DNA from: an uncultured Bacteroidota bacterium | GTDB taxonomy: Bacteria; Bacteroidota; Bacteroidia; Bacteroidales; FEN-979 | Length of the DNA stretch: 61,410 bases | Direction of reading: 5' to 3' | Assembly (NCBI GenBank): GCA_937900965.1 | Contig: CALCGJ010000056.1 | Span: 1 to 61,410, forward strand | In this document: positions 1-61,410 of the stretch, in pieces | Position numbering within the stretch: position 1 is the first letter of the stretch | Layout of the letters: each line of letters begins with the position of its first letter | Program-made: the position numbers and the translations under genes | Notes under the pieces: generated by a model | What the model saw: the letters and a program-made list of their open reading frames with translations, nothing else | What the model was told of the DNA's origin: nothing | Databases searched by the model: none

Positions 1-252
1 TTCGGACAAAACCTTGGAAATTTTCTCGCTCCCTGGCTGGTTCGCTTTCGCGCCGGATGCCTGACTATCGGTGGAAATATATCCCGTGGCTACGAACTTT
101 TTGAGAAGCCATTCAGAACCGCATTGAGGTCACATAACTGCAGCACCGATGTTTTCCTTTCTGAACTGGGTGAGTGTGCTGCAATTGCAGGAAGTGCAAG
201 GCTTACCGACGATACATTCTATTTGAACTTACCATTTATCTCCAATAAATAA
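1..252 (+). CDS. ROK family sugar kinase/regulator, C-terminal part (5' partial; not in ORF track)
   Basis: Frame 1 is open from base 1 to TAA at 250-252: FGQNLGNFLAPWLVRFRAGCLTIGGNISRGYELF...SELGECAAIAGSARL. The IGGNIS and LGExAAxxGSA motifs are typical of ROK C-termini, and the gene lies directly upstream of a sugar MFS. Confidence 0.75.
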   Translation, partial: FGQNLGNFLAPWLVRFRAGCLTIGGNISRGYELFEKPFRTALRSHNCSTDVFLSELGECAAIAGSARLTDDTFYLNLPFISNK

Positions 253-260
253 AACCATTT

Positions 261-1412
261 ATGGAAACCAGCAAACTCAAATACTCCCATTTGTTACCGG
301 TACTGATGGCATTCATGGTCATGAGTTTTGTCGACCTTGTTGGCATCGGTGTCGACCGCGTTAGTAAAGACATGGCTCTCAGCGCTACCATGGGCCAGCT
401 GATCCCCTCTGCTGCTTTCCTCTGGTTCCTGCTGCTCTCGGTACCGACCGGAATTGTTCAGGCACGAATAGGTAAACGGCACATACTGAACATTGGTATG
501 GTTATCACAGCCATAGGCATGCTTCTCCCCTACTTCTCCTACTCTTTCGGGACCGTTCTGGTCGGGTTTGCCCTGTTGGGGATCGGGAACACGATAGTAC
601 AGGTGTCGGCCAATCCATTGCTTGTTGATGTGGTGTCGGGTCGGAAGGTTTCCAGTTTCATGAGCTTTTCGCAGTTTGTCAAATCGGTAGGATCGATGAT
701 AGGGGCGCCGTTTGCAGCTTTTTGCGCTATCCAGTTCGGAGATTGGAAACTAATCTTCCTTGTTTTCGGGATCGTCTCTATTTTATCAGCCCTGTGGCTT
801 GGTTCTGTAAAGATCGATGAACTGAAAGTAGAAGGCCAACGGGTCACGTTTGGATCCGCCTTCAAATTGCTTGGCAATAGATTCATCCTGATGATGGTCA
901 TGTCAATTTTCGTTGTTGTTGGTATCGATGTTGGATTCAATTCAAACTCGGGACAATTCCTGATCAGACATTTCGGAATTGAAGATATTGCCGCTGAATC
1001 GGGAAGAAGTATTTACTTTTTCGGCAAGATGCTTGGCACCTTCCTGGGAGCCATCCTGTTAACCCGGTTATCCCCCCGCAAGTTCTTCGTCTGGACATCC
1101 ATTCTCGGCATCATTGCCCTTGTTATCATCATTTTCTCCACCGCTCATTTCATGGCCTGGATCCTGGTTTTCGTCATTGGCCTGACTGTGGCCAATATCT
1201 GGCCACTTGTATTTTCGATTACCATCGAGAAATATCCGGACCGGGGTAACGAGGTCTCAGGACTGATGATGATGGCGATCTGCGGAGGAGCCGTTATCCC
1301 ACTGCTGATGGGCTGGATCACTGACCTGTCGTCAGCCATGATGGGCATGGCAGTACTGATTCTCTGTATGGTTTATCTGCTGGGGGTGGCGTTGTATACG
1401 CTGAAGAAATGA
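261..1412 (+). CDS. MFS sugar transporter (FucP/GluP-like)
   Basis: 383 aa with about 12 hydrophobic segments; GNTIVQVSANPLL and MMMAICGGAVIP are FucP-like motifs; follows a ROK gene. Confidence 0.8.
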   Translation: METSKLKYSHLLPVLMAFMVMSFVDLVGIGVDRVSKDMALSATMGQLIPSAAFLWFLLLSVPTGIVQARIGKRHILNIGMVITAIGMLLPYFSYSFGTVLVGFALLGIGNTIVQVSANPLLVDVVSGRKVSSFMSFSQFVKSVGSMIGAPFAAFCAIQFGDWKLIFLVFGIVSILSALWLGSVKIDELKVEGQRVTFGSAFKLLGNRFILMMVMSIFVVVGIDVGFNSNSGQFLIRHFGIEDIAAESGRSIYFFGKMLGTFLGAILLTRLSPRKFFVWTSILGIIALVIIIFSTAHFMAWILVFVIGLTVANIWPLVFSITIEKYPDRGNEVSGLMMMAICGGAVIPLLMGWITDLSSAMMGMAVLILCMVYLLGVALYTLKK

Positions 1413-1480
1413 CAGGAATGATAACAATGACGAATGACATGAATTCGAATTATTCGTCATTCTTGCTCATTCTTGTCATT
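1408..1480. repeat. Imperfect inverted repeat of AATGAC(A/G)AG units between convergent genes; probable bidirectional terminator; second half-copy at 37508-37546
   Basis: Left arm AATGACAGGAATGATAACAATGACGAAT; right arm (reverse complement) AATGACAAGAATGAGCAAGAATGACGAAT. The arms contain the stop codons of both flanking genes. Confidence 0.7.
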
Positions 1481-2180
1481 GCACCAGGGTTCCCACCTTC
1501 TCCCCTTGTACAACCCTCTTCAGATTCCCGGTTACGTTCATATTGAACACTACGATGGGCAGGTTGTTCTCTTTACATAGGGTGAAGGCGGTGAGGTCCA
1601 TTATTTTCAGCCCTTTTTCTATGGCTTCATTGAATGAAAGTGTCTCATATCTCACAGCGGTAGGATCTTTTTCAGGGTCGGCCGTATAGACACCGTCCAC
1701 GCGGGTACCTTTGAGGATAACATCTGCTTTGATCTCCACGGCACGAAGTGCAGAAGCAGTATCGGTGGTAAAATAGGGATTTCCGGTCCCCCCGCTGATG
1801 ATGGTAATGAAGCCCTGTTCCAGGTATTGAATTGCCCGGTCGCTGCTCATCTCCTCCACAATGGGATCAATGGCAATACCGCCCAGAAGTTTTGACCTAA
1901 GACCTAGTTTCTCCAATGCATCCTGGATTGCCATGCTATTGATCACTGTAGCCAGCATGCCCATGTAGTCGCCAGTTACACGGTTGACTCCCTGTACAGT
2001 CCCTTGAAGTCCTCTGAAGATATTCCCTCCTCCGATCACAATAGCAACCTGGACGTGCTCATCTACAACGGATTTAACTTCAGCAGCATAAGTTGCCAGT
2101 CGCTGCGGGTCGATGCCATAGCCCTGTGCGCCTTCAAGGGCTTCACCGGAGAGCTTTAAAAGAATCCTTGTATACTTCAT
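1476..2180 (-). CDS. pyrH: UMP kinase
   Basis: RILLKLSGEAL, GGGNIFRG, GDYMGMLATVIN, GTGNPYFTTDT. Start moved to the ATG of MKYTRILL because the longer ORF start lies inside a palindrome. Confidence 0.97.
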   Translation of the reverse strand: MKYTRILLKLSGEALEGAQGYGIDPQRLATYAAEVKSVVDEHVQVAIVIGGGNIFRGLQGTVQGVNRVTGDYMGMLATVINSMAIQDALEKLGLRSKLLGGIAIDPIVEEMSSDRAIQYLEQGFITIISGGTGNPYFTTDTASALRAVEIKADVILKGTRVDGVYTADPEKDPTAVRYETLSFNEAIEKGLKIMDLTAFTLCKENNLPIVVFNMNVTGNLKRVVQGEKVGTLVQ

Positions 2181-2197
2181 AGGGTTCACTTTACATA

Positions 2198-2226
2198 GTT
2201 GGAGGCGAGGCATGCCTCGCCTTTAC
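2198..2226. repeat. REP-like palindrome (AGGCGAGGCATGCCTCGCCT)
   Basis: Perfect 20-bp palindrome at 2203-2222, closely related to the copy at 23269-23296. Confidence 0.8.
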
Positions 2227-2266
2227 GTCTTTCGTCCTTCGTCCCTCGTCCTTCATCCTTTATCCT
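2226..2266 (-). repeat. Heptamer tandem array (GGACGAR-type) starting at the secA stop
   Basis: Minus strand reads GGATAAA GGATGAA GGACGAG GGACGAA GGACGAA; same family as 28880-28911. Confidence 0.75.
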
Positions 2267-5200
2267 CCTGTTCCATGACAATTCTTGAACTTTTTCCCGC
2301 TTCCACATGGACAAGGATCATTTCTTCCCACTTTCTTTTCCACTTTAACAGGTTGCGGTCTGCTCTTTTCCTGGGTGTTTGAATGGGCTTGTGAAAGGAG
2401 GTCGGAGCGCTCTTCTTTCAAACGTTGCCGATCAAGTTTCCTGGGCATCTGGGCTTCCTGGACATTATCGGCCTGCATCGGGACGTCGCATTTGATAAGA
2501 AATGAGATGATCTCTTTGTTGGTCTTCATCATCATCGCTTTGAAGAGTTCGAACGACTCAAATTTGTAGATCAGCAAAGGATCCTTCTGCTCATATGCGG
2601 CATTCTGAACTGACTGTTTCAAGTCGTCCATTTCGCGGAGATGGTCTTTCCAGGCGTTGTCGATCATCCCCAGCACCACTCCTTTCTCGATCGCCAGTAC
2701 CACCTCTTTCCCTTTGTCCTCAAAGGCTTTCTTAAGATTGGCAACTGCCTGTATCGATTTAATTCCGTCGGTAACCGGCACCGCTATGTTCTCATACCGG
2801 GTGTCGTTTTCAAGTACGTTCTTCACCACTGGATAGACTCGCTTAGCAATACTTTCGTTCTTCTCCCGGTACCTCTTGTAGGTGGCGGTATAAACACGCG
2901 TAGTGAGTTCATCGCTACTCAGGGAGGAGAACTCTTCCTCAGAAACAGGGGGTTCAATGGCAAAATCTTTGAGCAGTTCCAATTTTAATCCGGCGTAATC
3001 GCTGGTATCCTGATAATCTATTGCTGTGGCTTCACAAACATCGTAGATCATATTTGCGATGTCGACAGCTAACCGCTCTCCAAACAAGGCATGATGGCGT
3101 TTCTTGTAGATTGCTTCCCGCTGGATGTTCATCACGTCGTCGTACTCCAGTAACCGTTTCCGGATACCAAAGTTGTTCTCTTCCACTTTCTTCTGTGCCC
3201 GCTCGATCGATTTTGTGATCATCGAGTGCTGGATCACTTCACCCTCCTCAATTCCCATAGTGTCCATGATCTTTGCGATCCGTCCCGATCCAAACATCCG
3301 CATCAGGTCATCTTCCAGGCAGACGAAGAACTGGGAACTGCCGGGGTCGCCCTGGCGACCGGACCGGCCCCGAAGCTGGCGGTCAACCCGCCTGGATTCG
3401 TGCCGTTCAGTTCCCATAATAGCCAATCCGCCAGCTTCTTTCACCCCTTTGCCCAATTTGATGTCGGTACCCCGACCAGCCATATTGGTTGCAATGGTCA
3501 CCGTACCAGGTTTTCCGGCTTCTGCCACAACATCAGCTTCCTTGGCATGCAGTTTGGCATTTAATACGTTATGTGGAACATTTACCCGTTTAAGCATTCG
3601 GCTTAACAGTTCGGAAGTCTCAACCGACGTTGTCCCCACAAGCACCGGGCGACCCTGCTCAACCATTTTTTCAATCTCTTCGATCACCGCATTGAACTTC
3701 TCCCGCTTGGTTTTGAAGACCAGATCTTCCCGGTCATCCCTTACCACCGGTTTGTTGGTAGGAATCACAACCACATCCAACTTGTAGATATCCCACAGCT
3801 CGCCTGCTTCTGTCTCAGCAGTTCCGGTCATCCCTGCCAGTTTTTTATACATCCGGAAATAGTTCTGTAGGGTGATTGTAGCATATGTTTGCGTAGCAGC
3901 CTCGATCTTCACGTTCTCCTTAGCTTCGATCGCCTGATGCAATCCATCGGAATATCTTCTTCCCTCCAGGATACGACCAGTCTGCTCATCAACGATCTTC
4001 ACCTTATTATCCATCACTACGTACTCAACGTCTTTCTCAAAAAGTGCATACGCTTTAAGAAGTTGGTTTACAGTATGTACACGCTCTGCCTTAATCGCAT
4101 AATCGCGCATCAGGGCGCTCTTTTTCTCCAGGAGATCCGTTTCTGTCATTTCCAACTTATCCAGTTCAGCCAGTTCCGAGCCAATATCAGGGAGGATATA
4201 GAAAGTTGCATCTTCATATGACTCGGTCAGCAGGTCTATCCCCTGTTCGGTAAGTTCAATGGTGTTGTTCTTCTCATCTATGACAAAAAAGAGTTCATCA
4301 TTGATGATGTGCATATTTTTCGCCTGTTCCGCCAGATAGAAATTTTCTGTCTTCTGCATCAGGGCCTTCATGCCCGGCTCACTGAGAAATTTTATAAGAG
4401 CCTTATTTTTGGGTAACCCATGATGACAACGGAGCAGCTGATCTCCGACCTTCTTGACACTTTCATTATTGGACTCATCTCCTGCTAAACTCTTGGCCTC
4501 AGCCAACAGTTTGGTGACGAGGTTTCGCTGAGCATTGTATAATTTAGTTACCTGTAGTTTCAAATCATCAAATAACTGATTTTCACCTTTGGGCGTGGGA
4601 CCGGATATGATCAAAGGTGTACGGGCATCATCGATCAGAACAGAGTCCACCTCATCGACGATCACATAGTTGTGTACCCGCTGCACCATCTCCTCCGGCA
4701 GGCTGGTCATATTATCACGCAGGTAGTCGAAACCGAACTCGTTATTCGTTCCATATGTGACATCGGCCAGGTAGGCTTTTCTTCGGGCCTCTGAATTTGG
4801 CTCATGCTTGTCAATACAATCCACCTTCAGACCATGAAACTCAAACAGTGTTCCCATCCATTCCGAGTCGCGTCGGGCCAGGTAATCGTTAACTGTAACA
4901 AGGTGAACACCTTTTCCGGGAAGTGCATTAAGATAGACCGGGAGTGTGGCGACAAGGGTTTTTCCTTCACCTGTAGCCATTTCAGCAATCGTTCCCTGAT
5001 GGAGAACGATCCCACCAACAAGCTGGCAATCGTAGTGAACCATGTCCCATCTGATCATATTCCCGCCCGCCATCCAGGAGCTATTAAATCTCGCTTTATC
5101 GCCAACGATCTCCACACTGGGTTTCAGGGCAGCAAGATCGCGGTCCATATCTGTTGCTGTCACGTCCAGGTATTCGTTATCGACAAACCGCCGGCCGGTT

Positions 5201-5547
5201 TCCCTCATCACGGCGAAAGCTTCAGGGAGAATCTCATTCAGTATCTCCTGGCTGAGATCATAACTCTCTTTTTCAAGTTTGTCAAAAGCAGCATACAGAT
5301 TTTCCTTCTCCTCAATCTCAACATCATCTGACTCAATCTGTAGCTTCAGCGCCTCAATCTCGCTCTCTTTTCCGGCAATATACTCTTTTATCCGTGCCTT
5401 GAATTCGATTGTTTTGGCACGTAATTCATCATTGGAGAGGGAGTGCAGGGTTTGATCAATCTTAACCGACTGGTCTGCGATTGGCTGGATATCTTTGATA
5501 TCCCTGTCGGATTTACTCCCTAACATTTTTTTTACAAAACCAAACAT
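2260..5547 (-). CDS. secA: Preprotein translocase subunit SecA
   Basis: EMATGEGKT Walker [36 protein letters not shown] and a C-terminal SEC-C motif [19 protein letters not shown]. Confidence 0.99.
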
Positions 5548-5569
5548 GATATGTCTACTTTTTTTTCAA

Positions 5570-6994
5570 TCAGTTTATAAGTTCTTCGATCACTTGTTCC
5601 AACCCTTCGCTGGGACCAGGAGCCGGTGCCCGAACAATGTTTCCCTCTTTATCGATTACCACATACAATGGATAGGTCCGTACCTCATAATCCACAAGCA
5701 GATCCGTATTATCCGAGAAGTGGAGAAGAGTCCATGCAAATTCCGGTTTGATCTGTGCGAAGTAATTCATCTTTATCCAGTATCTATCGGCACTGATACT
5801 GATGAACTCCACCTGATCCTTGTATTTTTCATACAGGAGAACCTCGAGTTCCATCTCAGCAAGGCATCCCTGACAAAAAGTAGTCCAGAAATTAATAACA
5901 ACAGGTTTTCCCCTGAATTCGTTCAGAGAGAGAAACTGATCTTTTGTTCTTCCCATCAGTGAAAACCCGGGAGCAGGTGTTCCGTGGCGAAGCTTCGTCA
6001 CTTTTGCCAACATGTTCGAAGCTATCACCCTGTTCATCTCCTGTGGACTTTCGCGGATGATGGTTTTGAAGATTTCGATAATCGGATCCTCCAGTTCCTG
6101 GTTGGAGTAAAAGAGTTCAAACAACCCTTTCAGGAGGACAAGTTCCCGAAACGTATCATTCCTGAGCACAGAATCGGCAGCCATCGTCTTCATGAGATTC
6201 GGATAGGGAGACGTGCGTTTGATAATAGCTTTTATGTCAATTTTCCGGAGGATGTCGGATGAAGCGGTAAGGTACCTGGTGAAATAGTTATTAAAAAACT
6301 GCATGTACTCTACATTGTTGTAGAGGATTGGCTTATCTATGAAGTAGGTCCTGGCCAGGTTATAGGTATTTTGTGCATGTGCGATCTGTTCCAATCCGGC
6401 AGTTTTATACCGCATATAATTCTGAAAGTATGGTTGATCTATACCCCTGTACCAGCCATTGACCTGAAGCCGGAAGGTGTCCAGGTAGTTTTTTTTTCGT
6501 TCAAGGTAAAGAACGTTGAAATTATCCAGAAGAAACTGGTTGTATTTGTCGTTGTAAGCATTGATCCAGATGTTCAACTCATTATCACCGGGATTGATCA
6601 GTTCGATCTCCAGATTCTGTGAGAGGATAAAAGGATTAACCTCCAGATTATCGGTGTAGTTGATGGGAGCCAACTTCATCCTGTAGGTTAAGCCGGGTTG
6701 CATAAACAAGTCTGATCGGTGAAGATCTATGGCTACAGAAATATACGAAGTAGCGGCGAGGTTGAAGGTCATTGCAAAGTTTCCCATTGTGTCAATCACA
6801 GCTTCAGCAACTTTCTCTTCCGTGAAGGTGATCAGGTCGCCCCAGGTGATAAGCCTGATTGTCTTCCCTTCAGCTCCTACTGCAGAACCAGTCAGGGAAA
6901 CCTGTTGGGAATAACTTGAGAAGAACAGGCAAACAAGCGTTATTATCGGAATAATGGGTAGTAATGATTGGCGTTTCATTGATAATTTAGTCAT
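5570..6994 (-). CDS. TlpA/redoxin family thiol-disulfide oxidoreductase (exported; start may be 6979)
   Basis: Signal peptide; C-terminal thioredoxin fold APGFSL...GKPVVINFWTTFCQGC...YEVRTYPLYVVIDKEG. Confidence 0.8.
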   Translation of the reverse strand: MTKLSMKRQSLLPIIPIITLVCLFFSSYSQQVSLTGSAVGAEGKTIRLITWGDLITFTEEKVAEAVIDTMGNFAMTFNLAATSYISVAIDLHRSDLFMQPGLTYRMKLAPINYTDNLEVNPFILSQNLEIELINPGDNELNIWINAYNDKYNQFLLDNFNVLYLERKKNYLDTFRLQVNGWYRGIDQPYFQNYMRYKTAGLEQIAHAQNTYNLARTYFIDKPILYNNVEYMQFFNNYFTRYLTASSDILRKIDIKAIIKRTSPYPNLMKTMAADSVLRNDTFRELVLLKGLFELFYSNQELEDPIIEIFKTIIRESPQEMNRVIASNMLAKVTKLRHGTPAPGFSLMGRTKDQFLSLNEFRGKPVVINFWTTFCQGCLAEMELEVLLYEKYKDQVEFISISADRYWIKMNYFAQIKPEFAWTLLHFSDNTDLLVDYEVRTYPLYVVIDKEGNIVRAPAPGPSEGLEQVIEELIN

Positions 6995-7022
6995 TCGTAA
7001 TTCTATTTATTCTATTCGTTTA

Positions 7023-7085
7023 CTCACCCCACCCCACCCACCCCCTAAAGGGGAGGGAGTAAGTCCCCTTTAGGGGATTTAGGGG
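7023..7085. repeat. CCCCTAAATCCCC/AAGGGGACTT double-hairpin element, copy 1
   Basis: CCCCCTAAAGGGGAGGGAGTAAGTCCCCTTTAGGGGATTTAGGGG, with related copies at 23890, 28803 and 60627. It contains the coaD stop. Confidence 0.8.
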
Positions 7086-7537
7086 TTAATTCCTTCCGGA
7101 ACAAATTGTCTGACATCTCCACCGTTGCGATGGATCTCGCGAACGATTGAGGAACTCAGAGCACTATATTCGGGAGCGCTGAGCAGAAAAATGGTCTCAA
7201 GTCCAGGCATCATTGCCCGGTTCATGATGCCGATGCCCCGTTCAAAATCAAAATCAGCAGCGGTCCGAAGGCCCCTGAGGATATACTTCGCTCCCGTTTG
7301 TTGGCAGTAATCGATAGTCAGTCCGGAATAGCTGGCCACTTTGACCTTTGGTTCTGATGAGAAGATCCTCCTAAGCCACTCCATTCGTTTCTCAAGGGGA
7401 AAATATCCACTTTTTTCAGAATTTTCGCCAATGGCAACTACTATGGAATCAAACAGGGGCAAAGCCCGGAGGATAACCGACTCGTGCCCTCGGGTGATTG
7501 GATCAAAAGAACCCGGAAAAACAGCAACTTTATTCAT
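7079..7537 (-). CDS. coaD: Phosphopantetheine adenylyltransferase
   Basis: AVFPGSFDPITRGH, ILRGLRTAADFDFE, SSSIVRE. Confidence 0.97.
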   Translation of the reverse strand: MNKVAVFPGSFDPITRGHESVILRALPLFDSIVVAIGENSEKSGYFPLEKRMEWLRRIFSSEPKVKVASYSGLTIDYCQQTGAKYILRGLRTAADFDFERGIGIMNRAMMPGLETIFLLSAPEYSALSSSIVREIHRNGGDVRQFVPEGINP

Positions 7538-7554
7538 AGGATATCTTTACCGAA

Positions 7555-7562
7555 CAAAGATA
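7555..7562 (-). promoter_or_regulatory. Bacteroidota -7 promoter box for coaD
   Basis: TATCTTTG on the minus strand, 17 nt upstream of the ATG; matches TAnnTTTG. Confidence 0.6.
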
Positions 7563-7582
7563 CAAAAAGGGGAGGAATTAAC

Positions 7583-8365
7583 TTATTCAAAGGTAAGAGA
7601 GACCTGGAAGATTTTCGCGTTCAGTTTTTCGATGCCGTCGGTGTATATGTTGGCTTCACGTGTGAGTATATCCATCAGTCCGTACATCATTTTTATCTCG
7701 ATGCCAAATTTGAACCATTCGTTGTAAAAGTCAAACCCTATTCCCGCCTGAGCATAGAGATCATTCTGGTTGAATTTCACGATCTTCTGATCGGAGTTTT
7801 TCTGTTCCCGTTTCTTCGCCTGGGAGGCAAGGTCAAGCGTGTATTGAATACCTGTCATCAGGTATGTCCTGAAGTTTCTATATCTCTTTGATTTGAATTT
7901 GATCTCAAGCGGAAAGTTGATGTAGGTGGAAGGGATGCGTTTCGTGACACTGATCACAGAGGTATCACCATCGCGAAAGGTAGCCAGGTTATATACCATA
8001 TCACGATCACCAAATGCCAACGATGGAATAAAGCGGAGGTTAAAATGATCCCCTATTTTCATATCGCTTACTATACTGATCACAAACCCGGGAGTGGGAA
8101 TGCCTTCTATAGAAAGGATCAGGGCTGAATCGGGAAGCGGAAGGATATCGGGGATGTATTCAGAAGACCACATCCGGGTATTCATGTCTGCAATTGGCTT
8201 GATGGTGAGATAGCTCAGATTGGCCCCCAGTACAAATCCGAAATGGAATTTATCGTTGTCGTACGTTGACATATTGGGGACACCAAACCGTTGAGATGAT
8301 CCTTTAAGAGGGATCAGAGCAACCATCAGAAAAAGCAGGAGAATAATTTGAATCAGTTTTTTCAA
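7583..8365 (-). CDS. porT: PorT/SprT family T9SS outer-membrane beta-barrel protein
   Basis: TTG start (MKKLIQIILLL signal peptide); YDNDKFHFGF, LRFIPSLAFGDR, FPLEIKFKS, GIGFDFY..FKFGIE; C-terminal TFE; adjacent to ubiE as in other Bacteroidota. Confidence 0.85.
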   Translation of the reverse strand: MKKLIQIILLLFLMVALIPLKGSSQRFGVPNMSTYDNDKFHFGFVLGANLSYLTIKPIADMNTRMWSSEYIPDILPLPDSALILSIEGIPTPGFVISIVSDMKIGDHFNLRFIPSLAFGDRDMVYNLATFRDGDTSVISVTKRIPSTYINFPLEIKFKSKRYRNFRTYLMTGIQYTLDLASQAKKREQKNSDQKIVKFNQNDLYAQAGIGFDFYNEWFKFGIEIKMMYGLMDILTREANIYTDGIEKLNAKIFQVSLTFE

Positions 8366-8430
8366 CGGAAGGGTTCGGATTATAGATATGACTAACGCTT
8401 GGCTGCCGCTTTTATTTTGAATTTCAGCGG

Positions 8431-8438
8431 CAAAGGTA
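8431..8438 (-). promoter_or_regulatory. -7 promoter box for porT
   Basis: TACCTTTG on the minus strand; supports a start downstream of the ORF-track start. Confidence 0.55.
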
Positions 8439-8439
8439 A

Positions 8440-9150
8440 TTATTTTTCGGCGCAATAGAGGGTGGCTATACCTCCTGATAATCTGATCTGTCGAAGCTTC
8501 CGGAGTCCCAATTTCCCAAGGATAGAGAGGAAAGCATCACCGCTGGGGAAAGTAGCTACAGTTTCCGGAAGGTATGTATAGGCCTGTTTGTGTCTTGATA
8601 TCAGCCTCCCAAAAAGCGGGATGATCCCCTTCGAGTAAAAGGAATAGAGTTGTTTCATTGGGAAACCGGCGGGATGCGAGAACTCGAGAATCAACATCAA
8701 CCCACCCGGGGTCATCACCCGTTTCATCTCCTGCAAGCCACTCTTCAACTCTTCAAAGTTGCGTACCCCGAAAGCAACCATGACTATATCGAAACTATTT
8801 TCTTCAAACGGAATCTTTTCAGCTTCACCTTCATGGAAAGATATGACATTCCCCAGTCCTTTTGAGAGGATTTTTCGCTTTCCAACCTCCATCATGGATT
8901 TAGAGATGTCGACTCCATCGATGTGTGCCGGATGCAGCCTGGCGACAGCGATAGCCAAATCTCCGGTTCCTGTTGCCATATCCAGGATCTGCAGAGAAGA
9001 AAGTTGCTCACGAAACCGCTTCCGGATCTCACTGACGACACGTCTTCTCCATATGTGATCAATTCCAAAAGAGAGAAAGTGATTGAGAAAATCATACCGG
9101 GGGGAGATTTCATCAAACATAGACCGTACCGAATCTTTGTTAGGGGACAT
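8440..9150 (-). CDS. ubiE: Demethylmenaquinone methyltransferase (UbiE/MenG)
   Basis: MFDEISPRYDFLNHFLSFGID, ILDMATGTGD, VAFGVRNF, ILEFS, AYTYLPETV. Confidence 0.95.
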   Translation of the reverse strand: MSPNKDSVRSMFDEISPRYDFLNHFLSFGIDHIWRRRVVSEIRKRFREQLSSLQILDMATGTGDLAIAVARLHPAHIDGVDISKSMMEVGKRKILSKGLGNVISFHEGEAEKIPFEENSFDIVMVAFGVRNFEELKSGLQEMKRVMTPGGLMLILEFSHPAGFPMKQLYSFYSKGIIPLFGRLISRHKQAYTYLPETVATFPSGDAFLSILGKLGLRKLRQIRLSGGIATLYCAEK

Positions 9151-9154
9151 AAGG

Positions 9155-9162
9155 CAAAAGTA
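9155..9162 (-). promoter_or_regulatory. -7 promoter box only 4 nt before the ubiE ATG (probable leaderless transcript)
   Basis: Minus strand TACTTTTG-CCTT-ATG. Confidence 0.55.
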
Positions 9163-9163
9163 A

Positions 9164-9202
9164 TTAAAAGAGGCTGTCAGATTACCTATCCAACAGCCTC
9201 AT
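9164..9202 (-). terminator. Rho-independent terminator of the rplM-rpsI-rpsB-tsf operon
   Basis: Minus strand GAGGCTGT...ACAGCCTC stem followed by TTTTAATT. Confidence 0.75.
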
Positions 9203-9223
9203 TCGTGCTTTACAGTTCTATTC

Positions 9224-10057
9224 TTAAGCTCCCAGCTGGAGACGTTTAAACGCGGTCACTTTCAAATCTTTATCGTGTTCAATAACGTACTGACCAACGG
9301 TTTTCTTGTTATCCTTAATAAAATCCTGGTTCATCAACGTATTCTCCTTGAAGAATTTATTCAGTTTACCTATGGAGATCTTCTCCAGTAATTCTTCAGG
9401 TTTTCCTTCCAGCCTGGCCTGCTCTTTGCCAATCTCGATCTCATGGTCGATTATTTTTTGATCCACGTCATCCTTATCAATGGAAACAGGGTTCATGGCG
9501 GCAACCTGCATTGCGATTTCACGTCCAAGTTCCTCGATCCCTTTGACATCTTTTTTATTGAAACCAATGATTGTGGCTAATCTGTTTCCATGATGGTTGT
9601 AAGCGAATACAATTGGCGCCTCGATGGATTCAAACGCAGCAACCTGCATTTTTTCACCAGTTTTGCCAAGGAGTTCATTGAGTTTTTCTTCAACTGTGAG
9701 GGGTCCTACCTTCAAAGGCAGGAGTGCGGAGGTTTCCGTAAGTTTGTTATTGATTCCCAGTTCAAGAAGATCTTTGGAGAACTTGATAAAATCATCATTC
9801 TTACCTACAAAATCTGTTTCACAGCTAACCATAACAACGGCACCAAAGCCTTTGTCATCTGTGGTTTTGGCAATAACGAAGCCTTCATTGGCCTCACGAT
9901 CGGCCCGTTTGGAGGCTACTTTTTGTCCTTTTTTCCGCAAGTAATCAACGGCCTGTTCAAAATCGCCTTCGGATTCCTGCAATGCTTTTTTGCAATCCAT
10001 CATTCCGGCACCAGTCATCTGGCGCAACTTATTTACATCTGCTGCTGTAATGTTCAT
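9224..10057 (-). CDS. tsf: Elongation factor Ts
   Basis: VNKLRQMTGAGMMDCKKAL, CETDFV, IAMQVAAMNP. Confidence 0.98.
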   Translation of the reverse strand: MNITAADVNKLRQMTGAGMMDCKKALQESEGDFEQAVDYLRKKGQKVASKRADREANEGFVIAKTTDDKGFGAVVMVSCETDFVGKNDDFIKFSKDLLELGINNKLTETSALLPLKVGPLTVEEKLNELLGKTGEKMQVAAFESIEAPIVFAYNHHGNRLATIIGFNKKDVKGIEELGREIAMQVAAMNPVSIDKDDVDQKIIDHEIEIGKEQARLEGKPEELLEKISIGKLNKFFKENTLMNQDFIKDNKKTVGQYVIEHDKDLKVTAFKRLQLGA

Positions 10058-10082
10058 AGTTCGTGTTATTGTAGGTTTCAGA

Positions 10083-10110
10083 CTTGAGCCGCAATGAATT
10101 GCGGCTGTAC
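10083..10110. repeat. REP-like palindrome between rpsB and tsf
   Basis: Minus strand GTAC-AGCCGCAAT-TC-ATTGCGGCT. A GGGATAC heptamer remnant at 10126-10153 overlaps the rpsB stop. Confidence 0.65.
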
Positions 10111-10146
10111 TTTCGGGTTTATCGCAGATCCCGTATCCCGTATCGC

Positions 10147-11064
10147 TTATCGCTTGGATCTTCCGGCTGGCTTGGTAATCCGTTTCCGCGGGGATTTGGC
10201 CGAATCAGATTCCTTGTCGTCTGCTCCCTTCACTTTCGAAAGGTTTGTGTTGACGTTATCTTTCCGGGTGACCTTGATTCCATCTTCCTCATCATCGTCG
10301 CGATCCATAAGGGTGTTAAAATCATCTTCTCCACCTTCTTCCAGTTCATCTTCAGCAGCTTTCTTGTCTCTGTCGAGTTTGCGTTCAACGAGACCCTCCT
10401 CAATTGCATTCATCATAATCTCAACGATCAGTGAGATTGATTTGGAAGCATCGTCGTTAGCCGGGATCGGAAAATCAACCAGCCGGGGGTCTGAGTTGGT
10501 GTCTACGATCGCAAAGGTTGGAATATTGAGTTTTCGGGCTTCTGCCAGTGCAATGTGCTCTTTCAGGATATCCACAATAAACAGGGCAGCAGGTAACCGG
10601 TTAAGATCAGCAATACTACCCAGGTTCTTCTCCAGTTTTGCGCGTTCACGTGTGAGGGTAAGGCGCTCTTTTTTAGAGAGGTTATCATATGAAGGGCTGC
10701 TCATCAGTTTATCGATGGAGGTCATTTTTCTGACCGCTTTCCTGATGGTTGCAAAATTGGTGAGCATACCACCAGGCCACCGCTCGGTCATGTATGGCAT
10801 GTTAATCCGCTTCACCTTTTCAGCTACCAGCTCTTTGGCCTGTTTTTTCGTGGCGACAAAGAGGACTTTCTTTCCCGACTTGGCGATCTGCTTAATTGCA
10901 GCTGCAGCTTCGTCGATCTTGCCCATAGTTTTATAGAGATCAATGATGTGAATCCCGTTTCGTTCCATGAAGATATAGGGAGCCATGCTTGGGTTCCATT
11001 TCCGCTTCAGGTGACCGAAGTGAACACCGGCATCAAGCAATTCATTAAATGTCGTTCTCGGCAT
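10147..11064 (-). CDS. rpsB: 30S ribosomal protein S2
   Basis: LLDAGVHFGH, RWPGGMLTNF, DTNSDP, PIPANDDA; long acidic C-terminal tail. Confidence 0.99.
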   Translation of the reverse strand: MPRTTFNELLDAGVHFGHLKRKWNPSMAPYIFMERNGIHIIDLYKTMGKIDEAAAAIKQIAKSGKKVLFVATKKQAKELVAEKVKRINMPYMTERWPGGMLTNFATIRKAVRKMTSIDKLMSSPSYDNLSKKERLTLTRERAKLEKNLGSIADLNRLPAALFIVDILKEHIALAEARKLNIPTFAIVDTNSDPRLVDFPIPANDDASKSISLIVEIMMNAIEEGLVERKLDRDKKAAEDELEEGGEDDFNTLMDRDDDEEDGIKVTRKDNVNTNLSKVKGADDKESDSAKSPRKRITKPAGRSKR

Positions 11065-11082
11065 AATAGTACAAATAAAATA

Positions 11083-11469
11083 TTAACGTTTACTGAATTG
11101 GAATTTTTTCCGGGCTTTTTTCTGCCCAAATTTCTTGCGTTCCACCATCCTGGGGTCCCTACGCATTAGTCCTTTAGCTTTCAGGGCAGGGCGCATCTCC
11201 TCGTTGATTTTGCAGAGAGCACGTGCAATGGCAAGCGCCAAAGCTTCCGACTGTCCTTTGACTCCTCCGCCATCCAGGTTAACCTTTACATCATATTTCC
11301 CCATGGTCTCTGTGACTGTAAATGGTTCTGTAGCTTTAAACTGCAGGATGGAGGTTGGAAAATATTCTGCAAAATCCCGTCCGTTGACCGTGATATTTCC
11401 CTGGCCTTCCTGAACGTAGATCCGTGCAATGGCAGTCTTTCTTCTGCCAAGGGCATTGATAACTTCCAT
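11083..11469 (-). CDS. rpsI: 30S ribosomal protein S9
   Basis: GRRKTAIAR, GGGVKGQ, RDPRMVERKKFG..KARKKFQFSKR. Confidence 0.99.
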   Translation of the reverse strand: MEVINALGRRKTAIARIYVQEGQGNITVNGRDFAEYFPTSILQFKATEPFTVTETMGKYDVKVNLDGGGVKGQSEALALAIARALCKINEEMRPALKAKGLMRRDPRMVERKKFGQKKARKKFQFSKR

Positions 11470-11470
11470 A

Positions 11471-11926
11471 TTACTTGATTGTATTTAGATTAATTTCTTT
11501 GGGTTGTTGTGCCTCGTGCGGGTGTTCGGGCCCTGCATATACATAGAGGTTCCGGTAGAGCTCGCTACCCAGGCGATTTTTGGGAAGCATTCCTTTGACA
11601 GCAGATTCGATGATAGCACGTGGATTCTTCGCCAATAGTTCCTGAGGTGTGCGTTTCCGTTGTCCACCCGGATAACCGGAATGACGAATGTATACCTTAT
11701 CGGTCATCTTTTTTCCTGTCAGCTTGATCTTCTCGGCATTGATGATCACCACGTTATCACCACAATCTACATGTGGGGTAAAACTGGGTTTCAATTTACC
11801 TCTAAGTATCAACGCTACTTTGGATGCCAGTCGTCCCAGCACCGCATCTTCTGCGTTGATCAGTACCCACTCTTTGGTTACCGTTTCCTTGTTGGCACTG
11901 ATGGTTTTGTAACTTAACGTATTCAT
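11471..11926 (-). CDS. rplM: 50S ribosomal protein L13
   Basis: MNTLSYKT start; LGRLAS, FTPHVDCGD, YIRHSGYPGG, GMLPKN, HPHEAQQP. Confidence 0.99.
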   Translation of the reverse strand: MNTLSYKTISANKETVTKEWVLINAEDAVLGRLASKVALILRGKLKPSFTPHVDCGDNVVIINAEKIKLTGKKMTDKVYIRHSGYPGGQRKRTPQELLAKNPRAIIESAVKGMLPKNRLGSELYRNLYVYAGPEHPHEAQQPKEINLNTIK

Positions 11927-11949
11927 GGATATTCGTTTAAAAAGGGGTG

Positions 11950-11957
11950 CAAAGATA
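11950..11957 (-). promoter_or_regulatory. -7 promoter box for the rplM operon
   Basis: TATCTTTG-CA on the minus strand, 23 nt upstream of the ATG. Confidence 0.7.
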
Positions 11958-12040
11958 GAACGAATTAAAATTCCCTGCAAGAGAACTAAACATAAAAAGC
12001 GATATTTCTTACATTATGGTTTGTTTTGTGACAAATTCTG

Positions 12041-12048
12041 TATTTTTG
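12041..12048 (+). promoter_or_regulatory. -7 promoter box for the DUF4143 gene
   Basis: TATTTTTG, with TTTG at 12020-12023. Confidence 0.5.
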
Positions 12049-12082
12049 TGATGTAGGATGCCTGATGGCTTGAACAATATAC

Positions 12083-13024
12083 ATGCGAAACTCTCTGATT
12101 ACGTTTTCTTTTGAGCAGTTCCTGGAGATGGCAGGAGACAGGGAGTCGCTGGAGCTATACCGAGAGGTTCCTTTCCCAAATTATGGGTATGAAAAACTTC
12201 TTGGCCTCTTTCATCAATTTTGCCTTGTTGGTGGAATTCCCGATGTTGTAGAGTTGTTTGCTGCTTCCAGGGACATTCTCCTGTTGTCTCCGATCTATGA
12301 ACGGAACCTGGAAGAGCTATTCTTCAAAGCGGCTTCAATTGCCACAACACAAAAAACAGGTGAACGGCTGGTCCAGATATACCAGGACTCCTTCACGTTT
12401 GCTGCTACAAGGATCAAATTCAACGGATTCAGTGACGAGCGGTTTCACAGCCGTGAAGTTAGTCAAGCGTTTCATCTCCTGCAGGAACACGGACTCATCC
12501 AACTTCTCTACCCCACCATACATGCCGATCTGCCCTTTGATACAGACAAACATCGTTCTCCCCGGATTCAACTACCGGATACCGGGCTGGTTAACTATTT
12601 TACCGGAATTCAGGATGCATTAACGGATCAGAAGGATCTTTCGGCAATATTCAACCGTCAGATATCTCTGCACATTGTCGCACAGGAGTTGATGACTTCA
12701 ACGGAAGCTGGTAACAAAACACTTCATTTCTGGGTCAGGGGCAAAACCCAGTCCTCTGCAGAGGTAGATTTTGTGATCCAACACCAGGATTTGATGATCC
12801 CCGTTGAGGTAAAGAGAGGCGAGCCGGGCCGATTGCGTTCCCTGCACCAATTTGTGGAAGCTGCATCCCATCCGTTTGCTGTGCGACTTTATGCGGGTCC
12901 TTTGATGGTAAAAGAGGCCCGTACAACTTCTGGAGAAACATACTACCTGATGAGTTTACCTTACTTTCTGGGAGGAAAGATCAGGGAACATCTGGAGGGA
13001 TTTATGAAGTTTGTAGGAAAGTAG
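12083..13024 (+). CDS. DUF4143-domain protein lacking the usual N-terminal AAA ATPase domain
   Basis: FSFEQFL, VGGIPDVV, PRIQLPDTGLVN, HFWVR...AEVDFVI....IPVEVK.G..GRLRSLHQF; no Walker A motif in the ORF. Confidence 0.7.
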   Translation: MRNSLITFSFEQFLEMAGDRESLELYREVPFPNYGYEKLLGLFHQFCLVGGIPDVVELFAASRDILLLSPIYERNLEELFFKAASIATTQKTGERLVQIYQDSFTFAATRIKFNGFSDERFHSREVSQAFHLLQEHGLIQLLYPTIHADLPFDTDKHRSPRIQLPDTGLVNYFTGIQDALTDQKDLSAIFNRQISLHIVAQELMTSTEAGNKTLHFWVRGKTQSSAEVDFVIQHQDLMIPVEVKRGEPGRLRSLHQFVEAASHPFAVRLYAGPLMVKEARTTSGETYYLMSLPYFLGGKIREHLEGFMKFVGK

Positions 13025-13085
13025 GGAGGTAGGGAGGTAGGGATGTAGGATGTAGGATGTAGGATGTAGGATGTAGGATGTAGGA
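13021..13085 (+). repeat. Compound tandem array: (GTAGGGAG) about 3 copies then (TGTAGGA)x6
   Basis: Read directly; the first unit contains the TAG stop of the upstream gene. Confidence 0.95.
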
Positions 13086-13132
13086 ATCTACATTGAAGTT
13101 TGTTAATTTTGAAAATAAAATAGATCCGGACC

Positions 13133-13966
13133 GTGAAAGGACCTTTTTTTGAAAGAATAATTATCATTACTCTGTTTGCTGTTGCAATGGGGTTTTTGGA
13201 GAGTGCTGTTGTGGTTTACCTGCGTGAACTTTATTATCCGGAAGGATTCTCTTTTCCGCTGACAAACCTCGCCGATCACATCCTCATTACTGAACTTTTC
13301 CGTGAGATTGCCACCATGGTGATGCTTGTAACAGTCTCCATGCTGGCTGCCCGGAAATGGAACATCAGGTTTGCCTGGTTCATTTATATGTTTGCCATAT
13401 GGGATATTTTCTATTATATTTTCCTGTGGTTATTAATCGGGTGGCCTGAGTCTCTTCTCACCTGGGACATCCTGTTTATGATTCCGACTACCTGGGTCGG
13501 ACCTGTCATTGCTCCTGTGATCAACTCTCTGACAATGATACTTCTGGCGAGTTTGATTCTACTGGCGGACAGGTGGACAAGCGGACGAGCGGACCAGCGG
13601 ACTTCCACCTCCGCCAAGGCTACGGCGGATAAAAGCGTGCAGGTTTGGGGCTCAGGGCTCAGAGCTCAGGGCTCAGCAGGACTGGTGCGGCTATCGGGAC
13701 TGGAGTGGGGATTGTTGATAATCGGATCGCTGATCACCATTACCGCGTATATTGAGGATTACAGCGTGTATATGCTTGACCGGCTCACATTAACTGAATG
13801 GTTGGGTGGAGATCATCAGGCTGAAGTAATGTCCTATGCCACAACATACATCCCCGTCTCATTTAACTGGATTCTGTTTTCGGCAGGAACTACACTATTT
13901 TTTATTGTGATCGGGTTGTTCCTCAGAAGATTATTTATAGCATCAAGAAAAAATCTACCACAATAG
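13133..13966 (+). CDS. Integral membrane protein of unknown function with a repeat-derived insert
   Basis: About 6-7 hydrophobic segments; AMGFLESAVVVYLR, REIATMVML, FAIWDIFYY, WDILFMIP..WVGPV; TAATTTTG box at 13104-13111. Confidence 0.7.
   Translation: MKGPFFERIIIITLFAVAMGFLESAVVVYLRELYYPEGFSFPLTNLADHILITELFREIATMVMLVTVSMLAARKWNIRFAWFIYMFAIWDIFYYIFLWLLIGWPESLLTWDILFMIPTTWVGPVIAPVINSLTMILLASLILLADRWTSGRADQRTSTSAKATADKSVQVWGSGLRAQGSAGLVRLSGLEWGLLIIGSLITITAYIEDYSVYMLDRLTLTEWLGGDHQAEVMSYATTYIPVSFNWILFSAGTTLFFIVIGLFLRRLFIASRKNLPQ
13565..13677 (+). repeat. In-frame compound repeat: GCGGACNN octamers, TCCGCCAAGGCTACGGCGGA hairpin, GGGCTCA heptamers
   Basis: Encodes ADRWTSGRADQRTSTSAKATADKSVQVWGSGLRAQGS between two TM helices. 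Confidence 0.8.
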
Positions 13967-14018
13967 TCACATAGGGCACATTAGATTCTATTGTGACCTA
14001 ATGTGCCTAATGTGGTGA
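13967..14018. repeat. Palindromic element CACATAGGGCACATTAG...CTAATGTGCCTAATGTG (possible terminator)
   Basis: Imperfect inverted repeat directly after the stop codon. Confidence 0.6.
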
Positions 14019-14067
14019 AGTTGGCATACAAATTAGTACTTTTGCATGTTGTTTCAAATTCAAAATC

Positions 14068-15102
14068 ATGTCGATCAAGGTTGATCATATCACCAAACTT
14101 TACGGAACCCAGAAAGCACTTAACGATGTAACCCTTGAAATCAAACCAGGAGAAGTTGTTGGCTTGTTGGGACCTAACGGTGCAGGGAAAAGCACTTTGA
14201 TGAAAATCCTTACCTCCTATATCCCGCCTACTTCAGGGGAAGCATCAGTGAGTGGATTTGATGTAATGGAACAATCTATGGAGGTTCGGAAACGGGTAGG
14301 ATATCTTCCTGAGAATAATCCGCTTTACACGGACCTCTATGTGAAGGAATTTTTGCAGTTTATTGCGAAGATTAATCATGGTGATAAAAGTCGGAAGTCA
14401 GAAGTCAGAAGTACGAAATCAACTACGAAGGAAGAAGTTAGAAGTGTTATTTCCGCGGAGCGAATCAAAGAGATAATTGACCTCACGGGGTTAGAAGCGG
14501 AACAGCATAAGAAAATCGGAGCGCTTTCAAGGGGTTACCGGCAGCGGGTGGGACTGGCACAGGCGTTGCTTCATGACCCCGAAGTATTGATCCTTGATGA
14601 GCCAACTTCCGGCCTGGACCCTAACCAGCTGGTTGAGATCCGGAATCTGATCCAATCAATAGGGAAAGAGAAAACAATCATGATGTCGACCCACATCATG
14701 CAAGAGGTGGAGGCGATCTGCGACCGTACTATCATAATCCACAAAGGAAAAATTGTTGCAGATGATAAAACAAAAAACCTCCAGAAGATGCAGCCATCGA
14801 AGATCATTATCAAGGTGGAGTTCGATAAACCAGTTCCACCCAATAAACTGATGAAGATTGTGGGTGTAAAAGACGCTTTCGACCCGAAGGCACAACTCCA
14901 GCATCAAGGATCCAGGATCCAGCATCAAGGATCCAGGATCCAGAATCCGGCATCCGGCATTTGGCATCTTGAATCAGAAGCATCAATTGACATCCGTCCG
15001 GCAGTATTCAAGTTTGCCGTTGACAATAATCTGACTGTCCTTTCACTGCAGCGTGACGAGCATCGGCTTGAAGAGGTTTTTCAGGAACTGACGAGAACGT
15101 AA
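14068..15102 (+). CDS. gldA: Gliding-motility-associated ABC transporter ATP-binding subunit
   Basis: GPNGAGKST, GYLPENNPLY.DLYVKEFL, KKIGALSRGYRQRVGLAQALLHDP, DEPTSGLDPNQL, STHIMQEVEAICDR; TACTTTTG box at 14037-14044. Confidence 0.85.
   Translation: MSIKVDHITKLYGTQKALNDVTLEIKPGEVVGLLGPNGAGKSTLMKILTSYIPPTSGEASVSGFDVMEQSMEVRKRVGYLPENNPLYTDLYVKEFLQFIAKINHGDKSRKSEVRSTKSTTKEEVRSVISAERIKEIIDLTGLEAEQHKKIGALSRGYRQRVGLAQALLHDPEVLILDEPTSGLDPNQLVEIRNLIQSIGKEKTIMMSTHIMQEVEAICDRTIIIHKGKIVADDKTKNLQKMQPSKIIIKVEFDKPVPPNKLMKIVGVKDAFDPKAQLQHQGSRIQHQGSRIQNPASGIWHLESEASIDIRPAVFKFAVDNNLTVLSLQRDEHRLEEVFQELTRT
14387..14447 (+). repeat. In-frame GAAGTCA/GAAGTAC heptamer array in gldA
   Basis: AAAGTCG GAAGTCA GAAGTCA GAAGTAC GAAATCA...GAAGTTA GAAGTGT; same family as 61336-61397. 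Confidence 0.75.
14897..14970 (+). repeat. In-frame TCCAG(C/G)A heptamer array in gldA
   Basis: The 21-mer TCCAGCATCAAGGATCCAGGA occurs twice, then TCCAGAA TCCGGCA TCCGGCA TTTGGCA; encodes QHQGSRIQHQGSRIQNPASGIWH. Confidence 0.9.
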
Positions 15103-15150
15103 GAGAGTATGAGAGTATGAGGGTATGAGGGTATGAGAGTATGAGAGTAT
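15103..15150 (+). repeat. Octamer array (GAG(A/G)GTAT)x6
   Basis: Read directly, immediately after the gldA stop. Confidence 0.95.
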
Positions 15151-15211
15151 CGCGGAATTCTGTAATTAAAATTTTTATCGAAAATCGAATTATTAGTAAA
15201 TAGAAAAATTG

Positions 15212-15219
15212 TACTTTTG
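15212..15219 (+). promoter_or_regulatory. -7 promoter box for metK
   Basis: TACTTTTG-CG just upstream of the riboswitch-like motif. Confidence 0.7.
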
Positions 15220-15227
15220 CGCCTGCA

Positions 15228-15279
15228 GGGTGGAAAGATTTGATTGATTGCAACCACTGGAAAAAATGCTAAACCAACA
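15228..15279 (+). ncRNA. SAM-II/SAM-V-like riboswitch in the metK leader
   Basis: GTGG (P1) - AAAGATTTG - ATTGATTGC - AA - CCAC (P1') - linker - GCTAAA-CCAA. This matches the GAUUU, UUGC and GCUAAA signature of SAM-II pseudoknots, and it lies upstream of SAM synthetase. Confidence 0.7.
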
Positions 15280-15343
15280 GCCTTTCCAACTTTCAAATCC
15301 CATTTCTGTAAGAAAATTAACGCAAACTAAAAATAGTTAGATC

Positions 15344-16699
15344 ATGGGATATTTGTTTACATCGGAGTCTGTTTCAGAGGGGCATCCGGATAAAGTAGCC
15401 GATCAGATATCGGACGCGCTGCTGGATGAATTTTTACGCTGGGACCCTGAATCCAAAGTTGCTTGTGAGACTTTTGTTACCACTGGTCTTGTAGTATGTG
15501 GCGGAGAAGTAAGAACAGAGGGCTGGGTTGACGTTCAGGAGACAGCCAGGAAAGTGATACGAGAAATAGGGTACACCAAAGCCGAATATCGTTTCGACAG
15601 CGAATCATGTGGAGTCATATCAACGATTCATGAGCAATCATCAGACATTAATCAGGGTGTTGTCCGTGCAAAGAAAGAGGAACAGGGAGCTGGCGACCAG
15701 GGAATGATGTTTGGATATGCATGCCGGGAGATGGATAACTTCATGCCTCTGTCGAGCGAACTGGCCCACATCCTTCTGCAGGAACTGGCAGAAATCCGCA
15801 GGGAAGGGAAGCATATGAAGTATCTAAGGCCCGATTCCAAATCACAGGTTACCGTTGAATATGGCGAGAATGGGCAACCTCTTCGGGTAGATACTATCGT
15901 GGTAAGCACCCAACATGACGAGTTCATCCTACCAAAGAATACCTCTTTCAAAGCGTTAAAAGCTGCGGAAAAAGAGATGCAGGATAAAATCCGTGTCGAT
16001 ATTGAGAAGGTGTTGATCCCCAGGGTCAGGAAGACGTTGCCTGCACGGGTCAAGAAATTGTTTGGAGATGATTACAAATTGTTTGTGAATCCAACGGGGA
16101 AATTTGTTATCGGGGGGCCACACGGTGATACAGGACTTACGGGCAGAAAGATCATTGTTGATACCTATGGAGGGCATGGAGCCCATGGCGGAGGTGCCTT
16201 CTCCGGAAAAGATCCTTCAAAGGTAGACCGCTCAGCCGCTTATGCTGCCCGTCACATTGCCAAGAACATGGTTGCCGCAGGAATCGCCGACCAGGTGATG
16301 ATCCAGGTAGCTTATGCCATTGGAGTAGCACAACCAGTAGGTCTGTATGTAAATACTTATGGAACAGCTAAAATTACCGATAAAAAAGGAAAAACCCTGA
16401 CTGATTGGGAGATCGCTGTAAAAATCAACAAGGTATTCGATATGCGTCCGTATGCTATCATTGAGCGGTTTGGATTGAAAAATCCCATTTTCCTTCCTAC
16501 AGCTTCCTACGGGCATTTCGGGAGAGATCCGTTCACCAGATATATCGATGTCTATTACCAGGTAAAAGGCTCCAAAGCGAAGAAAGGGAATGGAACTGCC
16601 AAAGAGGTTTACCAGAAGAAAGTTGATTTCTTTGCCTGGGAGAAACTGGATTATGTTGAGAAACTCAGGAAAGAGTTCGGGATCAAGGCTGGATCCTAG
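15344..16699 (+). CDS. metK: S-adenosylmethionine synthetase
   Basis: [57 protein letters not shown]. Confidence 0.99.
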
Positions 16700-16724
16700 A
16701 TGCTGTATCCTGGATCCTGGATGG
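16681..16724 (+). repeat. GGAT(C/G)CT heptamer array overlapping the metK stop
   Basis: GGCT GGATCCT AGATGCT GTATCCT GGATCCT GGATGGC; same family as 37449-37507, and reverse complement of the gldA insert at 14897. Confidence 0.75.
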
Positions 16725-16729
16725 CGAAA

Positions 16730-16767
16730 AAAAATAAGGGGCGACAGGTTTGGTCGCCCCTTATTTT
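16730..16767. terminator. Bidirectional Rho-independent terminator
   Basis: AAAATAAGGGGCGAC-AGGTTTG-GTCGCCCCTTATTTT between convergent genes. Confidence 0.85.
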
Positions 16768-16793
16768 ATCAGGTTCTTTGTTGTCCTATACCT

Positions 16794-17516
16794 TTAGTGG
16801 GATACGACAAGTTTGTGAGTTGATTGTATCCGTCCGTTAACCATTAGGCTATAGAAATAGATCCCTTCTGATAAGTCCGTCGTATTTATACTGGCTACTC
16901 CAGTACCTGACAGGGAAACCTCCTGCACTATGGAACCAAGAACATTTCTCACCAAAAGGAGAGCATTGGCGCCATTCTCTATCGAATAATTGAAGGATGC
17001 CTGTGTAATCGCAGGATTAGGATAGGCTTTGGATAGTGTGGCAACCCCCTCCTGATTCTTTATGCCTAAAGGATATGCATTGAAGAAAGATCTGAAGGAG
17101 ACAGAATCATTGGGGTTGTTCAGGTCGTAATAAACGTACCTGATGATGCTCTGGCCGGCATGCGTGAGCGGCTCATAGTCGCCGGTAAACTGTGTATTTG
17201 TTTCTCCCGGCCCAATTTTAAGGTAGCCCAGTGAAACATAAACGTTCGGTGGGTAACAATTTTCCCAGCAGAATGTGTTTTGGGAACCCGGAACAAGGTA
17301 GATCTCAACTTTTTTACACATAACCAAAAGCGTATCCGAGTAGTTATTTGTTACACCCATATAAGCCACAATCACCGGGCTTGCGGGCTCACCAGTGTAA
17401 ACTACTGCTCCATCGTTAGGAACCGGATTGCCATCATAGATCAAAGATAGATTCTGGGAATAGCCCAGGAATGCAACCAAGCTCAGCAAGTAAGTTAAAA
17501 GTACAAGTTTTTTCAT
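16794..17516 (-). CDS. T9SS type A sorting domain protein
   Basis: MKKLVLLTY signal peptide; FCWENCY motif; CTD AYPNPA...LSEGIYFYSL...KLVVSH; TATCTTTG box at 17566-17573. Confidence 0.8.
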   Translation of the reverse strand: MKKLVLLTYLLSLVAFLGYSQNLSLIYDGNPVPNDGAVVYTGEPASPVIVAYMGVTNNYSDTLLVMCKKVEIYLVPGSQNTFCWENCYPPNVYVSLGYLKIGPGETNTQFTGDYEPLTHAGQSIIRYVYYDLNNPNDSVSFRSFFNAYPLGIKNQEGVATLSKAYPNPAITQASFNYSIENGANALLLVRNVLGSIVQEVSLSGTGVASINTTDLSEGIYFYSLMVNGRIQSTHKLVVSH

Positions 17517-17688
17517 AGTTTTATCGGTTAATTTGGTTCCAGTTTTTTGTTTATTGATTTGATTGCAAAGATAATACATATACGGTTTAATTACGGAAAA
17601 GTTTCCATTTTTTGGCACTTTCAGGCAACCTAATGTGAAAAGTGATATCTTTACAAGCTGAAAGTTCAACCATTTAAACCTGATCCTT

Positions 17689-19380
17689 ATGAAAAAATTA
17701 TCCTTTCTTTTAATCCTGTTTCTTTTCCAACTTTCCTTTAGTTTCGGGCAGTCTCAGCGACTTGTCCTTTTGGAAGAGTTCACCTCCTCCACCTGTGGCC
17801 CATGTGTGAATGCAAATTCCAATATACATAACTGGCTTCTTGCAAATCCGACTACCTTTACAGCGATTTTCTACCACATGAGCTGGCCTGCTCCCGGAAA
17901 TGATCCGATGTACCTGGCCAACACCATCGACAATAACGCCAGACGCTCCTATTACGGTGTAAATTCAGTACCCTGGACAGTGGTGGATGGTAATGTGTTC
18001 TCAAACAACTGGAATGCGGGAGTATTGTCGATTATCAACAACCGGGTGAACATCCCTTCACCCTTCGAGATTGCCCTCCAGCATTCCCTTTCTCCAACCA
18101 ACGACGAGATTTTCCTTACCATGGTTGCCAAAGCTACTGATGATGTCAGCGGCAACCTTGTTGCACATAATGTGGTGATCGAAAAGTATGTACAATTTTC
18201 AAGTCCTCCGGGAACCAACGGAGAGAAGAATTTTGACCATGTGATGAAAGTTATGCTCCCCACCAGGAATGGGACTTCTCTCGGCGGTTTTGAATCCGGG
18301 GATTATGTCATCATTGAAACCAGCTGGCCTTTTGAGCCCAACCAGGTTTACAATATAAATGATCTTGCTGCCGTAGGCTTTATTCAGAATAACACCTCGA
18401 AAGAGATCCACCAGGCTGCCAACAGTTCTACTGATGCAATCATCTTCCCTTATGACAGGGACCTCCAGGTAATGGATATTGAAAACGTTTCCTCTACAAA
18501 CTGCAGTGGTGTAGTAGCTCCAATTGTGACCGTGCGGAACAATGGGAACAATACCATCACCTCCTTTGACCTGAAATACGAAGTCAATGGCGGGACGATT
18601 GTTACCCAAGGCTGGACAGGAAGCATCGTCCCACTGGAGAAGGCTGTTGTTAATCTCCCTGATTACACATTTGTTCCCGAGGTTAGCAATACGTTAAGTG
18701 TCTTCTCCGACAATCCCAATAACAACTCCGATGAGTATCCCAAGAACGACACTCTCAACTTCATCATTAATGCCGCTCCTGCCACTACCTTCACACTGCA
18801 CCTTTTCGTGAAGCCTGATAATGCTCCTGAAGAGACCACATGGGATGTGAAAGATGCACAGGGAACTGTGGTTGCTAATGGAGGCCCATATTCCGTACCC
18901 GGTGTTATTGTACGCGATACAATTGAACTTGCCATAGAAGGATGTTACACTTTCACTATTTATGATGCAAATGGAACCGGTATTTGCTGCAGTAATGGCA
19001 ATGGCCTTTACTTCCTGGAGGACGATCAGGGCACCGAGGTTGTTCAGGGTGGATCTTTCGGTTATTATGAGATGACCGAATTTAACGCCAACGTAGTTTC
19101 AGCACGCGAACTGTTCGATCAGACAAAAGCGCTTCAGGTCTATCCAAATCCTGCGTCAGGCATCACAAAAGCCTCTTTCTATCTGGTTAATCCTGAAACC
19201 GTTGAGCTAAACCTTTACAACACCTTTGGACAGAAGGTTCGGAATTACCAGCCAGGCTATCTTAGTAACGGAGAGCATCAAGTGGAAATTGATGCCGGAA
19301 ATCTTGCTCCCGGAGTATATATTCTTCAATTAACCACCGGGAATAAGGTTTATACAAGAAAAATCTCTGTGACCCGCTAA
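17689..19380 (+). CDS. Omp28-like thioredoxin-fold protein with CARDB-like Ig domain and T9SS type A CTD
   Basis: RLVLLEEFTSSTCGPC, YHMSWP..NDPMY, YYGVNSVP..VVDG; CTD VYPNPA...LAPGVYIL...RKISVTR. Confidence 0.75.
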   Translation: MKKLSFLLILFLFQLSFSFGQSQRLVLLEEFTSSTCGPCVNANSNIHNWLLANPTTFTAIFYHMSWPAPGNDPMYLANTIDNNARRSYYGVNSVPWTVVDGNVFSNNWNAGVLSIINNRVNIPSPFEIALQHSLSPTNDEIFLTMVAKATDDVSGNLVAHNVVIEKYVQFSSPPGTNGEKNFDHVMKVMLPTRNGTSLGGFESGDYVIIETSWPFEPNQVYNINDLAAVGFIQNNTSKEIHQAANSSTDAIIFPYDRDLQVMDIENVSSTNCSGVVAPIVTVRNNGNNTITSFDLKYEVNGGTIVTQGWTGSIVPLEKAVVNLPDYTFVPEVSNTLSVFSDNPNNNSDEYPKNDTLNFIINAAPATTFTLHLFVKPDNAPEETTWDVKDAQGTVVANGGPYSVPGVIVRDTIELAIEGCYTFTIYDANGTGICCSNGNGLYFLEDDQGTEVVQGGSFGYYEMTEFNANVVSARELFDQTKALQVYPNPASGITKASFYLVNPETVELNLYNTFGQKVRNYQPGYLSNGEHQVEIDAGNLAPGVYILQLTTGNKVYTRKISVTR

Positions 19381-20475
19381 CTAAAGATTGTGAGGGATAC
19401 GAACCTCAATGGCGCCAATGCCATACAATGCCATGGGGGCATCGAACCATTCGATGTCCCCTGTTTTTTTCAGATGATCAGAGAGTATGTTTCGCAGGAT
19501 CCCATTGCCTACCCCATGTATGAATACTACATTCAGGAAGTTATTCCCAATTGCATCATCAAGGCAGCGAATAAAATAGCCCTTCTGAAACTCGAGGATC
19601 TCTGTCTTCTGGAGGTTGGACGGATCTTCAATCAATTCATGGATATGGAGATCAACTACTGCCTTCCTTGGCTCAGTTTGATGAGAGAAAATGATTGAGC
19701 GTTTCTCCCTGTGAGTTGAATCAGAAGGAGCTGGCATGGACTCACGGATTTCTTTGATCTTTGGGCGGCTCTCTTCCATGTACCTGGTCAATGCTACCAC
19801 CTTAATGACGATACCCTTCTCATTCAGCAGAGAGGAGTCCCTGTAAGCTCCCTCCTTATGGAATTTTGTTCCATCGATCTGAAAATCGGAATTGAATGGC
19901 GGGATGATCTCATCTAACTGCTCTTTATGAAAGAGAAACTGGATGGATCCTTCTGTCCATTGCGATAATGATTCGCGGCTGACAGTCGCCAGAACTTGTC
20001 GTGTGCCAGCAAAAAGAGAACCATAATCCACCCCAATATGATTTCGCGGTGCAGGCCGATGAAACAGGTTGTAGATAATATCAAATGAGGTGTTGTTAAT
20101 AAGGGAAATATCCACCAGTCCGGTAATTAGCCACTTCTGATCATGTGGAACAAAGGCTAAAAAAATATCTTCTGATTTCCGGTTCCTGATTACACCCGGA
20201 TCCAGGAAATCCGATTCATCCTCATTCTCTCCATTCCCGTTGTCTTCTTCAGGATTCTCCTCCCGGGATGCCATAGCAGGTACCCGAAACTCCTCTTTAA
20301 AAAACCGACCACCGGCATCAGAAGGATCAATCTTTATCAGTTCGCTGATCATTGTCGGTATTTCAAATCCATCTTCATCGGCTACCAACACCATTCGGCT
20401 ACTCAGTATCTTCGAAACTACACCACCTCCAACGGCATCGAGGAACTTCACCTGATCTCCTACTTGTAATTTCAT
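19381..20475 (-). CDS. DUF2027 / Smr domain protein
   Basis: GDQVKFLDAVGGGVV..DEDGFEIP N-terminus; C-terminal Smr domain VDLHIHEL...VFIHGVGNGILR; TATCTTTG box at 20495-20502. Confidence 0.85.
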   Translation of the reverse strand: MKLQVGDQVKFLDAVGGGVVSKILSSRMVLVADEDGFEIPTMISELIKIDPSDAGGRFFKEEFRVPAMASREENPEEDNGNGENEDESDFLDPGVIRNRKSEDIFLAFVPHDQKWLITGLVDISLINNTSFDIIYNLFHRPAPRNHIGVDYGSLFAGTRQVLATVSRESLSQWTEGSIQFLFHKEQLDEIIPPFNSDFQIDGTKFHKEGAYRDSSLLNEKGIVIKVVALTRYMEESRPKIKEIRESMPAPSDSTHREKRSIIFSHQTEPRKAVVDLHIHELIEDPSNLQKTEILEFQKGYFIRCLDDAIGNNFLNVVFIHGVGNGILRNILSDHLKKTGDIEWFDAPMALYGIGAIEVRIPHNL

Positions 20476-20517
20476 GATTTTATCAATTTGGCAGCAAAGA
20501 TACAACAATGAAGTGAT

Positions 20518-20573
20518 GTGGTGCAGTGGTGCAGTGGTGCAGTGGTGCGGTGGTGCAGAGGTGCAATAGTGCC
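20518..20573 (+). repeat. Octamer array (GTGGTGCA), about 7 copies, between divergent promoters
   Basis: Read directly; the reverse-complement family (GCACCAYG) occurs inside lysA. Confidence 0.9.
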
Positions 20574-20664
20574 GGCGGAATGGGGATAACCTAACACAAT
20601 TTTATAAAGGAATTCATATAATTAAATTTAATTATGTATTATTGCATCCAATATTAACCAAAAA

Positions 20665-21900
20665 ATGAACACTATGCGGAGATTTACAGCTTTGTTGCTG
20701 GGCATTTGCCTGGCGACAACCACAGCCATCGGCGGTGGATATCAGGTGAGCTTGCATAGCATGCGTAACATTGGGATGGGCCTTATCGGGACATCCCTAA
20801 CCTACGATGCCAGCAGCTACTTTTACAATCCGGGCGCTGCAGCTTTTGTCAAGGACAAGTTCAGCTTTTCGGGTGGAGTCAGCCTCCTGATGGCGCGTAC
20901 AACGTTTCAGCCAAAAGATGTAATGGGGCAGTACCATATTGAGAGTATTATCAACACTCCTTTATATTTCTATTTTGGATTTAAGCCCTTTGAGGACCTC
21001 AGTATCGGACTTGCCGTGAATACACCATACGGAAACAAACTCTCATGGGGTGATGAATGGCAAGGTCGTTACCTGATCCAGGATCTGGCATTTAAAGCCA
21101 TTACAATTCAGCCTTCATTCTCCTACAAAATCAAAGATGTATTCAGTTTCGGGATGGGTCTTGTGATTGCCATGGGCAATGTGGAACTGAACAAAGCAAT
21201 CCCCATTGAAGGACAGAATGGTGTGGATGCAAAAACCAACATCAAAGGGAAAGCCACCAATGTTGGATTCAACGGCGGGATCCTGATCCGGCCGGTCAAA
21301 GGTCTGAACATTGGGGTGGATTTCCGTTCCAAGATAAACATGAAAGTTGAAGATGCTGATGCAACATTCACTGTTCCTGCATCAATGAGTGGCAACTTCC
21401 CCGATCAGAAAGTTTCAACATCACTGCCATTACCTGCCAATCTCGATTTTGGCCTCTCTTACGAGTTCAATGAGAAGTTTTTGATTGGTATAAACCTCTG
21501 CTACGTCTTTTGGGGAGCCTATGACACCTTGACCTTTGATTTCAAAACAAAAACTGCCGCTCTCGACGTAACCCATGCTCCTGCCATGTATGAGAACAAG
21601 TTGATCCCGCGGATTGGTGCACAGTACAAAATCAGCGACATCGTGACTGTACGGTTGGGTGGTTATTACGATCCCTCCCCAGTTCCCGATGGATTCCTCA
21701 ATCCACAGACCCCCAGCATGAACCAGATTGGGTTAACAGCTGGTTTATCCGTTTACCCATTCAAAGGATTCAGTATCGACGCTGCATTTTTATATGTGAT
21801 GGGAATGGAAAGGGAAGGCACCTATTCGCCGGAGAACTTCTCAGGGACATACAAGTCGCAGATTTATATTCCCGGCATTGGTTTATCCTATAGTTTCTAA
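20665..21900 (+). CDS. OmpP1/FadL family outer-membrane long-chain fatty acid transporter
   Basis: Signal peptide; GGYQV...GMG, DASSYFYNPG, NTPYG...W, IQPSFSYK; terminal aromatic residue (SYSF). Confidence 0.85.
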   Translation: MNTMRRFTALLLGICLATTTAIGGGYQVSLHSMRNIGMGLIGTSLTYDASSYFYNPGAAAFVKDKFSFSGGVSLLMARTTFQPKDVMGQYHIESIINTPLYFYFGFKPFEDLSIGLAVNTPYGNKLSWGDEWQGRYLIQDLAFKAITIQPSFSYKIKDVFSFGMGLVIAMGNVELNKAIPIEGQNGVDAKTNIKGKATNVGFNGGILIRPVKGLNIGVDFRSKINMKVEDADATFTVPASMSGNFPDQKVSTSLPLPANLDFGLSYEFNEKFLIGINLCYVFWGAYDTLTFDFKTKTAALDVTHAPAMYENKLIPRIGAQYKISDIVTVRLGGYYDPSPVPDGFLNPQTPSMNQIGLTAGLSVYPFKGFSIDAAFLYVMGMEREGTYSPENFSGTYKSQIYIPGIGLSYSF

Positions 21901-21920
21901 TCATTTAAAATTTGAACGAT

Positions 21921-23240
21921 ATGAAAAAATTGTTATATATCTTATTTTCCTTCGTCATTCTTGCCGGTTGCGAACCCAAGATCGACGAGTTGTCACCCAA
22001 CAGGGGCAGCGCGGACTTCTCCCGCTACGTATCGGTAGGGAACTCATTGGTTGCCGGATATGCCGACGGAGCGCTGTATTATTCAGCTCAAAAGAACTCT
22101 TTCCCAGCCTTACTGGCAGGACAATTTCAAATGGCTGGCGGTGGTGCTTTCGTACAACCCGTCGTGAACAGTGAATTTGGTGTTGAATTTCCCGGATCTA
22201 TGCCGCGACTCAAACTGGGTTACAGCACTAGTTGCACAGGAGTAACATCACTTGGTCCTGTCCCGGATTTCGGCCCCAGAGATCAACCTACACCGGTTGG
22301 CTATCAGGTGAATAACCTTGGTATTCCCGGAGCAAAATCATTCCATCTGCTTGTTAAAGGTTATGCACTCCTAAATCCATATTATGGACGTTTTGCCACA
22401 GATCCCAACAACATGGTGATCCAGGAGATTCCACCACTCAATCCTACCTTCTTTTCCCTCTGGTTGGGTAATAACGACGTTCTCGGGTATGCTACCTCGG
22501 GAGGTGTTGGTGATACTATTACCGGCCTGAAGACTTTTGGGGATGCAATGGGTGCCGTGGTAGGAAGTTGCGTTGGAACCGGGACAAAAGGAGTGATCGC
22601 CAACATCCCCGAGATCACCTCTATTCCATTCTTCAACACAATCCCATACAATGGTTTAAACTTACAAACTCAGGAAATTGTGGATCAGGTCAATTTTGCG
22701 ATGGGTCTATTCGGTCTGCCGTTCACATATCACCTCGGTCAGAATCCTTTTCTTGTCGCGGATCCAACATCACCACATCCACTCTTCAAAGTGCGCCAGA
22801 TGCAACCCGGAGAACTGGTTCTGCTAACCGTTCCCCGGGATTCCATGCAGTGTTACGGGATGGGGATTATCAGCTCCCTCACTTTAACACCCTGGCCTAT
22901 TCCAAATCAGTTTGTGTTAACACAGGATGAGATTACCAATATCGAAACCGCAATTGCAGGCTATAACACGGTAATTGCCGGACTGGCTCAGACCCATGGG
23001 CTGGCACTTGTTGATATGAATACCAAACTGAAGAATCTAAAGAGTGGTATTCTCTGGGACGGTATCAGGATGAATACCTCGTTTGTCACCGGAGGCGCAT
23101 TCTCGCTGGATGGAGTTCATCTGACCCAGAGGGGATATGCTGTTGTAGCTAATTATTTCATAGAATCTATCAACGCCGAATTCGGAAGCACCATCCCTAT
23201 GGTGGATATCACAAAATATCCGGGGGTATTGTTCCCGTAA
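21921..23240 (+). CDS. SGNH/GDSL lipase-like lipoprotein
   Basis: Lipobox ILAGC; VSVGNSLVAG, NNLGIPGA, WLGNNDVL, FSLDGVH. Confidence 0.85.
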   Translation: MKKLLYILFSFVILAGCEPKIDELSPNRGSADFSRYVSVGNSLVAGYADGALYYSAQKNSFPALLAGQFQMAGGGAFVQPVVNSEFGVEFPGSMPRLKLGYSTSCTGVTSLGPVPDFGPRDQPTPVGYQVNNLGIPGAKSFHLLVKGYALLNPYYGRFATDPNNMVIQEIPPLNPTFFSLWLGNNDVLGYATSGGVGDTITGLKTFGDAMGAVVGSCVGTGTKGVIANIPEITSIPFFNTIPYNGLNLQTQEIVDQVNFAMGLFGLPFTYHLGQNPFLVADPTSPHPLFKVRQMQPGELVLLTVPRDSMQCYGMGIISSLTLTPWPIPNQFVLTQDEITNIETAIAGYNTVIAGLAQTHGLALVDMNTKLKNLKSGILWDGIRMNTSFVTGGAFSLDGVHLTQRGYAVVANYFIESINAEFGSTIPMVDITKYPGVLFP

Positions 23241-23268
23241 AACACATACAAATAACAATCATCCGATC

Positions 23269-23296
23269 GTAGAGACGAGGCATGCCTCGTCTCTAC
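23269..23296. repeat. GTAG-type REP palindrome GTAGAGACGAGGCATGCCTCGTCTCTAC
   Basis: Perfect 28-bp palindrome; its TAG is the rdgB stop codon. Confidence 0.9.
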
Positions 23297-23877
23297 ACGG
23301 AAACCAGAAACCGAAACATCTTCGAAACTGCAATACCCCGGTGGCTGATGCCATTTTTCAGGTGAGCCGGCATCTCGGCGAAGGTCATAGTATAACCGGT
23401 TGGAAGGAATACCGGGTCATACCCGAAGCCGCCATCCCCACTCCTCCCCCTGGTGATCTCCCCCGGAATCCGTCCTTCAAAAAGATGAGCTTCCCCATCC
23501 AGGATCAGACAAACGACACAACGGAAACAGGCTTTCCGGTTTTCGACGCCATCCATCTCTTCCAGAATCTTTTGTACATTATCATCATACGAACATCCCT
23601 CCCCGGCATAGCGGGCTGAATAAACACCGGGTCTCCCATCCAGGGCATCAATCTCAAGGCCGGTATCATCGGCAAAACAATCGATCCCCGTCTTATCGTA
23701 GATAAACAATGCTTTCTGGCGGGCGTTCCCCTCCAACGTATCCTGCGTCTCAGGAATATCTGTATCCAGGTCAACATCCTGAAGACTTATCACCTGATAA
23801 TCCGTTCCCGCAATTTCCCGGGCCTCAATGAGCTTATGGGCGTTATTTGTGGCAAAGAGTAATTTTCGTTTTTCCAT
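23293..23877 (-). CDS. rdgB: Non-canonical purine NTP pyrophosphatase (RdgB/HAM1)
   Basis: FATNNAHK, FADDTGLEIDAL.G.PGVYSARY, GFGYDPVF, KNGISHRG. Confidence 0.95.
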   Translation of the reverse strand: MEKRKLLFATNNAHKLIEAREIAGTDYQVISLQDVDLDTDIPETQDTLEGNARQKALFIYDKTGIDCFADDTGLEIDALDGRPGVYSARYAGEGCSYDDNVQKILEEMDGVENRKACFRCVVCLILDGEAHLFEGRIPGEITRGRSGDGGFGYDPVFLPTGYTMTFAEMPAHLKNGISHRGIAVSKMFRFLVSV

Positions 23878-23878
23878 G

Positions 23879-24937
23879 TTATTGGTCTGACCCCCATCCC
23901 CCTAACGGGGGGAGTAAGTCCCCTTGCGATCCCGAGTACTCGGGAGAAGCAGACGTGGATTTAGGGGTGATTAAAGCTTCTTCAATCAGTTTCGTCACAA
24001 GTTCGGTGTAACTCCAACCATGTTCCCGGATCATCTTCGGGACAATGCTTGCTTCGGTAAGACCCGGGACAGTATTGACCTCGAGGAAAAAGAACTTCTC
24101 CCCGGAGTAAATGTAATCGAAACGTACTAACCCTTTGCAATTGAGCAGATCGTAAAGGTTGGCAGAGATCTGCCGACACTCATTACTAACATCTGGTGAC
24201 ACCGGAGCGGGAACAATCTCATCGGCCATCCCTTTTGTATATTTAGCTTCATAGTCGAAGAATTCTTTCTTTGATACGATTTCGCATACCGGCAACGTCA
24301 CTGTTTCTCCATTCGTTCTTAGTACACCGCAGGTCAACTCCCGTCCCTGGATAAACTCCTCTGCCAGCACCTCTTCGTCTTCCCGGAAAGCCAGTTCAAT
24401 GGCAGCCGGAAGTTGTCCGGCCGAGGTCACTTTTGTCATTCCTACACTGGATCCTCCATTGTTTGGTTTGATGAAACACGGGAGAGAAATAGTATCGCTA
24501 AGGGCAGAAACAGTTTCCCGCCGGCGTTTGTTGAGAAGGACCGATTGTGGTGTACGTATGCCATGGTGGGCTACGACACTTTTGCAGAAAGCTTTATTGA
24601 ATGTGAGGGCCGAAGTAATTACATCACTGGAAGTGTAAGGGATGGCAAGCATGTCAAGATATCCCTGTAACTTCCCGTTTTCACCGGGAGTTCCGTGAAT
24701 GGCATTGAACACAACGTCAAACCGGATATGTGTTCCGGGCAAATGCAACGAGAAATCGTTCTTATCTACAGGGTATTCACTCCCATCTTTGGAATATAAC
24801 CAGGAGTCGCCCCTGATATCAATTAAAAACGGTTGAAAAAGTTTTCTGTCGATCTGCTGTTCAACCTGCTCCCCACTCAACATGGAGATGGCATACTCTC
24901 CGGAATCACCTCCGGCAACGATGGCTATATTGATCAT
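23879..24937 (-). CDS. ddl: D-alanine--D-alanine ligase with a repeat-derived C-terminal tail
   Basis: GGDSGEY, IHGTPGENG.LQG, KPNNGGSSVG, FFDYEAKY, LEVNTVPG; TAATTTTG box at 24960-24967. Confidence 0.97.
   Translation of the reverse strand: MINIAIVAGGDSGEYAISMLSGEQVEQQIDRKLFQPFLIDIRGDSWLYSKDGSEYPVDKNDFSLHLPGTHIRFDVVFNAIHGTPGENGKLQGYLDMLAIPYTSSDVITSALTFNKAFCKSVVAHHGIRTPQSVLLNKRRRETVSALSDTISLPCFIKPNNGGSSVGMTKVTSAGQLPAAIELAFREDEEVLAEEFIQGRELTCGVLRTNGETVTLPVCEIVSKKEFFDYEAKYTKGMADEIVPAPVSPDVSNECRQISANLYDLLNCKGLVRFDYIYSGEKFFFLEVNTVPGLTEASIVPKMIREHGWSYTELVTKLIEEALITPKSTSASPEYSGSQGDLLPPLGGWGSDQ
23890..23969. repeat. CCCCTAAATCC double-hairpin element, copy 2, with nested TGCGATCCCGAGTACTCGGGAGAAGCAG
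   Basis: Same frame sequence as 7023-7085, with an insert in the second hairpin loop; translated as the ddl tail. Confidence 0.8.
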
Positions 24938-25073
24938 AGGTAGAGAGTCACTTTACCTACAAAATTAACATAAAAAAAGCTCCCCTGAAGCAATTGCAAT
25001 TTTTCGTATGTTTGCGGTTAGGTTGTGAATACAATAAATTCTACCTTTTCAGGTTATTTTAGGAAAGAACGGA

Positions 25074-25703
25074 ATGGATTTTATCAGGTTCCTTTTTAGC
25101 TGGAAATTTGTTAAACAAGTACTGCTTGCCATCGTATTTTCTGCTGCGATTGTTTGGGGAACGCTGATATTCCTTTCAAGCTATACCGATCACAATCAAT
25201 ATATCCCGGTGCCTGATATCAGAGGTAAACAAATTGGAGAGGTGATACAGGGTACGTTTTACACAGATTTCCGATTCATTGTTCTGGACTCTGTATTTGA
25301 CGCTGAATTGGCTCCGGGAACCATCATATATCAGGATCCATGGGCTGATACCCGGGTCAAGCAAAACCGTCAGATCTATGTAACAATCTCTTCTTCCACT
25401 CCGGATAAGGTCTCCATGCCAGACCTGAAATTTCTGACTCTCCGGCAGGCGGAATCAATGCTGGGGAGTTTCGGCCTGAGGGTAGGGAACCTTTTCTACA
25501 CACCTGCTTTTGATGCCGAAGCGGTGCAACAACAGTTGTTTAACGGTCAGCCAATCGAACCCGGGGAACGGATCTTCAGAGGAAGCGTGATCGACCTGGT
25601 TGTTGGGACCGGTGGAGGAAGTTATCAGATCCTCATTGACCCGCCATCTTTGGATACGGCATCTGTGGAGGGGTATGATGTTGGGGATTATATTGATATA
25701 TAA
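25074..25703 (+). CDS. PASTA domain membrane protein
   Basis: N-terminal TM; VPDIRG, PGTIIYQDP...VKQNRQIYVTI, MPDL; divergent from ddl; TATGTTTG box at 25007-25014. Confidence 0.9.
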   Translation: MDFIRFLFSWKFVKQVLLAIVFSAAIVWGTLIFLSSYTDHNQYIPVPDIRGKQIGEVIQGTFYTDFRFIVLDSVFDAELAPGTIIYQDPWADTRVKQNRQIYVTISSSTPDKVSMPDLKFLTLRQAESMLGSFGLRVGNLFYTPAFDAEAVQQQLFNGQPIEPGERIFRGSVIDLVVGTGGGSYQILIDPPSLDTASVEGYDVGDYIDI

Positions 25704-25731
25704 ACAGATGGTGAAATGGTGGATTAACAAT

Positions 25732-25790
25732 GAAATCGTAATTCGTAGTTCAAAAATTAAATCGTAATTCGCAAATCGTAAATCTTACAT
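25732..25790 (+). repeat. Degenerate AAATCGT heptamer array
   Basis: AAATCGT AATTCGT AGTTCAA...AAATCGT AATTCGC AAATCGT AAATCTT. Confidence 0.7.
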
Positions 25791-25795
25791 CTATA

Positions 25796-27757
25796 ATGCG
25801 TTTATATTTCAGTATAGTTTTCCTTTTTTGTCTTGCTTCTTCTTTTGCCCAGGAGATGCTCGTCGGGTTGGAATTCAACCCTGTTGTACAGGATAAGTAT
25901 GAGGAGATGAGCCGGTTCAAAGATATTTCATCCGGTTTGGATACCATACCTATTGTGGTCCCTTTTTTCGATGATTTCAGGGAACCAACAGTTTTTCCCA
26001 GTCCAGAACGCTGGATTGACCATTATGCATTTGTGAATTCCGACATTCCTGTCTTTCCAGTCAATCGCGGTGCAGTCACTCTCGATGCTATCAGCGATTC
26101 AGGGCAAATGTACCCCAATGCAGTCCCGGGACCAACCACTTTCCTGGCTGATCATCTTACTTCCAGATATATTCGTCTCGACAGTATATTCACACCAGTC
26201 TCCAGATCACTCACTCCAGCAGACTCAGTCTATCTTAGTTTCTGGTATCAACCTGAAGGCCGGGGCAAACCACCTCATACTGCTGACTCGCTGAGTCTCC
26301 GGTTCCTGGTCAAACCGGCCTGGGATAGCATCTCTCCAACAGATACTACCCATTTTGAGGAGGTATGGCAAGAGATCTGGAGAACTGAGGGAATGTCGCT
26401 GGACACCTTTTACATCAACAATAACAATCTCTACTTTGTTCAGGTTATGATCCCGATTGTTGACTCTCAATATTTCAAGAATACGTTTCGGTTTCAATTT
26501 TACAACTACGTCAGTTTAGCAAGCTCTTCTGAACCAAGCTGGCAAAGTAATTGTTCTCAATGGAACCTGGATAATATCTACCTTGATATCAACAGGTCAG
26601 AGTCAGACACCCTGAAACCTGAGATCACCTTCATCGAACGGCCTCCTTCTATGCTTAAGAATTATGCTTCAATGCCATTTCCACAGTATACCGATAATCC
26701 TACCAACGAGATGGCCGACACCCTGGATCTCTTTATGAGCAACAGGGATCTTGAAAATCACAATTCAACATATGGCTACTCTATGAAGGATGTGAACGGT
26801 ACCTGGCAAAACAACTACTCAGGAGGAGAATATGTGATGAAGCCCTTTTACAGCTTTGGCTATGTAACCTATGCACCGTTTGCCCACCCTCTTGTGCTGC
26901 AACTCTTCCCAATCAGTACAGCAGACAGCGCCCTATATCTTATCACACACCAGGTGCAATCGATTGACGGATCCATGCTGGGGGATACTATGCACGCATA
27001 TCAGCGATTTTATAATTACTATGCCTATGATGATGGCACCCCGGATGCCGGTTATGGACTAACTCCGGCCGGATCGCTGCTTGCCTACCGGTTTAAACTG
27101 AACAAGACCCCTGACACACTTCGGGCGATTCAATTCTTTTTCAACCAGACTCTGAGCAAAAACAATGTTCAGCTCTTCTATTTGAGAGTATGGAATGATG
27201 CCAATGGAAAACCTGATCAGGTCCTATACGATACCCTGGTTTTTCCAAGGTTTGCCGACAGTCTCAACAAGTTTGTCACGTACCATCTCGATCCGCCGGT
27301 ACGGGTTTCCAATACCTTTTATGTAGGTTGGGAGCAAACCACAGATGACAACCTCAATCTGGGATATGACCGCTACAACAACAGTCGCGATCAGATTCTT
27401 TTTAACGTGTCAGGTGAATGGATCACCAGCGCCTTCAGCGGCTCTCTAATGATACGGCCAATTTTAGGAAAACCCATTCCACTTGGTGTGGCAGAGAATC
27501 ATAAAGAACCTGTGAAGCTAAAGGTATATCCTAATCCGGCTTCAGGGGAGTTTGTTCAAATCGATTTACCGTCAGAACTGGATAGAACAGATATTTATAC
27601 TGTTCGCCTTATCAACTTGTTTAGCCAGGAGGTTATACGTGAACCTTTCTCAGGAAGAGTCAATGTCTCCGGGTGTTCTCCGGGGATCTACATCATTACC
27701 CTGTCAGGCTCCTCCGGCCAGGTAGTTGCAACCGCAAAAGTGGTCGTCAGGAGGTAA
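25796..27757 (+). CDS. Uncharacterised T9SS type A sorting domain protein
   Basis: Signal peptide; PFFDDF, YLSFWYQP.G.G, NYYAYDDGT, GSLMIRP; CTD VYPNPA...PGIYII...KVVVRR. Confidence 0.8.
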   Translation: MRLYFSIVFLFCLASSFAQEMLVGLEFNPVVQDKYEEMSRFKDISSGLDTIPIVVPFFDDFREPTVFPSPERWIDHYAFVNSDIPVFPVNRGAVTLDAISDSGQMYPNAVPGPTTFLADHLTSRYIRLDSIFTPVSRSLTPADSVYLSFWYQPEGRGKPPHTADSLSLRFLVKPAWDSISPTDTTHFEEVWQEIWRTEGMSLDTFYINNNNLYFVQVMIPIVDSQYFKNTFRFQFYNYVSLASSSEPSWQSNCSQWNLDNIYLDINRSESDTLKPEITFIERPPSMLKNYASMPFPQYTDNPTNEMADTLDLFMSNRDLENHNSTYGYSMKDVNGTWQNNYSGGEYVMKPFYSFGYVTYAPFAHPLVLQLFPISTADSALYLITHQVQSIDGSMLGDTMHAYQRFYNYYAYDDGTPDAGYGLTPAGSLLAYRFKLNKTPDTLRAIQFFFNQTLSKNNVQLFYLRVWNDANGKPDQVLYDTLVFPRFADSLNKFVTYHLDPPVRVSNTFYVGWEQTTDDNLNLGYDRYNNSRDQILFNVSGEWITSAFSGSLMIRPILGKPIPLGVAENHKEPVKLKVYPNPASGEFVQIDLPSELDRTDIYTVRLINLFSQEVIREPFSGRVNVSGCSPGIYIITLSGSSGQVVATAKVVVRR

Positions 27758-27783
27758 AACTCTCAAAACAGCCAGCTACTGTC

Positions 27784-28839
27784 ATGAATGACCTCAATGA
27801 ACATACGGAAGAATCGGGCGAGTTATATGAGCATTACCGATTTGTGGTAGATGGTGGCCAGAATCCTCTGCGAATCGATAAATATCTGTTCACCAAACTT
27901 GCTGATGCCTCCCGAAACCGAATTCAAAACGCTGCGAAAGCCGGGAATATCCTCGTGAACGACAAGGTGGTAAAGCCAAATCACAAAATCAAACCTCACG
28001 ATATTATCACGATCGTCCTTGCTTATCCTCCAAGGGATACAGAGATCTATCCTGAAGAAATCCCGGTAAACATTGTATATGAAGACAACGACATTCTTGT
28101 TGTCAACAAAGCGGCAGGAATGGTGGTACATCCCGGTCATGGTAATTTCACGGGCACCCTTCTGAACGCATTGGTTTATTATTTTCAGAACTCCCCCGGG
28201 AATAAGGCCATTGAAGCCAAACCGTATCTGGCTCACCGGATAGATAAGGATACAACTGGAATCCTGCTGATTGCAAAAAATGAGATAGCTCAATCAAAAC
28301 TAGCGAAACAGTTCTTCGATCACAGTGTTAACAGGACATACTTAGCCTTGGTATGGGGCGACTTCGGGGATGATGAAGGCACTGTTACAGGGAATATAGG
28401 CCGAAGCCCACGCGACCGTACGGTAATGACTGTTTACGACGATGAAGAGGTAGGCCGGCATGCCGTTACACACTACAGGGTAGTTGAACGGTTTGGGTAT
28501 GTAACCCTGGTGGAATGCCGGCTGGAGACCGGGCGAACTCACCAGATCCGTACCCATTTCAAACATATTGGTCACCCGATTTTCAACGATGCTAAATATG
28601 GTGGAGACAAGATCCTGAAAGGGACAACGTTTACGAAATACAAACAATATATCGAAAATTGCTTCGGCTTGATGCCAAGGCAAGCCCTGCATGCCAAATC
28701 TCTGGGGTTTATCCATCCTTCAACACGGAAACCTTTGTTCTTTGATTCCGGGTTGCCGGAGGATTTTCAGGCGGTAGTGGAGAAGTGGAGGAAATATTCG
28801 GGTTCACCCCTCCCAAACTCCCCTAAAGGGGAGGAATAA
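27784..28839 (+). CDS. rluD: RluA/RluD family 23S rRNA pseudouridine synthase
   Basis: S4 domain RIDKYL..SRNRIQ; VVNKAAGMVVHP, HRIDKDTTG, LETGRTHQIR, RQALHA. Confidence 0.9.
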   Translation: MNDLNEHTEESGELYEHYRFVVDGGQNPLRIDKYLFTKLADASRNRIQNAAKAGNILVNDKVVKPNHKIKPHDIITIVLAYPPRDTEIYPEEIPVNIVYEDNDILVVNKAAGMVVHPGHGNFTGTLLNALVYYFQNSPGNKAIEAKPYLAHRIDKDTTGILLIAKNEIAQSKLAKQFFDHSVNRTYLALVWGDFGDDEGTVTGNIGRSPRDRTVMTVYDDEEVGRHAVTHYRVVERFGYVTLVECRLETGRTHQIRTHFKHIGHPIFNDAKYGGDKILKGTTFTKYKQYIENCFGLMPRQALHAKSLGFIHPSTRKPLFFDSGLPEDFQAVVEKWRKYSGSPLPNSPKGEE

Positions 28840-28863
28840 GTCCCCTTTAGGGGAGTTAGGGGC
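28803..28863. repeat. CCCCTAA double-hairpin element, copy 3
   Basis: CTCCCCTAAAGGGGAGGAATAAGTCCCCTTTAGGGGAGTTAGGGG; supplies the last residues and the stop of rluD. Confidence 0.8.
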
Positions 28864-28879
28864 GAGTCAGAAGGAAAGG

Positions 28880-28911
28880 AAGAGGGACGAGGGACGAGGG
28901 ACGAAGGATGA
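28880..28911 (+). repeat. GGGACGA heptamer array
   Basis: GAGGGACGAGGGACGAGGGACGAAGGATGAA. Confidence 0.8.
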
Positions 28912-28933
28912 AACAATCCTGGAACATGCAAGA

Positions 28934-29686
28934 ATGAAAAAGCTGGGGACATATCTAATTTCGGTTTATTTCTGGATCGAGATGTTCGGGAGTTCTGCGA
29001 TCTTGTTTCCGGTAGCAGTTCTGATCTGGCTGGTTACCATGCCTTTCGATAGCAGACGATATTATTTGCACCAGTTCTCATGCACTTGGTCCAACCTGGC
29101 TTTCTGGTTAAACCCGTTATGGCGCTTAACCGTTTCCGGTAAGGATAAGATCGATAAAAAAGGGACTTATGTGATTGTCTCAAACCATCAGTCGGGGGCA
29201 GATATCCTGGTACTTTTCACCCTTCGACTGCATTTCAAATGGGTAGCAAAACGAATCCTTTTCTTTACCCCCTTTCTTGGATGGAACATGGCCATGAACC
29301 GTTACATTGCACTTCGAAGAGGGAAGAAATCGAGTATGCACCGGATGATGGAGAAGTCAAAGGAAGGATTGTTGCAAGGCAATTCTATGATGATCTTTCC
29401 TGAAGGGACCCGGTCTAAGGATGGACAACTGCAACCCTTCAGGAGTGGAGCATTCCACCTGGCTCTAAACGCTCAAATCCCAATTCTGCCAATCGTCATC
29501 AAAGGTACATCTAAAGCCATCCGCAAAGGGGGATTCCTGATCTCAAAACAGCATGATCTGAGGGTGGTGATTCTTGATCCGATCCCTTATAACTCGTTCA
29601 AAGATATGGAACCGAAACAGCTTGCGGAAATTGTACATAATCGAATTGAGGATGAACTAACCTCAGCCCCAGAAACCCTTTCCTGA
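28934..29686 (+). CDS. plsC: 1-acyl-sn-glycerol-3-phosphate acyltransferase
   Basis: NHQSGAD (HX4D), IFPEGTRS, PILPIVI. Confidence 0.85.
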   Translation: MKKLGTYLISVYFWIEMFGSSAILFPVAVLIWLVTMPFDSRRYYLHQFSCTWSNLAFWLNPLWRLTVSGKDKIDKKGTYVIVSNHQSGADILVLFTLRLHFKWVAKRILFFTPFLGWNMAMNRYIALRRGKKSSMHRMMEKSKEGLLQGNSMMIFPEGTRSKDGQLQPFRSGAFHLALNAQIPILPIVIKGTSKAIRKGGFLISKQHDLRVVILDPIPYNSFKDMEPKQLAEIVHNRIEDELTSAPETLS

Positions 29687-29771
29687 AGAAACTACCTCAC
29701 CCCCGACACCCTTTCCTGAAGGATCAAAATCACCTCACCCCCTAACCCCCTCTCCTGAAGGAGATGGGGGA
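29660..29771. repeat. Three tandem degenerate copies of ACCTCACCCCC..ACCC.TCTCCTGAAG; only the last keeps its GGAGA.GGGGG closing arm
   Basis: Units at 29660-29688, 29694-29721 and 29732-29771, between convergent plsC and mqnE. Confidence 0.75.
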
Positions 29772-29773
29772 TA

Positions 29774-30892
29774 TTAAAGATGATTGTAAAGCGAATCGCG
29801 CTCAATGGGTTCCCGTTTTGCCTCCCGGATGAATTCCTGCATTTCAGAAACAGTAAATACCGGGTTCTGGTCTTCGGCACCAGCCAGGGAGTAAATCTTT
29901 GTGGAGTCGTTGATGGTACCATCCATGTCATCCACTCCAAATGAGAGGGAAATGCGGGCGTTTTGTTTCCCGATGGCCGGCCAGTAAGCTTTCAGATGTC
30001 GGATGTTATCCAGGTAAATCCGCGATACAGCATAGTTCCGCATATCCTCTGTGATCGCTACTTCTGAAAGCCCTTCCATCTCGTTATTCCAGTTCTTGAA
30101 CTTCAGAGGGATAAAGGCATTGAACCCATTTGTCAGGTCCTGTAGTTGCCGCAATCTCTCCATATGGTCGATTCGGTGAGTAAAGGTCTCAACGTGACCG
30201 TAAAGCATAGTTGCATTTGAGGAGATCCCAAGCTGGTGAGCAGTTTCATGAATTTCCAGCCAGGTGTCAGAAGAGGATTTCATGCCGGCGATATCCCTGC
30301 GAATCGTCTCCTCGAAGATCTCAGCTCCCCCTCCCGGGATGGACCCCAGTCCACACTCTTTCAGATAGATCAATCCGTTTTCAAAAGAGAGCTTCGCTTT
30401 GGTGATCATGTAGTCTAACTCAACTGCAGAGTAAGCTTTGATATGTAACGTTGGCCTGAGCTCTCTGATTGCTTTCAGAATCTCTCCATAGTAGTACAGA
30501 TCACGGCCCGGATGTACAGCTCCGGTGATGTGGAGTTCCTGGACGTCGGTTGCCTGGCTATTGACTTTCTGAAGGATCTGCTCCAGTGAAAGCTCCCATT
30601 GTTCTTCGCTGAAATGGTGTGAGAAAGAGCAGAAACGACATTTGTTCACACAAATATTTGTAGGCTCAATGTGAAAATTCCGGATGAAAAAAACCTGGTT
30701 GCCGTTATGCCGTTGCCTGACGACCTCAGCCACCATACCCAGCCATCCAAGTTCCCCGTGTTCATATAGCCAAAGACCCTCTTCGGGCGTCAATCGGGAG
30801 TTTGACATCACTTTACCGACAATGATCCTGGATTCCCGGGAGGAATTTGATGTTAGAAGATGTTCGTTATTCAATGTTGAGTCTTTTTTCAA
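29774..30892 (-). CDS. mqnE: Aminofutalosine synthase (CofH/MqnE radical SAM)
   Basis: HIEPTNICVNKCRFCSF (CX3CX2C), IPGGGAEIF, SNATMLYGHVET, FNAFIPLKF, HLKAYWP, FGVDDMDGTI. Confidence 0.85.
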   Translation of the reverse strand: MKKDSTLNNEHLLTSNSSRESRIIVGKVMSNSRLTPEEGLWLYEHGELGWLGMVAEVVRQRHNGNQVFFIRNFHIEPTNICVNKCRFCSFSHHFSEEQWELSLEQILQKVNSQATDVQELHITGAVHPGRDLYYYGEILKAIRELRPTLHIKAYSAVELDYMITKAKLSFENGLIYLKECGLGSIPGGGAEIFEETIRRDIAGMKSSSDTWLEIHETAHQLGISSNATMLYGHVETFTHRIDHMERLRQLQDLTNGFNAFIPLKFKNWNNEMEGLSEVAITEDMRNYAVSRIYLDNIRHLKAYWPAIGKQNARISLSFGVDDMDGTINDSTKIYSLAGAEDQNPVFTVSEMQEFIREAKREPIERDSLYNHL

Positions 30893-32730
30893 AGCTTGAT
30901 GATTCTACCCGTAATAACCTGCTCATCTAAAGAGATTCTAAGCAGGTAAAAGCCACCAGGAAGAGTTGAGGTATCAAGCGTAATCTGATTGGTCCCATTA
31001 CCTTGTTTGACTACCGTCATGACTGGCCTTCCCCATGAATCCAAAAGGGTGATATAGACAAGATCCTGGTTCAAAAAGATGATGGATTTCAGGTGCAGGA
31101 TGTCTGATGCCGGGTTCGGATAAATCTTCAATTCGGTGGGACCTATTTCGGCTTCAGGGATATTCAACGAGATTCCGTCAAGTACCATCACACCAGTGTT
31201 GTCGGGATCAATCCAATAATCAAGTCGCCTTGATGAATCTGCACCATTCAGGTCCCAGGAATAGCTAAACTTTCCGTAGTAATCAGGTTGATCAAGGAAA
31301 CTTGAATCACATGAGGCATCTCCACCGGTCAGAGCACCAACGATCCTCCTGGCCGGGTCAAAGAGCGGGGATCCGGAGGAGCCTCCTTCAGTCACCCCGT
31401 GACCACTGACGGTTTCTGCCCAAACCATCTCCCAGTGTGTCATCACCGGACCTCCAATCCAGCTTGAAGGAACCAGTGGAGTAATATAGGTTGATATTTT
31501 CTTGATATCTCCATCGGGATGATGAATGCCAACCCCATTCGGACTGGAGACATCCGCCCGATTCCAACCGTTGAACCATACATCAAAGGTATCGGGAACT
31601 GTTTGGTTTAATAACAGCAACAAGAAATCGGATCCACCAACGAATACATTTCCGCTGGCAGCTTTCACCACAGCTCCTGTCAGGGATCTGAAAACCGGGG
31701 CGAAAGGTGGATCCTCACAGGTGGGTGACTGGAATCCGAAATAAAAGATCCATTGGTTGATATCCTGCGGGGTTGCTCCTGTAACACAATGATCTGCTGT
31801 TAAGAAATAGGGCGATTTATCCTGCCGTGTATTGTTCAGCAGAGAGCCGGAACACCAGTAGGTGCCTCCATTCTTCTTCACACCGATCCGGGCAATCCCT
31901 TTTTGTTGATCCAGCCAGAGATTGCCTTCAGGACAGTGAACATTCACCTCACATGGGCCTGAAGTACCAAATCCAATTCTGTCAACTGCCTCAGGAACAC
32001 CACGATAGGCATAGGCAATTTCAGATATATGCAGCACCGGAAAACCAGATGTCTGTACAGGCTGGTTATATTCCAGTGTAATTTGATCACCAGGGATCAA
32101 AGCGGTAGAGAATAGCTCTGCCGTGTTATTGTTTAATTCCGTAAACGCTCCCAGCACCCTGGATTTATCACGATTGTATATAAAAAGCCGGCCTCCGGCA
32201 GGTATCTTAAACCTGTCAAAATAGAGGGTAATAGCTTTGGCCCCGGGGGCCTGAATTGTACAAAGCCAAAGACGATCGCCGGAGGGAAGTTTTTTCAAGG
32301 ATCCGCAATTCGGGATCCGCGATTCGGGATACGTGATATGGGATGCCGGATGCCGTTGCCGCGTCGCTCCTGCTTCTCCCGAGTACTCGGGATCGCAGCT
32401 TCGGCTCCTCGCAATGACATTAGTGCCCATTAACTGCTCACTGCTGGCTGCCAACTGCTCACTGATCCCCACGTCCACTTGCAGGTTGACAGCAAACCGG
32501 TATGGGACAGGATGCAGAAGATCCTCTTCGGCCACCGCATCCAAATCGGGAGGCGTCAGAATTAAATCAACGGAAAGAGGTTGACCGGATTTCAGATTAA
32601 AACTCCACGGAGTTCCTCCCCGGTTCAACTGCGCGGAAGAAATTACAGGCTCCATGAGACATACCATGAGCATCAACATCCCGGCGAAGACATGTTTCAT
32701 GCAGATCAGTATATCCCTGGTCTTATTCAA
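30889..32730 (-). CDS. Lysyl-endopeptidase-like (trypsin fold) serine protease with T9SS CTD (start may be 32700)
   Basis: CSGSLLNN, LTADHC, SDFLLL, GIHHPDGDIKKIS, TEGGSSGSPLF; CTD IYPNPA...GFYLLRI. Confidence 0.85.
   Translation of the reverse strand: MNKTRDILICMKHVFAGMLMLMVCLMEPVISSAQLNRGGTPWSFNLKSGQPLSVDLILTPPDLDAVAEEDLLHPVPYRFAVNLQVDVGISEQLAASSEQLMGTNVIARSRSCDPEYSGEAGATRQRHPASHITYPESRIPNCGSLKKLPSGDRLWLCTIQAPGAKAITLYFDRFKIPAGGRLFIYNRDKSRVLGAFTELNNNTAELFSTALIPGDQITLEYNQPVQTSGFPVLHISEIAYAYRGVPEAVDRIGFGTSGPCEVNVHCPEGNLWLDQQKGIARIGVKKNGGTYWCSGSLLNNTRQDKSPYFLTADHCVTGATPQDINQWIFYFGFQSPTCEDPPFAPVFRSLTGAVVKAASGNVFVGGSDFLLLLLNQTVPDTFDVWFNGWNRADVSSPNGVGIHHPDGDIKKISTYITPLVPSSWIGGPVMTHWEMVWAETVSGHGVTEGGSSGSPLFDPARRIVGALTGGDASCDSSFLDQPDYYGKFSYSWDLNGADSSRRLDYWIDPDNTGVMVLDGISLNIPEAEIGPTELKIYPNPASDILHLKSIIFLNQDLVYITLLDSWGRPVMTVVKQGNGTNQITLDTSTLPGGFYLLRISLDEQVITGRIIKL
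32298..32464 (-). repeat. In-frame compound insert (heptamers plus RPE-like arm with nested palindrome) in the protease prodomain
   Basis: Minus strand: GAGCAGT/GGCAGC heptamers, GTCATTGCGAGGAGCCGAAG[CTGCGATCCCGAGTACTCGGGAGAAGCAG]GAGCGACGCGGCAA, then ATCCCGN heptamers. Confidence 0.85.
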
Positions 32731-35284
32731 TTATTGTAACTTTTTTTACAATCGTTTCTGATTCCCAGGTTATGACCAGATAATAGAGCCCGGGACGAAA
32801 CCCACTTGTAGAAATCATTGTCCCGTTTCCGCTGGAATATTCAGCATGCAGAGTTTGACCCATAGTGTTAACCATTCGGATCTCCATATCCCCGGTGTGA
32901 CCTCCTGCGAAGTTCACAAAAACTTTATCCCTGGCAGGATTAGGGAATACTGTAACAGACCTGCTCTCTTTCTCGTCTTCAATCCCTACGTTCCCGCTAA
33001 TCTCAATATCGTCGATCATGAAGATGAAGATGTCGTTGGAGACACACTGGATCCCTACATAGGCTGCCTGGTTAGCGAATGCGCCAAGGCTGAACGTTTT
33101 TTCAGTCCATATCGCGGGAGCCGTTTCAGCCCCTCCATTATTGACAATGATAAAATCGTTGGGGTTGACCCCTGTTGTGGAGACACCTATATTAAACTCT
33201 TCCAGACCGTACTCGTCAGAGTAAGATTGCACCCATAAGGAGATGGCTGGATTACTCCCAAACTGCATCTGGGGCGAGATCAGCCATTTGTTATTTGGAT
33301 TGTTGGGAGGGTAAGAAGAAAAACATGCCCCCAGTTTTGACCCTGAATGAGCTGCCATATTTGTGAGTGGTGGGGTGGTTTGTTCCGGATTAAAACAGAT
33401 ATATGAAAAGGTCTCTCCACTGTGAGGGAAACCGATGTTCTCTATGTTATATGTGTTACCGCCATTTACATCTTCTACTGTCCATGGAGCGAAATTTGTT
33501 GTAAAATCAGCCAACCCTTCAAAATCCAGGGTCATATAGGATGGCAATCCTCCCTGTCCCTCCGGTTTTACCTCCAGATCGTCGATCATGAAGATAAAGG
33601 CATCATTCGAAACACATTGAATTGCTAAATAAACTTCCTGGTTGTCGTATGCAGAGAGGTCATACGTTTGTTTTGTCCATTGGGTTGGCGCTTCCATGTA
33701 TATTCCCGGAGAGATAATGGTAAAACTCCCGGGATCGTTTGTGGTGGTAGAGATCCCAACTTTATAGCGTTCCAGCCCAAATTCTTCAGTATATGACTTG
33801 ACCCAGAAGGAGAACTCACCACCTGTCAGAAGCTGAATCTTAGGGGAGATAAACCAATCGTTATTCGGAGGATTGACTGCAGAGAAACAGGCGCCGAAAT
33901 GATTTCCCGTATGTGGCTGTATATTCGGGTCAGCATTCATCGGAGGGCTGACCTGGGTCGGATTAAAACAAATAAACGCCATTTGCTCGCCTGAATGCTG
34001 GAAGGTGTGATTGGTTATCTGGTAGGTCAGGCTGCCGTCCACATCATCCGCAGTCCAGGAATCGAAGGTTAGAGAGAAAGCCGGGATGCCTTCAAAATCC
34101 ATCGTGACATCACCTGGCGGAGGTGGGATCTGATTAGGGATGATATTAAATATTGCCCCCTGATTGTCGTTAAAAGTGTTCGTGCCAGGTGTCAGATCGT
34201 TTGTGTAAAAATAGCCATCCAGGTAGCCTCCCCATCCCCAGTTGAAGTGCAGGAAATCGGCCCCCTGGTAACCGTCACATACAAAGAAATGGCCGCTCTC
34301 GCCATTATCATTTCCATAGTAAATCAATGGACGTCCGTTATCCAGTTCTCCGGCCAACAGCGAGGTCCAGTTGGCGGGGGTGAAGGATGCTTTCCATTTC
34401 CAGTTGATCGAGGAGTTGTAATCGAAGTATGTGCTAAAAGCCACATCTATAGCAGAGGCATAGGAGGAGGATATGGCAGGACCAAAATTCATATCCTGAG
34501 AAACTCCGCAATCGTATATCAGTTGGGAAACTTGCTGGTTCTGTGAAGTAAGCTCCGTTGGCATGGCACTATACTGATAGGTAGCCGCTGCAAAATTGGC
34601 AGATAAATTTCCGTATACAGGATGGAAATAAGAGTGAGAACCAACCCCGTGTAAAGGAGATCCCCAGAACTTAATGATCTGAGCCATGGCTGTGGCACCG
34701 CATCCTGTGAGTGCATGGAAACAAGAGTTGACGGCACTGGCATCATCCGGACAATCCTCGTTGTAGAAACACCCCTGATCCCAGGTGGTTTGAACCATTG
34801 GCTCAACTCCTGAGAAATGTTTTGTTCTTATGTAGGCCGGGTCGGATAAAATCGCCCATGACTCTTTAATTTCCTGTGATGCCGCAAGATCCTGATCCAA
34901 CACATACAGGATCTGCTCTTTCATATGGTTCATGAACCATTCAAAGGCTGGTGCCGGTGCTCTGTAAGGAGAGTATTCACCTGAGAAAGCATAGGCCAGA
35001 AGAGGTGTAATCCGGTCATCAGCAGAAACAACAATGAATCCGTGCTCAGTATTCACATTGAAGATGTAAAAGAGAAGTTCTCCATTCTCCAACACCTCAA
35101 ACGGTTCGCTAATAGAAGCATTTACATCCCCTTTTGCTGTCATTGGCAACCGTTCCAGGTATGCGTTCATGGCAACCTTGCGGGCTTGTTGTTGCGGGAC
35201 CTTCCCGGCCATACATACCAATCCGGCTAAAAGGAAAAGCAGTCCGGCAAAAAGAGATGTTTTTGTTCTCATGGCATTTGCCAT
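32723..35284 (-). CDS. C10 family cysteine peptidase with Spi-like prodomain, two cleaved-adhesin-like domains and T9SS CTD
   Basis: GFIVVSADD, TTWDQG, TGCGATAMAQ (Cys), GHFFVCDGY (His), HFNWGWGG; duplicated NNxWxISP...IQCVSND.FIFMIDD domains. Confidence 0.9.
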   Translation of the reverse strand: MANAMRTKTSLFAGLLFLLAGLVCMAGKVPQQQARKVAMNAYLERLPMTAKGDVNASISEPFEVLENGELLFYIFNVNTEHGFIVVSADDRITPLLAYAFSGEYSPYRAPAPAFEWFMNHMKEQILYVLDQDLAASQEIKESWAILSDPAYIRTKHFSGVEPMVQTTWDQGCFYNEDCPDDASAVNSCFHALTGCGATAMAQIIKFWGSPLHGVGSHSYFHPVYGNLSANFAAATYQYSAMPTELTSQNQQVSQLIYDCGVSQDMNFGPAISSSYASAIDVAFSTYFDYNSSINWKWKASFTPANWTSLLAGELDNGRPLIYYGNDNGESGHFFVCDGYQGADFLHFNWGWGGYLDGYFYTNDLTPGTNTFNDNQGAIFNIIPNQIPPPPGDVTMDFEGIPAFSLTFDSWTADDVDGSLTYQITNHTFQHSGEQMAFICFNPTQVSPPMNADPNIQPHTGNHFGACFSAVNPPNNDWFISPKIQLLTGGEFSFWVKSYTEEFGLERYKVGISTTTNDPGSFTIISPGIYMEAPTQWTKQTYDLSAYDNQEVYLAIQCVSNDAFIFMIDDLEVKPEGQGGLPSYMTLDFEGLADFTTNFAPWTVEDVNGGNTYNIENIGFPHSGETFSYICFNPEQTTPPLTNMAAHSGSKLGACFSSYPPNNPNNKWLISPQMQFGSNPAISLWVQSYSDEYGLEEFNIGVSTTGVNPNDFIIVNNGGAETAPAIWTEKTFSLGAFANQAAYVGIQCVSNDIFIFMIDDIEISGNVGIEDEKESRSVTVFPNPARDKVFVNFAGGHTGDMEIRMVNTMGQTLHAEYSSGNGTMISTSGFRPGLYYLVITWESETIVKKVTIIE

Positions 35285-35302
35285 TGGGTTGAATATGTAA
35301 AA

Positions 35303-36697
35303 TTATCCTTCCGAATCCACGTGAGTGTTAGATGGTAGCTCCAGGCCGTAACCGGATGTTTTATCATCCCATTTTAGTAATAATGCAAAGATGAAACCGA
35401 TGATGCCAAAGCCAACGAACATAAGCATCGTGGGGGTATAGACAAGGTTTGCACCAGCTTCAATAGCTTCCGAATTAACCCCTGGGTTGGTGACATCGAG
35501 GATATAACCTGCAAGAATCGGTATAGCGAAAAGTCCTAGATTCTGCACGGAGAACATCGTACCATAGGCAGTTCCAATCCGGTGTTCGGGAACGATCTTT
35601 GCAACGGATGGCCACATGGCAGCGGGCACCAGGGAGAAAGCGATCCCGAGCAGTACCATAAGGACGTAGGGATTGAAGGTGGTAAGGGCAAAGAGTAGGT
35701 GGACCATCACCAACATCAGAGAGCCATAAATCATCAATGTGGCGCTTCTCCCTTTTTTATCGACAAACCAACCAAACAGGGGAGTAAAGAGAACTGTCCC
35801 GTATGGCAGAAGAGAGGCTATATCTCCACTGGCAGCCCGGGAAATTCCGAATTTATGGTAAAAGAAGTCAGGGGCGTATTTCAGAAAGGGAAAGACCGCA
35901 GCATAGAATGTGACACAGAGTAATGTGATAAATATAAACGACCTGTTGGTAAAGAGTTTGCCAAGATCGGAGAGTTTGAATTTCTCCTCAGCATCCATCA
36001 GTGAGGCCTGACTTTGAAACTGTCTGTCGATTTTCACATCAAACATGGTGTAGATCAGGAAAGAGAGAAAACCGATAAGGAGAAGCATCACAGCGAACCA
36101 GATGGGGAATGTCCAGAAATCGGGCATCACCAGGCGGGGGGACAGATTAAATGCAAGCGCTGTTCCAATACGGGCTATGCCAAGGTTTATAGCAAAAGCC
36201 AGGGCGATTTCGTATCCTTTGAACCACTTTACCAGAATCTTGCTTATCACCACAATACTTGTTTCGGCACCCAATCCGAAGATCAGCATACCCAGGGCCA
36301 TCATCTTGAGACCAGGAGAGTAACCGGTCCAGAAAGAGTTCAGGAAGGCATATCCCAATCCTCCATTATTGAAGTACTCTGTAGCCCCGTAGGCGGTGAA
36401 AAATGCACCGATTAACATAAAAACAGCGAAGAGCAGTCCGGTAGGCCGGATACCCATCTTATCCAGGATGATCCCGCCAAGGATGGCCATGAGAAGAAAC
36501 GTATTTGGGAAAGCATAAAACCCGGCAACAATGCCATAATCCTGTGAGCTGAAGTGGAGGTGCTCCTGCAGGATGGATTTCAGTGGTGAGAGGGCATCAT
36601 AAAAATAGTAGTTTGCAGCCATCAGAAAACTGACAAGCAGCATCATCGACCAGCGCATCCTGGCTGAATCCCTTAGTGTGGCTTTTAGTTTCTCCAT
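35303..36697 (-). CDS. MFS transporter
   Basis: About 12 TM segments; GGIILDKMGIR, FGLGAE, AFSLVPAAMWPSV; TAAATTTG box at 36731-36738. Confidence 0.85.
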   Translation of the reverse strand: MEKLKATLRDSARMRWSMMLLVSFLMAANYYFYDALSPLKSILQEHLHFSSQDYGIVAGFYAFPNTFLLMAILGGIILDKMGIRPTGLLFAVFMLIGAFFTAYGATEYFNNGGLGYAFLNSFWTGYSPGLKMMALGMLIFGLGAETSIVVISKILVKWFKGYEIALAFAINLGIARIGTALAFNLSPRLVMPDFWTFPIWFAVMLLLIGFLSFLIYTMFDVKIDRQFQSQASLMDAEEKFKLSDLGKLFTNRSFIFITLLCVTFYAAVFPFLKYAPDFFYHKFGISRAASGDIASLLPYGTVLFTPLFGWFVDKKGRSATLMIYGSLMLVMVHLLFALTTFNPYVLMVLLGIAFSLVPAAMWPSVAKIVPEHRIGTAYGTMFSVQNLGLFAIPILAGYILDVTNPGVNSEAIEAGANLVYTPTMLMFVGFGIIGFIFALLLKWDDKTSGYGLELPSNTHVDSEG

Positions 36698-36754
36698 TCG
36701 AAGCTCCTTTGGTTTTTATGTTGAAGGTCCCAAATTTACAATAAATTTTGTATG

Positions 36755-36762
36755 TATATTTG
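36755..36762 (+). promoter_or_regulatory. -7 promoter box 5 nt before the mqnB ATG (probable leaderless transcript), back-to-back with the MFS promoter
   Basis: TATATTTG-TTTCC-ATG. Confidence 0.55.
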
Positions 36763-36767
36763 TTTCC

Positions 36768-37463
36768 ATGAAGATCCTGATTGTCTCTGCAACCCATTTT
36801 GAGATCAAAAAGCTGATGGAGAGGAATGACCTTGTTGAAGTTATCCCCAACCACCTCTACCGCTTCAGCATGGTTCCGTTGCAGGTGGATTTGCTGAATA
36901 CAGGAATGGGGATGCTTCAGACAGCATTTTACCTGGGAAAAACAATGCAGGAAAGATCATATGATTTTGCATTAAATGCAGGTATCTGCGGAGCTTATCA
37001 CCCTGAGATACCCTTGGGGAGTGTTCTTCATATAACGGAAGAGGGACTTCCTGAACCAGGTGTTGAAGAGGAGGGTGCGTTCAGGAGTATTTTCGAGCTT
37101 GGGTTGATGCATTCTGATGCATTCCCATTCGAAGGCGGGAAACTGACAAACACGCTTGTTTCAGAATGGGAAGCCATCAACCGGTTACCTAAAGTTACCG
37201 GAAATTCTGTCAACACAATGCAAACTGATCCGGGAAAAATAAAGCGACTGACAACCCTTTTTCCAGCAGATGTGGAGACCATGGAGGGAGCCGCATTCCT
37301 GTTTGGCTGTCTTGTTGAAAAGATCCCCTGTGCCCAGATCCGAGCAGTATCGAATTATGTGGGTGAGCGGGATAAGACCAAATGGGAGGTCCGGCTTGCG
37401 CTAAAAAATCTTGATACAGTGTTGATGGAAGTGTTGGAAGAAATCATAGATTCTGGATCCTAG
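36768..37463 (+). CDS. mqnB: Futalosine hydrolase
   Basis: MKILIVSATHFEI, TGMGM..TAF, NAGICG, VETMEGAAF, QIRAVSNYVGERDK..W; adjacent to mqnD. Confidence 0.88.
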   Translation: MKILIVSATHFEIKKLMERNDLVEVIPNHLYRFSMVPLQVDLLNTGMGMLQTAFYLGKTMQERSYDFALNAGICGAYHPEIPLGSVLHITEEGLPEPGVEEEGAFRSIFELGLMHSDAFPFEGGKLTNTLVSEWEAINRLPKVTGNSVNTMQTDPGKIKRLTTLFPADVETMEGAAFLFGCLVEKIPCAQIRAVSNYVGERDKTKWEVRLALKNLDTVLMEVLEEIIDSGS

Positions 37464-37623
37464 ATCCTGGATCCTGGATGCTGGATGCTAGATGCTGGAT
37501 GCTGGATAATGACAAGAATGAGCATGAGTGACGAATGACATGAATTACCTTTTACATTTCTGACCTGATAACTGACAACTGACAACTGACTCCATGACCC
37601 CATGACCCCATGACCTCATGACC
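37449..37623 (+). repeat. Mosaic of four repeat families: GGAT(C/G)CT heptamers, AATGACAAG element, AACTGAC heptamers, CCATGACC octamers
   Basis: Read directly between mqnB and mqnD; includes the mqnB stop. Confidence 0.9.
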
Positions 37624-37665
37624 ATTAAAACAGATAAAACTAAATACAGTAAATCGTAAATCTCT

Positions 37666-38481
37666 ATGTTTTCTTTAGCCTTTTCTCCCTGTCCGAACGA
37701 CACATTCATTTTCGCTGCGCTGGTTAATGGCTGGATAGACATGGAGGGGCTCTCCTTTGACTATGAGCTGGCTGATGTGGAAGAGCTGAACATGCTTGCA
37801 ATTAAGGGAAGAGTTGATATGATCAAAGTCAGCTTCTATGCCTGGCTCGCAATGCGAGACCGGTACGAGCTGCTTGAGAGTGGCAGCGCACTCGGGACAG
37901 GGAACGGTCCGTTGCTGATTGCCAGAAAGCGGATACCATTGCATCGCCACACAGGCAATGACACGGTGGCCGTATACCAAATGCCCGATATACGTGTTGC
38001 ACTACCTGGAGAACACACAACTGCACATCTTTTGTTCAATTTGGCCTTCCCACAGGTTACAACGAAGGAGTTTATGGTTTTCAATGAGATTGAAGATGCT
38101 GTCCTTTCAGGAGTTGTAGATGCTGGTGTTATTATTCATGAGAACAGGTTTACATACGAGCAGAGGGGTTTGATCAAACTTTTAGACCTCGGAGAGTTCT
38201 GGGAAGAGAGGAGTGCCAGTCCAATCCCGTTAGGTGGCATCATCGCAAAACGGCATCTGGGTGAAGAAACCCTTGGAAAACTCAACCGTATTATGCGCAG
38301 AAGTGTGCAGTTTGCTATGAAGAATCCTGACCAGGTGATGGATTTTGTCAAGGCTCATGCCCAGGAGATGAATGAGGATGTGATACGTAAACATATCAAT
38401 CTCTATGTGAACAGGTTTACACTGGATCTTGGTGATGACGGGAGCAGGGCAATTCAAACGCTGATAGATATCTATGATTGA
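37666..38481 (+). CDS. mqnD: 1,4-dihydroxy-6-naphthoate synthase
   Basis: FSPCPNDTFIF, DVEELN, SGSALG.GNGPL, PGEHTTAHLL, IIHENRFTY, PIPLGGI, HINLYVN. Confidence 0.93.
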   Translation: MFSLAFSPCPNDTFIFAALVNGWIDMEGLSFDYELADVEELNMLAIKGRVDMIKVSFYAWLAMRDRYELLESGSALGTGNGPLLIARKRIPLHRHTGNDTVAVYQMPDIRVALPGEHTTAHLLFNLAFPQVTTKEFMVFNEIEDAVLSGVVDAGVIIHENRFTYEQRGLIKLLDLGEFWEERSASPIPLGGIIAKRHLGEETLGKLNRIMRRSVQFAMKNPDQVMDFVKAHAQEMNEDVIRKHINLYVNRFTLDLGDDGSRAIQTLIDIYD

Positions 38482-39865
38482 AAACATCCCCCGAAATACA
38501 ATTTCAGCGATTTTCAGCCAGGCTCTTCATGAAGGTCTGATCCGTGAGGAAGATACGGCGGTACTCTTTCATGACTTCAATTATCTTGCATCACGCATAG
38601 CATATCTAAAATCCTGTTTTCCGTCTGACACTCTTCACGGACTGGCTATTAAATCAAATCCCCTTCTCCGGATACTGGAATTTACGCGGACAATGGGAAC
38701 ATGCGTAGAAGCTGCTACCGTAGGAGAGGTTACTCTGGCTATGAGAACCGGCTACAGCCCCAATCAGGTTATCTTTGATTCCCCTGTCAAAACAGAAGCT
38801 GATCTTCGGTTTGCCCTTGAGCTTGGGGTACACATGAACTGCGACAATCTCACAGAATTAAACCGGGTTGACAGTCTTCTTAAAAATATTACTTCCAACT
38901 CCACTATAGGTATCCGGATCAATCCCCAGATAGGTGTTGGTGCCATTCTTGAGTCGAGTGTGGCCGGGAAATATTCGAAATTCGGAGTTCCTGTCAATAC
39001 CATGAGAAGGGAGCTGGAAGATGCTTTTGCTAACTATCCGTGGCTTACAGGCGTCCATCTTCACGTAGGATCACAGGGATGTGCCATGGAGATGCTTGTG
39101 AACGGAGTGGGTGTACTTTATGATTTTGTATGTGAAGTAAACCAAAAACGAACAGCGAAGGGCGAACAGCCTGTTGCAATCTTCGACATTGGAGGAGGAC
39201 TGCCAATTTCCTATTCCTATCAACAGAGACCTCCACGGATGGAGGATTATGTGGCGGCATTGCGGGAAAGGGCCCCGGGATTGTTTGATAGCTCAGGGCA
39301 CAGGGCACAGGGCACAGGGCTCAGGGCACAGGGCTCAGAGAGTTCTTCACCCCGGCACCACGGCACCATGGCACCACGGCAAAATGGCGAAACCGGAGAG
39401 GTATCCTGGAGACTGATCACTGAATTCGGGCGGTGGGTATTCGTAAACAGTGGTTTTACAGTCAGCCGGGTGGAGTATGTGAAAAGGGATCCCGGCATTA
39501 ACACAGCCATGATCCATGTTGGAGCTGATCTTTTTGTCAGAGAATGTTTGAATCCAACAGACTGGAAGCATGAATACAGTATCCTGGATTCGCAGGGCAA
39601 ACTTAAGAAGGGTCTTGATGACCAGCCTTATAACATCGCAGGGCCGCTCTGTTTTGCAGGTGATATCCTGGCCAAAGGGATCCCGCTTCCGAAAGTGGAA
39701 GAGGGGGACTGGCTTGTGATCCATGATACCGGAGGATATACATTTTCGATGTGGTCTCGCTACAACAGCAGGCAAACACCGAGGATACTCGGCTGGTTTG
39801 AGGGGACGTTTTCGGTTTTGAAGGAGAGGGAGAGTCTGGAGGATTTGGTTGGGTTTTGGGAGTGA
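38474..39865 (+). CDS. lysA: Group IV PLP-dependent decarboxylase, diaminopimelate decarboxylase-like
   Basis: AIKSNP (PLP Lys), SKFG, HLHVGSQ, DIGGG, TEFGR, IAGPLCFAGD, DTGGY; substrate not certain. Confidence 0.7.
   Translation: MIENIPRNTISAIFSQALHEGLIREEDTAVLFHDFNYLASRIAYLKSCFPSDTLHGLAIKSNPLLRILEFTRTMGTCVEAATVGEVTLAMRTGYSPNQVIFDSPVKTEADLRFALELGVHMNCDNLTELNRVDSLLKNITSNSTIGIRINPQIGVGAILESSVAGKYSKFGVPVNTMRRELEDAFANYPWLTGVHLHVGSQGCAMEMLVNGVGVLYDFVCEVNQKRTAKGEQPVAIFDIGGGLPISYSYQQRPPRMEDYVAALRERAPGLFDSSGHRAQGTGLRAQGSESSSPRHHGTMAPRQNGETGEVSWRLITEFGRWVFVNSGFTVSRVEYVKRDPGINTAMIHVGADLFVRECLNPTDWKHEYSILDSQGKLKKGLDDQPYNIAGPLCFAGDILAKGIPLPKVEEGDWLVIHDTGGYTFSMWSRYNSRQTPRILGWFEGTFSVLKERESLEDLVGFWE
39291..39400 (+). 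repeat. In-frame CAGGGC(A/T) heptamers plus GGCACCA(C/T) octamers in lysA
   Basis: Encodes SGHRAQGTGLRAQGSESSSPRHHGTMAPRQNGETGE just before the conserved LITEFGR. Confidence 0.9.
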
Positions 39866-39920
39866 AGGCATGGAGGCATGGAGGCATGCCTTCTTGCCTC
39901 CATGCCTTCATGCCTTTGTA
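39863..39920. repeat. Head-to-head inverted octamer arrays (TGGAGGCA)n/(TGCCTCCA)n
   Basis: TGAAGGCATGGAGGCATGGAGGCA-TGCCTTCTTGCCTCCATGCCTTCA; begins at the lysA stop; related units at 59355-59374. Confidence 0.85.
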
Positions 39921-39965
39921 CCTTTATTCCTTTTCACTACCTTTACCTCCCAAAATCAAACGCGC

Positions 39966-40931
39966 ATGATCATCGTTACAGGAGCTGCCGGATTTATTGG
40001 AAGTTGTTTAGTTGGCAAACTCAATAACCAGGGAATCAAAGAGATTGGGATTGTTGATGATTTTTCCCATCCGGAGAAAGCCCTTAACACCCGGAATAAG
40101 GCATTTGAGGTCTCCATCGACCGGAAAGAATTTGCTGACTGGTTCCGCAAAAACAACGGATTAGTTGAGTTCGTCTATCATATTGGTGCACGCACCGATA
40201 CTACAGAGTTCAACATGTCTGTATTTGATGAACTCAATCTGAACTACTCCAAAGAGATCTGGAAACTTTGCACCGCGTTTAATATTCCACTGGTTTATGC
40301 ATCCTCTGCTGCCACCTATGGCGATGGATCCCTGGGATATACTGACGATCACAATCTCATCCCAAAACTTCAACCCCTGAATCCTTATGGAGTTTCCAAA
40401 AATGAGTTTGACAAATGGGTGTTGAGCCAGGAGAAGACTCCCCCCTATTGGTTTGGGTTGAAATTCTTCAATGTCTTCGGACCCAATGAGTACCACAAAG
40501 GGAGAATGGCATCTGTGGTTTTTCATGCTTACAATCAGATACGGGATACTGGATCCGTGAAATTGTTTCGTTCACATAATCCTGATTACCCGGATGGGGA
40601 ACAGTTGAGAGACTTTATCTATGTCAAAGATGTGGTGGATGTACTGTATTTTCTGATGAATCATCAAACAAATTCCGGAATTTATAACCTAGGTACAGGA
40701 AAAGCGCGCACCTTCCTTGATCTGGTCAACAGCGTATTCACTGCTCTGGGTGAAGACCCCTCCATCGAATTCATCGACACACCTATTGATATCCGTGATA
40801 AATATCAATACTTCACGGAAGCCGCTATGCAAAAGCTCCACTCCATCGGTTATACCAAACCGTTCACGCCTCTTGAAGATGGCATCCGGGAGTATGTGCA
40901 GGAGTATTTAAGAGAGGGGAGCTGTTATTAA
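39966..40931 (+). CDS. rfaD: ADP-L-glycero-D-manno-heptose 6-epimerase
   Basis: MIIVTGAAGFIGS, YASSAATYG, PLNPYGVSK, FFNVFGPNEYHKGRMASV, RDFIYVKD, KYQYFTEA. Confidence 0.93.
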   Translation: MIIVTGAAGFIGSCLVGKLNNQGIKEIGIVDDFSHPEKALNTRNKAFEVSIDRKEFADWFRKNNGLVEFVYHIGARTDTTEFNMSVFDELNLNYSKEIWKLCTAFNIPLVYASSAATYGDGSLGYTDDHNLIPKLQPLNPYGVSKNEFDKWVLSQEKTPPYWFGLKFFNVFGPNEYHKGRMASVVFHAYNQIRDTGSVKLFRSHNPDYPDGEQLRDFIYVKDVVDVLYFLMNHQTNSGIYNLGTGKARTFLDLVNSVFTALGEDPSIEFIDTPIDIRDKYQYFTEAAMQKLHSIGYTKPFTPLEDGIREYVQEYLREGSCY

Positions 40932-40932
40932 G

Positions 40933-41059
40933 GTAGGGAGGTAGGGAGGTAGGGAGGTAGGGAGGTAGGGAGGTGAAAAGGGTGTGAGGGTATGAGGGTT
41001 AGTGGAACTGCCAACTGCAAACTGCCCACTGTCCACTGCCCACTGCCTACTGCCTACTG
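40933..41059 (+). repeat. Mosaic: (GTAGGGAG)x5, GAGGGTAT octamers, ACTGCCN heptamers (about 7 copies)
   Basis: Read directly downstream of rfaD. Confidence 0.95.
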
Positions 41060-41061
41060 TT

Positions 41062-41092
41062 AAACTCGGGCGTGCTCCCGGGGCTTTTTTGT
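41062..41092 (+). terminator. Probable Rho-independent terminator after rfaD
   Basis: CTCGGG-CGTGCT-CCCGGG stem followed by GCTTTTTTG. Confidence 0.5.
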
Positions 41093-41165
41093 TTATAACA
41101 AGGAATAACTTGTAGGAAAATCGCTTGACAGCTTGAATTCCTAAAGGTATTTTTACAGGTTAGAA

Positions 41166-44100
41166 ATGAACTGTATGAAACGATATTGTCTCCTTGTTTT
41201 CCTGATTATCCCGGTACTACTTCACTCACAGGGTGTTTCCATCTATGCGGTCTCCCGGCAAACCGGGATTACCTTCAACTCTATCAGTTCCACCGGTACC
41301 GCTGTACCCAGTTGGAGAGGTGGCAGCAACCTGGGCGACAACCGTAGTTTTCCGGTCCCCATCGGGTTTTCGTTTTATTACCTTGGAACAAATTATACTA
41401 CCGTCAATATCTCCCTGAATGGATTCATTGATTTTTCCAGTAACGCCGCTACCGGCATAAACCAGTTTCCTTTCGGATTCGATAACAGCTATTTCACACA
41501 ACCTGCCCCTAACGGAACACTACTGGCTATTGCTCCCTTCTACGAGGACCTGATGTGTGCAGTAGGATGGTCCCTGTTCTCCAGTGTGAAATATCAAACC
41601 AGCGGCAGTGCAGGAAACCGGGTATTTACTGTAGAGTGGATCAACATGACCTATCCGATCATTCCATATACGCAATTGGTAAACTTCCAGGTCAAGCTTT
41701 ATGAAGCCACCAGCGATATCGAATTTATCTATGGGAATATGGGTGCTTCAGGCATCCCGCTAAGCTATACATGCGGTATAAACGCCGCTTCATTAACTTC
41801 ACCTCCTGGAAATACTGAATTACTTACACAGCAGACTGCCAATACAAGTTCATTCAGTTACATCCCGCAAAATGCCCTTTCAGTTGTTCCCGCCTCCATG
41901 AGCCGGATCCTGTTTCAGGGATGTATACTCCCCGCACCAGCCGGGCCTATTGTCGGACTTTCTGGTGTTTGTGAAGGGAGTGAAGGACTTATCTACAGCA
42001 TCTCACCACTCCCCAATACAACGCTCTATAACTGGTTACTACCACCCGGGTTTGTATTTGCCGGAGGTGTATTTTCAAACACTATCTACATCAATGCCGG
42101 ACCAGGAGCCTCATCAGGAAACATCACAGTATTTGGTTCCAATGCATGCGGTATCGGGACATCATCAAGCCTTCCGGTAACTGTACATTCAAAACCCCTC
42201 CCAACGATAGCGGGGCCGACAACCGTTTGTGCAGGAAAAAGCGGAAATATCTACACCACCGAAGCCGGGATGAGTAACTATCAATGGGTCGTTTCTACAG
42301 GTGGGATTATCCAGTCTGGCTCAGGAACCAACACCGTGTCGGTGAAGTGGGACTCGGTCGGATCCCGGACAATTTCCGTAAACTACTCCAATTCTCCAAA
42401 TTGTTTTGCCTCGACTCCAACCCTGTATACAGTGAATGTTGTTCCAAAACCTGTCCCTGTCATTTACGGATCCGATTCTGTTTGTGTAAACAGTACCAAC
42501 ACCTACTCAACCGAAGCCGGAATGACCGGATACCAGTGGAGTGTTTCTCCAGGGGGTGTGACAGTATCAGGTGGAACCACCACAAGTAATTATATCACAA
42601 TCAATTGGAGCATCATCGGGAACCGCTCTGTGAGTGTCAGTTATACCAATGGAAATGGATGTGTTCCCTTAACCCCAACCATCCTTCCTGTCCTTGTCAG
42701 TTCAGTCCCGTCACCTCAACTGTTCGGACCATCCACAGCATGTGTTCAGTCGACAAATAATATTTATTCCACTCAGCAGGGAATGGTTAATTATACCTGG
42801 GCAGTTTCTGCCGGGGGTACTATTACATCGGCTACAGATTCCAGTGCGATCATTGTTGCCTGGAACACCACCGGGAATAAACATGTAATTGTCAACTACA
42901 CAACCTCTTCAGGTTGCACAGGCGCTATTCCCGACACACTGCCGGTTCTTGTACAGTCAAGACCCACACCATCCATTACAGGACCTGTTGTAGTGTGTGC
43001 CGGTACGGGAGGTCATGTTTATTCCACTCAGCAAGGCAAAACAGGGTATCAATGGTCGTTATCCGGCGGCGGTGTGATTATTTCCGGAAGCGGAACCAAT
43101 ATCATAACCGTGACGTGGGATACGGCAGGTTCGAGGCAGGTTATGGTCAACTACACCGATTCTACAGGATGCAGTGCATTGAATCCCGTCGCTTTACCTG
43201 TCACTGTCAACCCTCAACCTATTCCTACGATCTCAGGGCCTGCGACAGTCTGCAAAGGGGTTCCGGGTAATCAGTATTTTACCGAGAGCGGGATGACAAA
43301 TTATATCTGGAATGTTTCAGCCGGCAACACCATTCAATCGGGAGGGACATCAATTGATAACTTCATCGTGGTAACATGGAATTCCCTGGCTACGCAGTCT
43401 GTCACTGTCAACTATACCAACTTCAACGGCTGTACGGCCCAGATGGCCACCTCCTCCCCTGTTGTTGTCAATCCATTGCCAGTTCCCACGATTACCGGTC
43501 CTGATACGGTTTGCATCAATTCAACCGGAAACGCATACGGTACAGAAACCGGGATGAGCAGTTATACCTGGTCAGTTTCTGCAGGAGGTGCGATCACTTC
43601 CGGTGCTGGCACTCACACCATCACCGTTACATGGAACCAGGTGGGACTTCAATCGGTTTATGTTAACTACAACGACAGCAACAGTTGTGCAGCGGCAGCG
43701 CCCACAGTTTACAACGTACTGGTTGAACCCCTGCCTGTACCAGTCATAACAGGACCGGCATCAGCATGCAAGGAATCAACAGGAAATACCTATACCACAG
43801 AGGCAGGGATGACAAATTACCAATGGGTGGTCTCTGGTGGAGGGAGTATCACAGCAGGAGGATCTGACTCTGTAAATAGTGTTACTGTGACCTGGAATAC
43901 GGTAGGAGCACAAACAGTAAGTGTTGGTTATACCAATGCCCTTGGATGTACATCTGCACCTCTCACGGTTTACAGCGTAACAGTTCAACCTCCACCCATA
44001 CCCACTGTTACCGGCGAGATCACCGCCTGCATCAATGGAGGTGATTATACCTACACTACTGAAACCGGGATGACAGGATACGTATGGACCGCATCTCCTT

Positions 44101-44984
44101 CGGGCTCAATTACATCTGGGGCAGGAACTTTCCAGGTAGAGGTTACCTGGCTGGGAACAGGATCGCAATGGGTTGGGGTGAATTATATCAATGCAAATGG
44201 GTGCAGTGCTCCTCAAGCTACAACACTCACAGTTGATGTTGACGGGGTTCCGGGACAGGCAGGAGCCATAACAGGTTCCGATACAATCTGTGGTATTTCA
44301 ACAGGTGTATCATACACTACAGCTCCTGTAGCAAATGCCAATGCATACAACTGGACTGTGCCGCCCGGCGCCATAATTACATCCGGTGCAGGTACCATTT
44401 CCATTCTTGTCGATTACCCGGTAACAGCTACCAGTGGAAATATTATCGTTACGGCCAGCAATGCTTGTGGCAACGGGGCTCCCTCTCCCTCACTTCCGAT
44501 CAGCGTTACTCAAATACCAGCCACCCCGGTGATCACCCAGTCGGGGACCGTATTAACCAGTAACATGCCAACCGGAAATCAATGGTTTAAAAACGGCATC
44601 CTCATTCCCGGTGCAACAGGATTCAGTTACCTTGTGCTTGCTAACGGAGAATATTGGGACCAGGTCATCATCAACGGATGTGGGTCTGACACGTCAAACC
44701 ACATCAATGTAGTCATCACTGGATTAGATGATCATACAGGGGCTCTCATCTCTCTCTTCCCAAATCCTAATAACGGGAGGTTCACGCTTGAGTTGAGCGG
44801 TGTTAATAAATCTTCGGAGGTATATGTTGAAATTTATACCATGAGAGGAGAATCGATGCTGAAAGAGACATTCATCGGGGAATCCCGGCACGAATTCAAC
44901 CTCGAAGGAAGCCCATCAGGAATCTATATTCTCCGCGTATTTAGCAACGATATGGCAAAAACTGTCAAGATCATTAAGAACTGA
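41166..44984 (+). CDS. Large T9SS-secreted surface protein with about 8 tandem ~86-aa PKD/Ig-like repeats
   Basis: Signal peptide; repeats P.I.GP..VC.....Y.T..GM..Y.W.VS.GG.I.SG......V.W...G...V.VNY....C; CTD LFPNPN.GRFT...GIYILR...KIIKN. Confidence 0.85.
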   Translation: MNCMKRYCLLVFLIIPVLLHSQGVSIYAVSRQTGITFNSISSTGTAVPSWRGGSNLGDNRSFPVPIGFSFYYLGTNYTTVNISLNGFIDFSSNAATGINQFPFGFDNSYFTQPAPNGTLLAIAPFYEDLMCAVGWSLFSSVKYQTSGSAGNRVFTVEWINMTYPIIPYTQLVNFQVKLYEATSDIEFIYGNMGASGIPLSYTCGINAASLTSPPGNTELLTQQTANTSSFSYIPQNALSVVPASMSRILFQGCILPAPAGPIVGLSGVCEGSEGLIYSISPLPNTTLYNWLLPPGFVFAGGVFSNTIYINAGPGASSGNITVFGSNACGIGTSSSLPVTVHSKPLPTIAGPTTVCAGKSGNIYTTEAGMSNYQWVVSTGGIIQSGSGTNTVSVKWDSVGSRTISVNYSNSPNCFASTPTLYTVNVVPKPVPVIYGSDSVCVNSTNTYSTEAGMTGYQWSVSPGGVTVSGGTTTSNYITINWSIIGNRSVSVSYTNGNGCVPLTPTILPVLVSSVPSPQLFGPSTACVQSTNNIYSTQQGMVNYTWAVSAGGTITSATDSSAIIVAWNTTGNKHVIVNYTTSSGCTGAIPDTLPVLVQSRPTPSITGPVVVCAGTGGHVYSTQQGKTGYQWSLSGGGVIISGSGTNIITVTWDTAGSRQVMVNYTDSTGCSALNPVALPVTVNPQPIPTISGPATVCKGVPGNQYFTESGMTNYIWNVSAGNTIQSGGTSIDNFIVVTWNSLATQSVTVNYTNFNGCTAQMATSSPVVVNPLPVPTITGPDTVCINSTGNAYGTETGMSSYTWSVSAGGAITSGAGTHTITVTWNQVGLQSVYVNYNDSNSCAAAAPTVYNVLVEPLPVPVITGPASACKESTGNTYTTEAGMTNYQWVVSGGGSITAGGSDSVNSVTVTWNTVGAQTVSVGYTNALGCTSAPLTVYSVTVQPPPIPTVTGEITACINGGDYTYTTETGMTGYVWTASPSGSITSGAGTFQVEVTWLGTGSQWVGVNYINANGCSAPQATTLTVDVDGVPGQAGAITGSDTICGISTGVSYTTAPVANANAYNWTVPPGAIITSGAGTISILVDYPVTATSGNIIVTASNACGNGAPSPSLPISVTQIPATPVITQSGTVLTSNMPTGNQWFKNGILIPGATGFSYLVLANGEYWDQVIINGCGSDTSNHINVVITGLDDHTGALISLFPNPNNGRFTLELSGVNKSSEVYVEIYTMRGESMLKETFIGESRHEFNLEGSPSGIYILRVFSNDMAKTVKIIKN

Positions 44985-45011
44985 GTTGAAACAACACGCT
45001 GTCAGTCAATA

Positions 45012-45045
45012 GAAGAGCTCCGGAATATTTCAGGGCTCTTTTCTT
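45012..45045 (+). terminator. Rho-independent terminator
   Basis: AAGAGCTCCGGAA..TTTCAGGGCTCTTTTC; similar to the terminator at 53738. Confidence 0.7.
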
Positions 45046-45070
45046 TATCCAAGGCTTTTTTCTGTTTTTT

Positions 45071-45101
45071 TTTGCAATTCTGAAATAAAGTTCTATTTTT
45101 A
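45071..45101 (+). promoter_or_regulatory. -33/-7 promoter for the 2812-aa gene
   Basis: TTTG at 45071-45074, 19-nt spacer, TATTTTTA at 45094-45101 (one mismatch to TAnnTTTG). Confidence 0.5.
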
Positions 45102-45269
45102 TAGGCCCGATTCTCCCCGGCCACTGGACATCGGGACCAGCATGCACAGCGCAGTTATTCTTTCTTCCGCCTATCTTTTCCGAACTGGCGATTCTTTCCC
45201 TGTACCTGTTTTCTGATATTCTTTATACTGAAATTCAACGAATTAGAATCAATAACAAACACCACGATC

Positions 45270-48200
45270 ATGAAAAAAATTTCCTTCCTTTTAATTGCAA
45301 TGATAATCTCAGGATTATCCTTCGGACAGTTAACCGGTACGAAAACAATACCGGGAGATTATGCGACTATTGAAGCAGCCATTACTGCCCTGAATACTTC
45401 AGGTGTAGGAGCCGGTGGGGTAACGTTCAATGTTGCAGCCGGCCACACAGAGACGTTTTCCGACCCTACGGTGGGCACGATCACCACGAATACCGGCTCA
45501 GCAACCAATCCCATTATCTTTCAAAGATCCGGAGCGGGCGCAAATCCACTGATTACAGGAGCTGCACTTGCCTCCTCTTCCACAACCGACGGGATTATTA
45601 AAATCGAAGGGACGGATTATGTGACCTTTGACGGGATTGATGTGCAGGAGAATCCCGGAAGTACTTCAAACTTTTATGACTGGGGGTATGCACTCCTGGT
45701 GGCCTCATCAACAGACGGCGCCCAACACACTACAATAAGAAATTGTGCAATAACGCTGGATAATAGCAACACCTCTTCGCGAGGGATATACAGCAATAAT
45801 CATAGCGCAACATCCACTTCTTCCATTACACCAACATCCGCCGATGGAACCGTTTCCTATTCCAGTATAGACAACAACACTATATCGAATGTCTACTACG
45901 GGATCTACTTTAGTGGCTATTCCAGCGCTACTTACTATTCACAGGACAACTACATCGGTACCGGTGGTGGAAATTCACTGACAAATTTCGGGGGCGGTTC
46001 ATCAGCAGTGTATGGAATCTATATGATCTATCAGAACGGAGCCAGGATAGCCAACAATATGATCAATGGCGGAACCGGGTCATCTTCCACAGTCTACGTT
46101 ATATACAGTGGAACCGGAACCAATTCCAACATCGATATTTACTCCAATACGATCACCCTGGACCGGTCCGGCAACTCTACCACGTATATCATATACAACA
46201 CAACCGGTGCCAGTGGGACTACCAATACAGTGAACATCTATAACAATATAGTAGAAAACTGTACATTTACCACCGCCACCAGCGCTTCATGGTATGGACT
46301 TTATTGTTCGGCATCTGCCGCAACGGTCAACATCTATGGCAACATTATCAGGAACAATACAAAACCCGGTACCGGGATTACATATCTGTTGTATCAGTTT
46401 AATACAGCTGCCAGTGGGAATGAAAATGTATACAACAATTCAATTTACGGGAATGCCAATACAGGTACAGGAACCTTGTACTGTCTGTATTCCAGCCCCG
46501 TTTCAACAACAAATAAGGAGATCTTCCGGAATTCGGTTTACGATAATTCTACCGGAGGCTCCTCCCTGTATGGATTGTATACATCCACAGGGGCTACGGT
46601 AAACATCTACCAAAACAGTATCTATGGTCAGTCCACAACCAGTTCATCGGGGAACAACTATGGAATCTATATCAGTTCAGGAACAACATTAAGTTGTTAC
46701 AATAACTTTATCTCGGATCTCCAGGCCCCGGCCAGTTCGAACAATCCTGCAATCAGGGGTATCTATGTTTCAAGCGGAACCACTATCGGACTTTATTACA
46801 ATACCATTTACCTGGATGCGACCAGTACAGGAACAAACTTCGGATCTTGCGCTGTGTATGCCAGTACCTCTCCGGCTCTGGAAATGCGGAACAACATTCT
46901 TGCGGATCTATCCACTCCCAACGGCACAGGTCTCTCTGTCGCTTTCAGGAGAAGTTCCACCACTATCGGATCCTATGCAACAACCTCCAACAACAACGAT
47001 TTCTATGCGGGAACACCAGGTCCTTCAAACCTGATCTTTTATGACGGAACCAACGCTTTTCAGACTATTCTTGATTACCAGACATTTGTATCCCCAATCG
47101 ATGCAGCATCTTTTACCAGTTTGCCACCATTTATGAATGTGGCATTCACACCCTATGATCTGCATATTCAAACAGGCGTATCTACCAAGTGTGAAAGCGG
47201 CGGAAGTACCGTTTCCACTCCCAATATTACGATTGACTATGACGGCCAGGCCAGATATCCCAATCCCGGATATCCTGACGACCCAAGTTATCCGGCCTCA
47301 GCTCCCGACGTAGGCGCTGATGAGTTTGCAGGAATACCTTCGTTCAGTTGTGCAACTCCTGTTCCGGGAAACACCATGTCGACAGCAAATAACCTCTGTC
47401 TGGGACAGGAAATTACACTTTCTCTTGAAAATGCTGTTCCCGGGACCGGTGTCTCCTACCAGTGGCAGAGTTCACCCGATGGTGTTACTTACTCTGACAT
47501 CACCGGTGAAACCTCTCTTGTCTACACTACAACACCTGCTGAGTCCCTTTATTATCAATGTATTGTGACCTGCCAGAACGGACCGGAATCAGCCACATCC
47601 ACACCAATCCAGGTTGACTTCCTGAACAGCATTCTCACAACCACTCCAGGTAACCGTTGCGGGACCGGAACTGTAGATCTCTATGCAACCGGCAGCACAG
47701 GGACCACATTGAACTGGTATGATGCCCTGACGGGTGGCGCCTGGGCAGGGACAGGTTCCCCGTTTACAACTCCCGTTATTTCCTCCACAACAAACTACTA
47801 TGTGGGGGCAGAAGGCATTTCAGCTGGAAATGCAGCGGTTGGAGCTGGTGCAACTACTTCTTCTACTTACTCTAACCCCTTTTACTCTTTATGGAGCAAC
47901 TTACATACACAACATTTGATTACCGCTGCCGAATTAACAGCTGCTGGTATCAGTGCAGGGGATCTGACTTCAGTAGCTCTCGATGTAACGAATGCCGGTA
48001 CACTTCCAATGATCGACTTGTCGGTAAAAATTGGGGCTACTACCGAAACAAGTCTGACAGCTTTTCTCTCTCCTCTTTTTACTGAAGTTTACACAAATGC
48101 ATCTTACATGCCAACACTTGGGTTAAATGTACTGCTTTTCTCTACACCGTTTAACTGGGATGGGACATCAAGTATTGTCCTGGAGTTTTGCCATGGGAAT

Positions 48201-51200
48201 GGTTCCTCTACTGCAACAATGAGCAGAACCGTCAAAGCAGACGCTACCGCCTACGCTTCTTCAATAAGAGCATATAGAACTTCGGCGACGTCTGGAGCTA
48301 CAATTTGTGCTGATGTTACTACAAATCTATTGACCTATACAACAAGACCACAATTTACCTTTGGAGGCCAGGTTGCCTGTTCAAGCCCTCGTAGCATGGT
48401 AGTAGCCACCGTAACGGCTCCTCCGGCTTTAACAATTACTCCTGATCAGACTGTCTGCAACAACAGTGTGGGCATGTTGGAAGTCACCTCCACACTGGCT
48501 GATTACGACACCTACGTTTGGACACCTGTGACGAATCTCTTTACTGATGCCGCATGTACGGTTCCTTATGTGGCAGGCACGAGTGCAACTACCGTTTATG
48601 CTAAAACATCCACACCAGGGAGTACTATCTATACTTGTCTTGGAACCAACGCTACAACATTATGTGCCAATACGGCCACATCGGAAGTTACAACTTTACC
48701 GGGAACAGTTGTTATTGAATCTACCCCGGTATCTATTTGTATAACAGGAACTCCTACACTTGATGCCACTCCTGCCACAGGGTATGGAACTGCGACCCTG
48801 CAATGGCAGGATTCCCCTGATGGGATTGCCTTTACTGATATTCCGGGAGCCAATTCCGCCTCCTATACACCTGCAGCGCCGGTAACGACAACGACCTATT
48901 ATAAAATACAGGTCTATGTTGGAGCAGTTCTCTGTACCGAATCCAATGTTGTTACACTGATCGTAAACGATCCTCAGCTTACAGGGACAACACCGGGGAG
49001 TCGTTGCGGAATTGGGACTGTTACTTTAGGAGCTACCGGGACTGGAGGGACACTTACCTGGTATGATATGCCTGCAGGAGGCACTGTTGTTGGCACAGGA
49101 CCTTCATTTACTACTCCTGTTATCAGCAATACAACAACCTATTATGTTCAGAATGAAAGTGCCGGAACTGTCAATGAGATCGGTGGAAGAACCGACGTTG
49201 TGACAACTACCGGATTTCTCACAACCCCAAACTGGGGAGTAAGATTTGACGCTACTGTGGGTTTCACCTTGAATTCAACAACCATCTATCCTGTTGGTTC
49301 AGGAACTGTAACAATTGCTTTGTTAGACGATGCCAATACTGAGATCGCTTCAACTGCAGCGATGCCTGTTTCCGGAACAGGTGCAGCAACTCCTAATGTC
49401 GTTACTCTGGGATTCAATGTTCCCATTGGGACTGATTATAAGTTAGTTTTAAAAGACTACTCAGGGATTACATCATTATTGAGGGAATCCTCAGGGAATT
49501 CATTTCCATACCCGTCACCTTCAGGGGCAATCAGTGTTACAAGTGGCTGGACCGGATCATCTTCTTCCAGTTATTACTGGTTCTATAGTCTGGATATTTC
49601 CATTGGCTGTTCCTCCCCTCGTATTGGAGTAACCGCAACTGTCACACCAGCTCCTGATTTAACTATTTCAGTCGGTCAGACTGTTTGCAACAACTCTCCG
49701 GCAATGATCACTGTTACTTCAACGATTGCTGATTTTGACACCTATGTATGGACCCCGGCCACCAACATGTTCACGGATGCCGCATGTACCATCCCCTATG
49801 TCGCAGGAGCCAGCGCCACTACGGTCTATGCAAAATCAACCACAGGCAGTGTTACCGACTATACGTGTACCGCAGAGAATTTAACCTCTATGTGTGTCAA
49901 TGTTGCCACCTCAGAGGTAACTATCTTACCTGCCAGCCCGCCCATAACTGCTGATCCTGCTGCCATTTGTGTGACCGGATCCACAACGTTAACCCCCAAT
50001 CCGTCTACAGGATATGGAACCGCTACATTCCAGTGGCAGGATTCTCCGGATGGCATTACCTACACGGATATTCCCGGAGCCACTGCAATCTCTTATACAA
50101 CACCCACTCTGACTTCCACAACCTACTATAAACTAATCATCAGTTTGCTTGGTGTACCATGTACCGAATCCCTAGGTATTGCGCAGGTGGATGATCCCCA
50201 GGTAACCAATACCGTTCCCGGTAGCCGTTGCGGTACGGGAACTGTTACCCTGATTGGATTTACCGGAGCGGGTTATCAGCTCGATTGGTATGATGCTCCA
50301 ACAGGTGGGAACTTCCTGGGAACCGGCTTCTTCTTTACAACACCAGTCATCTCTGCAACAACTGATTTTTATGTTTCTGCAAGTTCAGGTGGTTCATCAA
50401 CTTATTTTGTGGGTCCTTCAGATCCAGCTTCCGTCGGAACAACATCAAGCTCTACACTTACTAATCATTTTATGATATTTGATATTACAGCAGGAGGCTT
50501 GATACTCAATTCGGTTGATATATTTCCAACTGCTACTCTGGGAAGTAGTTATACTATTATAATTCAAGATGCTGCTCTGAACGAAATATACAATTCGGGT
50601 CCTTTTGTCAATACAGTGACAGGAGGCGCCACCGCTCAAACAGTGACTATTGACGCCACAATTCCTCAAGGAACAGGCTACAGAATGGGTGTGTCAGTAA
50701 ATGCAGGAATGACTAGAAATACTGCCGGAGCCGCATACCCATACTCTGTACCCGGCGTTGTAAGTATTACAGGAAATACATTTAGTACAGCCTATTACTA
50801 CTATTTCTACAATTGGGAACTCTCTACTGGTTGCGCTTCGGCAAGAACTGCGGTAACAGCTACTGTAAATCCCGCTCCACCAGTCATGGCCACAGCGGCT
50901 CCTACTACCATTTGTGAGGGAGAGAGCAGTACCCTGAGCGCCAGCAGCAGCAACGATCCTAATTATACGTATACCTGGACACCAACAACGACACCTCCCA
51001 CAGGCGCATCCGTGATGGCCTATCCACCGGTCACAACCACGTATACCGTTCAGGCAAATGACAATACCGCGGGTCCCTATGCCGGATGCCAGGCTTTTGC
51101 CGATGTACTGGTTACGGTCAATCCGATGCCAGGTGCAATCACGATCACCCCGCCCGGTGCAGGGATCAATCCTGGCGATATCCAGGAGTTAACGGCCAGC

Positions 51201-53708
51201 GGGGGACTTGTACAACCTGTTTCTATCCTCAGTGAGAATTTCAATTCCGGAGCTCCCGGGTGGACATTTGAGAATGGAGCCACATCCCCGCCTGCAGGTG
51301 ACTGGTATTACCAACCTGTACCTTATTCGGGAGGCTGTTGCAGCTTTACCAATTTCACCACCACTGACGGAGGCAGTTTTGCCTACGCCGATTCGGATGC
51401 CGGAGGTTCAGGAACCACCAACGATACAAAACTGATTTCACCATCATTCAGCACTATGGGGTACTCAGCGGCAACACTGACTTTTGAGAATCTGTATTAC
51501 CAGATTGGATCAGATATTACAGTCGCATTGGAAATCTCCACTGATGGGGGAACGACCTGGACTATTCTCAGAGATTATTTAGCGCTTGGTAGCCAGGGGA
51601 CAACAACTTCCGGTGCACAGGCAACTACCCTTGCAACGGTTGATCTTGCTGCCTATCTGAACCAGGCTGATGTTAGAATCAGGTACAACTACTCAAGTGG
51701 CTGGGGATATTACTGGCTCATAGATGATGTTCAGGTTACCGGAACCCCTGTTGCAGCTTTCACATGGGCGCCATTCACGGACCTCTATTCAGATCCGGCA
51801 GCCACTGTTCCTTATACAGGTACTGTAAACCCAACTGTCTACTCCAAACCATCGATGGCAAGAACCTATATCGTAACCGCTTCTTCCCCTTCACTGTGCA
51901 CCACTTCAAACAGCGTGACGGTAAGCCTGCTCCCTGTACCTACAATCACCGGTGCGGGAACCGTTTGTTCCGGAACCAGGGGTGAGATCTATACAACCGA
52001 AACAGGAATGACAAATTATACCTGGACGGTTTCAGCAGATGGCACCATAGTCAGTGGCGGAGGCACCTCGGATAATACAGTAACCATAGACTGGATGATT
52101 GCCGGAACGCAAACTATCACGGTGAATTACACAGACAGTTACGGGTACCAGGCAGCAGTTCCAACAGCTATGAATGTAACGGTTAATCCGGTGCCGGATG
52201 CCGTTGCAGGTGCCGACCGGACCATCTGCGCAGGTCAAAACACAATTCTTGGCGCAGCGGCAGTAGCGGGTAATACCTATAGCTGGACCTCTGTTCCCGC
52301 CGGGTTTACATCATCCACTGCTGATCCGTCGGTTTCTCCGCTTGTAACAACTACTTACACTCTAATAGAGACCATTACTGCTACCGGATGCATGAACAGT
52401 CACAGTGTGATTGTGACTGTCAACCCGATCCCAGCGGCAGTTGCAGGAGCCGACAGGGCCATTTGCTTAGGTGAAAACACACGCATCGGAGCAACTGCTG
52501 TTGCGGGTAATACCTATAGCTGGACCTCCGTCCCGGCTGGTTATACTTCAGCTCTGGCAAATCCGCTGGTCCATCCTCTCGTAACCACCACGTATACCCT
52601 TGTTGAGACCATAACAGCTACAGGATGTACGAACACTCATAGTGTGATTGTAACAGTCAACCCATTACCTGATGCAAATGCCGGCGCAAACCGGGGAATC
52701 TGTCTTGGTGAAAGCACTCAGATCGGAGCAGCACCAGTCCCGGGTAGCACCTATAGCTGGAGCTCTCTGCCACCTGGATTCTCTTCTACTGAAGCCAACC
52801 CAACTGTAACTCCTTTGACAACATCAATCTATACGCTAGTCGAGATTATTACAGCTACCGGTTGTCTTAACAGCAATGGTGTCTTTGTGACGGTGAATCC
52901 GTTACCAGCTGCAGCAGGATCAATTACCGGTTCAGGCACCGTTACGCAAGGCCAGACAGGCGTTGCATACAGTGTTGCTGCCATCGCTAACGCAACAGGC
53001 TATACCTGGACTCTGCCAACAGGAGCAACGATCACATCTGGTGACAATACAAGCAGTATCGTTGTCGACTTCTCGGCATCGGCCTCCTCCGGTGTGATGA
53101 GTGTATACGGTTCGAATGCATGCGGGGATGGCACGCAATCGCCTGATTTCACAATCACCGTGACCTCTTCTGTCCCAACAACACTAACTGTGGGTAATGA
53201 GATTGTTCATGTTGGTGAAACCAAATGCTACAATGCCCTCGAGACAATCACTGTGGCAGGAAGCGGCACCACATTTGTCGTGGAACCCGGAGGTGACGCT
53301 ACCTTTATAGCAGGTCAGAAAATCCTGTTCCTGCCAGGCACCACAGTACAATCAGGAGGACATATGTGGGCTTATATCACTACCACAGGGGTCTACTGCG
53401 GGATACTTGCTCCTTCCATTGTCTCAGTTGCAACGGAAGAGTTCACCCCTCCATACTCAGATAAGAGCTTCTTCAAAGTCTATCCGAACCCTACCAGCGG
53501 AAAGTTCACCATGGAGTTGACCGGAGTCGACGAAGAATCGGAGGTCTTTGTTGAGATCTATACAATGCGTGGAGAATCAATGCACAAAGTGAAACTGATT
53601 GGTGAAACCAGTCATGAATTTACGCTGGAAGGCAATCCTCCGGGCATTTATATCCTGCGGATCCTGAACAAGGATATGGCAGGGACTGCCAAGATCATCA
53701 AGCGATAA
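45270..53708 (+). CDS. Giant (2812 aa) T9SS-secreted adhesin-like protein: beta-helix N-terminus, Ig-like repeats, PKD-like domains, CTD
   Basis: Signal peptide; N/I-rich parallel beta-helix repeats (IYNNxI); three RCG.GTV.L...WYD..TGG...GTG..FTTPVIS.TT.YYV modules; three 79-aa AGADR.IC repeats; CTD VYPNPTSGKFT...KIIKR. Confidence 0.88.
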   Translation: MKKISFLLIAMIISGLSFGQLTGTKTIPGDYATIEAAITALNTSGVGAGGVTFNVAAGHTETFSDPTVGTITTNTGSATNPIIFQRSGAGANPLITGAALASSSTTDGIIKIEGTDYVTFDGIDVQENPGSTSNFYDWGYALLVASSTDGAQHTTIRNCAITLDNSNTSSRGIYSNNHSATSTSSITPTSADGTVSYSSIDNNTISNVYYGIYFSGYSSATYYSQDNYIGTGGGNSLTNFGGGSSAVYGIYMIYQNGARIANNMINGGTGSSSTVYVIYSGTGTNSNIDIYSNTITLDRSGNSTTYIIYNTTGASGTTNTVNIYNNIVENCTFTTATSASWYGLYCSASAATVNIYGNIIRNNTKPGTGITYLLYQFNTAASGNENVYNNSIYGNANTGTGTLYCLYSSPVSTTNKEIFRNSVYDNSTGGSSLYGLYTSTGATVNIYQNSIYGQSTTSSSGNNYGIYISSGTTLSCYNNFISDLQAPASSNNPAIRGIYVSSGTTIGLYYNTIYLDATSTGTNFGSCAVYASTSPALEMRNNILADLSTPNGTGLSVAFRRSSTTIGSYATTSNNNDFYAGTPGPSNLIFYDGTNAFQTILDYQTFVSPIDAASFTSLPPFMNVAFTPYDLHIQTGVSTKCESGGSTVSTPNITIDYDGQARYPNPGYPDDPSYPASAPDVGADEFAGIPSFSCATPVPGNTMSTANNLCLGQEITLSLENAVPGTGVSYQWQSSPDGVTYSDITGETSLVYTTTPAESLYYQCIVTCQNGPESATSTPIQVDFLNSILTTTPGNRCGTGTVDLYATGSTGTTLNWYDALTGGAWAGTGSPFTTPVISSTTNYYVGAEGISAGNAAVGAGATTSSTYSNPFYSLWSNLHTQHLITAAELTAAGISAGDLTSVALDVTNAGTLPMIDLSVKIGATTETSLTAFLSPLFTEVYTNASYMPTLGLNVLLFSTPFNWDGTSSIVLEFCHGNGSSTATMSRTVKADATAYASSIRAYRTSATSGATICADVTTNLLTYTTRPQFTFGGQVACSSPRSMVVATVTAPPALTITPDQTVCNNSVGMLEVTSTLADYDTYVWTPVTNLFTDAACTVPYVAGTSATTVYAKTSTPGSTIYTCLGTNATTLCANTATSEVTTLPGTVVIESTPVSICITGTPTLDATPATGYGTATLQWQDSPDGIAFTDIPGANSASYTPAAPVTTTTYYKIQVYVGAVLCTESNVVTLIVNDPQLTGTTPGSRCGIGTVTLGATGTGGTLTWYDMPAGGTVVGTGPSFTTPVISNTTTYYVQNESAGTVNEIGGRTDVVTTTGFLTTPNWGVRFDATVGFTLNSTTIYPVGSGTVTIALLDDANTEIASTAAMPVSGTGAATPNVVTLGFNVPIGTDYKLVLKDYSGITSLLRESSGNSFPYPSPSGAISVTSGWTGSSSSSYYWFYSLDISIGCSSPRIGVTATVTPAPDLTISVGQTVCNNSPAMITVTSTIADFDTYVWTPATNMFTDAACTIPYVAGASATTVYAKSTTGSVTDYTCTAENLTSMCVNVATSEVTILPASPPITADPAAICVTGSTTLTPNPSTGYGTATFQWQDSPDGITYTDIPGATAISYTTPTLTSTTYYKLIISLLGVPCTESLGIAQVDDPQVTNTVPGSRCGTGTVTLIGFTGAGYQLDWYDAPTGGNFLGTGFFFTTPVISATTDFYVSASSGGSSTYFVGPSDPASVGTTSSSTLTNHFMIFDITAGGLILNSVDIFPTATLGSSYTIIIQDAALNEIYNSGPFVNTVTGGATAQTVTIDATIPQGTGYRMGVSVNAGMTRNTAGAAYPYSVPGVVSITGNTFSTAYYYYFYNWELSTGCASARTAVTATVNPAPPVMATAAPTTICEGESSTLSASSSNDPNYTYTWTPTTTPPTGASVMAYPPVTTTYTVQANDNTAGPYAGCQAFADVLVTVNPMPGAITITPPGAGINPGDIQELTASGGLVQPVSILSENFNSGAPGWTFENGATSPPAGDWYYQPVPYSGGCCSFTNFTTTDGGSFAYADSDAGGSGTTNDTKLISPSFSTMGYSAATLTFENLYYQIGSDITVALEISTDGGTTWTILRDYLALGSQGTTTSGAQATTLATVDLAAYLNQADVRIRYNYSSGWGYYWLIDDVQVTGTPVAAFTWAPFTDLYSDPAATVPYTGTVNPTVYSKPSMARTYIVTASSPSLCTTSNSVTVSLLPVPTITGAGTVCSGTRGEIYTTETGMTNYTWTVSADGTIVSGGGTSDNTVTIDWMIAGTQTITVNYTDSYGYQAAVPTAMNVTVNPVPDAVAGADRTICAGQNTILGAAAVAGNTYSWTSVPAGFTSSTADPSVSPLVTTTYTLIETITATGCMNSHSVIVTVNPIPAAVAGADRAICLGENTRIGATAVAGNTYSWTSVPAGYTSALANPLVHPLVTTTYTLVETITATGCTNTHSVIVTVNPLPDANAGANRGICLGESTQIGAAPVPGSTYSWSSLPPGFSSTEANPTVTPLTTSIYTLVEIITATGCLNSNGVFVTVNPLPAAAGSITGSGTVTQGQTGVAYSVAAIANATGYTWTLPTGATITSGDNTSSIVVDFSASASSGVMSVYGSNACGDGTQSPDFTITVTSSVPTTLTVGNEIVHVGETKCYNALETITVAGSGTTFVVEPGGDATFIAGQKILFLPGTTVQSGGHMWAYITTTGVYCGILAPSIVSVATEEFTPPYSDKSFFKVYPNPTSGKFTMELTGVDEESEVFVEIYTMRGESMHKVKLIGETSHEFTLEGNPPGIYILRILNKDMAGTAKIIKR
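52192..52900 (+). repeat. Three tandem 237-bp coding repeats (79-aa Ig-like unit)
   Basis: P.A.AGA.R.IC.G..T.IGA..V.G.TYSW.S.P.G..S..A.P.V.PL.T..YTL.E.ITATGC.N...V.VTVNP occurs three times. Confidence 0.9.
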
Positions 53709-53737
53709 ACGGCAGCGAGATTTCAACCTGCCAACGC

Positions 53738-53771
53738 AAGAGCCCCGGGAGAAATTCCGGGGCTCTTTTTG
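53738..53771. terminator. Rho-independent terminator between convergent genes
   Basis: AAGAGCCCCGG-GAGAAATT-CCGGGGCTCTTTTT. Confidence 0.85.
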
Positions 53772-53779
53772 CTGAAATT

Positions 53780-54940
53780 CTATTCCAACTGTTTCAATGC
53801 GGCAGATTTGACGTAATAGCTGCCCGAAATCACAATCCTGGCATCCGGAGGAATAGTATCAAGTGGTGTAACCTGGATGTAATCATCTTCGCTAAAACCG
53901 GTTCTTACTACCATCCGTTGAAATGTTATCAGCGAATCCATCTCCGGAGAGCGGGTATAATAAATATAGGTATTTGACAAACCCTCTCCGATAACCGCCT
54001 CTTCGGGAAGGGCGTCCATCTCCTGTTCATCGGTATGGATCTCGGCTGAGCAGAACATTCCCGGCAGAATATACTGAGAGATATTGGGAAAATCGGCAAC
54101 GACTTTCACAGTACGGGCATCCTCTTCCACGGTTCTGCCTATGCTTATCACAGTGGATTCATAGATATCCTGATCCAGGTTAGCGAGTGTGAATGTTACA
54201 CGCTGACCAATCCTGATATAGGGAACATCTTTTTCAAATACCCGTAACTCGAGAAGGAGATTGCTCTTATCGATGATCTGGAACATCGTTTCGTTGGGTT
54301 CTACATATTGACCGATCGTGATCTCCATCTCCTCCACAGTTCCTGCAATCGGTGAAACGATTCCTGCTACCGGCTGGATCTTTCCACGATCCAGAGCCTC
54401 CAGGGGGATGTTAAACATCGCCATCTGCATCCTCAGGGACTGGTATTGGGCCTCCAGATCAGTAAGGTTCTTTCTTGCCTCCTGTAACCGTTTGTCAGCA
54501 TTGATCTTCTCTTCATTGAGCAGTTCCTGCCGTTCATACTCACTCCGCTGAAATTCCAGGAGGCCTCTCACAGAGATATACCTCTGCTGCACCTCTATGA
54601 TCTCAGGAGAGGTGATTGTGGCAAGAAGCTTGCCTTTGGAAACCCTGTCACCAACACTGACAAAGATTGACTCAACTGTACCATTGATCATGGTCCCGAC
54701 AGATGCGTTCTTCTGCCACCTGAGAATCAGTTTGCCCTTGGCTTTAATATCTCTGGAGAGCACCCTCCTGGTCAACTTCCCAAAGGTTATTTTACCGATC
54801 TCAATCTGCTCCTGATTCAGGACAACCAACCCTGGATCAATAGTGCCTTCCTGACCTTTATCTTCTTCTGAAGGTAGGGAGTGACTACAACCTGCCATGA
54901 ACAGGCAAATAACTATTCCTGCTAGTGTTCTCATGATCAT
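53780..54940 (-). CDS. RND efflux periplasmic adaptor (CzcB/CusB-like lipoprotein)
   Basis: Lipobox MAGC; GDRVSKG, SPIAGTV, GQYVEP, VFEKD, LPGMF; ATGA overlap with the upstream RND gene. Confidence 0.9.
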   Translation of the reverse strand: MIMRTLAGIVICLFMAGCSHSLPSEEDKGQEGTIDPGLVVLNQEQIEIGKITFGKLTRRVLSRDIKAKGKLILRWQKNASVGTMINGTVESIFVSVGDRVSKGKLLATITSPEIIEVQQRYISVRGLLEFQRSEYERQELLNEEKINADKRLQEARKNLTDLEAQYQSLRMQMAMFNIPLEALDRGKIQPVAGIVSPIAGTVEEMEITIGQYVEPNETMFQIIDKSNLLLELRVFEKDVPYIRIGQRVTFTLANLDQDIYESTVISIGRTVEEDARTVKVVADFPNISQYILPGMFCSAEIHTDEQEMDALPEEAVIGEGLSNTYIYYTRSPEMDSLITFQRMVVRTGFSEDDYIQVTPLDTIPPDARIVISGSYYVKSAALKQLE

Positions 54941-57900
54941 ATTTTTCCCAGTAACCTGTAAATCCGGATCACTGTTTGATTGTAACTGTTTAATGCATCG
55001 AGATACTCAATCTGAAGTGAAAAAGCTTCATTCAGGGTGAAAATATACTGAAAGAGGTTGATCTCTCCTGCCCTGTAGCTTTTTTCAGCTGATGAGATCA
55101 TTGATAAGGAGAGGGCCAATCCCTTTTCATCAAAATACGACAGGGTGAATTCCGCCTTCTCCAGATCCTTCCGGTAACGGAACCACCTGCTGTTAAGATG
55201 ATGTAACCCGTTCTCAATCTCATTGTAGGCGATATCCCGTCTGATCTTTGCCGATTTGATTTTTCCCATAGGAACCCAGAACCAGACAGGAAGCGAAATT
55301 CCGTATGTCCATCCGGTAAATGGCTCTACCCTATCAAGGCTCTGGGTAAACCATCCTATATTGAATGAGGGCGCCAGCTTCCAGCTCTCCTTTCTAAGAT
55401 TCGCCTTTTCATACTTTAACGACGATTCAAGGAAATCCATAGTAAGGTTATCTTCCATACCATTTGAAGGAAGTGTGGGTACTTCCATCCGTTCCGGGAA
55501 ATTAGCCGGAGCCACATAATTGGTATCAGAATGGATCATGGTCTTTAGTTCGTTCAGGGTTGATTCCATATCGGAACGCAGGGACCGGACATCCAGTTCG
55601 GTCTTTGCTTTTCTCGACTCACTGATCAGAACGTCAAGCTGGTTCACATCACCGGCTGAAAACTGCTTCGATGTGGCATTGTAAAAAATTCCAAAGATAC
55701 TGTCCTGCTTCTCTTTCAGCCGGAGCTTGACTGATGAGATCCACCACTCCATGTAAACCGATTTTACCTCCGAAAGAAGCTCCACCTTTTTCAGATCAGA
55801 CAGAAGCGATGTAGCTTCTGTTTTAGCTTTCTGTGCAACCACCTTCTCCACATATACCATCGGGAAGTCGAAATCCTGACTTATTACCACTTTGTAGTCT
55901 TTCAGCCTGGAGTTGATCTCCCCTGTTTCAATCCCAACAGTTGGTCCCGCCAGATCAAACTCAGCCATGATCAGACTTTTTTCAGCTTTTTTCTCCAGCT
56001 CAAAGTTTTTGAGCTCAATGGTATTTTCCAGTGCAATGTTTACTGCCTCAGGCATAGTCAGTACCATTGGTTCATTGCTGTTCTGTCCGTTCATTGCAAC
56101 AGGTAAAAGGAACAGGATCAGCAGGGTTGCTACCGGAGGCAGATTATTCTTTGATCTGACCCACAACCGCCGGAGGGCACACTGAAATCCCTCCTGAAAT
56201 GTATAATACAATACCGGTAGGACCACAAGAGTCAGTATTGAGGCTGTCAGGATCCCCCCGATCACCACCGTTGCCAGTGGTTTCTGAACTTCTGCTCCGG
56301 CTGCAGTACTGAGTGCCATAGGAACGAAGCCAAATGCAGCTACAAGGGAGGTCATGATAACAGGACGAAGCCGGTCTGATGTGCCCTGCTTTATCCTCTC
56401 CCAGATATCCGAAACACCCTCCTTCTCAAGCTGGTTGTAGTGAGAGATCAGCACAATCCCGTTCAATACGGCAATCCCAAAGAGGGCAATAAATCCCACT
56501 CCGGCTGAGATACTGAAGGGCATCCCACGGATCATTAAGGCCCAGATACCACCCACGGCAGCAAGGGGAATAGCGGTAAATACCATAACAGATTGTTTAA
56601 ATGAGTTAAACGCAAAGAATAACATGATAAAGATCGCGGCCAGAGCCACGGGGACAGCAATTGAAGAGGTTCGTTTGGCAGTCTTCAGGTTCTCAAATTG
56701 CCCACCATAGGTGAAATAGTAACCAGCCGGCAGAATCATCTGCCGTGTTAGTTCCGCGTCCACCTCATCAATGAATGATTCAACATCCCGGTTCCTGATA
56801 TTGATGCCAATGGTAGCACGTCGTTTTGTCTCTTCCCGGGAAATCAGCATCGGGCCACTCACTTCTCTGATGTCTGCCACCTGGCTGAGCAGTATCAGCT
56901 CTTCATCCGGGCGGTTTACACGCAGGTTCCGGAGAGCATCCACATTTTTCCGGTACTTCTCGTCCAGCCTTACAACCAGGTCAAACCGACGCTCCCCTTC
57001 AAAAACAAGTCCGGCTGCCTGGCCTGCAAATGCTGTCCGGATAATAGAGTTAATCTCATTAATACTCAATCCGTACTGAGCAACCTTCTCACGATTGAAG
57101 GTGACCACCAACTGTGGCAGCCCAACAATCTGGTCTACTTTAACATCACCTGCTCCCGGGATTTTACTGATGATAGAGGCAGCTTTGTTTGCCTGGTCAA
57201 ATAATATATCTAGTTCCTCTCCAAATATTTTCACAGCAACATCTGTCTTCACCCCTGTCATCAGTTCATTAAACCTCAGCTGAATTGGTTGTGAGAAATC
57301 AAAACTGGCTCCGGGAATAACGTCCAGTGCGGTTTTCATTTTCTCAACCATCTCTTCCCGGGTTGCAGCACTGACCCACTCCTTCTTAGGCTTCATGGTA
57401 ATCATGACATCTGCATCTTCAATCGCCATGGGGTCGGTTGGCACTTCAGCCGAGCCGATCTTTGAGACCACATCAATCACTTCCGGAAACCGTTCAATAA
57501 GGATCTTCTCTGCCTGCGTAGTTGTTACAATGCTCTGGGAAAGTGATGATCCGGGAGGAAGAGTCATCTGGCAGGCGAGGTCTCCCTCTTCAAGGGTAGG
57601 AAGGAACTCCCCTCCCATCCGGGAGAAATTCCAAAGGCTGATCAGGACAATGAGTGAAACCCCTGCAATGACCAGCACCGGCAGTCGCAAGGCTATGCTA
57701 AGGGTACGATCATGCCACCGGTGGAGGTGGTCCATGAGCTTCGCAGAGATATTCTTCTTAAAGTGGACATTTTTCCTCAAAAAAATGGAGGCCACCATCG
57801 GGACGTAGGTAAACGAAAGGATCAGTGCGCCAATCAGTGCGAAACTGACAGTCTGCGCCATCGGTTTGAACATTTTTCCCTCTATTCCCGTGAAGGCGAA

Positions 57901-59286
57901 TATAGGGACGTAAACGATCAGAATGATCAACACTCCAAAGACTGCTGAATGGCTGACCCTGCTGGTGGCTTTGAAAACCGTTTCATCCATCTTCGGTTGA
58001 TCGAGCCGCTGCATGTTGAAATGTTTCTGCAACTGGTGCATGATCCCTTCTACAACGATCACTGTTCCATCCACAATCAATCCGAAGTCGATAGCTCCCA
58101 TGCTCATCAGGTTGGCTGATACGTTGAACACCTTCATCATGGCAATTGCAAAGAGCATTGACAGTGGGATGACAGATGCCACGATCAACCCGGAACGCAT
58201 ATTTCCGAGCAGGAGAACCAGAACAAAAATGACGATCAGACCCCCCTCTATGAGGTTAGTCGTGACGGTGCGGATGGTTTTCCCGATTAATAATGATCTG
58301 TCAAGATAGGGCTTGATCTCTAGTCCGGCAGGTAGTATCTTTTCAATTTTCCGAATCCGTTCCTTCACCAGGTTAGTCACTTCAGCGCTGTTGGCCCCCT
58401 TCAGCATCAATGTGATCCCACCAACCGCTTCGCCTTTCCCATTTTTGGTCATCGCTCCGAAACGGGGAGGGGATCCGATTTTTACCTTCGCTACATCCCT
58501 GATAGTAATCGGGAGCCCGTTTACCGTTTTGACTACGATCTTCTCAATATCCCCGATATCTCTCACAACCCCTTCAGTGCGAATATAATAGGCCTCCTGC
58601 CGTTTCTCGATGTAGCTTCCACCGGAGTTCTGATTATTATTTTCAAGGGCATCAAAGATCTCGGGGATTGTAATGTTCATCCCAACCAGGTGCCTGGGAT
58701 CAATAGCAACCTCATATTGTTTCAGCAATCCTCCAAACGAACTGATCTCTACAATACCAGGAATACCAGCCAGTTGTCGTTTTACTATCCAGTCCTGAAT
58801 TGTCCTGAGGTCATAGAGGGTGTATTGATCCTCGAAACCAGGTTTAGGCTCCAGCACATACTGATAGATCTCTCCCAGGCCCGTTGTCACGGGCATCATT
58901 TCCGGAACACCGTAATCAGCAGGAATCTGCTGAGCAGCCAGGGCAATCTGCTCTGAAACAATCTGCCTTGCATTCATGACACTTACATGATCTTTAAAGA
59001 CAATGGTAACTACGGAAAGTCCGAATCTCGAAAGGGATCGGATTTCGGTTACATCCTGGATATTGGCCATTGCGGCTTCCACAGGGAATGTGATGAACTG
59101 TTCCACCTCCTGGGGTGCGAGAGATGGTGAAATCGTGATCACCTGTACCTGATTGTTGGTTATATCCGGAACAGCATCAATGGGGAGCCCGATAAAACTA
59201 TAGAACCCCCAGACAATCAGCGCAATTGTCAACAGGCCGATAACCAGTTTATTCTTAATGGAAAAGATGATGATTTTGTCAAGCAT
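54937..59286 (-). CDS. CusA/CzcA family heavy-metal RND transporter fused to a C-terminal TolC-like domain
   Basis: LPIDAVPDITNNQVQ, ANLMSMGAIDFG, EGKMFKPMA, RLRPVIMT, GAEVQKPLATVVIGG; about 400 extra helical residues resembling an outer-membrane efflux protein. Confidence 0.92.
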   Translation of the reverse strand: MLDKIIIFSIKNKLVIGLLTIALIVWGFYSFIGLPIDAVPDITNNQVQVITISPSLAPQEVEQFITFPVEAAMANIQDVTEIRSLSRFGLSVVTIVFKDHVSVMNARQIVSEQIALAAQQIPADYGVPEMMPVTTGLGEIYQYVLEPKPGFEDQYTLYDLRTIQDWIVKRQLAGIPGIVEISSFGGLLKQYEVAIDPRHLVGMNITIPEIFDALENNNQNSGGSYIEKRQEAYYIRTEGVVRDIGDIEKIVVKTVNGLPITIRDVAKVKIGSPPRFGAMTKNGKGEAVGGITLMLKGANSAEVTNLVKERIRKIEKILPAGLEIKPYLDRSLLIGKTIRTVTTNLIEGGLIVIFVLVLLLGNMRSGLIVASVIPLSMLFAIAMMKVFNVSANLMSMGAIDFGLIVDGTVIVVEGIMHQLQKHFNMQRLDQPKMDETVFKATSRVSHSAVFGVLIILIVYVPIFAFTGIEGKMFKPMAQTVSFALIGALILSFTYVPMVASIFLRKNVHFKKNISAKLMDHLHRWHDRTLSIALRLPVLVIAGVSLIVLISLWNFSRMGGEFLPTLEEGDLACQMTLPPGSSLSQSIVTTTQAEKILIERFPEVIDVVSKIGSAEVPTDPMAIEDADVMITMKPKKEWVSAATREEMVEKMKTALDVIPGASFDFSQPIQLRFNELMTGVKTDVAVKIFGEELDILFDQANKAASIISKIPGAGDVKVDQIVGLPQLVVTFNREKVAQYGLSINEINSIIRTAFAGQAAGLVFEGERRFDLVVRLDEKYRKNVDALRNLRVNRPDEELILLSQVADIREVSGPMLISREETKRRATIGINIRNRDVESFIDEVDAELTRQMILPAGYYFTYGGQFENLKTAKRTSSIAVPVALAAIFIMLFFAFNSFKQSVMVFTAIPLAAVGGIWALMIRGMPFSISAGVGFIALFGIAVLNGIVLISHYNQLEKEGVSDIWERIKQGTSDRLRPVIMTSLVAAFGFVPMALSTAAGAEVQKPLATVVIGGILTASILTLVVLPVLYYTFQEGFQCALRRLWVRSKNNLPPVATLLILFLLPVAMNGQNSNEPMVLTMPEAVNIALENTIELKNFELEKKAEKSLIMAEFDLAGPTVGIETGEINSRLKDYKVVISQDFDFPMVYVEKVVAQKAKTEATSLLSDLKKVELLSEVKSVYMEWWISSVKLRLKEKQDSIFGIFYNATSKQFSAGDVNQLDVLISESRKAKTELDVRSLRSDMESTLNELKTMIHSDTNYVAPANFPERMEVPTLPSNGMEDNLTMDFLESSLKYEKANLRKESWKLAPSFNIGWFTQSLDRVEPFTGWTYGISLPVWFWVPMGKIKSAKIRRDIAYNEIENGLHHLNSRWFRYRKDLEKAEFTLSYFDEKGLALSLSMISSAEKSYRAGEINLFQYIFTLNEAFSLQIEYLDALNSYNQTVIRIYRLLGKI

Positions 59287-59354
59287 ACCGTTGAAAAAAC
59301 GAATTTATGTCAAAAATAGGGAAAATTCTGCAATGAAAATGGGATTAAGGAATC

Positions 59355-59420
59355 AGGGCATGGAGGCATGAAGGTCTCTCCGACTCCTCTGTGCCTCCTC
59401 CGTGATCTCAGTGGTAAAAA
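59355..59420 (+). repeat. GGAGGCAT octamers plus a CTCTGTG..CTCCGTG..CTCAGTGGT element
   Basis: AGGGCATGGAGGCATGAAGG, then CTCTGTGCCTCCTCCGTGATCTCAGTGGTAAAAA. Confidence 0.55.
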
Positions 59421-59475
59421 CGAATAGTTCAACTATTATCAATAAATTTACAGTCTGAAGCTGACATCCTCAATC

Positions 59476-61410
59476 TTGAAACATTCTCCCCTATATTTCT
59501 TGTTTTCCCTTGGACTTGCTCTCTCCTTACAGGGCCAATACTATTCCACAGGCCAGGATCCGGCTTCAGTCAGATGGAGCCAGATAAGGACCGATTCATT
59601 CAGGATTGTCTTCCCGGAAAGCTTTATCAGCAACAGCCAGCATCTTGCCAACATCCTGTCGCTGACTACCAAATACGAAACGAAGTCACTCCAGTCAAAA
59701 GTTCCCCGGATGCCGTTTCTACTGCATACCAGTTCTACTATTTCAAATGGTGTGACAGTCTGGGCTCCGCGGCGCATCGAGTTGTATACCTGTCCTCCCC
59801 AGGATATCTACGCCGAAGAGTGGCTCGAACAGTTGGCGCTGCACGAATACCGGCATGCGGTACAGACCAGCAAGATGAACCAGGGCTTCACAAAAGTGCT
59901 CTACTACATCTTTGGTGAGCAGGCAACCGGCGCTGTCCTGGGACTCTATATCCCATCATGGTTCCTCGAGGGGGATGCTGCAGTAACCGAAACAGCTCTC
60001 TCCAATACGGGGCGAGGCCGTGTGGCTTCGTTTGCTGCTCCCCTTCGGGCACAGTTCCTCCAGAAAGGGATCTACTCCTACGACCTGGCTACAATGGGTT
60101 CTTTTAAAACCTTCACCCCTGATGCCTATGTCCTTGGATACCATCTGGTTGCCAGATCGAGAGAGAAATATGGCTATGAACTCTGGGACCATTCCCTGGA
60201 TAAAGTGGCTAAACTCCCCTTCATGGTGGTGCCCTTCAATGCCGGCATCAAACAGAAGACGGGTTTATGGAAAACCGGTCTCTACCGGAAGATGATGGAG
60301 GAGCTTCTTATTGATTGGCTGCGGCAGGAAGATGACTCATGGCAATCATCCTATCGTCGGGTTACCGAACCTGACCGATCCGACTACACCACATGGGACC
60401 GGCCTCAATACGCCAACGACTCGATCCTGATCGCGGCCCGGTGGAGCAATGAGGGGGTGCCAAAACTTATGCTGCTGAACCAATCGGGGCAATCACTGAA
60501 GCTGACCAGGCTTGGGGCTTATCAACCCGGTAGTCTCTCGGTTGAAGGAGATGTGGTGGTATGGACAGAGTACCGGCCGGATATCCGGTGGGAGAACAGG
60601 AGTTATTCGGTGATCAGGAAATACGCACCCCTAAATCCCAGTTTGCTTCGCATTGCTCGCAAGGGGACTTACTCCCCCTTTAGGGGGTTGGGGGGTAAGT
60701 CGGGGTGCAGGGATCTAACCCGCAAATCCCGCTATTTCTCTCCTGCCCTTTCCTCTGACGGAAGCCGGATTCTGGCGGTGAGGATCACTGAAGAGAATCA
60801 ATCATTTATTGACATTCTGAACATCGAAAACGGGGAGGTTCTGATCTCCATTCCGGCACCGCTTAACGGATTATTCCTCCAACCGGCCTGGGCGACAGAT
60901 GGCGGCAAGATTGCTTCAATCCTGCTAACACAGGAGGGAAAATCACTCCAGGTAATTGATGTATCAGGTGACTCCAGAACCACCTATTTAAATCCTGCAT
61001 TCACCGAGATCTCCGGCCCTCTCCTCTTTTTCAGGAATTACCTGCTTTTCATGGCCGACTATACAGGCATCGAAAACATCTTTGCCATCGACACCCTGAC
61101 CCGGCAACTCTACCAGGTTACGTCAGCGCGTTTTCAGGCTGTCAACCCTTCCATCTCTCCTGACGGGAACACGCTAACCTATTCCGATTATTGTGCCGAC
61201 GGGATGATGGTGGTGACCCGCGAATCGGACCCTTCACGATGGATTAAACTGGATTCGGTTCCCGAATTCACCTTTGAGCTGGCAGAGGCGATGGCGAGGC
61301 AGGAGGGGGTGAATGTTCAGGATAGCGTTAGAAAGATGTACGAAGTTCGAAGTACGAAGTACGAAAGCAAGTTCGAAGTTGGAAGTACGAAGTACGATTC
61401 ATCATTCACC
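59476..61410 (+). CDS. Exported protein with a gluzincin-like HEXXH domain and TolB-like propeller repeats (3' partial; not in ORF track)
   Basis: The frame from TTG 59476 translates sensibly at every point checked up to the window end: MKHSPLYFL...QYYSTGQDPASVRWSQI, LALHEYRHAVQ, PSWFLEGDA, YFSPALSSDG, PSISPDG. Confidence 0.8.
   Translation, partial: MKHSPLYFLFSLGLALSLQGQYYSTGQDPASVRWSQIRTDSFRIVFPESFISNSQHLANILSLTTKYETKSLQSKVPRMPFLLHTSSTISNGVTVWAPRRIELYTCPPQDIYAEEWLEQLALHEYRHAVQTSKMNQGFTKVLYYIFGEQATGAVLGLYIPSWFLEGDAAVTETALSNTGRGRVASFAAPLRAQFLQKGIYSYDLATMGSFKTFTPDAYVLGYHLVARSREKYGYELWDHSLDKVAKLPFMVVPFNAGIKQKTGLWKTGLYRKMMEELLIDWLRQEDDSWQSSYRRVTEPDRSDYTTWDRPQYANDSILIAARWSNEGVPKLMLLNQSGQSLKLTRLGAYQPGSLSVEGDVVVWTEYRPDIRWENRSYSVIRKYAPLNPSLLRIARKGTYSPFRGLGGKSGCRDLTRKSRYFSPALSSDGSRILAVRITEENQSFIDILNIENGEVLISIPAPLNGLFLQPAWATDGGKIASILLTQEGKSLQVIDVSGDSRTTYLNPAFTEISGPLLFFRNYLLFMADYTGIENIFAIDTLTRQLYQVTSARFQAVNPSISPDGNTLTYSDYCADGMMVVTRESDPSRWIKLDSVPEFTFELAEAMARQEGVNVQDSVRKMYEVRSTKYESKFEVGSTKYDSSFT
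60627..60696. repeat. CCCCTAAATCCC double-hairpin element, copy 4, in frame inside the last CDS, with nested TTGCTTCGCATTGCTCGCAA
   Basis: Encodes PLNPSLLRIARKGTYSPFRGLGG. Confidence 0.8.
61336..61397 (+). repeat. In-frame GAAGT(A/T)C heptamer array in the last CDS
   Basis: GTAC GAAGTTC GAAGTAC GAAGTAC GAAAGC AAGTTC GAAGTTG GAAGTAC GAAGTAC; encodes YEVRSTKYESKFEVGSTKYD. Confidence 0.8.

Follow-up and report, generated by a model that had tools for sequence, protein, structure and literature searches.

Tandem heptamer repeats have been described in several bacterial groups. Those closest to the repeats analyzed here are the G-rich heptamers of Rehm et al. 2015 (PMC4692102), GGGAATC in Xanthomonas and GGGGA(C/T)T in Nostoc. 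According to the sections of that paper considered here, they are spread over the genome in tandem and over-represented in spacers, are favoured between ORFs of the same direction and rare between divergent ones, and lie within 50 bp of a stop or overlap the end of the ORF, the coding strand being the G-rich one; upstream of ORFs, the G-rich repeat is on the non-coding strand. Close relatives share the sites, with varying length and sequence. All these features recur in the genome described below. It differs in having 179 units, 7 or 8 nt long, and in a strand rule that holds without quadruplex potential, whereas the same sections of PMC4692102 give one unit family for each organism, four as the preferred number of units, and quadruplexes formed in vitro. 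Placement at base resolution against a null and the comparison of C-termini across congeners go beyond that study.

TAACTGA direct repeats were reported by MacGregor 2015 from marine Beggiatoaceae, cyanobacteria and five Bacteroidetes (PMC4679880). As presented in the part of that paper considered here, they too are spacer heptamer arrays oriented relative to adjacent genes, and the forward repeats provide stops in three frames, 13 sets overlapping the stop of the upstream gene. They consist of a single unit located mainly a few nt upstream of starts, whereas the present genome has a strong excess at stops and none at start codons (58 arrays vs 52.2 expected under the uniform-placement null described below). 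In addition, LSSR (units of 5–11 nt; Mrázek et al. 2007) and the STRR heptamers of cyanobacteria, as introduced in PMC4692102 and PMC4679880, resemble the present arrays in that heptamers outnumber the other long-unit classes and are mostly non-coding, with polymerase slippage as the proposed source; the two introductions state no stop-codon anchoring or strand rule for them.

Array population of the genome

The window is a 61,410-nt stretch of contig CALCGJ010000056.1 (assembly GCA_937900965.1) from an uncultured Bacteroidota bacterium. TRF analysis of the whole genome (score of at least 40) gave 509 rows with period 7 and 284 with period 8, 793 in total, vs none of either period in a genome simulated with a 3rd-order Markov model. 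The high share of 8-nt units (284/793) is a feature of this genome. Genome-wide, 737 clusters of 7/8-nt tandem arrays were obtained, of which 137 cover a stop, eight a stop and a start, and 30 a start only. Of the 737, 237 are internal to gene calls and evenly distributed along gene length. Cluster density is approximately 0.07 per kb of coding DNA vs 0.76–2.73 per kb of spacer, a scarcity that purifying selection would produce.

A single unit of the 179 canonical ones is found at up to 43 loci; the GGACGAG family alone forms 64 runs of at least three units, and 161 of the 235 stop-anchored arrays have a unit that also occurs in at least three arrays elsewhere. The (GTGAACTG)n arrays terminate in G[TC]GAGT at 23/38 loci (counted from the listing). 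The two-family order (GGTAGGGA)n followed by (GGTATGAG)n is found repeatedly, and that of the rfaD arrays, (AGGTAGGG)n followed by (AGGGTATG)n, is found again at other loci. This recurrence of exact units, array ends and array order points to entire composite segments being copied from locus to locus, a process that could be site-directed. As for other taxa, samples of about 4 kb from 17 genomes outside the genus contained one array each in three genomes and none in the other 14.

Placement at stops and strand orientation

Genes were called with an own ORF and hexamer caller, in which stops are unambiguous and starts are longest-ORF calls. The null was uniform placement of arrays inside their own intergenic spacers (5000 simulations). 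Between same-strand genes, 149 arrays overlap the stop or lie within 7 nt of it vs 52.3±4.7 expected, and between convergent genes 64 vs 29.9±3.6. The first-pass annotation of the window had named uniform placement and chance-level overlap as the outcome contradicting its proposal that repeats gather at gene 3' ends, either by targeting or through the survival of such cases alone; the distance-to-stop test gave the opposite, the simulation maximum for same-strand pairs being 73. Restriction to high-scoring genes and arrays left 58 vs 9.6±2.9 (same-strand) and 15 vs 4.1±1.8 (convergent). For arrays that had 40 nt or more of other spacer open to them, a "free space" that includes other arrays of the same spacer, the counts were 108 vs 19.6 (same-strand), a 5.5-fold excess at stops, and 43 vs 13.3 (convergent). 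The frequency of array starts is 5–7 per 1000 positions for offsets −3..+7 relative to the stop and 1.5–2.0 for 8..120. Stop anchoring of the 7/8-nt arrays is real and beyond chance. About half of the intergenic arrays lie away from stops. In congeners, 17/62 arrays are at stops with G>C at 15:2, these sites being orthologous and hence not independent.

The annotation had also raised a strand bias relative to transcription, and this proved strong. In stop-anchored arrays, the sense strand is the G-rich one at 89:7 and 47:10, and arrays that begin past the stop and touch no codon keep the same sense (47:10 and 26:6; p = 1e-7 to 1e-25 for the orientation bias). Only 33/235 stop-anchored arrays are quadruplex-capable, and arrays without quadruplex potential have the G-rich sense at 166:27. 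Downstream of stops, the DNA outside repeats is not itself rich in G (G 0.17, C 0.22), and the bias at stops was predicted by none of the general constraints measured. Arrays within 10 nt of starts show C>G on the sense strand (31:7 and 11:2), and G accounts for 12–14% of non-repeat DNA upstream of starts. The orientation of the AACTGCC/GGCAGTT family switches with location, being opposite at stops and upstream of starts. Array orientation tracks gene direction on both strands of the window, where the cumulative GC skew is monotonic; it therefore does not track the replication strand.

Loci of the window and protein C-termini

All the stop/repeat cases named in the annotation are present in the sequence, at or immediately beside the positions given there (Table 1).

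Table 1. Repeat features at gene ends in the window (gene identities assigned by Pfam)
Feature	Positions	Strand	Basis	Gene stop and details
Inverted pair of GAATGAC-type arrays between convergent MFS and pyrH	1410..1478	.	sequence	MFS TGA 1410-1412 and pyrH 1476-1478 (minus) at outer ends of GAATGAC-type stem; RNA fold -32.5 kcal/mol, z -7.45
(AAGGACG)n array occupying the whole secA stop–pyrH start spacer	2226..2266	-	TRF, sequence	secA TAA 2260-2262 within GGATAAA, a degenerate AAGGACG unit
CCCCTAAAGGGG-type hairpin directly after coaD	7030..7085	-	sequence	coaD TAA 7079-7081 within direct copy of hairpin half-arm; fold -34.9 kcal/mol, z -3.0
GCGATAA/GGGATAC heptamer array from last codon and stop of rpsB	10119..10155	-	TRF score 32-34, sequence	rpsB TAA 10147-10149 within GCGATAA; GTACAGCCGCAAT..ATTGCGGCT hairpin follows near 10088-10105 (hairpin family listing)
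(GTAGGGAG)n then (TGTAGGA)n arrays, DUF4143 gene end	13012..13085	+	TRF scores 53, 91, sequence	DUF4143 TAG 13022-13024 within GTAGGGAG; final 3 codons also array-internal
(GTATGAGA)n array at gldA stop	15099..15150	+	TRF score 83, sequence	gldA TAA 15100-15102 within GTAAGAGA, variant first unit of array
(CTGGATC)n array over metK stop	16689..16722	+	TRF, sequence, fold	metK TAG 16697-16699; last residues AGS coded by array; hairpin with U-tract downstream
Perfect palindrome GTAGAGACGAGGCATGCCTCGTCTCTAC at rdgB end	23269..23296	-	sequence, fold -21.9 kcal/mol, z -6.7	rdgB TAG 23293-23295 is left end (first arm) of palindrome; arms hold heptamer AGACGAG
17-bp hairpin (CTCCCCTAAAGGGGAG ... CTCCCCTTTAGGGGAG-type) at rluD end	28818..28858	+	fold -33.2 kcal/mol, z -4.9	rluD TAA 28837-28839 in loop; tail SPKGEE encoded by left arm
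(GGACGAG)n array from rluD hairpin to plsC start	28878..28908	+	TRF score 48	
33-nt repeat x3 at plsC end	29655..29751	+	TRF scores 106, 87, sequence	plsC TGA 29684-29686 in first copy, which encodes tail ELTSAPETLS
(GATCCTG/GATGCTG)n array, end of mqnB-like PNP_UDP_1 gene	37443..37507	+	TRF scores 81, 69, sequence	mqnB-like TAG 37461-37463 and tail SGS within array
(AGGCATGG)n then inverted (CATGCCTT)n after putative lysA decarboxylase	39866..39933	+	TRF	Begins one base past stop 39863-39865 of decarboxylase labelled lysA; inverted pair folds at -45.8 kcal/mol, z -8.3
(AGGTAGGG)n then (AGGGTATG)n arrays, putative rfaD epimerase	40931..40999	+	TRF scores 88, 35	Begin at final base of stop 40929-40931
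(AACTGCC)n array, C-rich strand sense, upstream of gene starting 41166	41006..41060	+	TRF	

The claim that the elements supply stop codons was supported. In the whole genome, about 91 genes have their stop inside an array, the unit itself carrying that stop in 66 and being one base off in 18, and the share of TAG is 41% among array-anchored stops vs 21% genome-wide. Both metK and the mqnB-like gene end in GGATCC-TAG (GS before the stop) inside CTGGATC/CTGGATG arrays, TAG being a one-base variant of the TGG of the unit. Stops occur in all three sense frames in 59 of the 96 stop-overlapping arrays and in all three antisense frames in 16; among the 59 arrays located 0–10 nt past a stop, 25 have no sense-strand stop.

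The further claim that C-termini are being rewritten stood for a part of the genes. Nine of the 14 flagged genes keep their stop position in congeners that have other arrays or none, and their last residues are mostly the same; these are MFS, pyrH, secA, rpsB, DUF4143, gldA, lysA, rfaD and, in 3/4 genomes, coaD. The MFS and pyrH stops are kept with other repeats. At the secA stop, congener G007 has the same family as the window and G010 a TTTACGA-type array. The rpsB insert is absent in G009 and G010, where tsf starts 6 nt past the stop. The DUF4143 proteins end equally long in FVGK, FVGR or FVKN, and GTGAGATG or GCGAAATG arrays follow. All eight gldA proteins (8/8 genomes) end in ELT[RK][TS], and in 7/8 an array or its remnant begins at the stop, with units that differ (GACGTGA, GGGACGA). 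In G004, lysA keeps its FWE end before a (GGCACAG)n array, and rfaD has a tail of equal length followed by (GAATTAA)n. The gldA, DUF4143 and secA genes, together with the C78 gene, have a fixed stop while unit family or copy number differs among congeners.

Tails are altered in five of the 14 flagged genes, namely metK (+1 to +3 aa), the mqnB-like gene, rluD, plsC and rdgB, and in four (C65, C24, C275 and C142) of six further genes chosen since the array extends at least five codons into the ORF; across these nine genes tail length varies by 3–16 aa. The metK ends of congeners are GIK, GIKA, INARS and NV, and the elements present there are TGCCGGA arrays, CTGGATA arrays or a GTAG hairpin. The mqnB-like gene has four tails in four genomes, that of G010 running into a TTCGTAA array (FIRNS). 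The rluD hairpin is common to G004; in G006, G009 and G010 the gene ends otherwise, about 11 aa sooner. Three 33-nt copies are read in frame in plsC of G009 and one in G006, and the G010 tail is different. In three congeners, rdgB ends in TAG or TAA, and the position of the palindrome is taken by another GC-rich stem, whose last bases are CCCCTAC.

A few small hairpin families accompany the arrays. The CCCCTAAAGGGG-type motif has 48 copies in the genome, four covering a stop and three within 10 nt after one. REP elements are mobilised by RAYT (Y1) transposases. The rdgB palindrome and its 19 relatives are REP-like in being GC-rich palindromes mostly just past genes, the longer ones starting with GTAG and ending with CTAC. 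Unlike REP, they number only 20 copies, and their arms are the heptamer unit of the GGACGAG array family; a PF01797 search found no Y1/RAYT transposase in the 96%-complete assembly.

Origin and maintenance of the arrays

Overlaps might also come about by chance or artefact, from spacers that are short, units that are rich in stops and repeat or ORF limits that are fuzzy, and several observations agree with this: 49 stop-touching arrays overlap by only 1–2 bases (offsets −1, −2), as purine-rich units often would; at offsets −2..+7 the stop agrees with the in-register triplet (2–3 matches) in 71/147 vs 49/147 in the out-of-register control, a modest gain; and flanks past the repeat edge have a unit-likeness of 2.87 (gene side) vs 3.03 (far side) of 9. 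This explanation is nevertheless highly improbable. The uniform null was exceeded in 5000/5000 simulations, as it was with high-confidence genes and arrays, and the orientation bias, the lack of such arrays in the simulated genome and the recurrence in congeners, at orthologous and so not independent sites, all speak against it. With 149 arrays at stops against a simulated maximum of 73, a chance origin was rejected. An installation linked to termination, of the kind the annotation had brought up, is a more serious, though unlikely, alternative. Hypothetically, past the stop the transcript lacks ribosome cover, and G-rich RNA could hybridise back to the template as an R-loop, or a stalled polymerase could run into replication; during the ensuing repair by slippage or template switching, arrays would be seeded or enlarged there, their G-rich strand being the non-template one. 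The sharp peak of array starts, the stop excess despite free spacer, the G-rich sense of arrays off the ORF (convergent pairs included), the bias without quadruplex potential, the tracking of gene direction rather than replication strand, and the change of family at a given stop from one congener to another would all fit. However, about one third of arrays are gene-internal and half of the spacer arrays lie off stops, which counts against an exclusive 3'-end mechanism; the opposite strand sense of start-adjacent arrays requires a second explanation; and such a process is expected in most bacteria, yet, judging from the samples of about 4 kb, dense arrays occur mainly in this genus.

Somewhat less probable still is that the arrays are cis-elements kept by selection for an RNA or DNA role, candidates being periodic platforms for RNA-binding proteins, 3'-end protection, cistron insulation, hairpin terminators formed by paired inverted arrays, and a three-frame stop barrier. 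Sites are conserved among congeners despite replaced sequence, exact units recur under a strand rule, the inverted pairs at 1410..1478 and 39866..39933 fold strongly (z about -7.5 and -8.3), and sense-frame stops prevail over antisense ones; protein binding was proposed for TAACTGA repeats in the part of MacGregor's paper considered here (PMC4679880). However, unrelated units (GTAGGGAG, GTGAGATG, GCGAAATG, TTGATAA) occupy one site and some congeners have none, so that no specific sequence is required. In addition, 179 units are hard to pair with binding proteins, the sense-strand stop is missing in many arrays just past stops, an inverted partner was detected for only 73/737 arrays (the control of that test being unsound), and the sections of Rehm et al. 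considered here report no regulatory role (PMC4692102).

The best explanation, with a probability of roughly 0.6, is a population of fast-turnover, microsatellite-like arrays filtered by selection, for which no dedicated targeting machinery is needed. The window, the genome and the genus share a large population of such arrays, with 7- and 8-nt units of the LSSR/STRR class, and a few small hairpin families built in part from array motifs. Arrays would arise and change by slipped-strand mispairing and copying between arrays; as the placement pattern shows, they persist where harmless, above all in the first nucleotides past a stop. Since neither 7 nor 8 is divisible by three, successive units bring any stop triplet they contain into each reading frame, and even stop-free units are a single substitution away from TAG or TGA; an array may thus overlie or replace the native stop, the ORF ending within one to three units. 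Protein length is mostly kept, and only dispensable tails, by 1–16 residues in the genes compared, are rewritten or extended. Upstream of starts, the G-poor strand sense matches the G-poor initiation regions of the genome in composition, which may be its cause.

Turnover with selection fits the stop-fixed sites with swapped families and the use of AACTGCC/GGCAGTT in both orientations. It also fits the abundance of the arrays and the recurrence of their units, the arrays inside genes and their low density in coding DNA, the stop positions kept in nine of 14 genes, the units that carry the stop or are one base off, the low G content upstream of starts, the lack of a Y1/RAYT transposase hit and the parallel findings in Xanthomonas and Nostoc (PMC4692102). 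Counting against it are the stop peak that persists with at least 40 nt of free spacer and is also found between convergent genes, where neither a promoter nor an initiation region would have to be avoided, the G-rich bias in arrays beyond the stop, and the recurrence of composite segments. Protein-level selection alone does not explain the sharp stop peak or the strand rule.

Judging from the congeneric sequences, the arrays alter the protein end in a minority of genes only. Arrays of this kind are already known, and here the rule also covers many unit families that lack quadruplex potential.

Abundance and placement of the arrays

The window makes up the whole of contig C56 in an assembly of 3.79 Mb (301 contigs, 45% G+C, 95.85% complete). 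According to Pfam analysis, the 14 genes flagged in the first-pass annotation include an MFS protein, an amino-acid kinase (pyrH), secA, a cytidylyltransferase (coaD), S2 (rpsB), a DUF4143 protein, an ABC ATPase (gldA), a SAM synthetase (metK), a Ham1 protein (rdgB), a pseudouridine synthase (rluD), an acyltransferase (plsC), a PNP_UDP_1 protein adjoining a menaquinone-synthesis gene (mqnB-like), an Orn/DAP/Arg decarboxylase (lysA) and an epimerase (rfaD), in substantial agreement with the names given there. Since many window proteins carry type IX secretion sorting domains, the organism was placed in Bacteroidota.

Genes (3051 in the genome) were called with a custom hexamer-scored ORF caller. 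All placement statistics are based on these calls, in which stops are unambiguous and starts are those of the longest ORF trimmed on overlap. A genome-wide TRF search (score ≥ 40) returned 509 rows of period 7 and 284 of period 8, compared with none of either in a control genome simulated with a third-order Markov model. Merging of the rows gave 737 clusters, namely, 318 intergenic, 237 within gene calls, 137 over a stop, 30 over a start, 8 over both, and 7 others. As in repeats of the LSSR/STRR type (units of 5–11 nt), the units are arranged head to tail, far exceed expectation from composition, and are concentrated in non-coding DNA, with 237 clusters in ~3.5 Mb of gene calls and the remaining 500 in or at the edges of ~0.27 Mb of spacer. 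At orthologous sites, array sequence and copy number differ between species of the genus. The 237 clusters in gene calls are distributed evenly along genes. Several coding regions of the window hold 7- or 8-nt arrays without a frame break (see table); in lysA, 95 profile positions of the C-terminal Pfam domain are stretched to 170 residues.

Coordinates of repeat elements and other features in the window
Feature	Position (nt)	Strand	Description
Palindrome at pyrH start	2207–2224		AGGCGAGGCATGCCTCGCCT, with the start ATG at its centre; same core family as at the rdgB stop
GTACA-type hairpin	~10088–10105		one of 36 genome copies
Coding array	13565–13676		within ORF 13133–13966
Coding arrays, gldA	14388–14412; 14897–14968		in frame
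SAM-II riboswitch, RF01726	15224–15282	+	60.4 bits (gathering score 44); after the gldA array, ~60 nt ahead of the metK start
Palindrome at rdgB stop	23269–23296		perfect, 28 nt, GTAG...CTAC; folds at −21.9 kcal/mol
33-nt repeat, plsC	29655–29751		three copies (11-aa unit), the first holding the plsC stop
Coding array, type IX secretion protein	32299–32464		in frame
Coding array, lysA	39294–39381		in frame
Longest ORF of rfaD	start at 39849		TTG start within lysA; runs through the array hairpin that lies within 39849–39960
Composite array	40931–40999		(GGTAGGGA)n preceding (GGTATGAG)n

The density of arrays was 2.73 per kb in convergent spacers, 1.92 in same-strand spacers and 0.76 in divergent spacers. 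In same-strand spacers, 176 arrays were closer to the stop, 104 to the start, and 2 were equidistant. Array starts numbered 5–7 per 1000 positions at offsets −3 to +7 from the stop and 1.5–2.0 at offsets 8–120; on the start side the rate was 0.9–2.8, and deep within genes it fell to 0.06.

As a null model, the position of every array was redrawn uniformly 5000 times from the free space in the spacer that contains it. Arrays overlapping a stop or lying within 7 nt of it numbered 149 in same-strand spacers (52.3 ± 4.7 expected, maximum 73) and 64 in convergent spacers (29.9 ± 3.6 expected). Uniform intergenic placement, the outcome that would have spoken against the first-pass annotation, is therefore rejected. 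The excess persisted where at least 40 nt of other space was available (108 vs. 19.6 and 43 vs. 13.3, respectively) and when only high-scoring genes and arrays were used (58 vs. 9.6 ± 2.9 and 15 vs. 4.1 ± 1.8). Arrays within 7 nt of a start numbered 58 (52.2 ± 4.9 expected), a test weakened by the longest-ORF start calls. Array density in congeners was ~0.2–0.4 per kb; in other genera, no array was found in 14 of 17 genomes, each sampled over ~4 kb, too little DNA for a firm statement.

Stop codons within repeats and change of C-termini

All cases listed in the first-pass annotation, according to which stops are supplied by repeats, are present in the window. The lysA array begins at the first base past the stop and the rfaD array at the last base of the stop; the gldA stop lies inside GTAAGAGA, a variant of the unit GTATGAGA. 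The stops of secA, rpsB and the DUF4143 gene lie within GGATAAA, GCGATAA and GTAGGGAG units, respectively. Both metK and the mqnB-like gene end in GGATCC-TAG, the TAG differing by one base from the TGG of the unit. The MFS and pyrH stops form the outer ends of one inverted array pair. As for the other elements, the coaD gene stops in a duplicate of a hairpin half-arm, and plsC stops in the first copy of a 33-nt repeat that is present three times. In rluD the stop is found in the loop of a 17-bp hairpin, the left arm of which encodes the tail, and the TAG that ends rdgB belongs to a palindrome.

The window hairpins fold far better than shuffled sequences (z −3.0 to −8.3). As to the U-tract that an intrinsic terminator would have behind its GC-rich hairpin, one follows the metK-array hairpin and a U-rich stretch follows the lysA array pair; the rdgB, rluD and coaD hairpins have no clear U-tract within the folded pieces. 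None of the arrays and hairpins of the window matches an Rfam family. As regards rfaD, its true start is probably downstream of the array hairpin, since the Pfam domain begins at residue 41.

In the whole genome, 89 arrays contain the entire stop, together with 0–8 upstream residues that are array-borne too. A second count gave 91 such genes; the unit repeats the same stop one or two periods downstream in 66 of them and is one base off in 18. Among the 235 array-anchored genes, TAG is used in 96 (41%), TGA in 72 and TAA in 67 (29%), compared with 591 (21%), 787 and 1485 (52%), respectively, among all 2863 genes. For annotation this means that ~3% of genes (89–91 of 2863) end within an array and that TAG is over-used at such ends. 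In arrays at offsets −2 to +7, the stop was in register with the unit in 71 of 147 cases (control, 49 of 147), a modest excess.

The GAGGCATGCCTC core has 20 copies in the genome, of which six, including the rdgB element, are full GTAG...CTAC palindromes with the ends expected of REP elements. The arms of this palindrome family carry the heptamer GGACGAG or AGACGAG, which is the unit of one of the commonest array families, so that arrays and hairpins have building blocks in common. With arms extended, five of the 20 copies are scored as lying over a stop (four full palindromes, including that of rdgB, and a short copy on contig C17), and another five lie within 10 nt after one. A second copy of the GAGGCATGCCTC family (contig C296), besides that at pyrH, is labelled over a start. 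Spread of these REP-like elements by a RAYT is disfavoured: a profile search with PF01797 found no Y1 transposase at E ≤ 0.001, with the reservation that the assembly is 95.85% complete and absence is not proven; the same profile matched in 6 of 14 reference genomes.

C-termini were compared in ten genomes of the genus with the same gene order, which are not independent samples. The stop position was the same in all compared congeners for the MFS gene, pyrH, secA, rpsB, the DUF4143 gene, gldA (8 of 8 genomes), lysA and rfaD, and in three of four genomes for coaD. The repeats behind these conserved stops vary by species: GACGTGA, GGGACGA or GTATGAGA units follow gldA, and GTAGGGAG, GTGAGATG or GCGAAATG units follow the same DUF4143 stop. 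The metK product ends in GIK, GIKA, GIKAGS or INARS, and the mqnB-like protein has four different tails, one of which runs into a TTCGTAA array. In rluD, hairpin-coded SPKGEE is found in two genomes and three end otherwise; in rdgB, the last three residues vary and there is one long run-on. The plsC tail consists of one to three in-frame copies of its 11-aa unit (three in G009, with a different tail in G010) and, judging by the orthologues in the congeners G006, G009 and G010, is a small coding minisatellite at the protein end. The rewriting of C-termini proposed in the first-pass annotation was accordingly seen in 5 of the 14 flagged genes, but the other nine keep the stop position.

Six extra genes, designated by contig, were chosen because arrays enter their ORFs by at least 5 codons, and tail length varies by 3–16 residues in four of them (C65, C24, C275 and C142), a choice biased towards change. 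In C144, the terminal DPRS is present in all four complete copies, once through synonymous codons, as though the tail might now be functional; in C78, EEVVR is conserved in three of five genomes. Unrelated proteins (C275, C23, C144, C24, C142 and C41) share repeat-coded ends: CTGGATC arrays give LDPGS, LDTGS and LDPRS, and GCGATTA arrays give RLAISD. Ends such as LDPGS and LAISD differ between close relatives and are not to be read as conserved motifs. C-terminal rewriting is therefore real, but confined to a minority of tolerant tails.

Strand rule and origin of the arrays

A strand bias relative to transcription, anticipated as a check in the first-pass annotation, was found. In arrays overlapping a stop, G mostly exceeds C on the sense strand (89:7), as it does in those beginning 0–10 nt past the stop and touching no codon (47:10); farther than 10 nt the bias flips (G > C in 36 vs. 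87). In convergent spacers the ratios are 31:7 over the stop and 26:6 at 0–10 nt after it. Within 10 nt upstream of starts, C > G prevails (31:7 in same-strand and 11:2 in divergent spacers). A single family may occur both ways, with GGCAGT[GT] behind stops and AACTGCC ahead of starts. The orientation ahead of starts is in keeping with a feature common to initiation regions, since non-repeat DNA there contains just 12–14% G. The G-rich orientation at stops has no such compositional background, since C (0.22) exceeds G (0.17) in the non-repeat DNA after stops.

The latter composition leaves avoidance of Rho unsupported as a cause of the G-rich sense bias, which is also present between convergent genes. 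An effect of the replication strand is rejected: window arrays behind plus- and minus-strand genes are all G-rich in sense, and the cumulative GC skew across the window is monotonic while arrays follow gene direction on both strands. Of the 235 stop-anchored arrays, 33 have at least four GGG runs on the sense strand, as a quadruplex would require. In the 198 arrays without four GGG runs on either strand the bias stands at 166:27, and in those without any GGG or CCC it is 123:22; the strand rule thus holds without G-tracts, and the quadruplex idea can be set aside here.

The 793 TRF rows reduce to 179 canonical units, exact units occurring at up to 43 loci. (GTGAACTG)n is present with at least three units at 38 loci, usually beginning as stop-(A)CTG and ending in G[TC]GAGT at 23 of the 38 (manual count). 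(GGTAGGGA)n repeatedly precedes (GGTATGAG)n. The hairpin family GTACAGCCGCAAT..ATTGCGGCT, of the form GTACA-GCCGCAAT-N-ATTGCGGC-T, has 23 of its 36 copies within 150 nt after a stop and 10 with an array of 7/8-mers no more than 40 nt away; GCGATAC-type arrays were seen combined with a GTACA-type hairpin at several loci. Recurrent unit order, array ends and array–hairpin pairing suggest that composite segments are copied between loci rather than grown independently on site.

Seeding of the array from the coding tail was rejected as a general origin: over the 9 nt past the repeat edge, unit-likeness was 2.87 on the gene side and 3.03 on the far side, and 161 of 235 stop-anchored arrays use units present in at least three arrays elsewhere. 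Such seeding is retained for single loci, for example gldA, whose unit ACG-TGA-G is the last codon plus TGA and G, and does not explain the families; the conserved tails of C144 and C78 also resemble the array unit. Pairing into hairpins was not retained as a general explanation. Of the 737 arrays, 73 have an inverted partner no farther than 100 nt away; the "reversed" control gave 136 but is unsound for tandem repeats, so this test says little. Visual inspection showed a G-rich array together with its complement in a minority of spacers.

Most likely, the arrays are a fast-turnover microsatellite population filtered by selection, in which units of periods 7 and 8 would make overlap with a stop harmless. 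Sharp anchoring and a G-rich-sense rule independent of quadruplexes leave room for a mutational mechanism linked to termination, and we regard as improbable that arrays are installed at stops by a process tied to transcription or to the completion of translation. In that scenario, a stalled polymerase or a G-rich transcript at the point of ribosome release would trigger repair, and array segments of other loci would thereby be copied into the first bases that are not translated, the G-rich strand always being the non-template one. Such installation would be compatible with the sharp peak, with the strand rule in arrays touching no codon, with the exchange of array families at a given stop, and with the recurrent composite segments. 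With selection as the preferred reading, the interpretation given in the first-pass annotation, targeting to 3' ends or survivorship with rewriting in either case, is borne out for stop anchoring and strand bias, but rewriting is limited to a minority of tails.

Relation to known repeats and significance

Rehm et al. (2015; PMC4692102) described GGGAATC repeats in Xanthomonas and GGGGA(C/T)T repeats in Nostoc. These repeats lie near or over stops with the G-rich strand as coding strand, and with the other strand upstream of ORFs, as do the present arrays; they are under-represented between divergent ORFs, also as here, and close relatives differ in repeat length and sequence at the same sites. 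The authors favoured quadruplex formation and found no regulatory role, and their repeats are quadruplex-capable (at least four G-tracts), unlike most of the arrays studied here. MacGregor (2015; PMC4679880) reported TAACTGA repeats in Beggiatoaceae, cyanobacteria and five Bacteroidetes, which in forward orientation supply stops in all three frames. Of these, 13 repeat sets overlap an upstream stop, but the repeats mainly occur a few nucleotides upstream of starts, where the present arrays show no excess. The literature search turned up neither an account of the stop-anchored pattern in Bacteroidales nor an explanation of the strand rule. The kind of array is thus already described, and this genome is an unusually rich new example.

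Among the unexplained repeats of several bacterial phyla, heptamer and octamer arrays are some of the most abundant, and their attachment to stops with a fixed strand has been seen before and left without explanation. This genus exceeds the published single-unit systems, combining many unit families at hundreds of loci with ten congeners of conserved gene order, in which gains and losses could be polarised to separate a termination-linked mutational process from selection. If true, termination-linked installation would generally give rise to 3'-end sequence and to new protein tails, in Bacteroidota, Xanthomonas and cyanobacteria alike.

Follow-up and report, generated by a model that had tools for sequence, protein, structure and literature searches.

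In-frame insertion of palindromic repeats into coding genes, with a peptide added and the protein kept, is known from the Rickettsia palindromic elements (RPEs). RPEs are single-copy insertions of ~100–150 bp and are known only from Rickettsia. The small dispersed repeats (SDRs) of Nostocaceae, reportedly described by Elhai and colleagues in 2008, are said to include very small structured repeats located in heptamer/octamer arrays. SDR5 is mentioned in PMC5861425. Long simple sequence repeats were treated by Mrazek (2007), as summarised in PMC4679880. According to that paper (MacGregor 2015, PMC4679880), TAACTGA heptamers occur in Beggiatoaceae, Cyanobacteria and five Bacteroidetes with a few copies in ORFs, and most in-ORF heptamers belong to hypothetical proteins or fall at the ends of proteins. 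GGGAATC and GGGGAYT repeats are found in Xanthomonas and Nostoc (PMC4692102).

The window, the whole stretch of 61,410 nt analysed here, comes from a genus very rich in short 7-/8-nt tandem arrays, as is its family to a lesser degree. GldA and Por_Secre_tail matches, together with the sampling by phylum, place the genome in Bacteroidota. Such arrays form the bulk of the repeat sites, and two families of hairpin elements, P1 and P2, form the rest. The arrays resemble long SSR/STRR loci: their 7- and 8-nt units, within the 5–11 nt of that class, are joined head to tail and occur far above chance, heptamers dominate, most arrays are intergenic, about four units are typical, and the phylogenetic distribution is sporadic. 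A G-rich sense strand just after stop codons is a further likeness, as are copies inside ORFs, of which MacGregor noted a few. The arrays differ from those loci in that octamers are almost as frequent as heptamers (388 versus 587, against 20 versus 260 at the heptamer-rich loci of other phyla), in the hundreds of different unit sequences within one genome, and in that about a third of the strong arrays lie in frame, including in the cores of conserved enzymes.

P2 is similar to the Nostocaceae SDRs, as these are reportedly defined, in being 27–62 nt long, structured, dispersed, present in many copies and often located inside 7-/8-mer arrays. It differs in phylum and sequence, in its spread within Bacteroidota, and in the in-frame position of 15 of its 34 copies here in ORFs. 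The P2 copy in the serine protease and the P1 copy in the last CDS of the window are also RPE-like, being palindromic, in frame and tolerated by the protein, but the inserted DNA here consists mostly of 7/8-nt arrays and the hairpins (27–80 nt) are shorter. With REP/REPIN sequences the hairpins share small size, abundance, a palindromic character and a mainly extragenic location (PMC3116915 and PMC3733652). However, many copies are intragenic, no Y1/RAYT gene was found in the genome, and P1 and P2 lack the GTAG or CGTC heads described in PMC3733652. The first-pass annotation knew of no description of such a system for Bacteroidota. The statement is too broad for heptamers, already reported from five Bacteroidetes with a few in ORFs, but large-scale in-frame 7/8-nt arrays in Bacteroidota were not found described in the literature consulted; the supplement of PMC4679880 may list more in-ORF cases.

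Tandem arrays across the genome

TRF detects 587 period-7, 388 period-8, 61 period-6 and 2 period-5 non-overlapping arrays in the genome. A trinucleotide-block shuffle of the genome yields 49 period-7 and 65 period-8 arrays, and about a tenth of the 7/8-nt arrays at the score cut of ≥30 may be due to chance. At a score of ≥50, the shuffled genome contains no period-7 or period-8 array. Thirteen heptamer classes hold at least ten arrays each, whereas an even spread predicts ~2e-7 such classes.

The genome-wide count in coding and intergenic DNA that the first-pass annotation proposed places 210 of 644 strong arrays (score ≥50) in ORFs. The other 434 lie outside ORFs or across ORF ends, although ORFs occupy ~92% of the genome; the ORFs are rough longest-ORF calls (92% coding), and these counts are approximate. 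ORFs of at least 200 aa, 114 in number, accommodate 172 of the 210 in-ORF arrays, far more than the "at least five genes" seen at first. All ten randomly sampled host ORFs have a Pfam match, and in six of them domains flank the array on both sides or span it. The hosts include housekeeping enzymes such as LysA, AnmK, an aminotransferase and a radical SAM protein. The census and the Pfam sample bear out the view that several repeat families add loops to many proteins.

The density of 7/8-type arrays per 100 kb of sampled DNA is 31 in this genome, 0–37 in the genus (the 0 from one 8.4-kb sample), 0–17.5 in the family and 0–5 in the other families of the order. The sequences flanking the arrays are unconserved, with an information content of ~0–0.3 bits, which rules out that the arrays are pieces of larger conserved elements. 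By eye, no inverted termini of arrays were seen in the sequences read. Loss of mismatch repair was rejected as a cause, since the genome encodes MutS domain I as well as the C-terminal domain of MutL. Four-unit AACTGCC arrays are found in many phyla; those loci lack P1 and P2 and almost lack the other unit families of this genome, so that no case is made for one repeat system shared across phyla.

In-ORF arrays show a strand bias. They avoid the strand that bears stop codons (AAATGGTG, 0:5; AACCTTG, 1:8) and prefer the strand encoding hydrophilic residues (AAGGACG, 7:0; ACCACGGC, 8:1; AACTGCC, 3:18). Arrays at stop codons are all oriented alike, the G/A-rich strand being the sense strand (ACCTCCCT, 0:10; AACTGGTG, 7:0). 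The expectation that inserts measure a multiple of three is not borne out for whole arrays: the in-ORF array lengths modulo 3 are distributed 48:48:49, without enrichment, a ratio that is uninformative with TRF boundaries. It is the patch in its entirety, rather than the complete array, that preserves the reading frame.

In-frame inserts at seven sites of the window

The features of the window are listed in the table. TRF and reading of the sequence confirm repeats within open frames at all seven sites reported at first, and comparison with more distant orthologues or solved structures identifies all seven segments as in-frame insertions. The repeats are real, but mostly tandem arrays rather than interspersed units.

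Repeat features of the window (positions in nt; arrays delimited by TRF; x, number of units)
Feature	Position	Strand	Content	Evidence
Intergenic P1 hairpin element	7040..7085	.	CCCCTAAAGGGG...CCCCTTTAGGGG	fold
Composite array	13012..13085	+	GTAGGGAG (8 nt), then TGTAGGA (7 nt)	TRF, sequence
Membrane-protein insert, in-frame, ~33 aa	13565..13677	+	GCGGACAA x4.8 (13565-13602), spacer, GGGCTCA x4.1 (13648-13676)	TRF, translation; ORF 13133-13966
gldA insert site 1	14387..14447	+	AAGTCAG/AAGTACG heptamers (AAGTCAG x3.6 at 14388-14412); peptide SRKSEVRSTKSTTKEEVRS	TRF, translation, alignment
gldA insert site 2	14881..14970	+	TCCAGGA/ATCCGGC heptamers (arrays at 14897-14968); peptide QLQHQGSRIQHQGSRIQNPASG	TRF, alignment, translation
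Array beginning at gldA stop codon	15099..15150	+	GTATGAGA x6.5	TRF, sequence
Intergenic P1 hairpin element, then array	28817..28908	.	GGACGAG x4.4	TRF; fold z -6.4
T9SS serine protease composite in-frame insert (ORF 30889-32730)	32298..32464	-	arrays at 32299-32355 and 32433-32464 (units GGATCCGCAATTCG, GGATGCC, ACTGCTC on + strand); 62-nt P2 hairpin element between them at 32356-32417	TRF, fold, orthologue alignment
Intergenic array cluster	37443..37623	+	GATCCTG x8.4, CTGACAA x3.7, TGACCCCA x4.6	TRF
LysA insert, in-frame, ~41 aa (aa 270-310)	39282..39403	+	CAGGGCA x6.4 (39294-39338), CACCACGG x4.2 (39348-39381)	TRF, PDB alignment, orthologues
Octamer array and its own inverted copy; ~24-bp hairpin just after lysA stop	39856..39925	+	AGGCATGG	TRF, fold (-48.2 kcal/mol, z -7.8)
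Three adjoining intergenic arrays	40931..41060	+	AGGTAGGG x5.5, AGGGTATG x2.6, AACTGCC x7.7	TRF, sequence
Last-CDS site 1, in-frame P1 hairpin element	60626..60700	+	P1 with nested 23-nt P2-like piece	fold, translation, alignment
Last-CDS site 2	61336..61397	+	GTACGAA x8.9 (61338-61397); peptide YEVRSTKYESKFEVGSTKY	TRF, translation, alignment

The insert of the membrane protein, which encodes ...GSGLRAQGS..., is missing from all six aligned orthologues (G007–G010, G015 and G017); the G008 orthologue has an array of 9-nt period at this position. GCGGACA arrays located by gldA in G001, G002 and G004 lie outside the membrane-protein gene and were rejected as orthologous. The composite array upstream of the gene supplies the TAG stop of ORF 12083-13024. 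An alignment of 20 GldA sequences identifies both gldA segments as true insertions: the insert varies within the genus and some of the family and is lacking from eight more distant sequences. The unit at site 1 is of the GCGGACAA type in G001 and of the AAGTACG type in this genome.

In the alignment of LysA with the structure 4xg1, query position 269 corresponds to residue 266 and position 311 to residue 268. A variable insert is present in every LysA of the genus recovered across the site (eight besides this genome; the G001 match stops short of it) and is absent in G012. The G008 LysA goes out of frame within its own array, through a genuine frameshift or else a fault in the assembly.

Two sites of the window, in the protease and at site 1 of the last CDS, also contain discrete hairpin elements, and orthologue alignment shows that the protease and last-CDS segments are true insertions. 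The array part of the protease insert is common to G004, G001 and G006. Its P2 part (MGTNVIARSRSCDPEYSGEAGATR) is confined to this genome among the orthologues aligned, and G011, G012, G020 and G021 have no insert at all. At site 1 of the last CDS, whose ORF extends past the window end, P1 encodes PLNP...TYSPFRGLGG and is common to G005 and G004, and the nested P2-like piece encodes SLLRIARKG and occurs in this genome only. Other members of the genus carry arrays there instead, and G011, G012 and G022 carry nothing.

Unrelated proteins share peptides: GLRAQGS is found in the membrane protein and LysA, and EVRSTK in GldA and the last CDS. The sharing stands as first noted, but it gives no sign of a common element. 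As neither 7 nor 8 is a multiple of 3, successive units of an array pass through all three reading phases, and three 7-/8-nt units encode one cyclic peptide of 7 or 8 residues in any entry phase; this period arithmetic explains the common peptides.

The hairpin elements P1 and P2

P1 and P2 are stop-free in most frames and score below the gathering threshold of every Rfam family, giving only sub-threshold, hairpin-like matches. P2 has a core of 27–29 nt and fixed, non-inverted ends (TCATTGCGAGG...GACGNRGCAA); its copies fall into classes of 29, 38, 53/54 and 62 nt in length. The two elements are nested in one another within 60626-60700 of the window and on contig C223. Of 401 genomes sampled across the phylum, 86 have matches to P2, and a reversed control pattern has no match. 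By virtue of nesting and length classes, and for P2 its presence across the phylum, P1 and P2 resemble discrete mobile elements of small size in their behaviour. The initial view of the repeats as such elements thus fits P1 and P2, but not the arrays. Neither the arrays nor P2 conform to MITEs, with their terminal inverted repeats and fixed length: the arrays vary in copy number and have uninformative flanks, and P2 has several lengths and non-inverted ends.

ORFs contain 15 of 34 P2 copies and 14 of 57 P1-core copies. All 15 in-ORF P2 copies add a multiple of 3 nt, compared with 8 of 19 outside ORFs (Fisher p = 0.0005), a rule that would fit a 4-nt leader as well as a 7-nt duplication. P2 is closely associated with arrays: 21 of 34 copies (62%) lie within 15 nt of one, against 15% of random intergenic windows.

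Origin and turnover of the repeats

The sites are hypervariable hot spots within the genus, with unrelated unit families at orthologous positions. Copy number or content varies between close relatives at GldA, LysA, the protease and the last CDS, as at long SSR/STRR loci, and this variation between species of one genus upholds the suggestion of recent turnover. A search for strain variants in JGI metagenome contigs gave no match.

Probably, the repeats are best read as STRR/long-SSR-type arrays together with small dispersed hairpins, on which selection acts as a filter. Differences between species suggest that strand slippage creates the arrays and alters their copy number, and the observed nesting shows that hairpin elements join arrays and each other. 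Most of this DNA lies at gene ends and between genes. The in-gene survivors would be those that keep the frame, have no stop on the sense strand, encode a mostly hydrophilic peptide and fall in a permissive loop or domain junction; such a filter would explain why the same few sites are hot spots with species-specific content. To judge from frame conservation, translation of the inserts into additional loops at the protein surface is most likely. Local slippage alone does not explain the 13 crowded heptamer classes or the replacement of one family by another at a single site, and some copying mechanism must exist. Unit families may spread by ectopic recombination or template switching between arrays, and we favour copying between arrays over transposition.

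The first-pass annotation attributed all families to an active non-autonomous system whose mobilising enzyme lies outside the window; the elements would be of MITE or RPE kind, moved in trans and still inserting. We consider this unlikely, and for the arrays the proposal is not supported: they vary in copy number, their flanks are unconserved, and inverted termini were not seen in the sequences read. P2 accords better with it, given the fixed ends and length classes, the nesting with P1, the species-specific copy in the protease and the distribution in the phylum. Direct repeats matching at least 6 of 7 positions flank 18 of 33 P2 copies (control mean, 0.45), but these are mostly units of the host array. 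The sharing of unit families by many loci also suits transposition. Among the candidate enzymes, RAYT (Y1 transposase, PF01797) has no match in this genome (95.9% complete) and occurs in 1 of 10 genomes of the genus versus 11 of 12 genomes in the order's other families. Reverse transcriptase has a patchy distribution, with four matches here, whereas the array-rich G002, G004 and G008 lack it, and was rejected as the driver. No autonomous partner was seen in these genomes, whose draft state could hide one.

That selection retains the in-gene arrays for some benefit, as contingency loci switched by 7-/8-nt slips or as selected flexible linkers, is very unlikely. The out-of-frame LysA of G008, the persistence of hot spots across the genus and the fixed orientation at stop codons, which the G-rich heptamers of Xanthomonas and Nostoc also show (PMC4692102), are in its favour; yet phase variation is hardly to be expected of housekeeping enzymes, the insert sequences show no conservation across species, and coding DNA is strongly depleted of arrays, only about a third of which lie in the ORFs that fill ~92% of the genome. 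The least probable reading, already largely refuted, is that the segments are assembly artefacts or old conserved low-complexity linkers. The assembly is a draft of metagenome type in 301 contigs, and repeats are hard to assemble. However, nine public runs from at least four studies each contain at least half of the sampled words of 12900-15300, and relatives assembled independently, among them the single-contig genome G011, show the same pattern. Distant orthologues and solved structures without the segments speak against old linkers.

Beyond the selection-filtered reading, the 7-/8-nt period could be the footprint of a P2-linked process that repeatedly duplicates the adjoining 7–8 nt, leaving scars that seed arrays and are copied between loci; we regard this as a long shot. 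Staggered-cut insertion/excision, or replication restart at the hairpin, could be such a process. If true, it would provide a handle on the dominance of heptamers in long prokaryotic tandem repeats, and a mutational engine would be continually writing new loops into ~4–9% of the proteome. The link between P2 and arrays parallels cyanobacterial reports and may make the origin and spread of heptamers testable.

Repeat-derived loops appear to be tolerated in at least 114, perhaps ~280, ordinary genes, core enzymes among them. Their turnover between species constitutes a natural experiment on protein segments arising from non-coding repeat DNA. The repeats also produce spurious low-complexity "motifs" common to unrelated proteins, break contigs and cause frameshift calls in draft genomes, as for the LysA of G008.

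Composition of the in-gene sites

The source genome is a 3.79-Mb draft of 301 contigs with 45% G+C, and the window is its contig C56. Tandem Repeats Finder (TRF) returns 58 rows for the window, mostly of period 7, 8, or multiples thereof. The make-up of the seven in-gene sites is listed in the table with the positions of other features. The open frame is kept at all seven sites, which upholds and extends the claim of the first-pass annotation that repeats occupy genes without breaking the frame. That annotation also reported the same peptides in unrelated proteins, and these are indeed present, GLRAQGS in the membrane protein and LysA, and EVRSTK in GldA and the last CDS. Three heptamers span 21 nt, or seven codons, and cover all three phases of the unit. 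Up to rotation, (GGGCTCA)x3 encodes GLRAQGS and (GAAGTAC)x3 encodes EVRSTKY from any entry phase. The shared peptides thus arise from the heptamer arithmetic of the sequence, and a common mobile element is unnecessary.

The window also contains three 237-nt tandem copies of 64-73% identity in an ORF of 2812 aa. They are ordinary domain repeats with no relation to the 7/8-nt arrays.

Make-up of the in-gene sites and positions of features in the window
Feature	Position	Description
gldA (both sites), membrane protein, lysA, last-CDS site 2		tandem 7-/8-nt units (sequence read)
Serine protease site		62-nt P2 hairpin element with arrays on either side (sequence read)
Last-CDS site 1		GC-rich P1 hairpin element and small nested P2-like piece (sequence read)
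Nested P1 and P2	60626-60700
Array	13012-13085	over a stop codon (example)
Array	15099-15150	over a stop codon (example)
Array	40931-40974	over a stop codon (example)
Octamer array with its own inverted copy	39856-39925	directly 3' of the lysA stop
Short GC hairpin	2202-2226	GAGGCGAGGCATGCCTCGCC, gene end
Short GC hairpin	23272-23296	second copy, gene end
Three 237-nt tandem copies	52171-52881	within ORF 45270-53708
SAM-II riboswitch	15224-15282 (+)	upstream of ORF 15344-16699

Array load and insertion into proteins

At a TRF score of at least 30, the genome contains 2281 non-overlapping arrays, among them 587 of period 7 and 388 of period 8; periods 5 and 6 account for 2 and 61. A shuffled genome, with trinucleotides permuted inside 300-nt blocks, gives 49 period-7 and 65 period-8 arrays, and none of either period at a score of at least 50. 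At the latter score, the real genome holds 644 arrays of period 7, 8, 14, 16, 21, or 24. The 586 heptamer arrays classified fall into 179 unit classes, and 13 classes contain at least ten arrays each (AACTGCC 42, ATCCGGC 40, AGGATCC 29). The number of such large classes expected from an even spread over the 1172 possible classes is about zero.

A genome-wide count of coding and intergenic repeats, suggested by the first-pass annotation, was made on our own rough ORF calls (3059 ORFs, 92% coding). It places 210 of the 644 strong arrays (score ≥50) inside ORFs, 172 of them in 114 ORFs of at least 200 aa and no closer than 30 nt to the ends. A looser score yields 415 arrays in 279 ORFs. Hosts were sampled from the 57 ORFs of at least 300 aa outside the window with an array score of at least 60; 20 were drawn randomly and ten of these were scanned against Pfam in draw order, with one 1424-aa ORF skipped. 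All ten matched a Pfam family. In six, including AnmK, a class-V aminotransferase, a radical SAM/SPASM protein, and a PPDK-like enzyme, domains flank the array on both sides or span it.

Orthologue alignment identifies the sites in GldA, LysA, and the membrane protein as in-frame insertions, as had been proposed, and the same applies to the site in the protease and the two in the last CDS. Among 20 aligned GldA sequences, two positions carry segments that vary in length and sequence within the genus and in some other members of the family and are absent from eight more distant sequences. On a solved diaminopimelate decarboxylase, residues 270-310 of LysA map between residues 266 and 268, where the protein's two Pfam domains meet. 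Each of the eight other genus LysA sequences recovered across the site has a distinct insert (the match in genus member G001 stops short), and the insert is absent in G012, from another genus of the family. The 33-residue insert of the membrane protein is absent in all six aligned orthologues; the orthologue in G008, another genus member, has an array of 9-nt period at the insert point.

The relatives' DNA at orthologous sites again contains 7/8-nt arrays, and these often belong to unrelated unit families; in G001, for instance, the units at GldA site 1 are GCGGACAA-type. The sites are therefore permissive spots, and the sequence comparison suggests that they turn over rapidly. LysA of G008 (L190, contig C60) is split into two overlapping frames within a heptamer array, and the conserved motifs of the two halves lie 137 nt apart in different frames. 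The split is due either to a genuine frameshift or to misassembly.

Array orientation is also selective. Within ORFs, the stop-bearing strand is almost never sense (AAATGGTG 0:5, AACCTTG 1:8, AACTGGTG 0:2), and where neither strand has a stop the arrays favour the hydrophilic reading (AAGGACG 7:0, ACCACGGC 8:1, AACTGCC 3:18). At a loose score, 201 arrays genome-wide overlap stop codons, and thus many genes end within an array. In these arrays, the sense strand is the G/A-rich, stop-bearing one (ACCTCCCT 0:10, AACTGGTG 7:0, AAATAGTG 6:0). Rehm et al. describe G-rich heptamers placed likewise at stops (PMC4692102), and the arrays here resemble those heptamers in their G-rich sense strand at stop codons. 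The expectation that insert lengths are multiples of three fails for in-ORF arrays as delimited by TRF, where such lengths are no commoner than expected.

Hairpin elements P1 and P2

The hairpin family P2 consists of (WWTG)TCATTGCGAGG, a variable stem-loop, and GACGNRGCAA. The element is 27-62 nt in size and open in five of six frames. A pattern search finds 34 copies in the genome. A 7/8-type array lies within 15 nt of 21 of the 34 copies, compared with 15% of random intergenic windows and 2.4% of all random windows. Direct repeats matching at six or more of seven positions flank 18 of 33 copies (control mean 0.45, maximum 3) and are mostly units of arrays. For P2, the multiple-of-three expectation is borne out: the added length, core plus 4-nt leader (33, 42, 57, or 66 nt), is divisible by three in 15 of 15 copies in ORFs of at least 200 aa versus 8 of 19 outside ORFs (p = 0.0005). 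Across the phylum, 86 of 401 sampled genomes, from 47 of 180 genera, contain the pattern, in some cases in as many as 30 copies, so P2 is a phylum-wide small element and not a genus peculiarity. A reversed control pattern has no match in the same 401 genomes.

P1-type cores number 57, 14 of them in ORFs, and show no association with arrays. P1 and P2 are nested in each other in the window and on contig C223, and neither matched an Rfam family. Small dispersed repeats that lie within heptamer arrays were reportedly described by Elhai in 2008.

The octamer array downstream of lysA and its inverted copy form a perfect hairpin of about 24 bp (-48 kcal/mol). Arrays are therefore able to build terminator-like palindromes, and hairpin elements may arise from arrays in this way. 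The short GC hairpin that occurs twice at gene ends also looks terminator-like.

Spread and origin of the arrays

Relatives were sampled as stretches of at most 20 kb. The source genome has 31 arrays of the 7/8 type per 100 kb. Nine genus genomes give densities of 6-37, and a tenth, sampled over 8.4 kb, gives 0. The values are 0-17.5 for the family's other genera and 0-5 for the order's other families. At least 120 stretches, drawn from many phyla, contain four tandem units of AACTGCC, the matches listed including Cyanobacteria, Chromatiaceae, Acidobacteriota, Chloroflexota, Planctomycetota, Verrucomicrobiota, and several Bacteroidota. At these listed loci, P1 and P2 are absent and other units of the source genome almost absent. 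MacGregor (2015) reported repeats of the heptamer TAACTGA from Beggiatoaceae, Cyanobacteria, and five Bacteroidetes, with copies overlapping stops and a few in ORFs, mostly at protein ends (PMC4679880). Heptamers dominate among long repeats according to Mrazek (2007), as summarised there. Our literature searches turned up no description of in-frame 7/8-nt arrays at such scale in Bacteroidota.

An assembly origin of the arrays is contradicted by public reads, since nine runs from at least four studies each contain at least half of the words sampled from window 12900-15300. Independently assembled relatives, one a single-contig genome, have the same pattern; the arrays are not an artefact. The first-pass annotation favoured a transposon-type system with a mobilising enzyme encoded outside the window. 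For the arrays this is not supported: their flanks are uninformative, their copy numbers vary, and no inverted termini were seen in the sequences inspected. RAYT, the REP-associated Y1 transposase put forward as a candidate, was not found in the source genome or in nine of ten genus genomes, but 11 of 12 genomes in the order's other families carry it. Reverse transcriptase, another candidate, is patchy in distribution, and mismatch repair genes are present in the source genome. For the hairpin elements, such a system may apply. The best reading of the sequences is a lineage-specific bloom, in which STRR- or long-SSR-type arrays and small hairpin repeats would have been filtered by selection into permissive protein loops. 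This reading does not account for how unit families spread among loci, or for why the units are of 7 and 8 nt.

The SAM-II riboswitch in the window is of the long-loop type, and its score of 60.4 bits exceeds the gathering score of 44.
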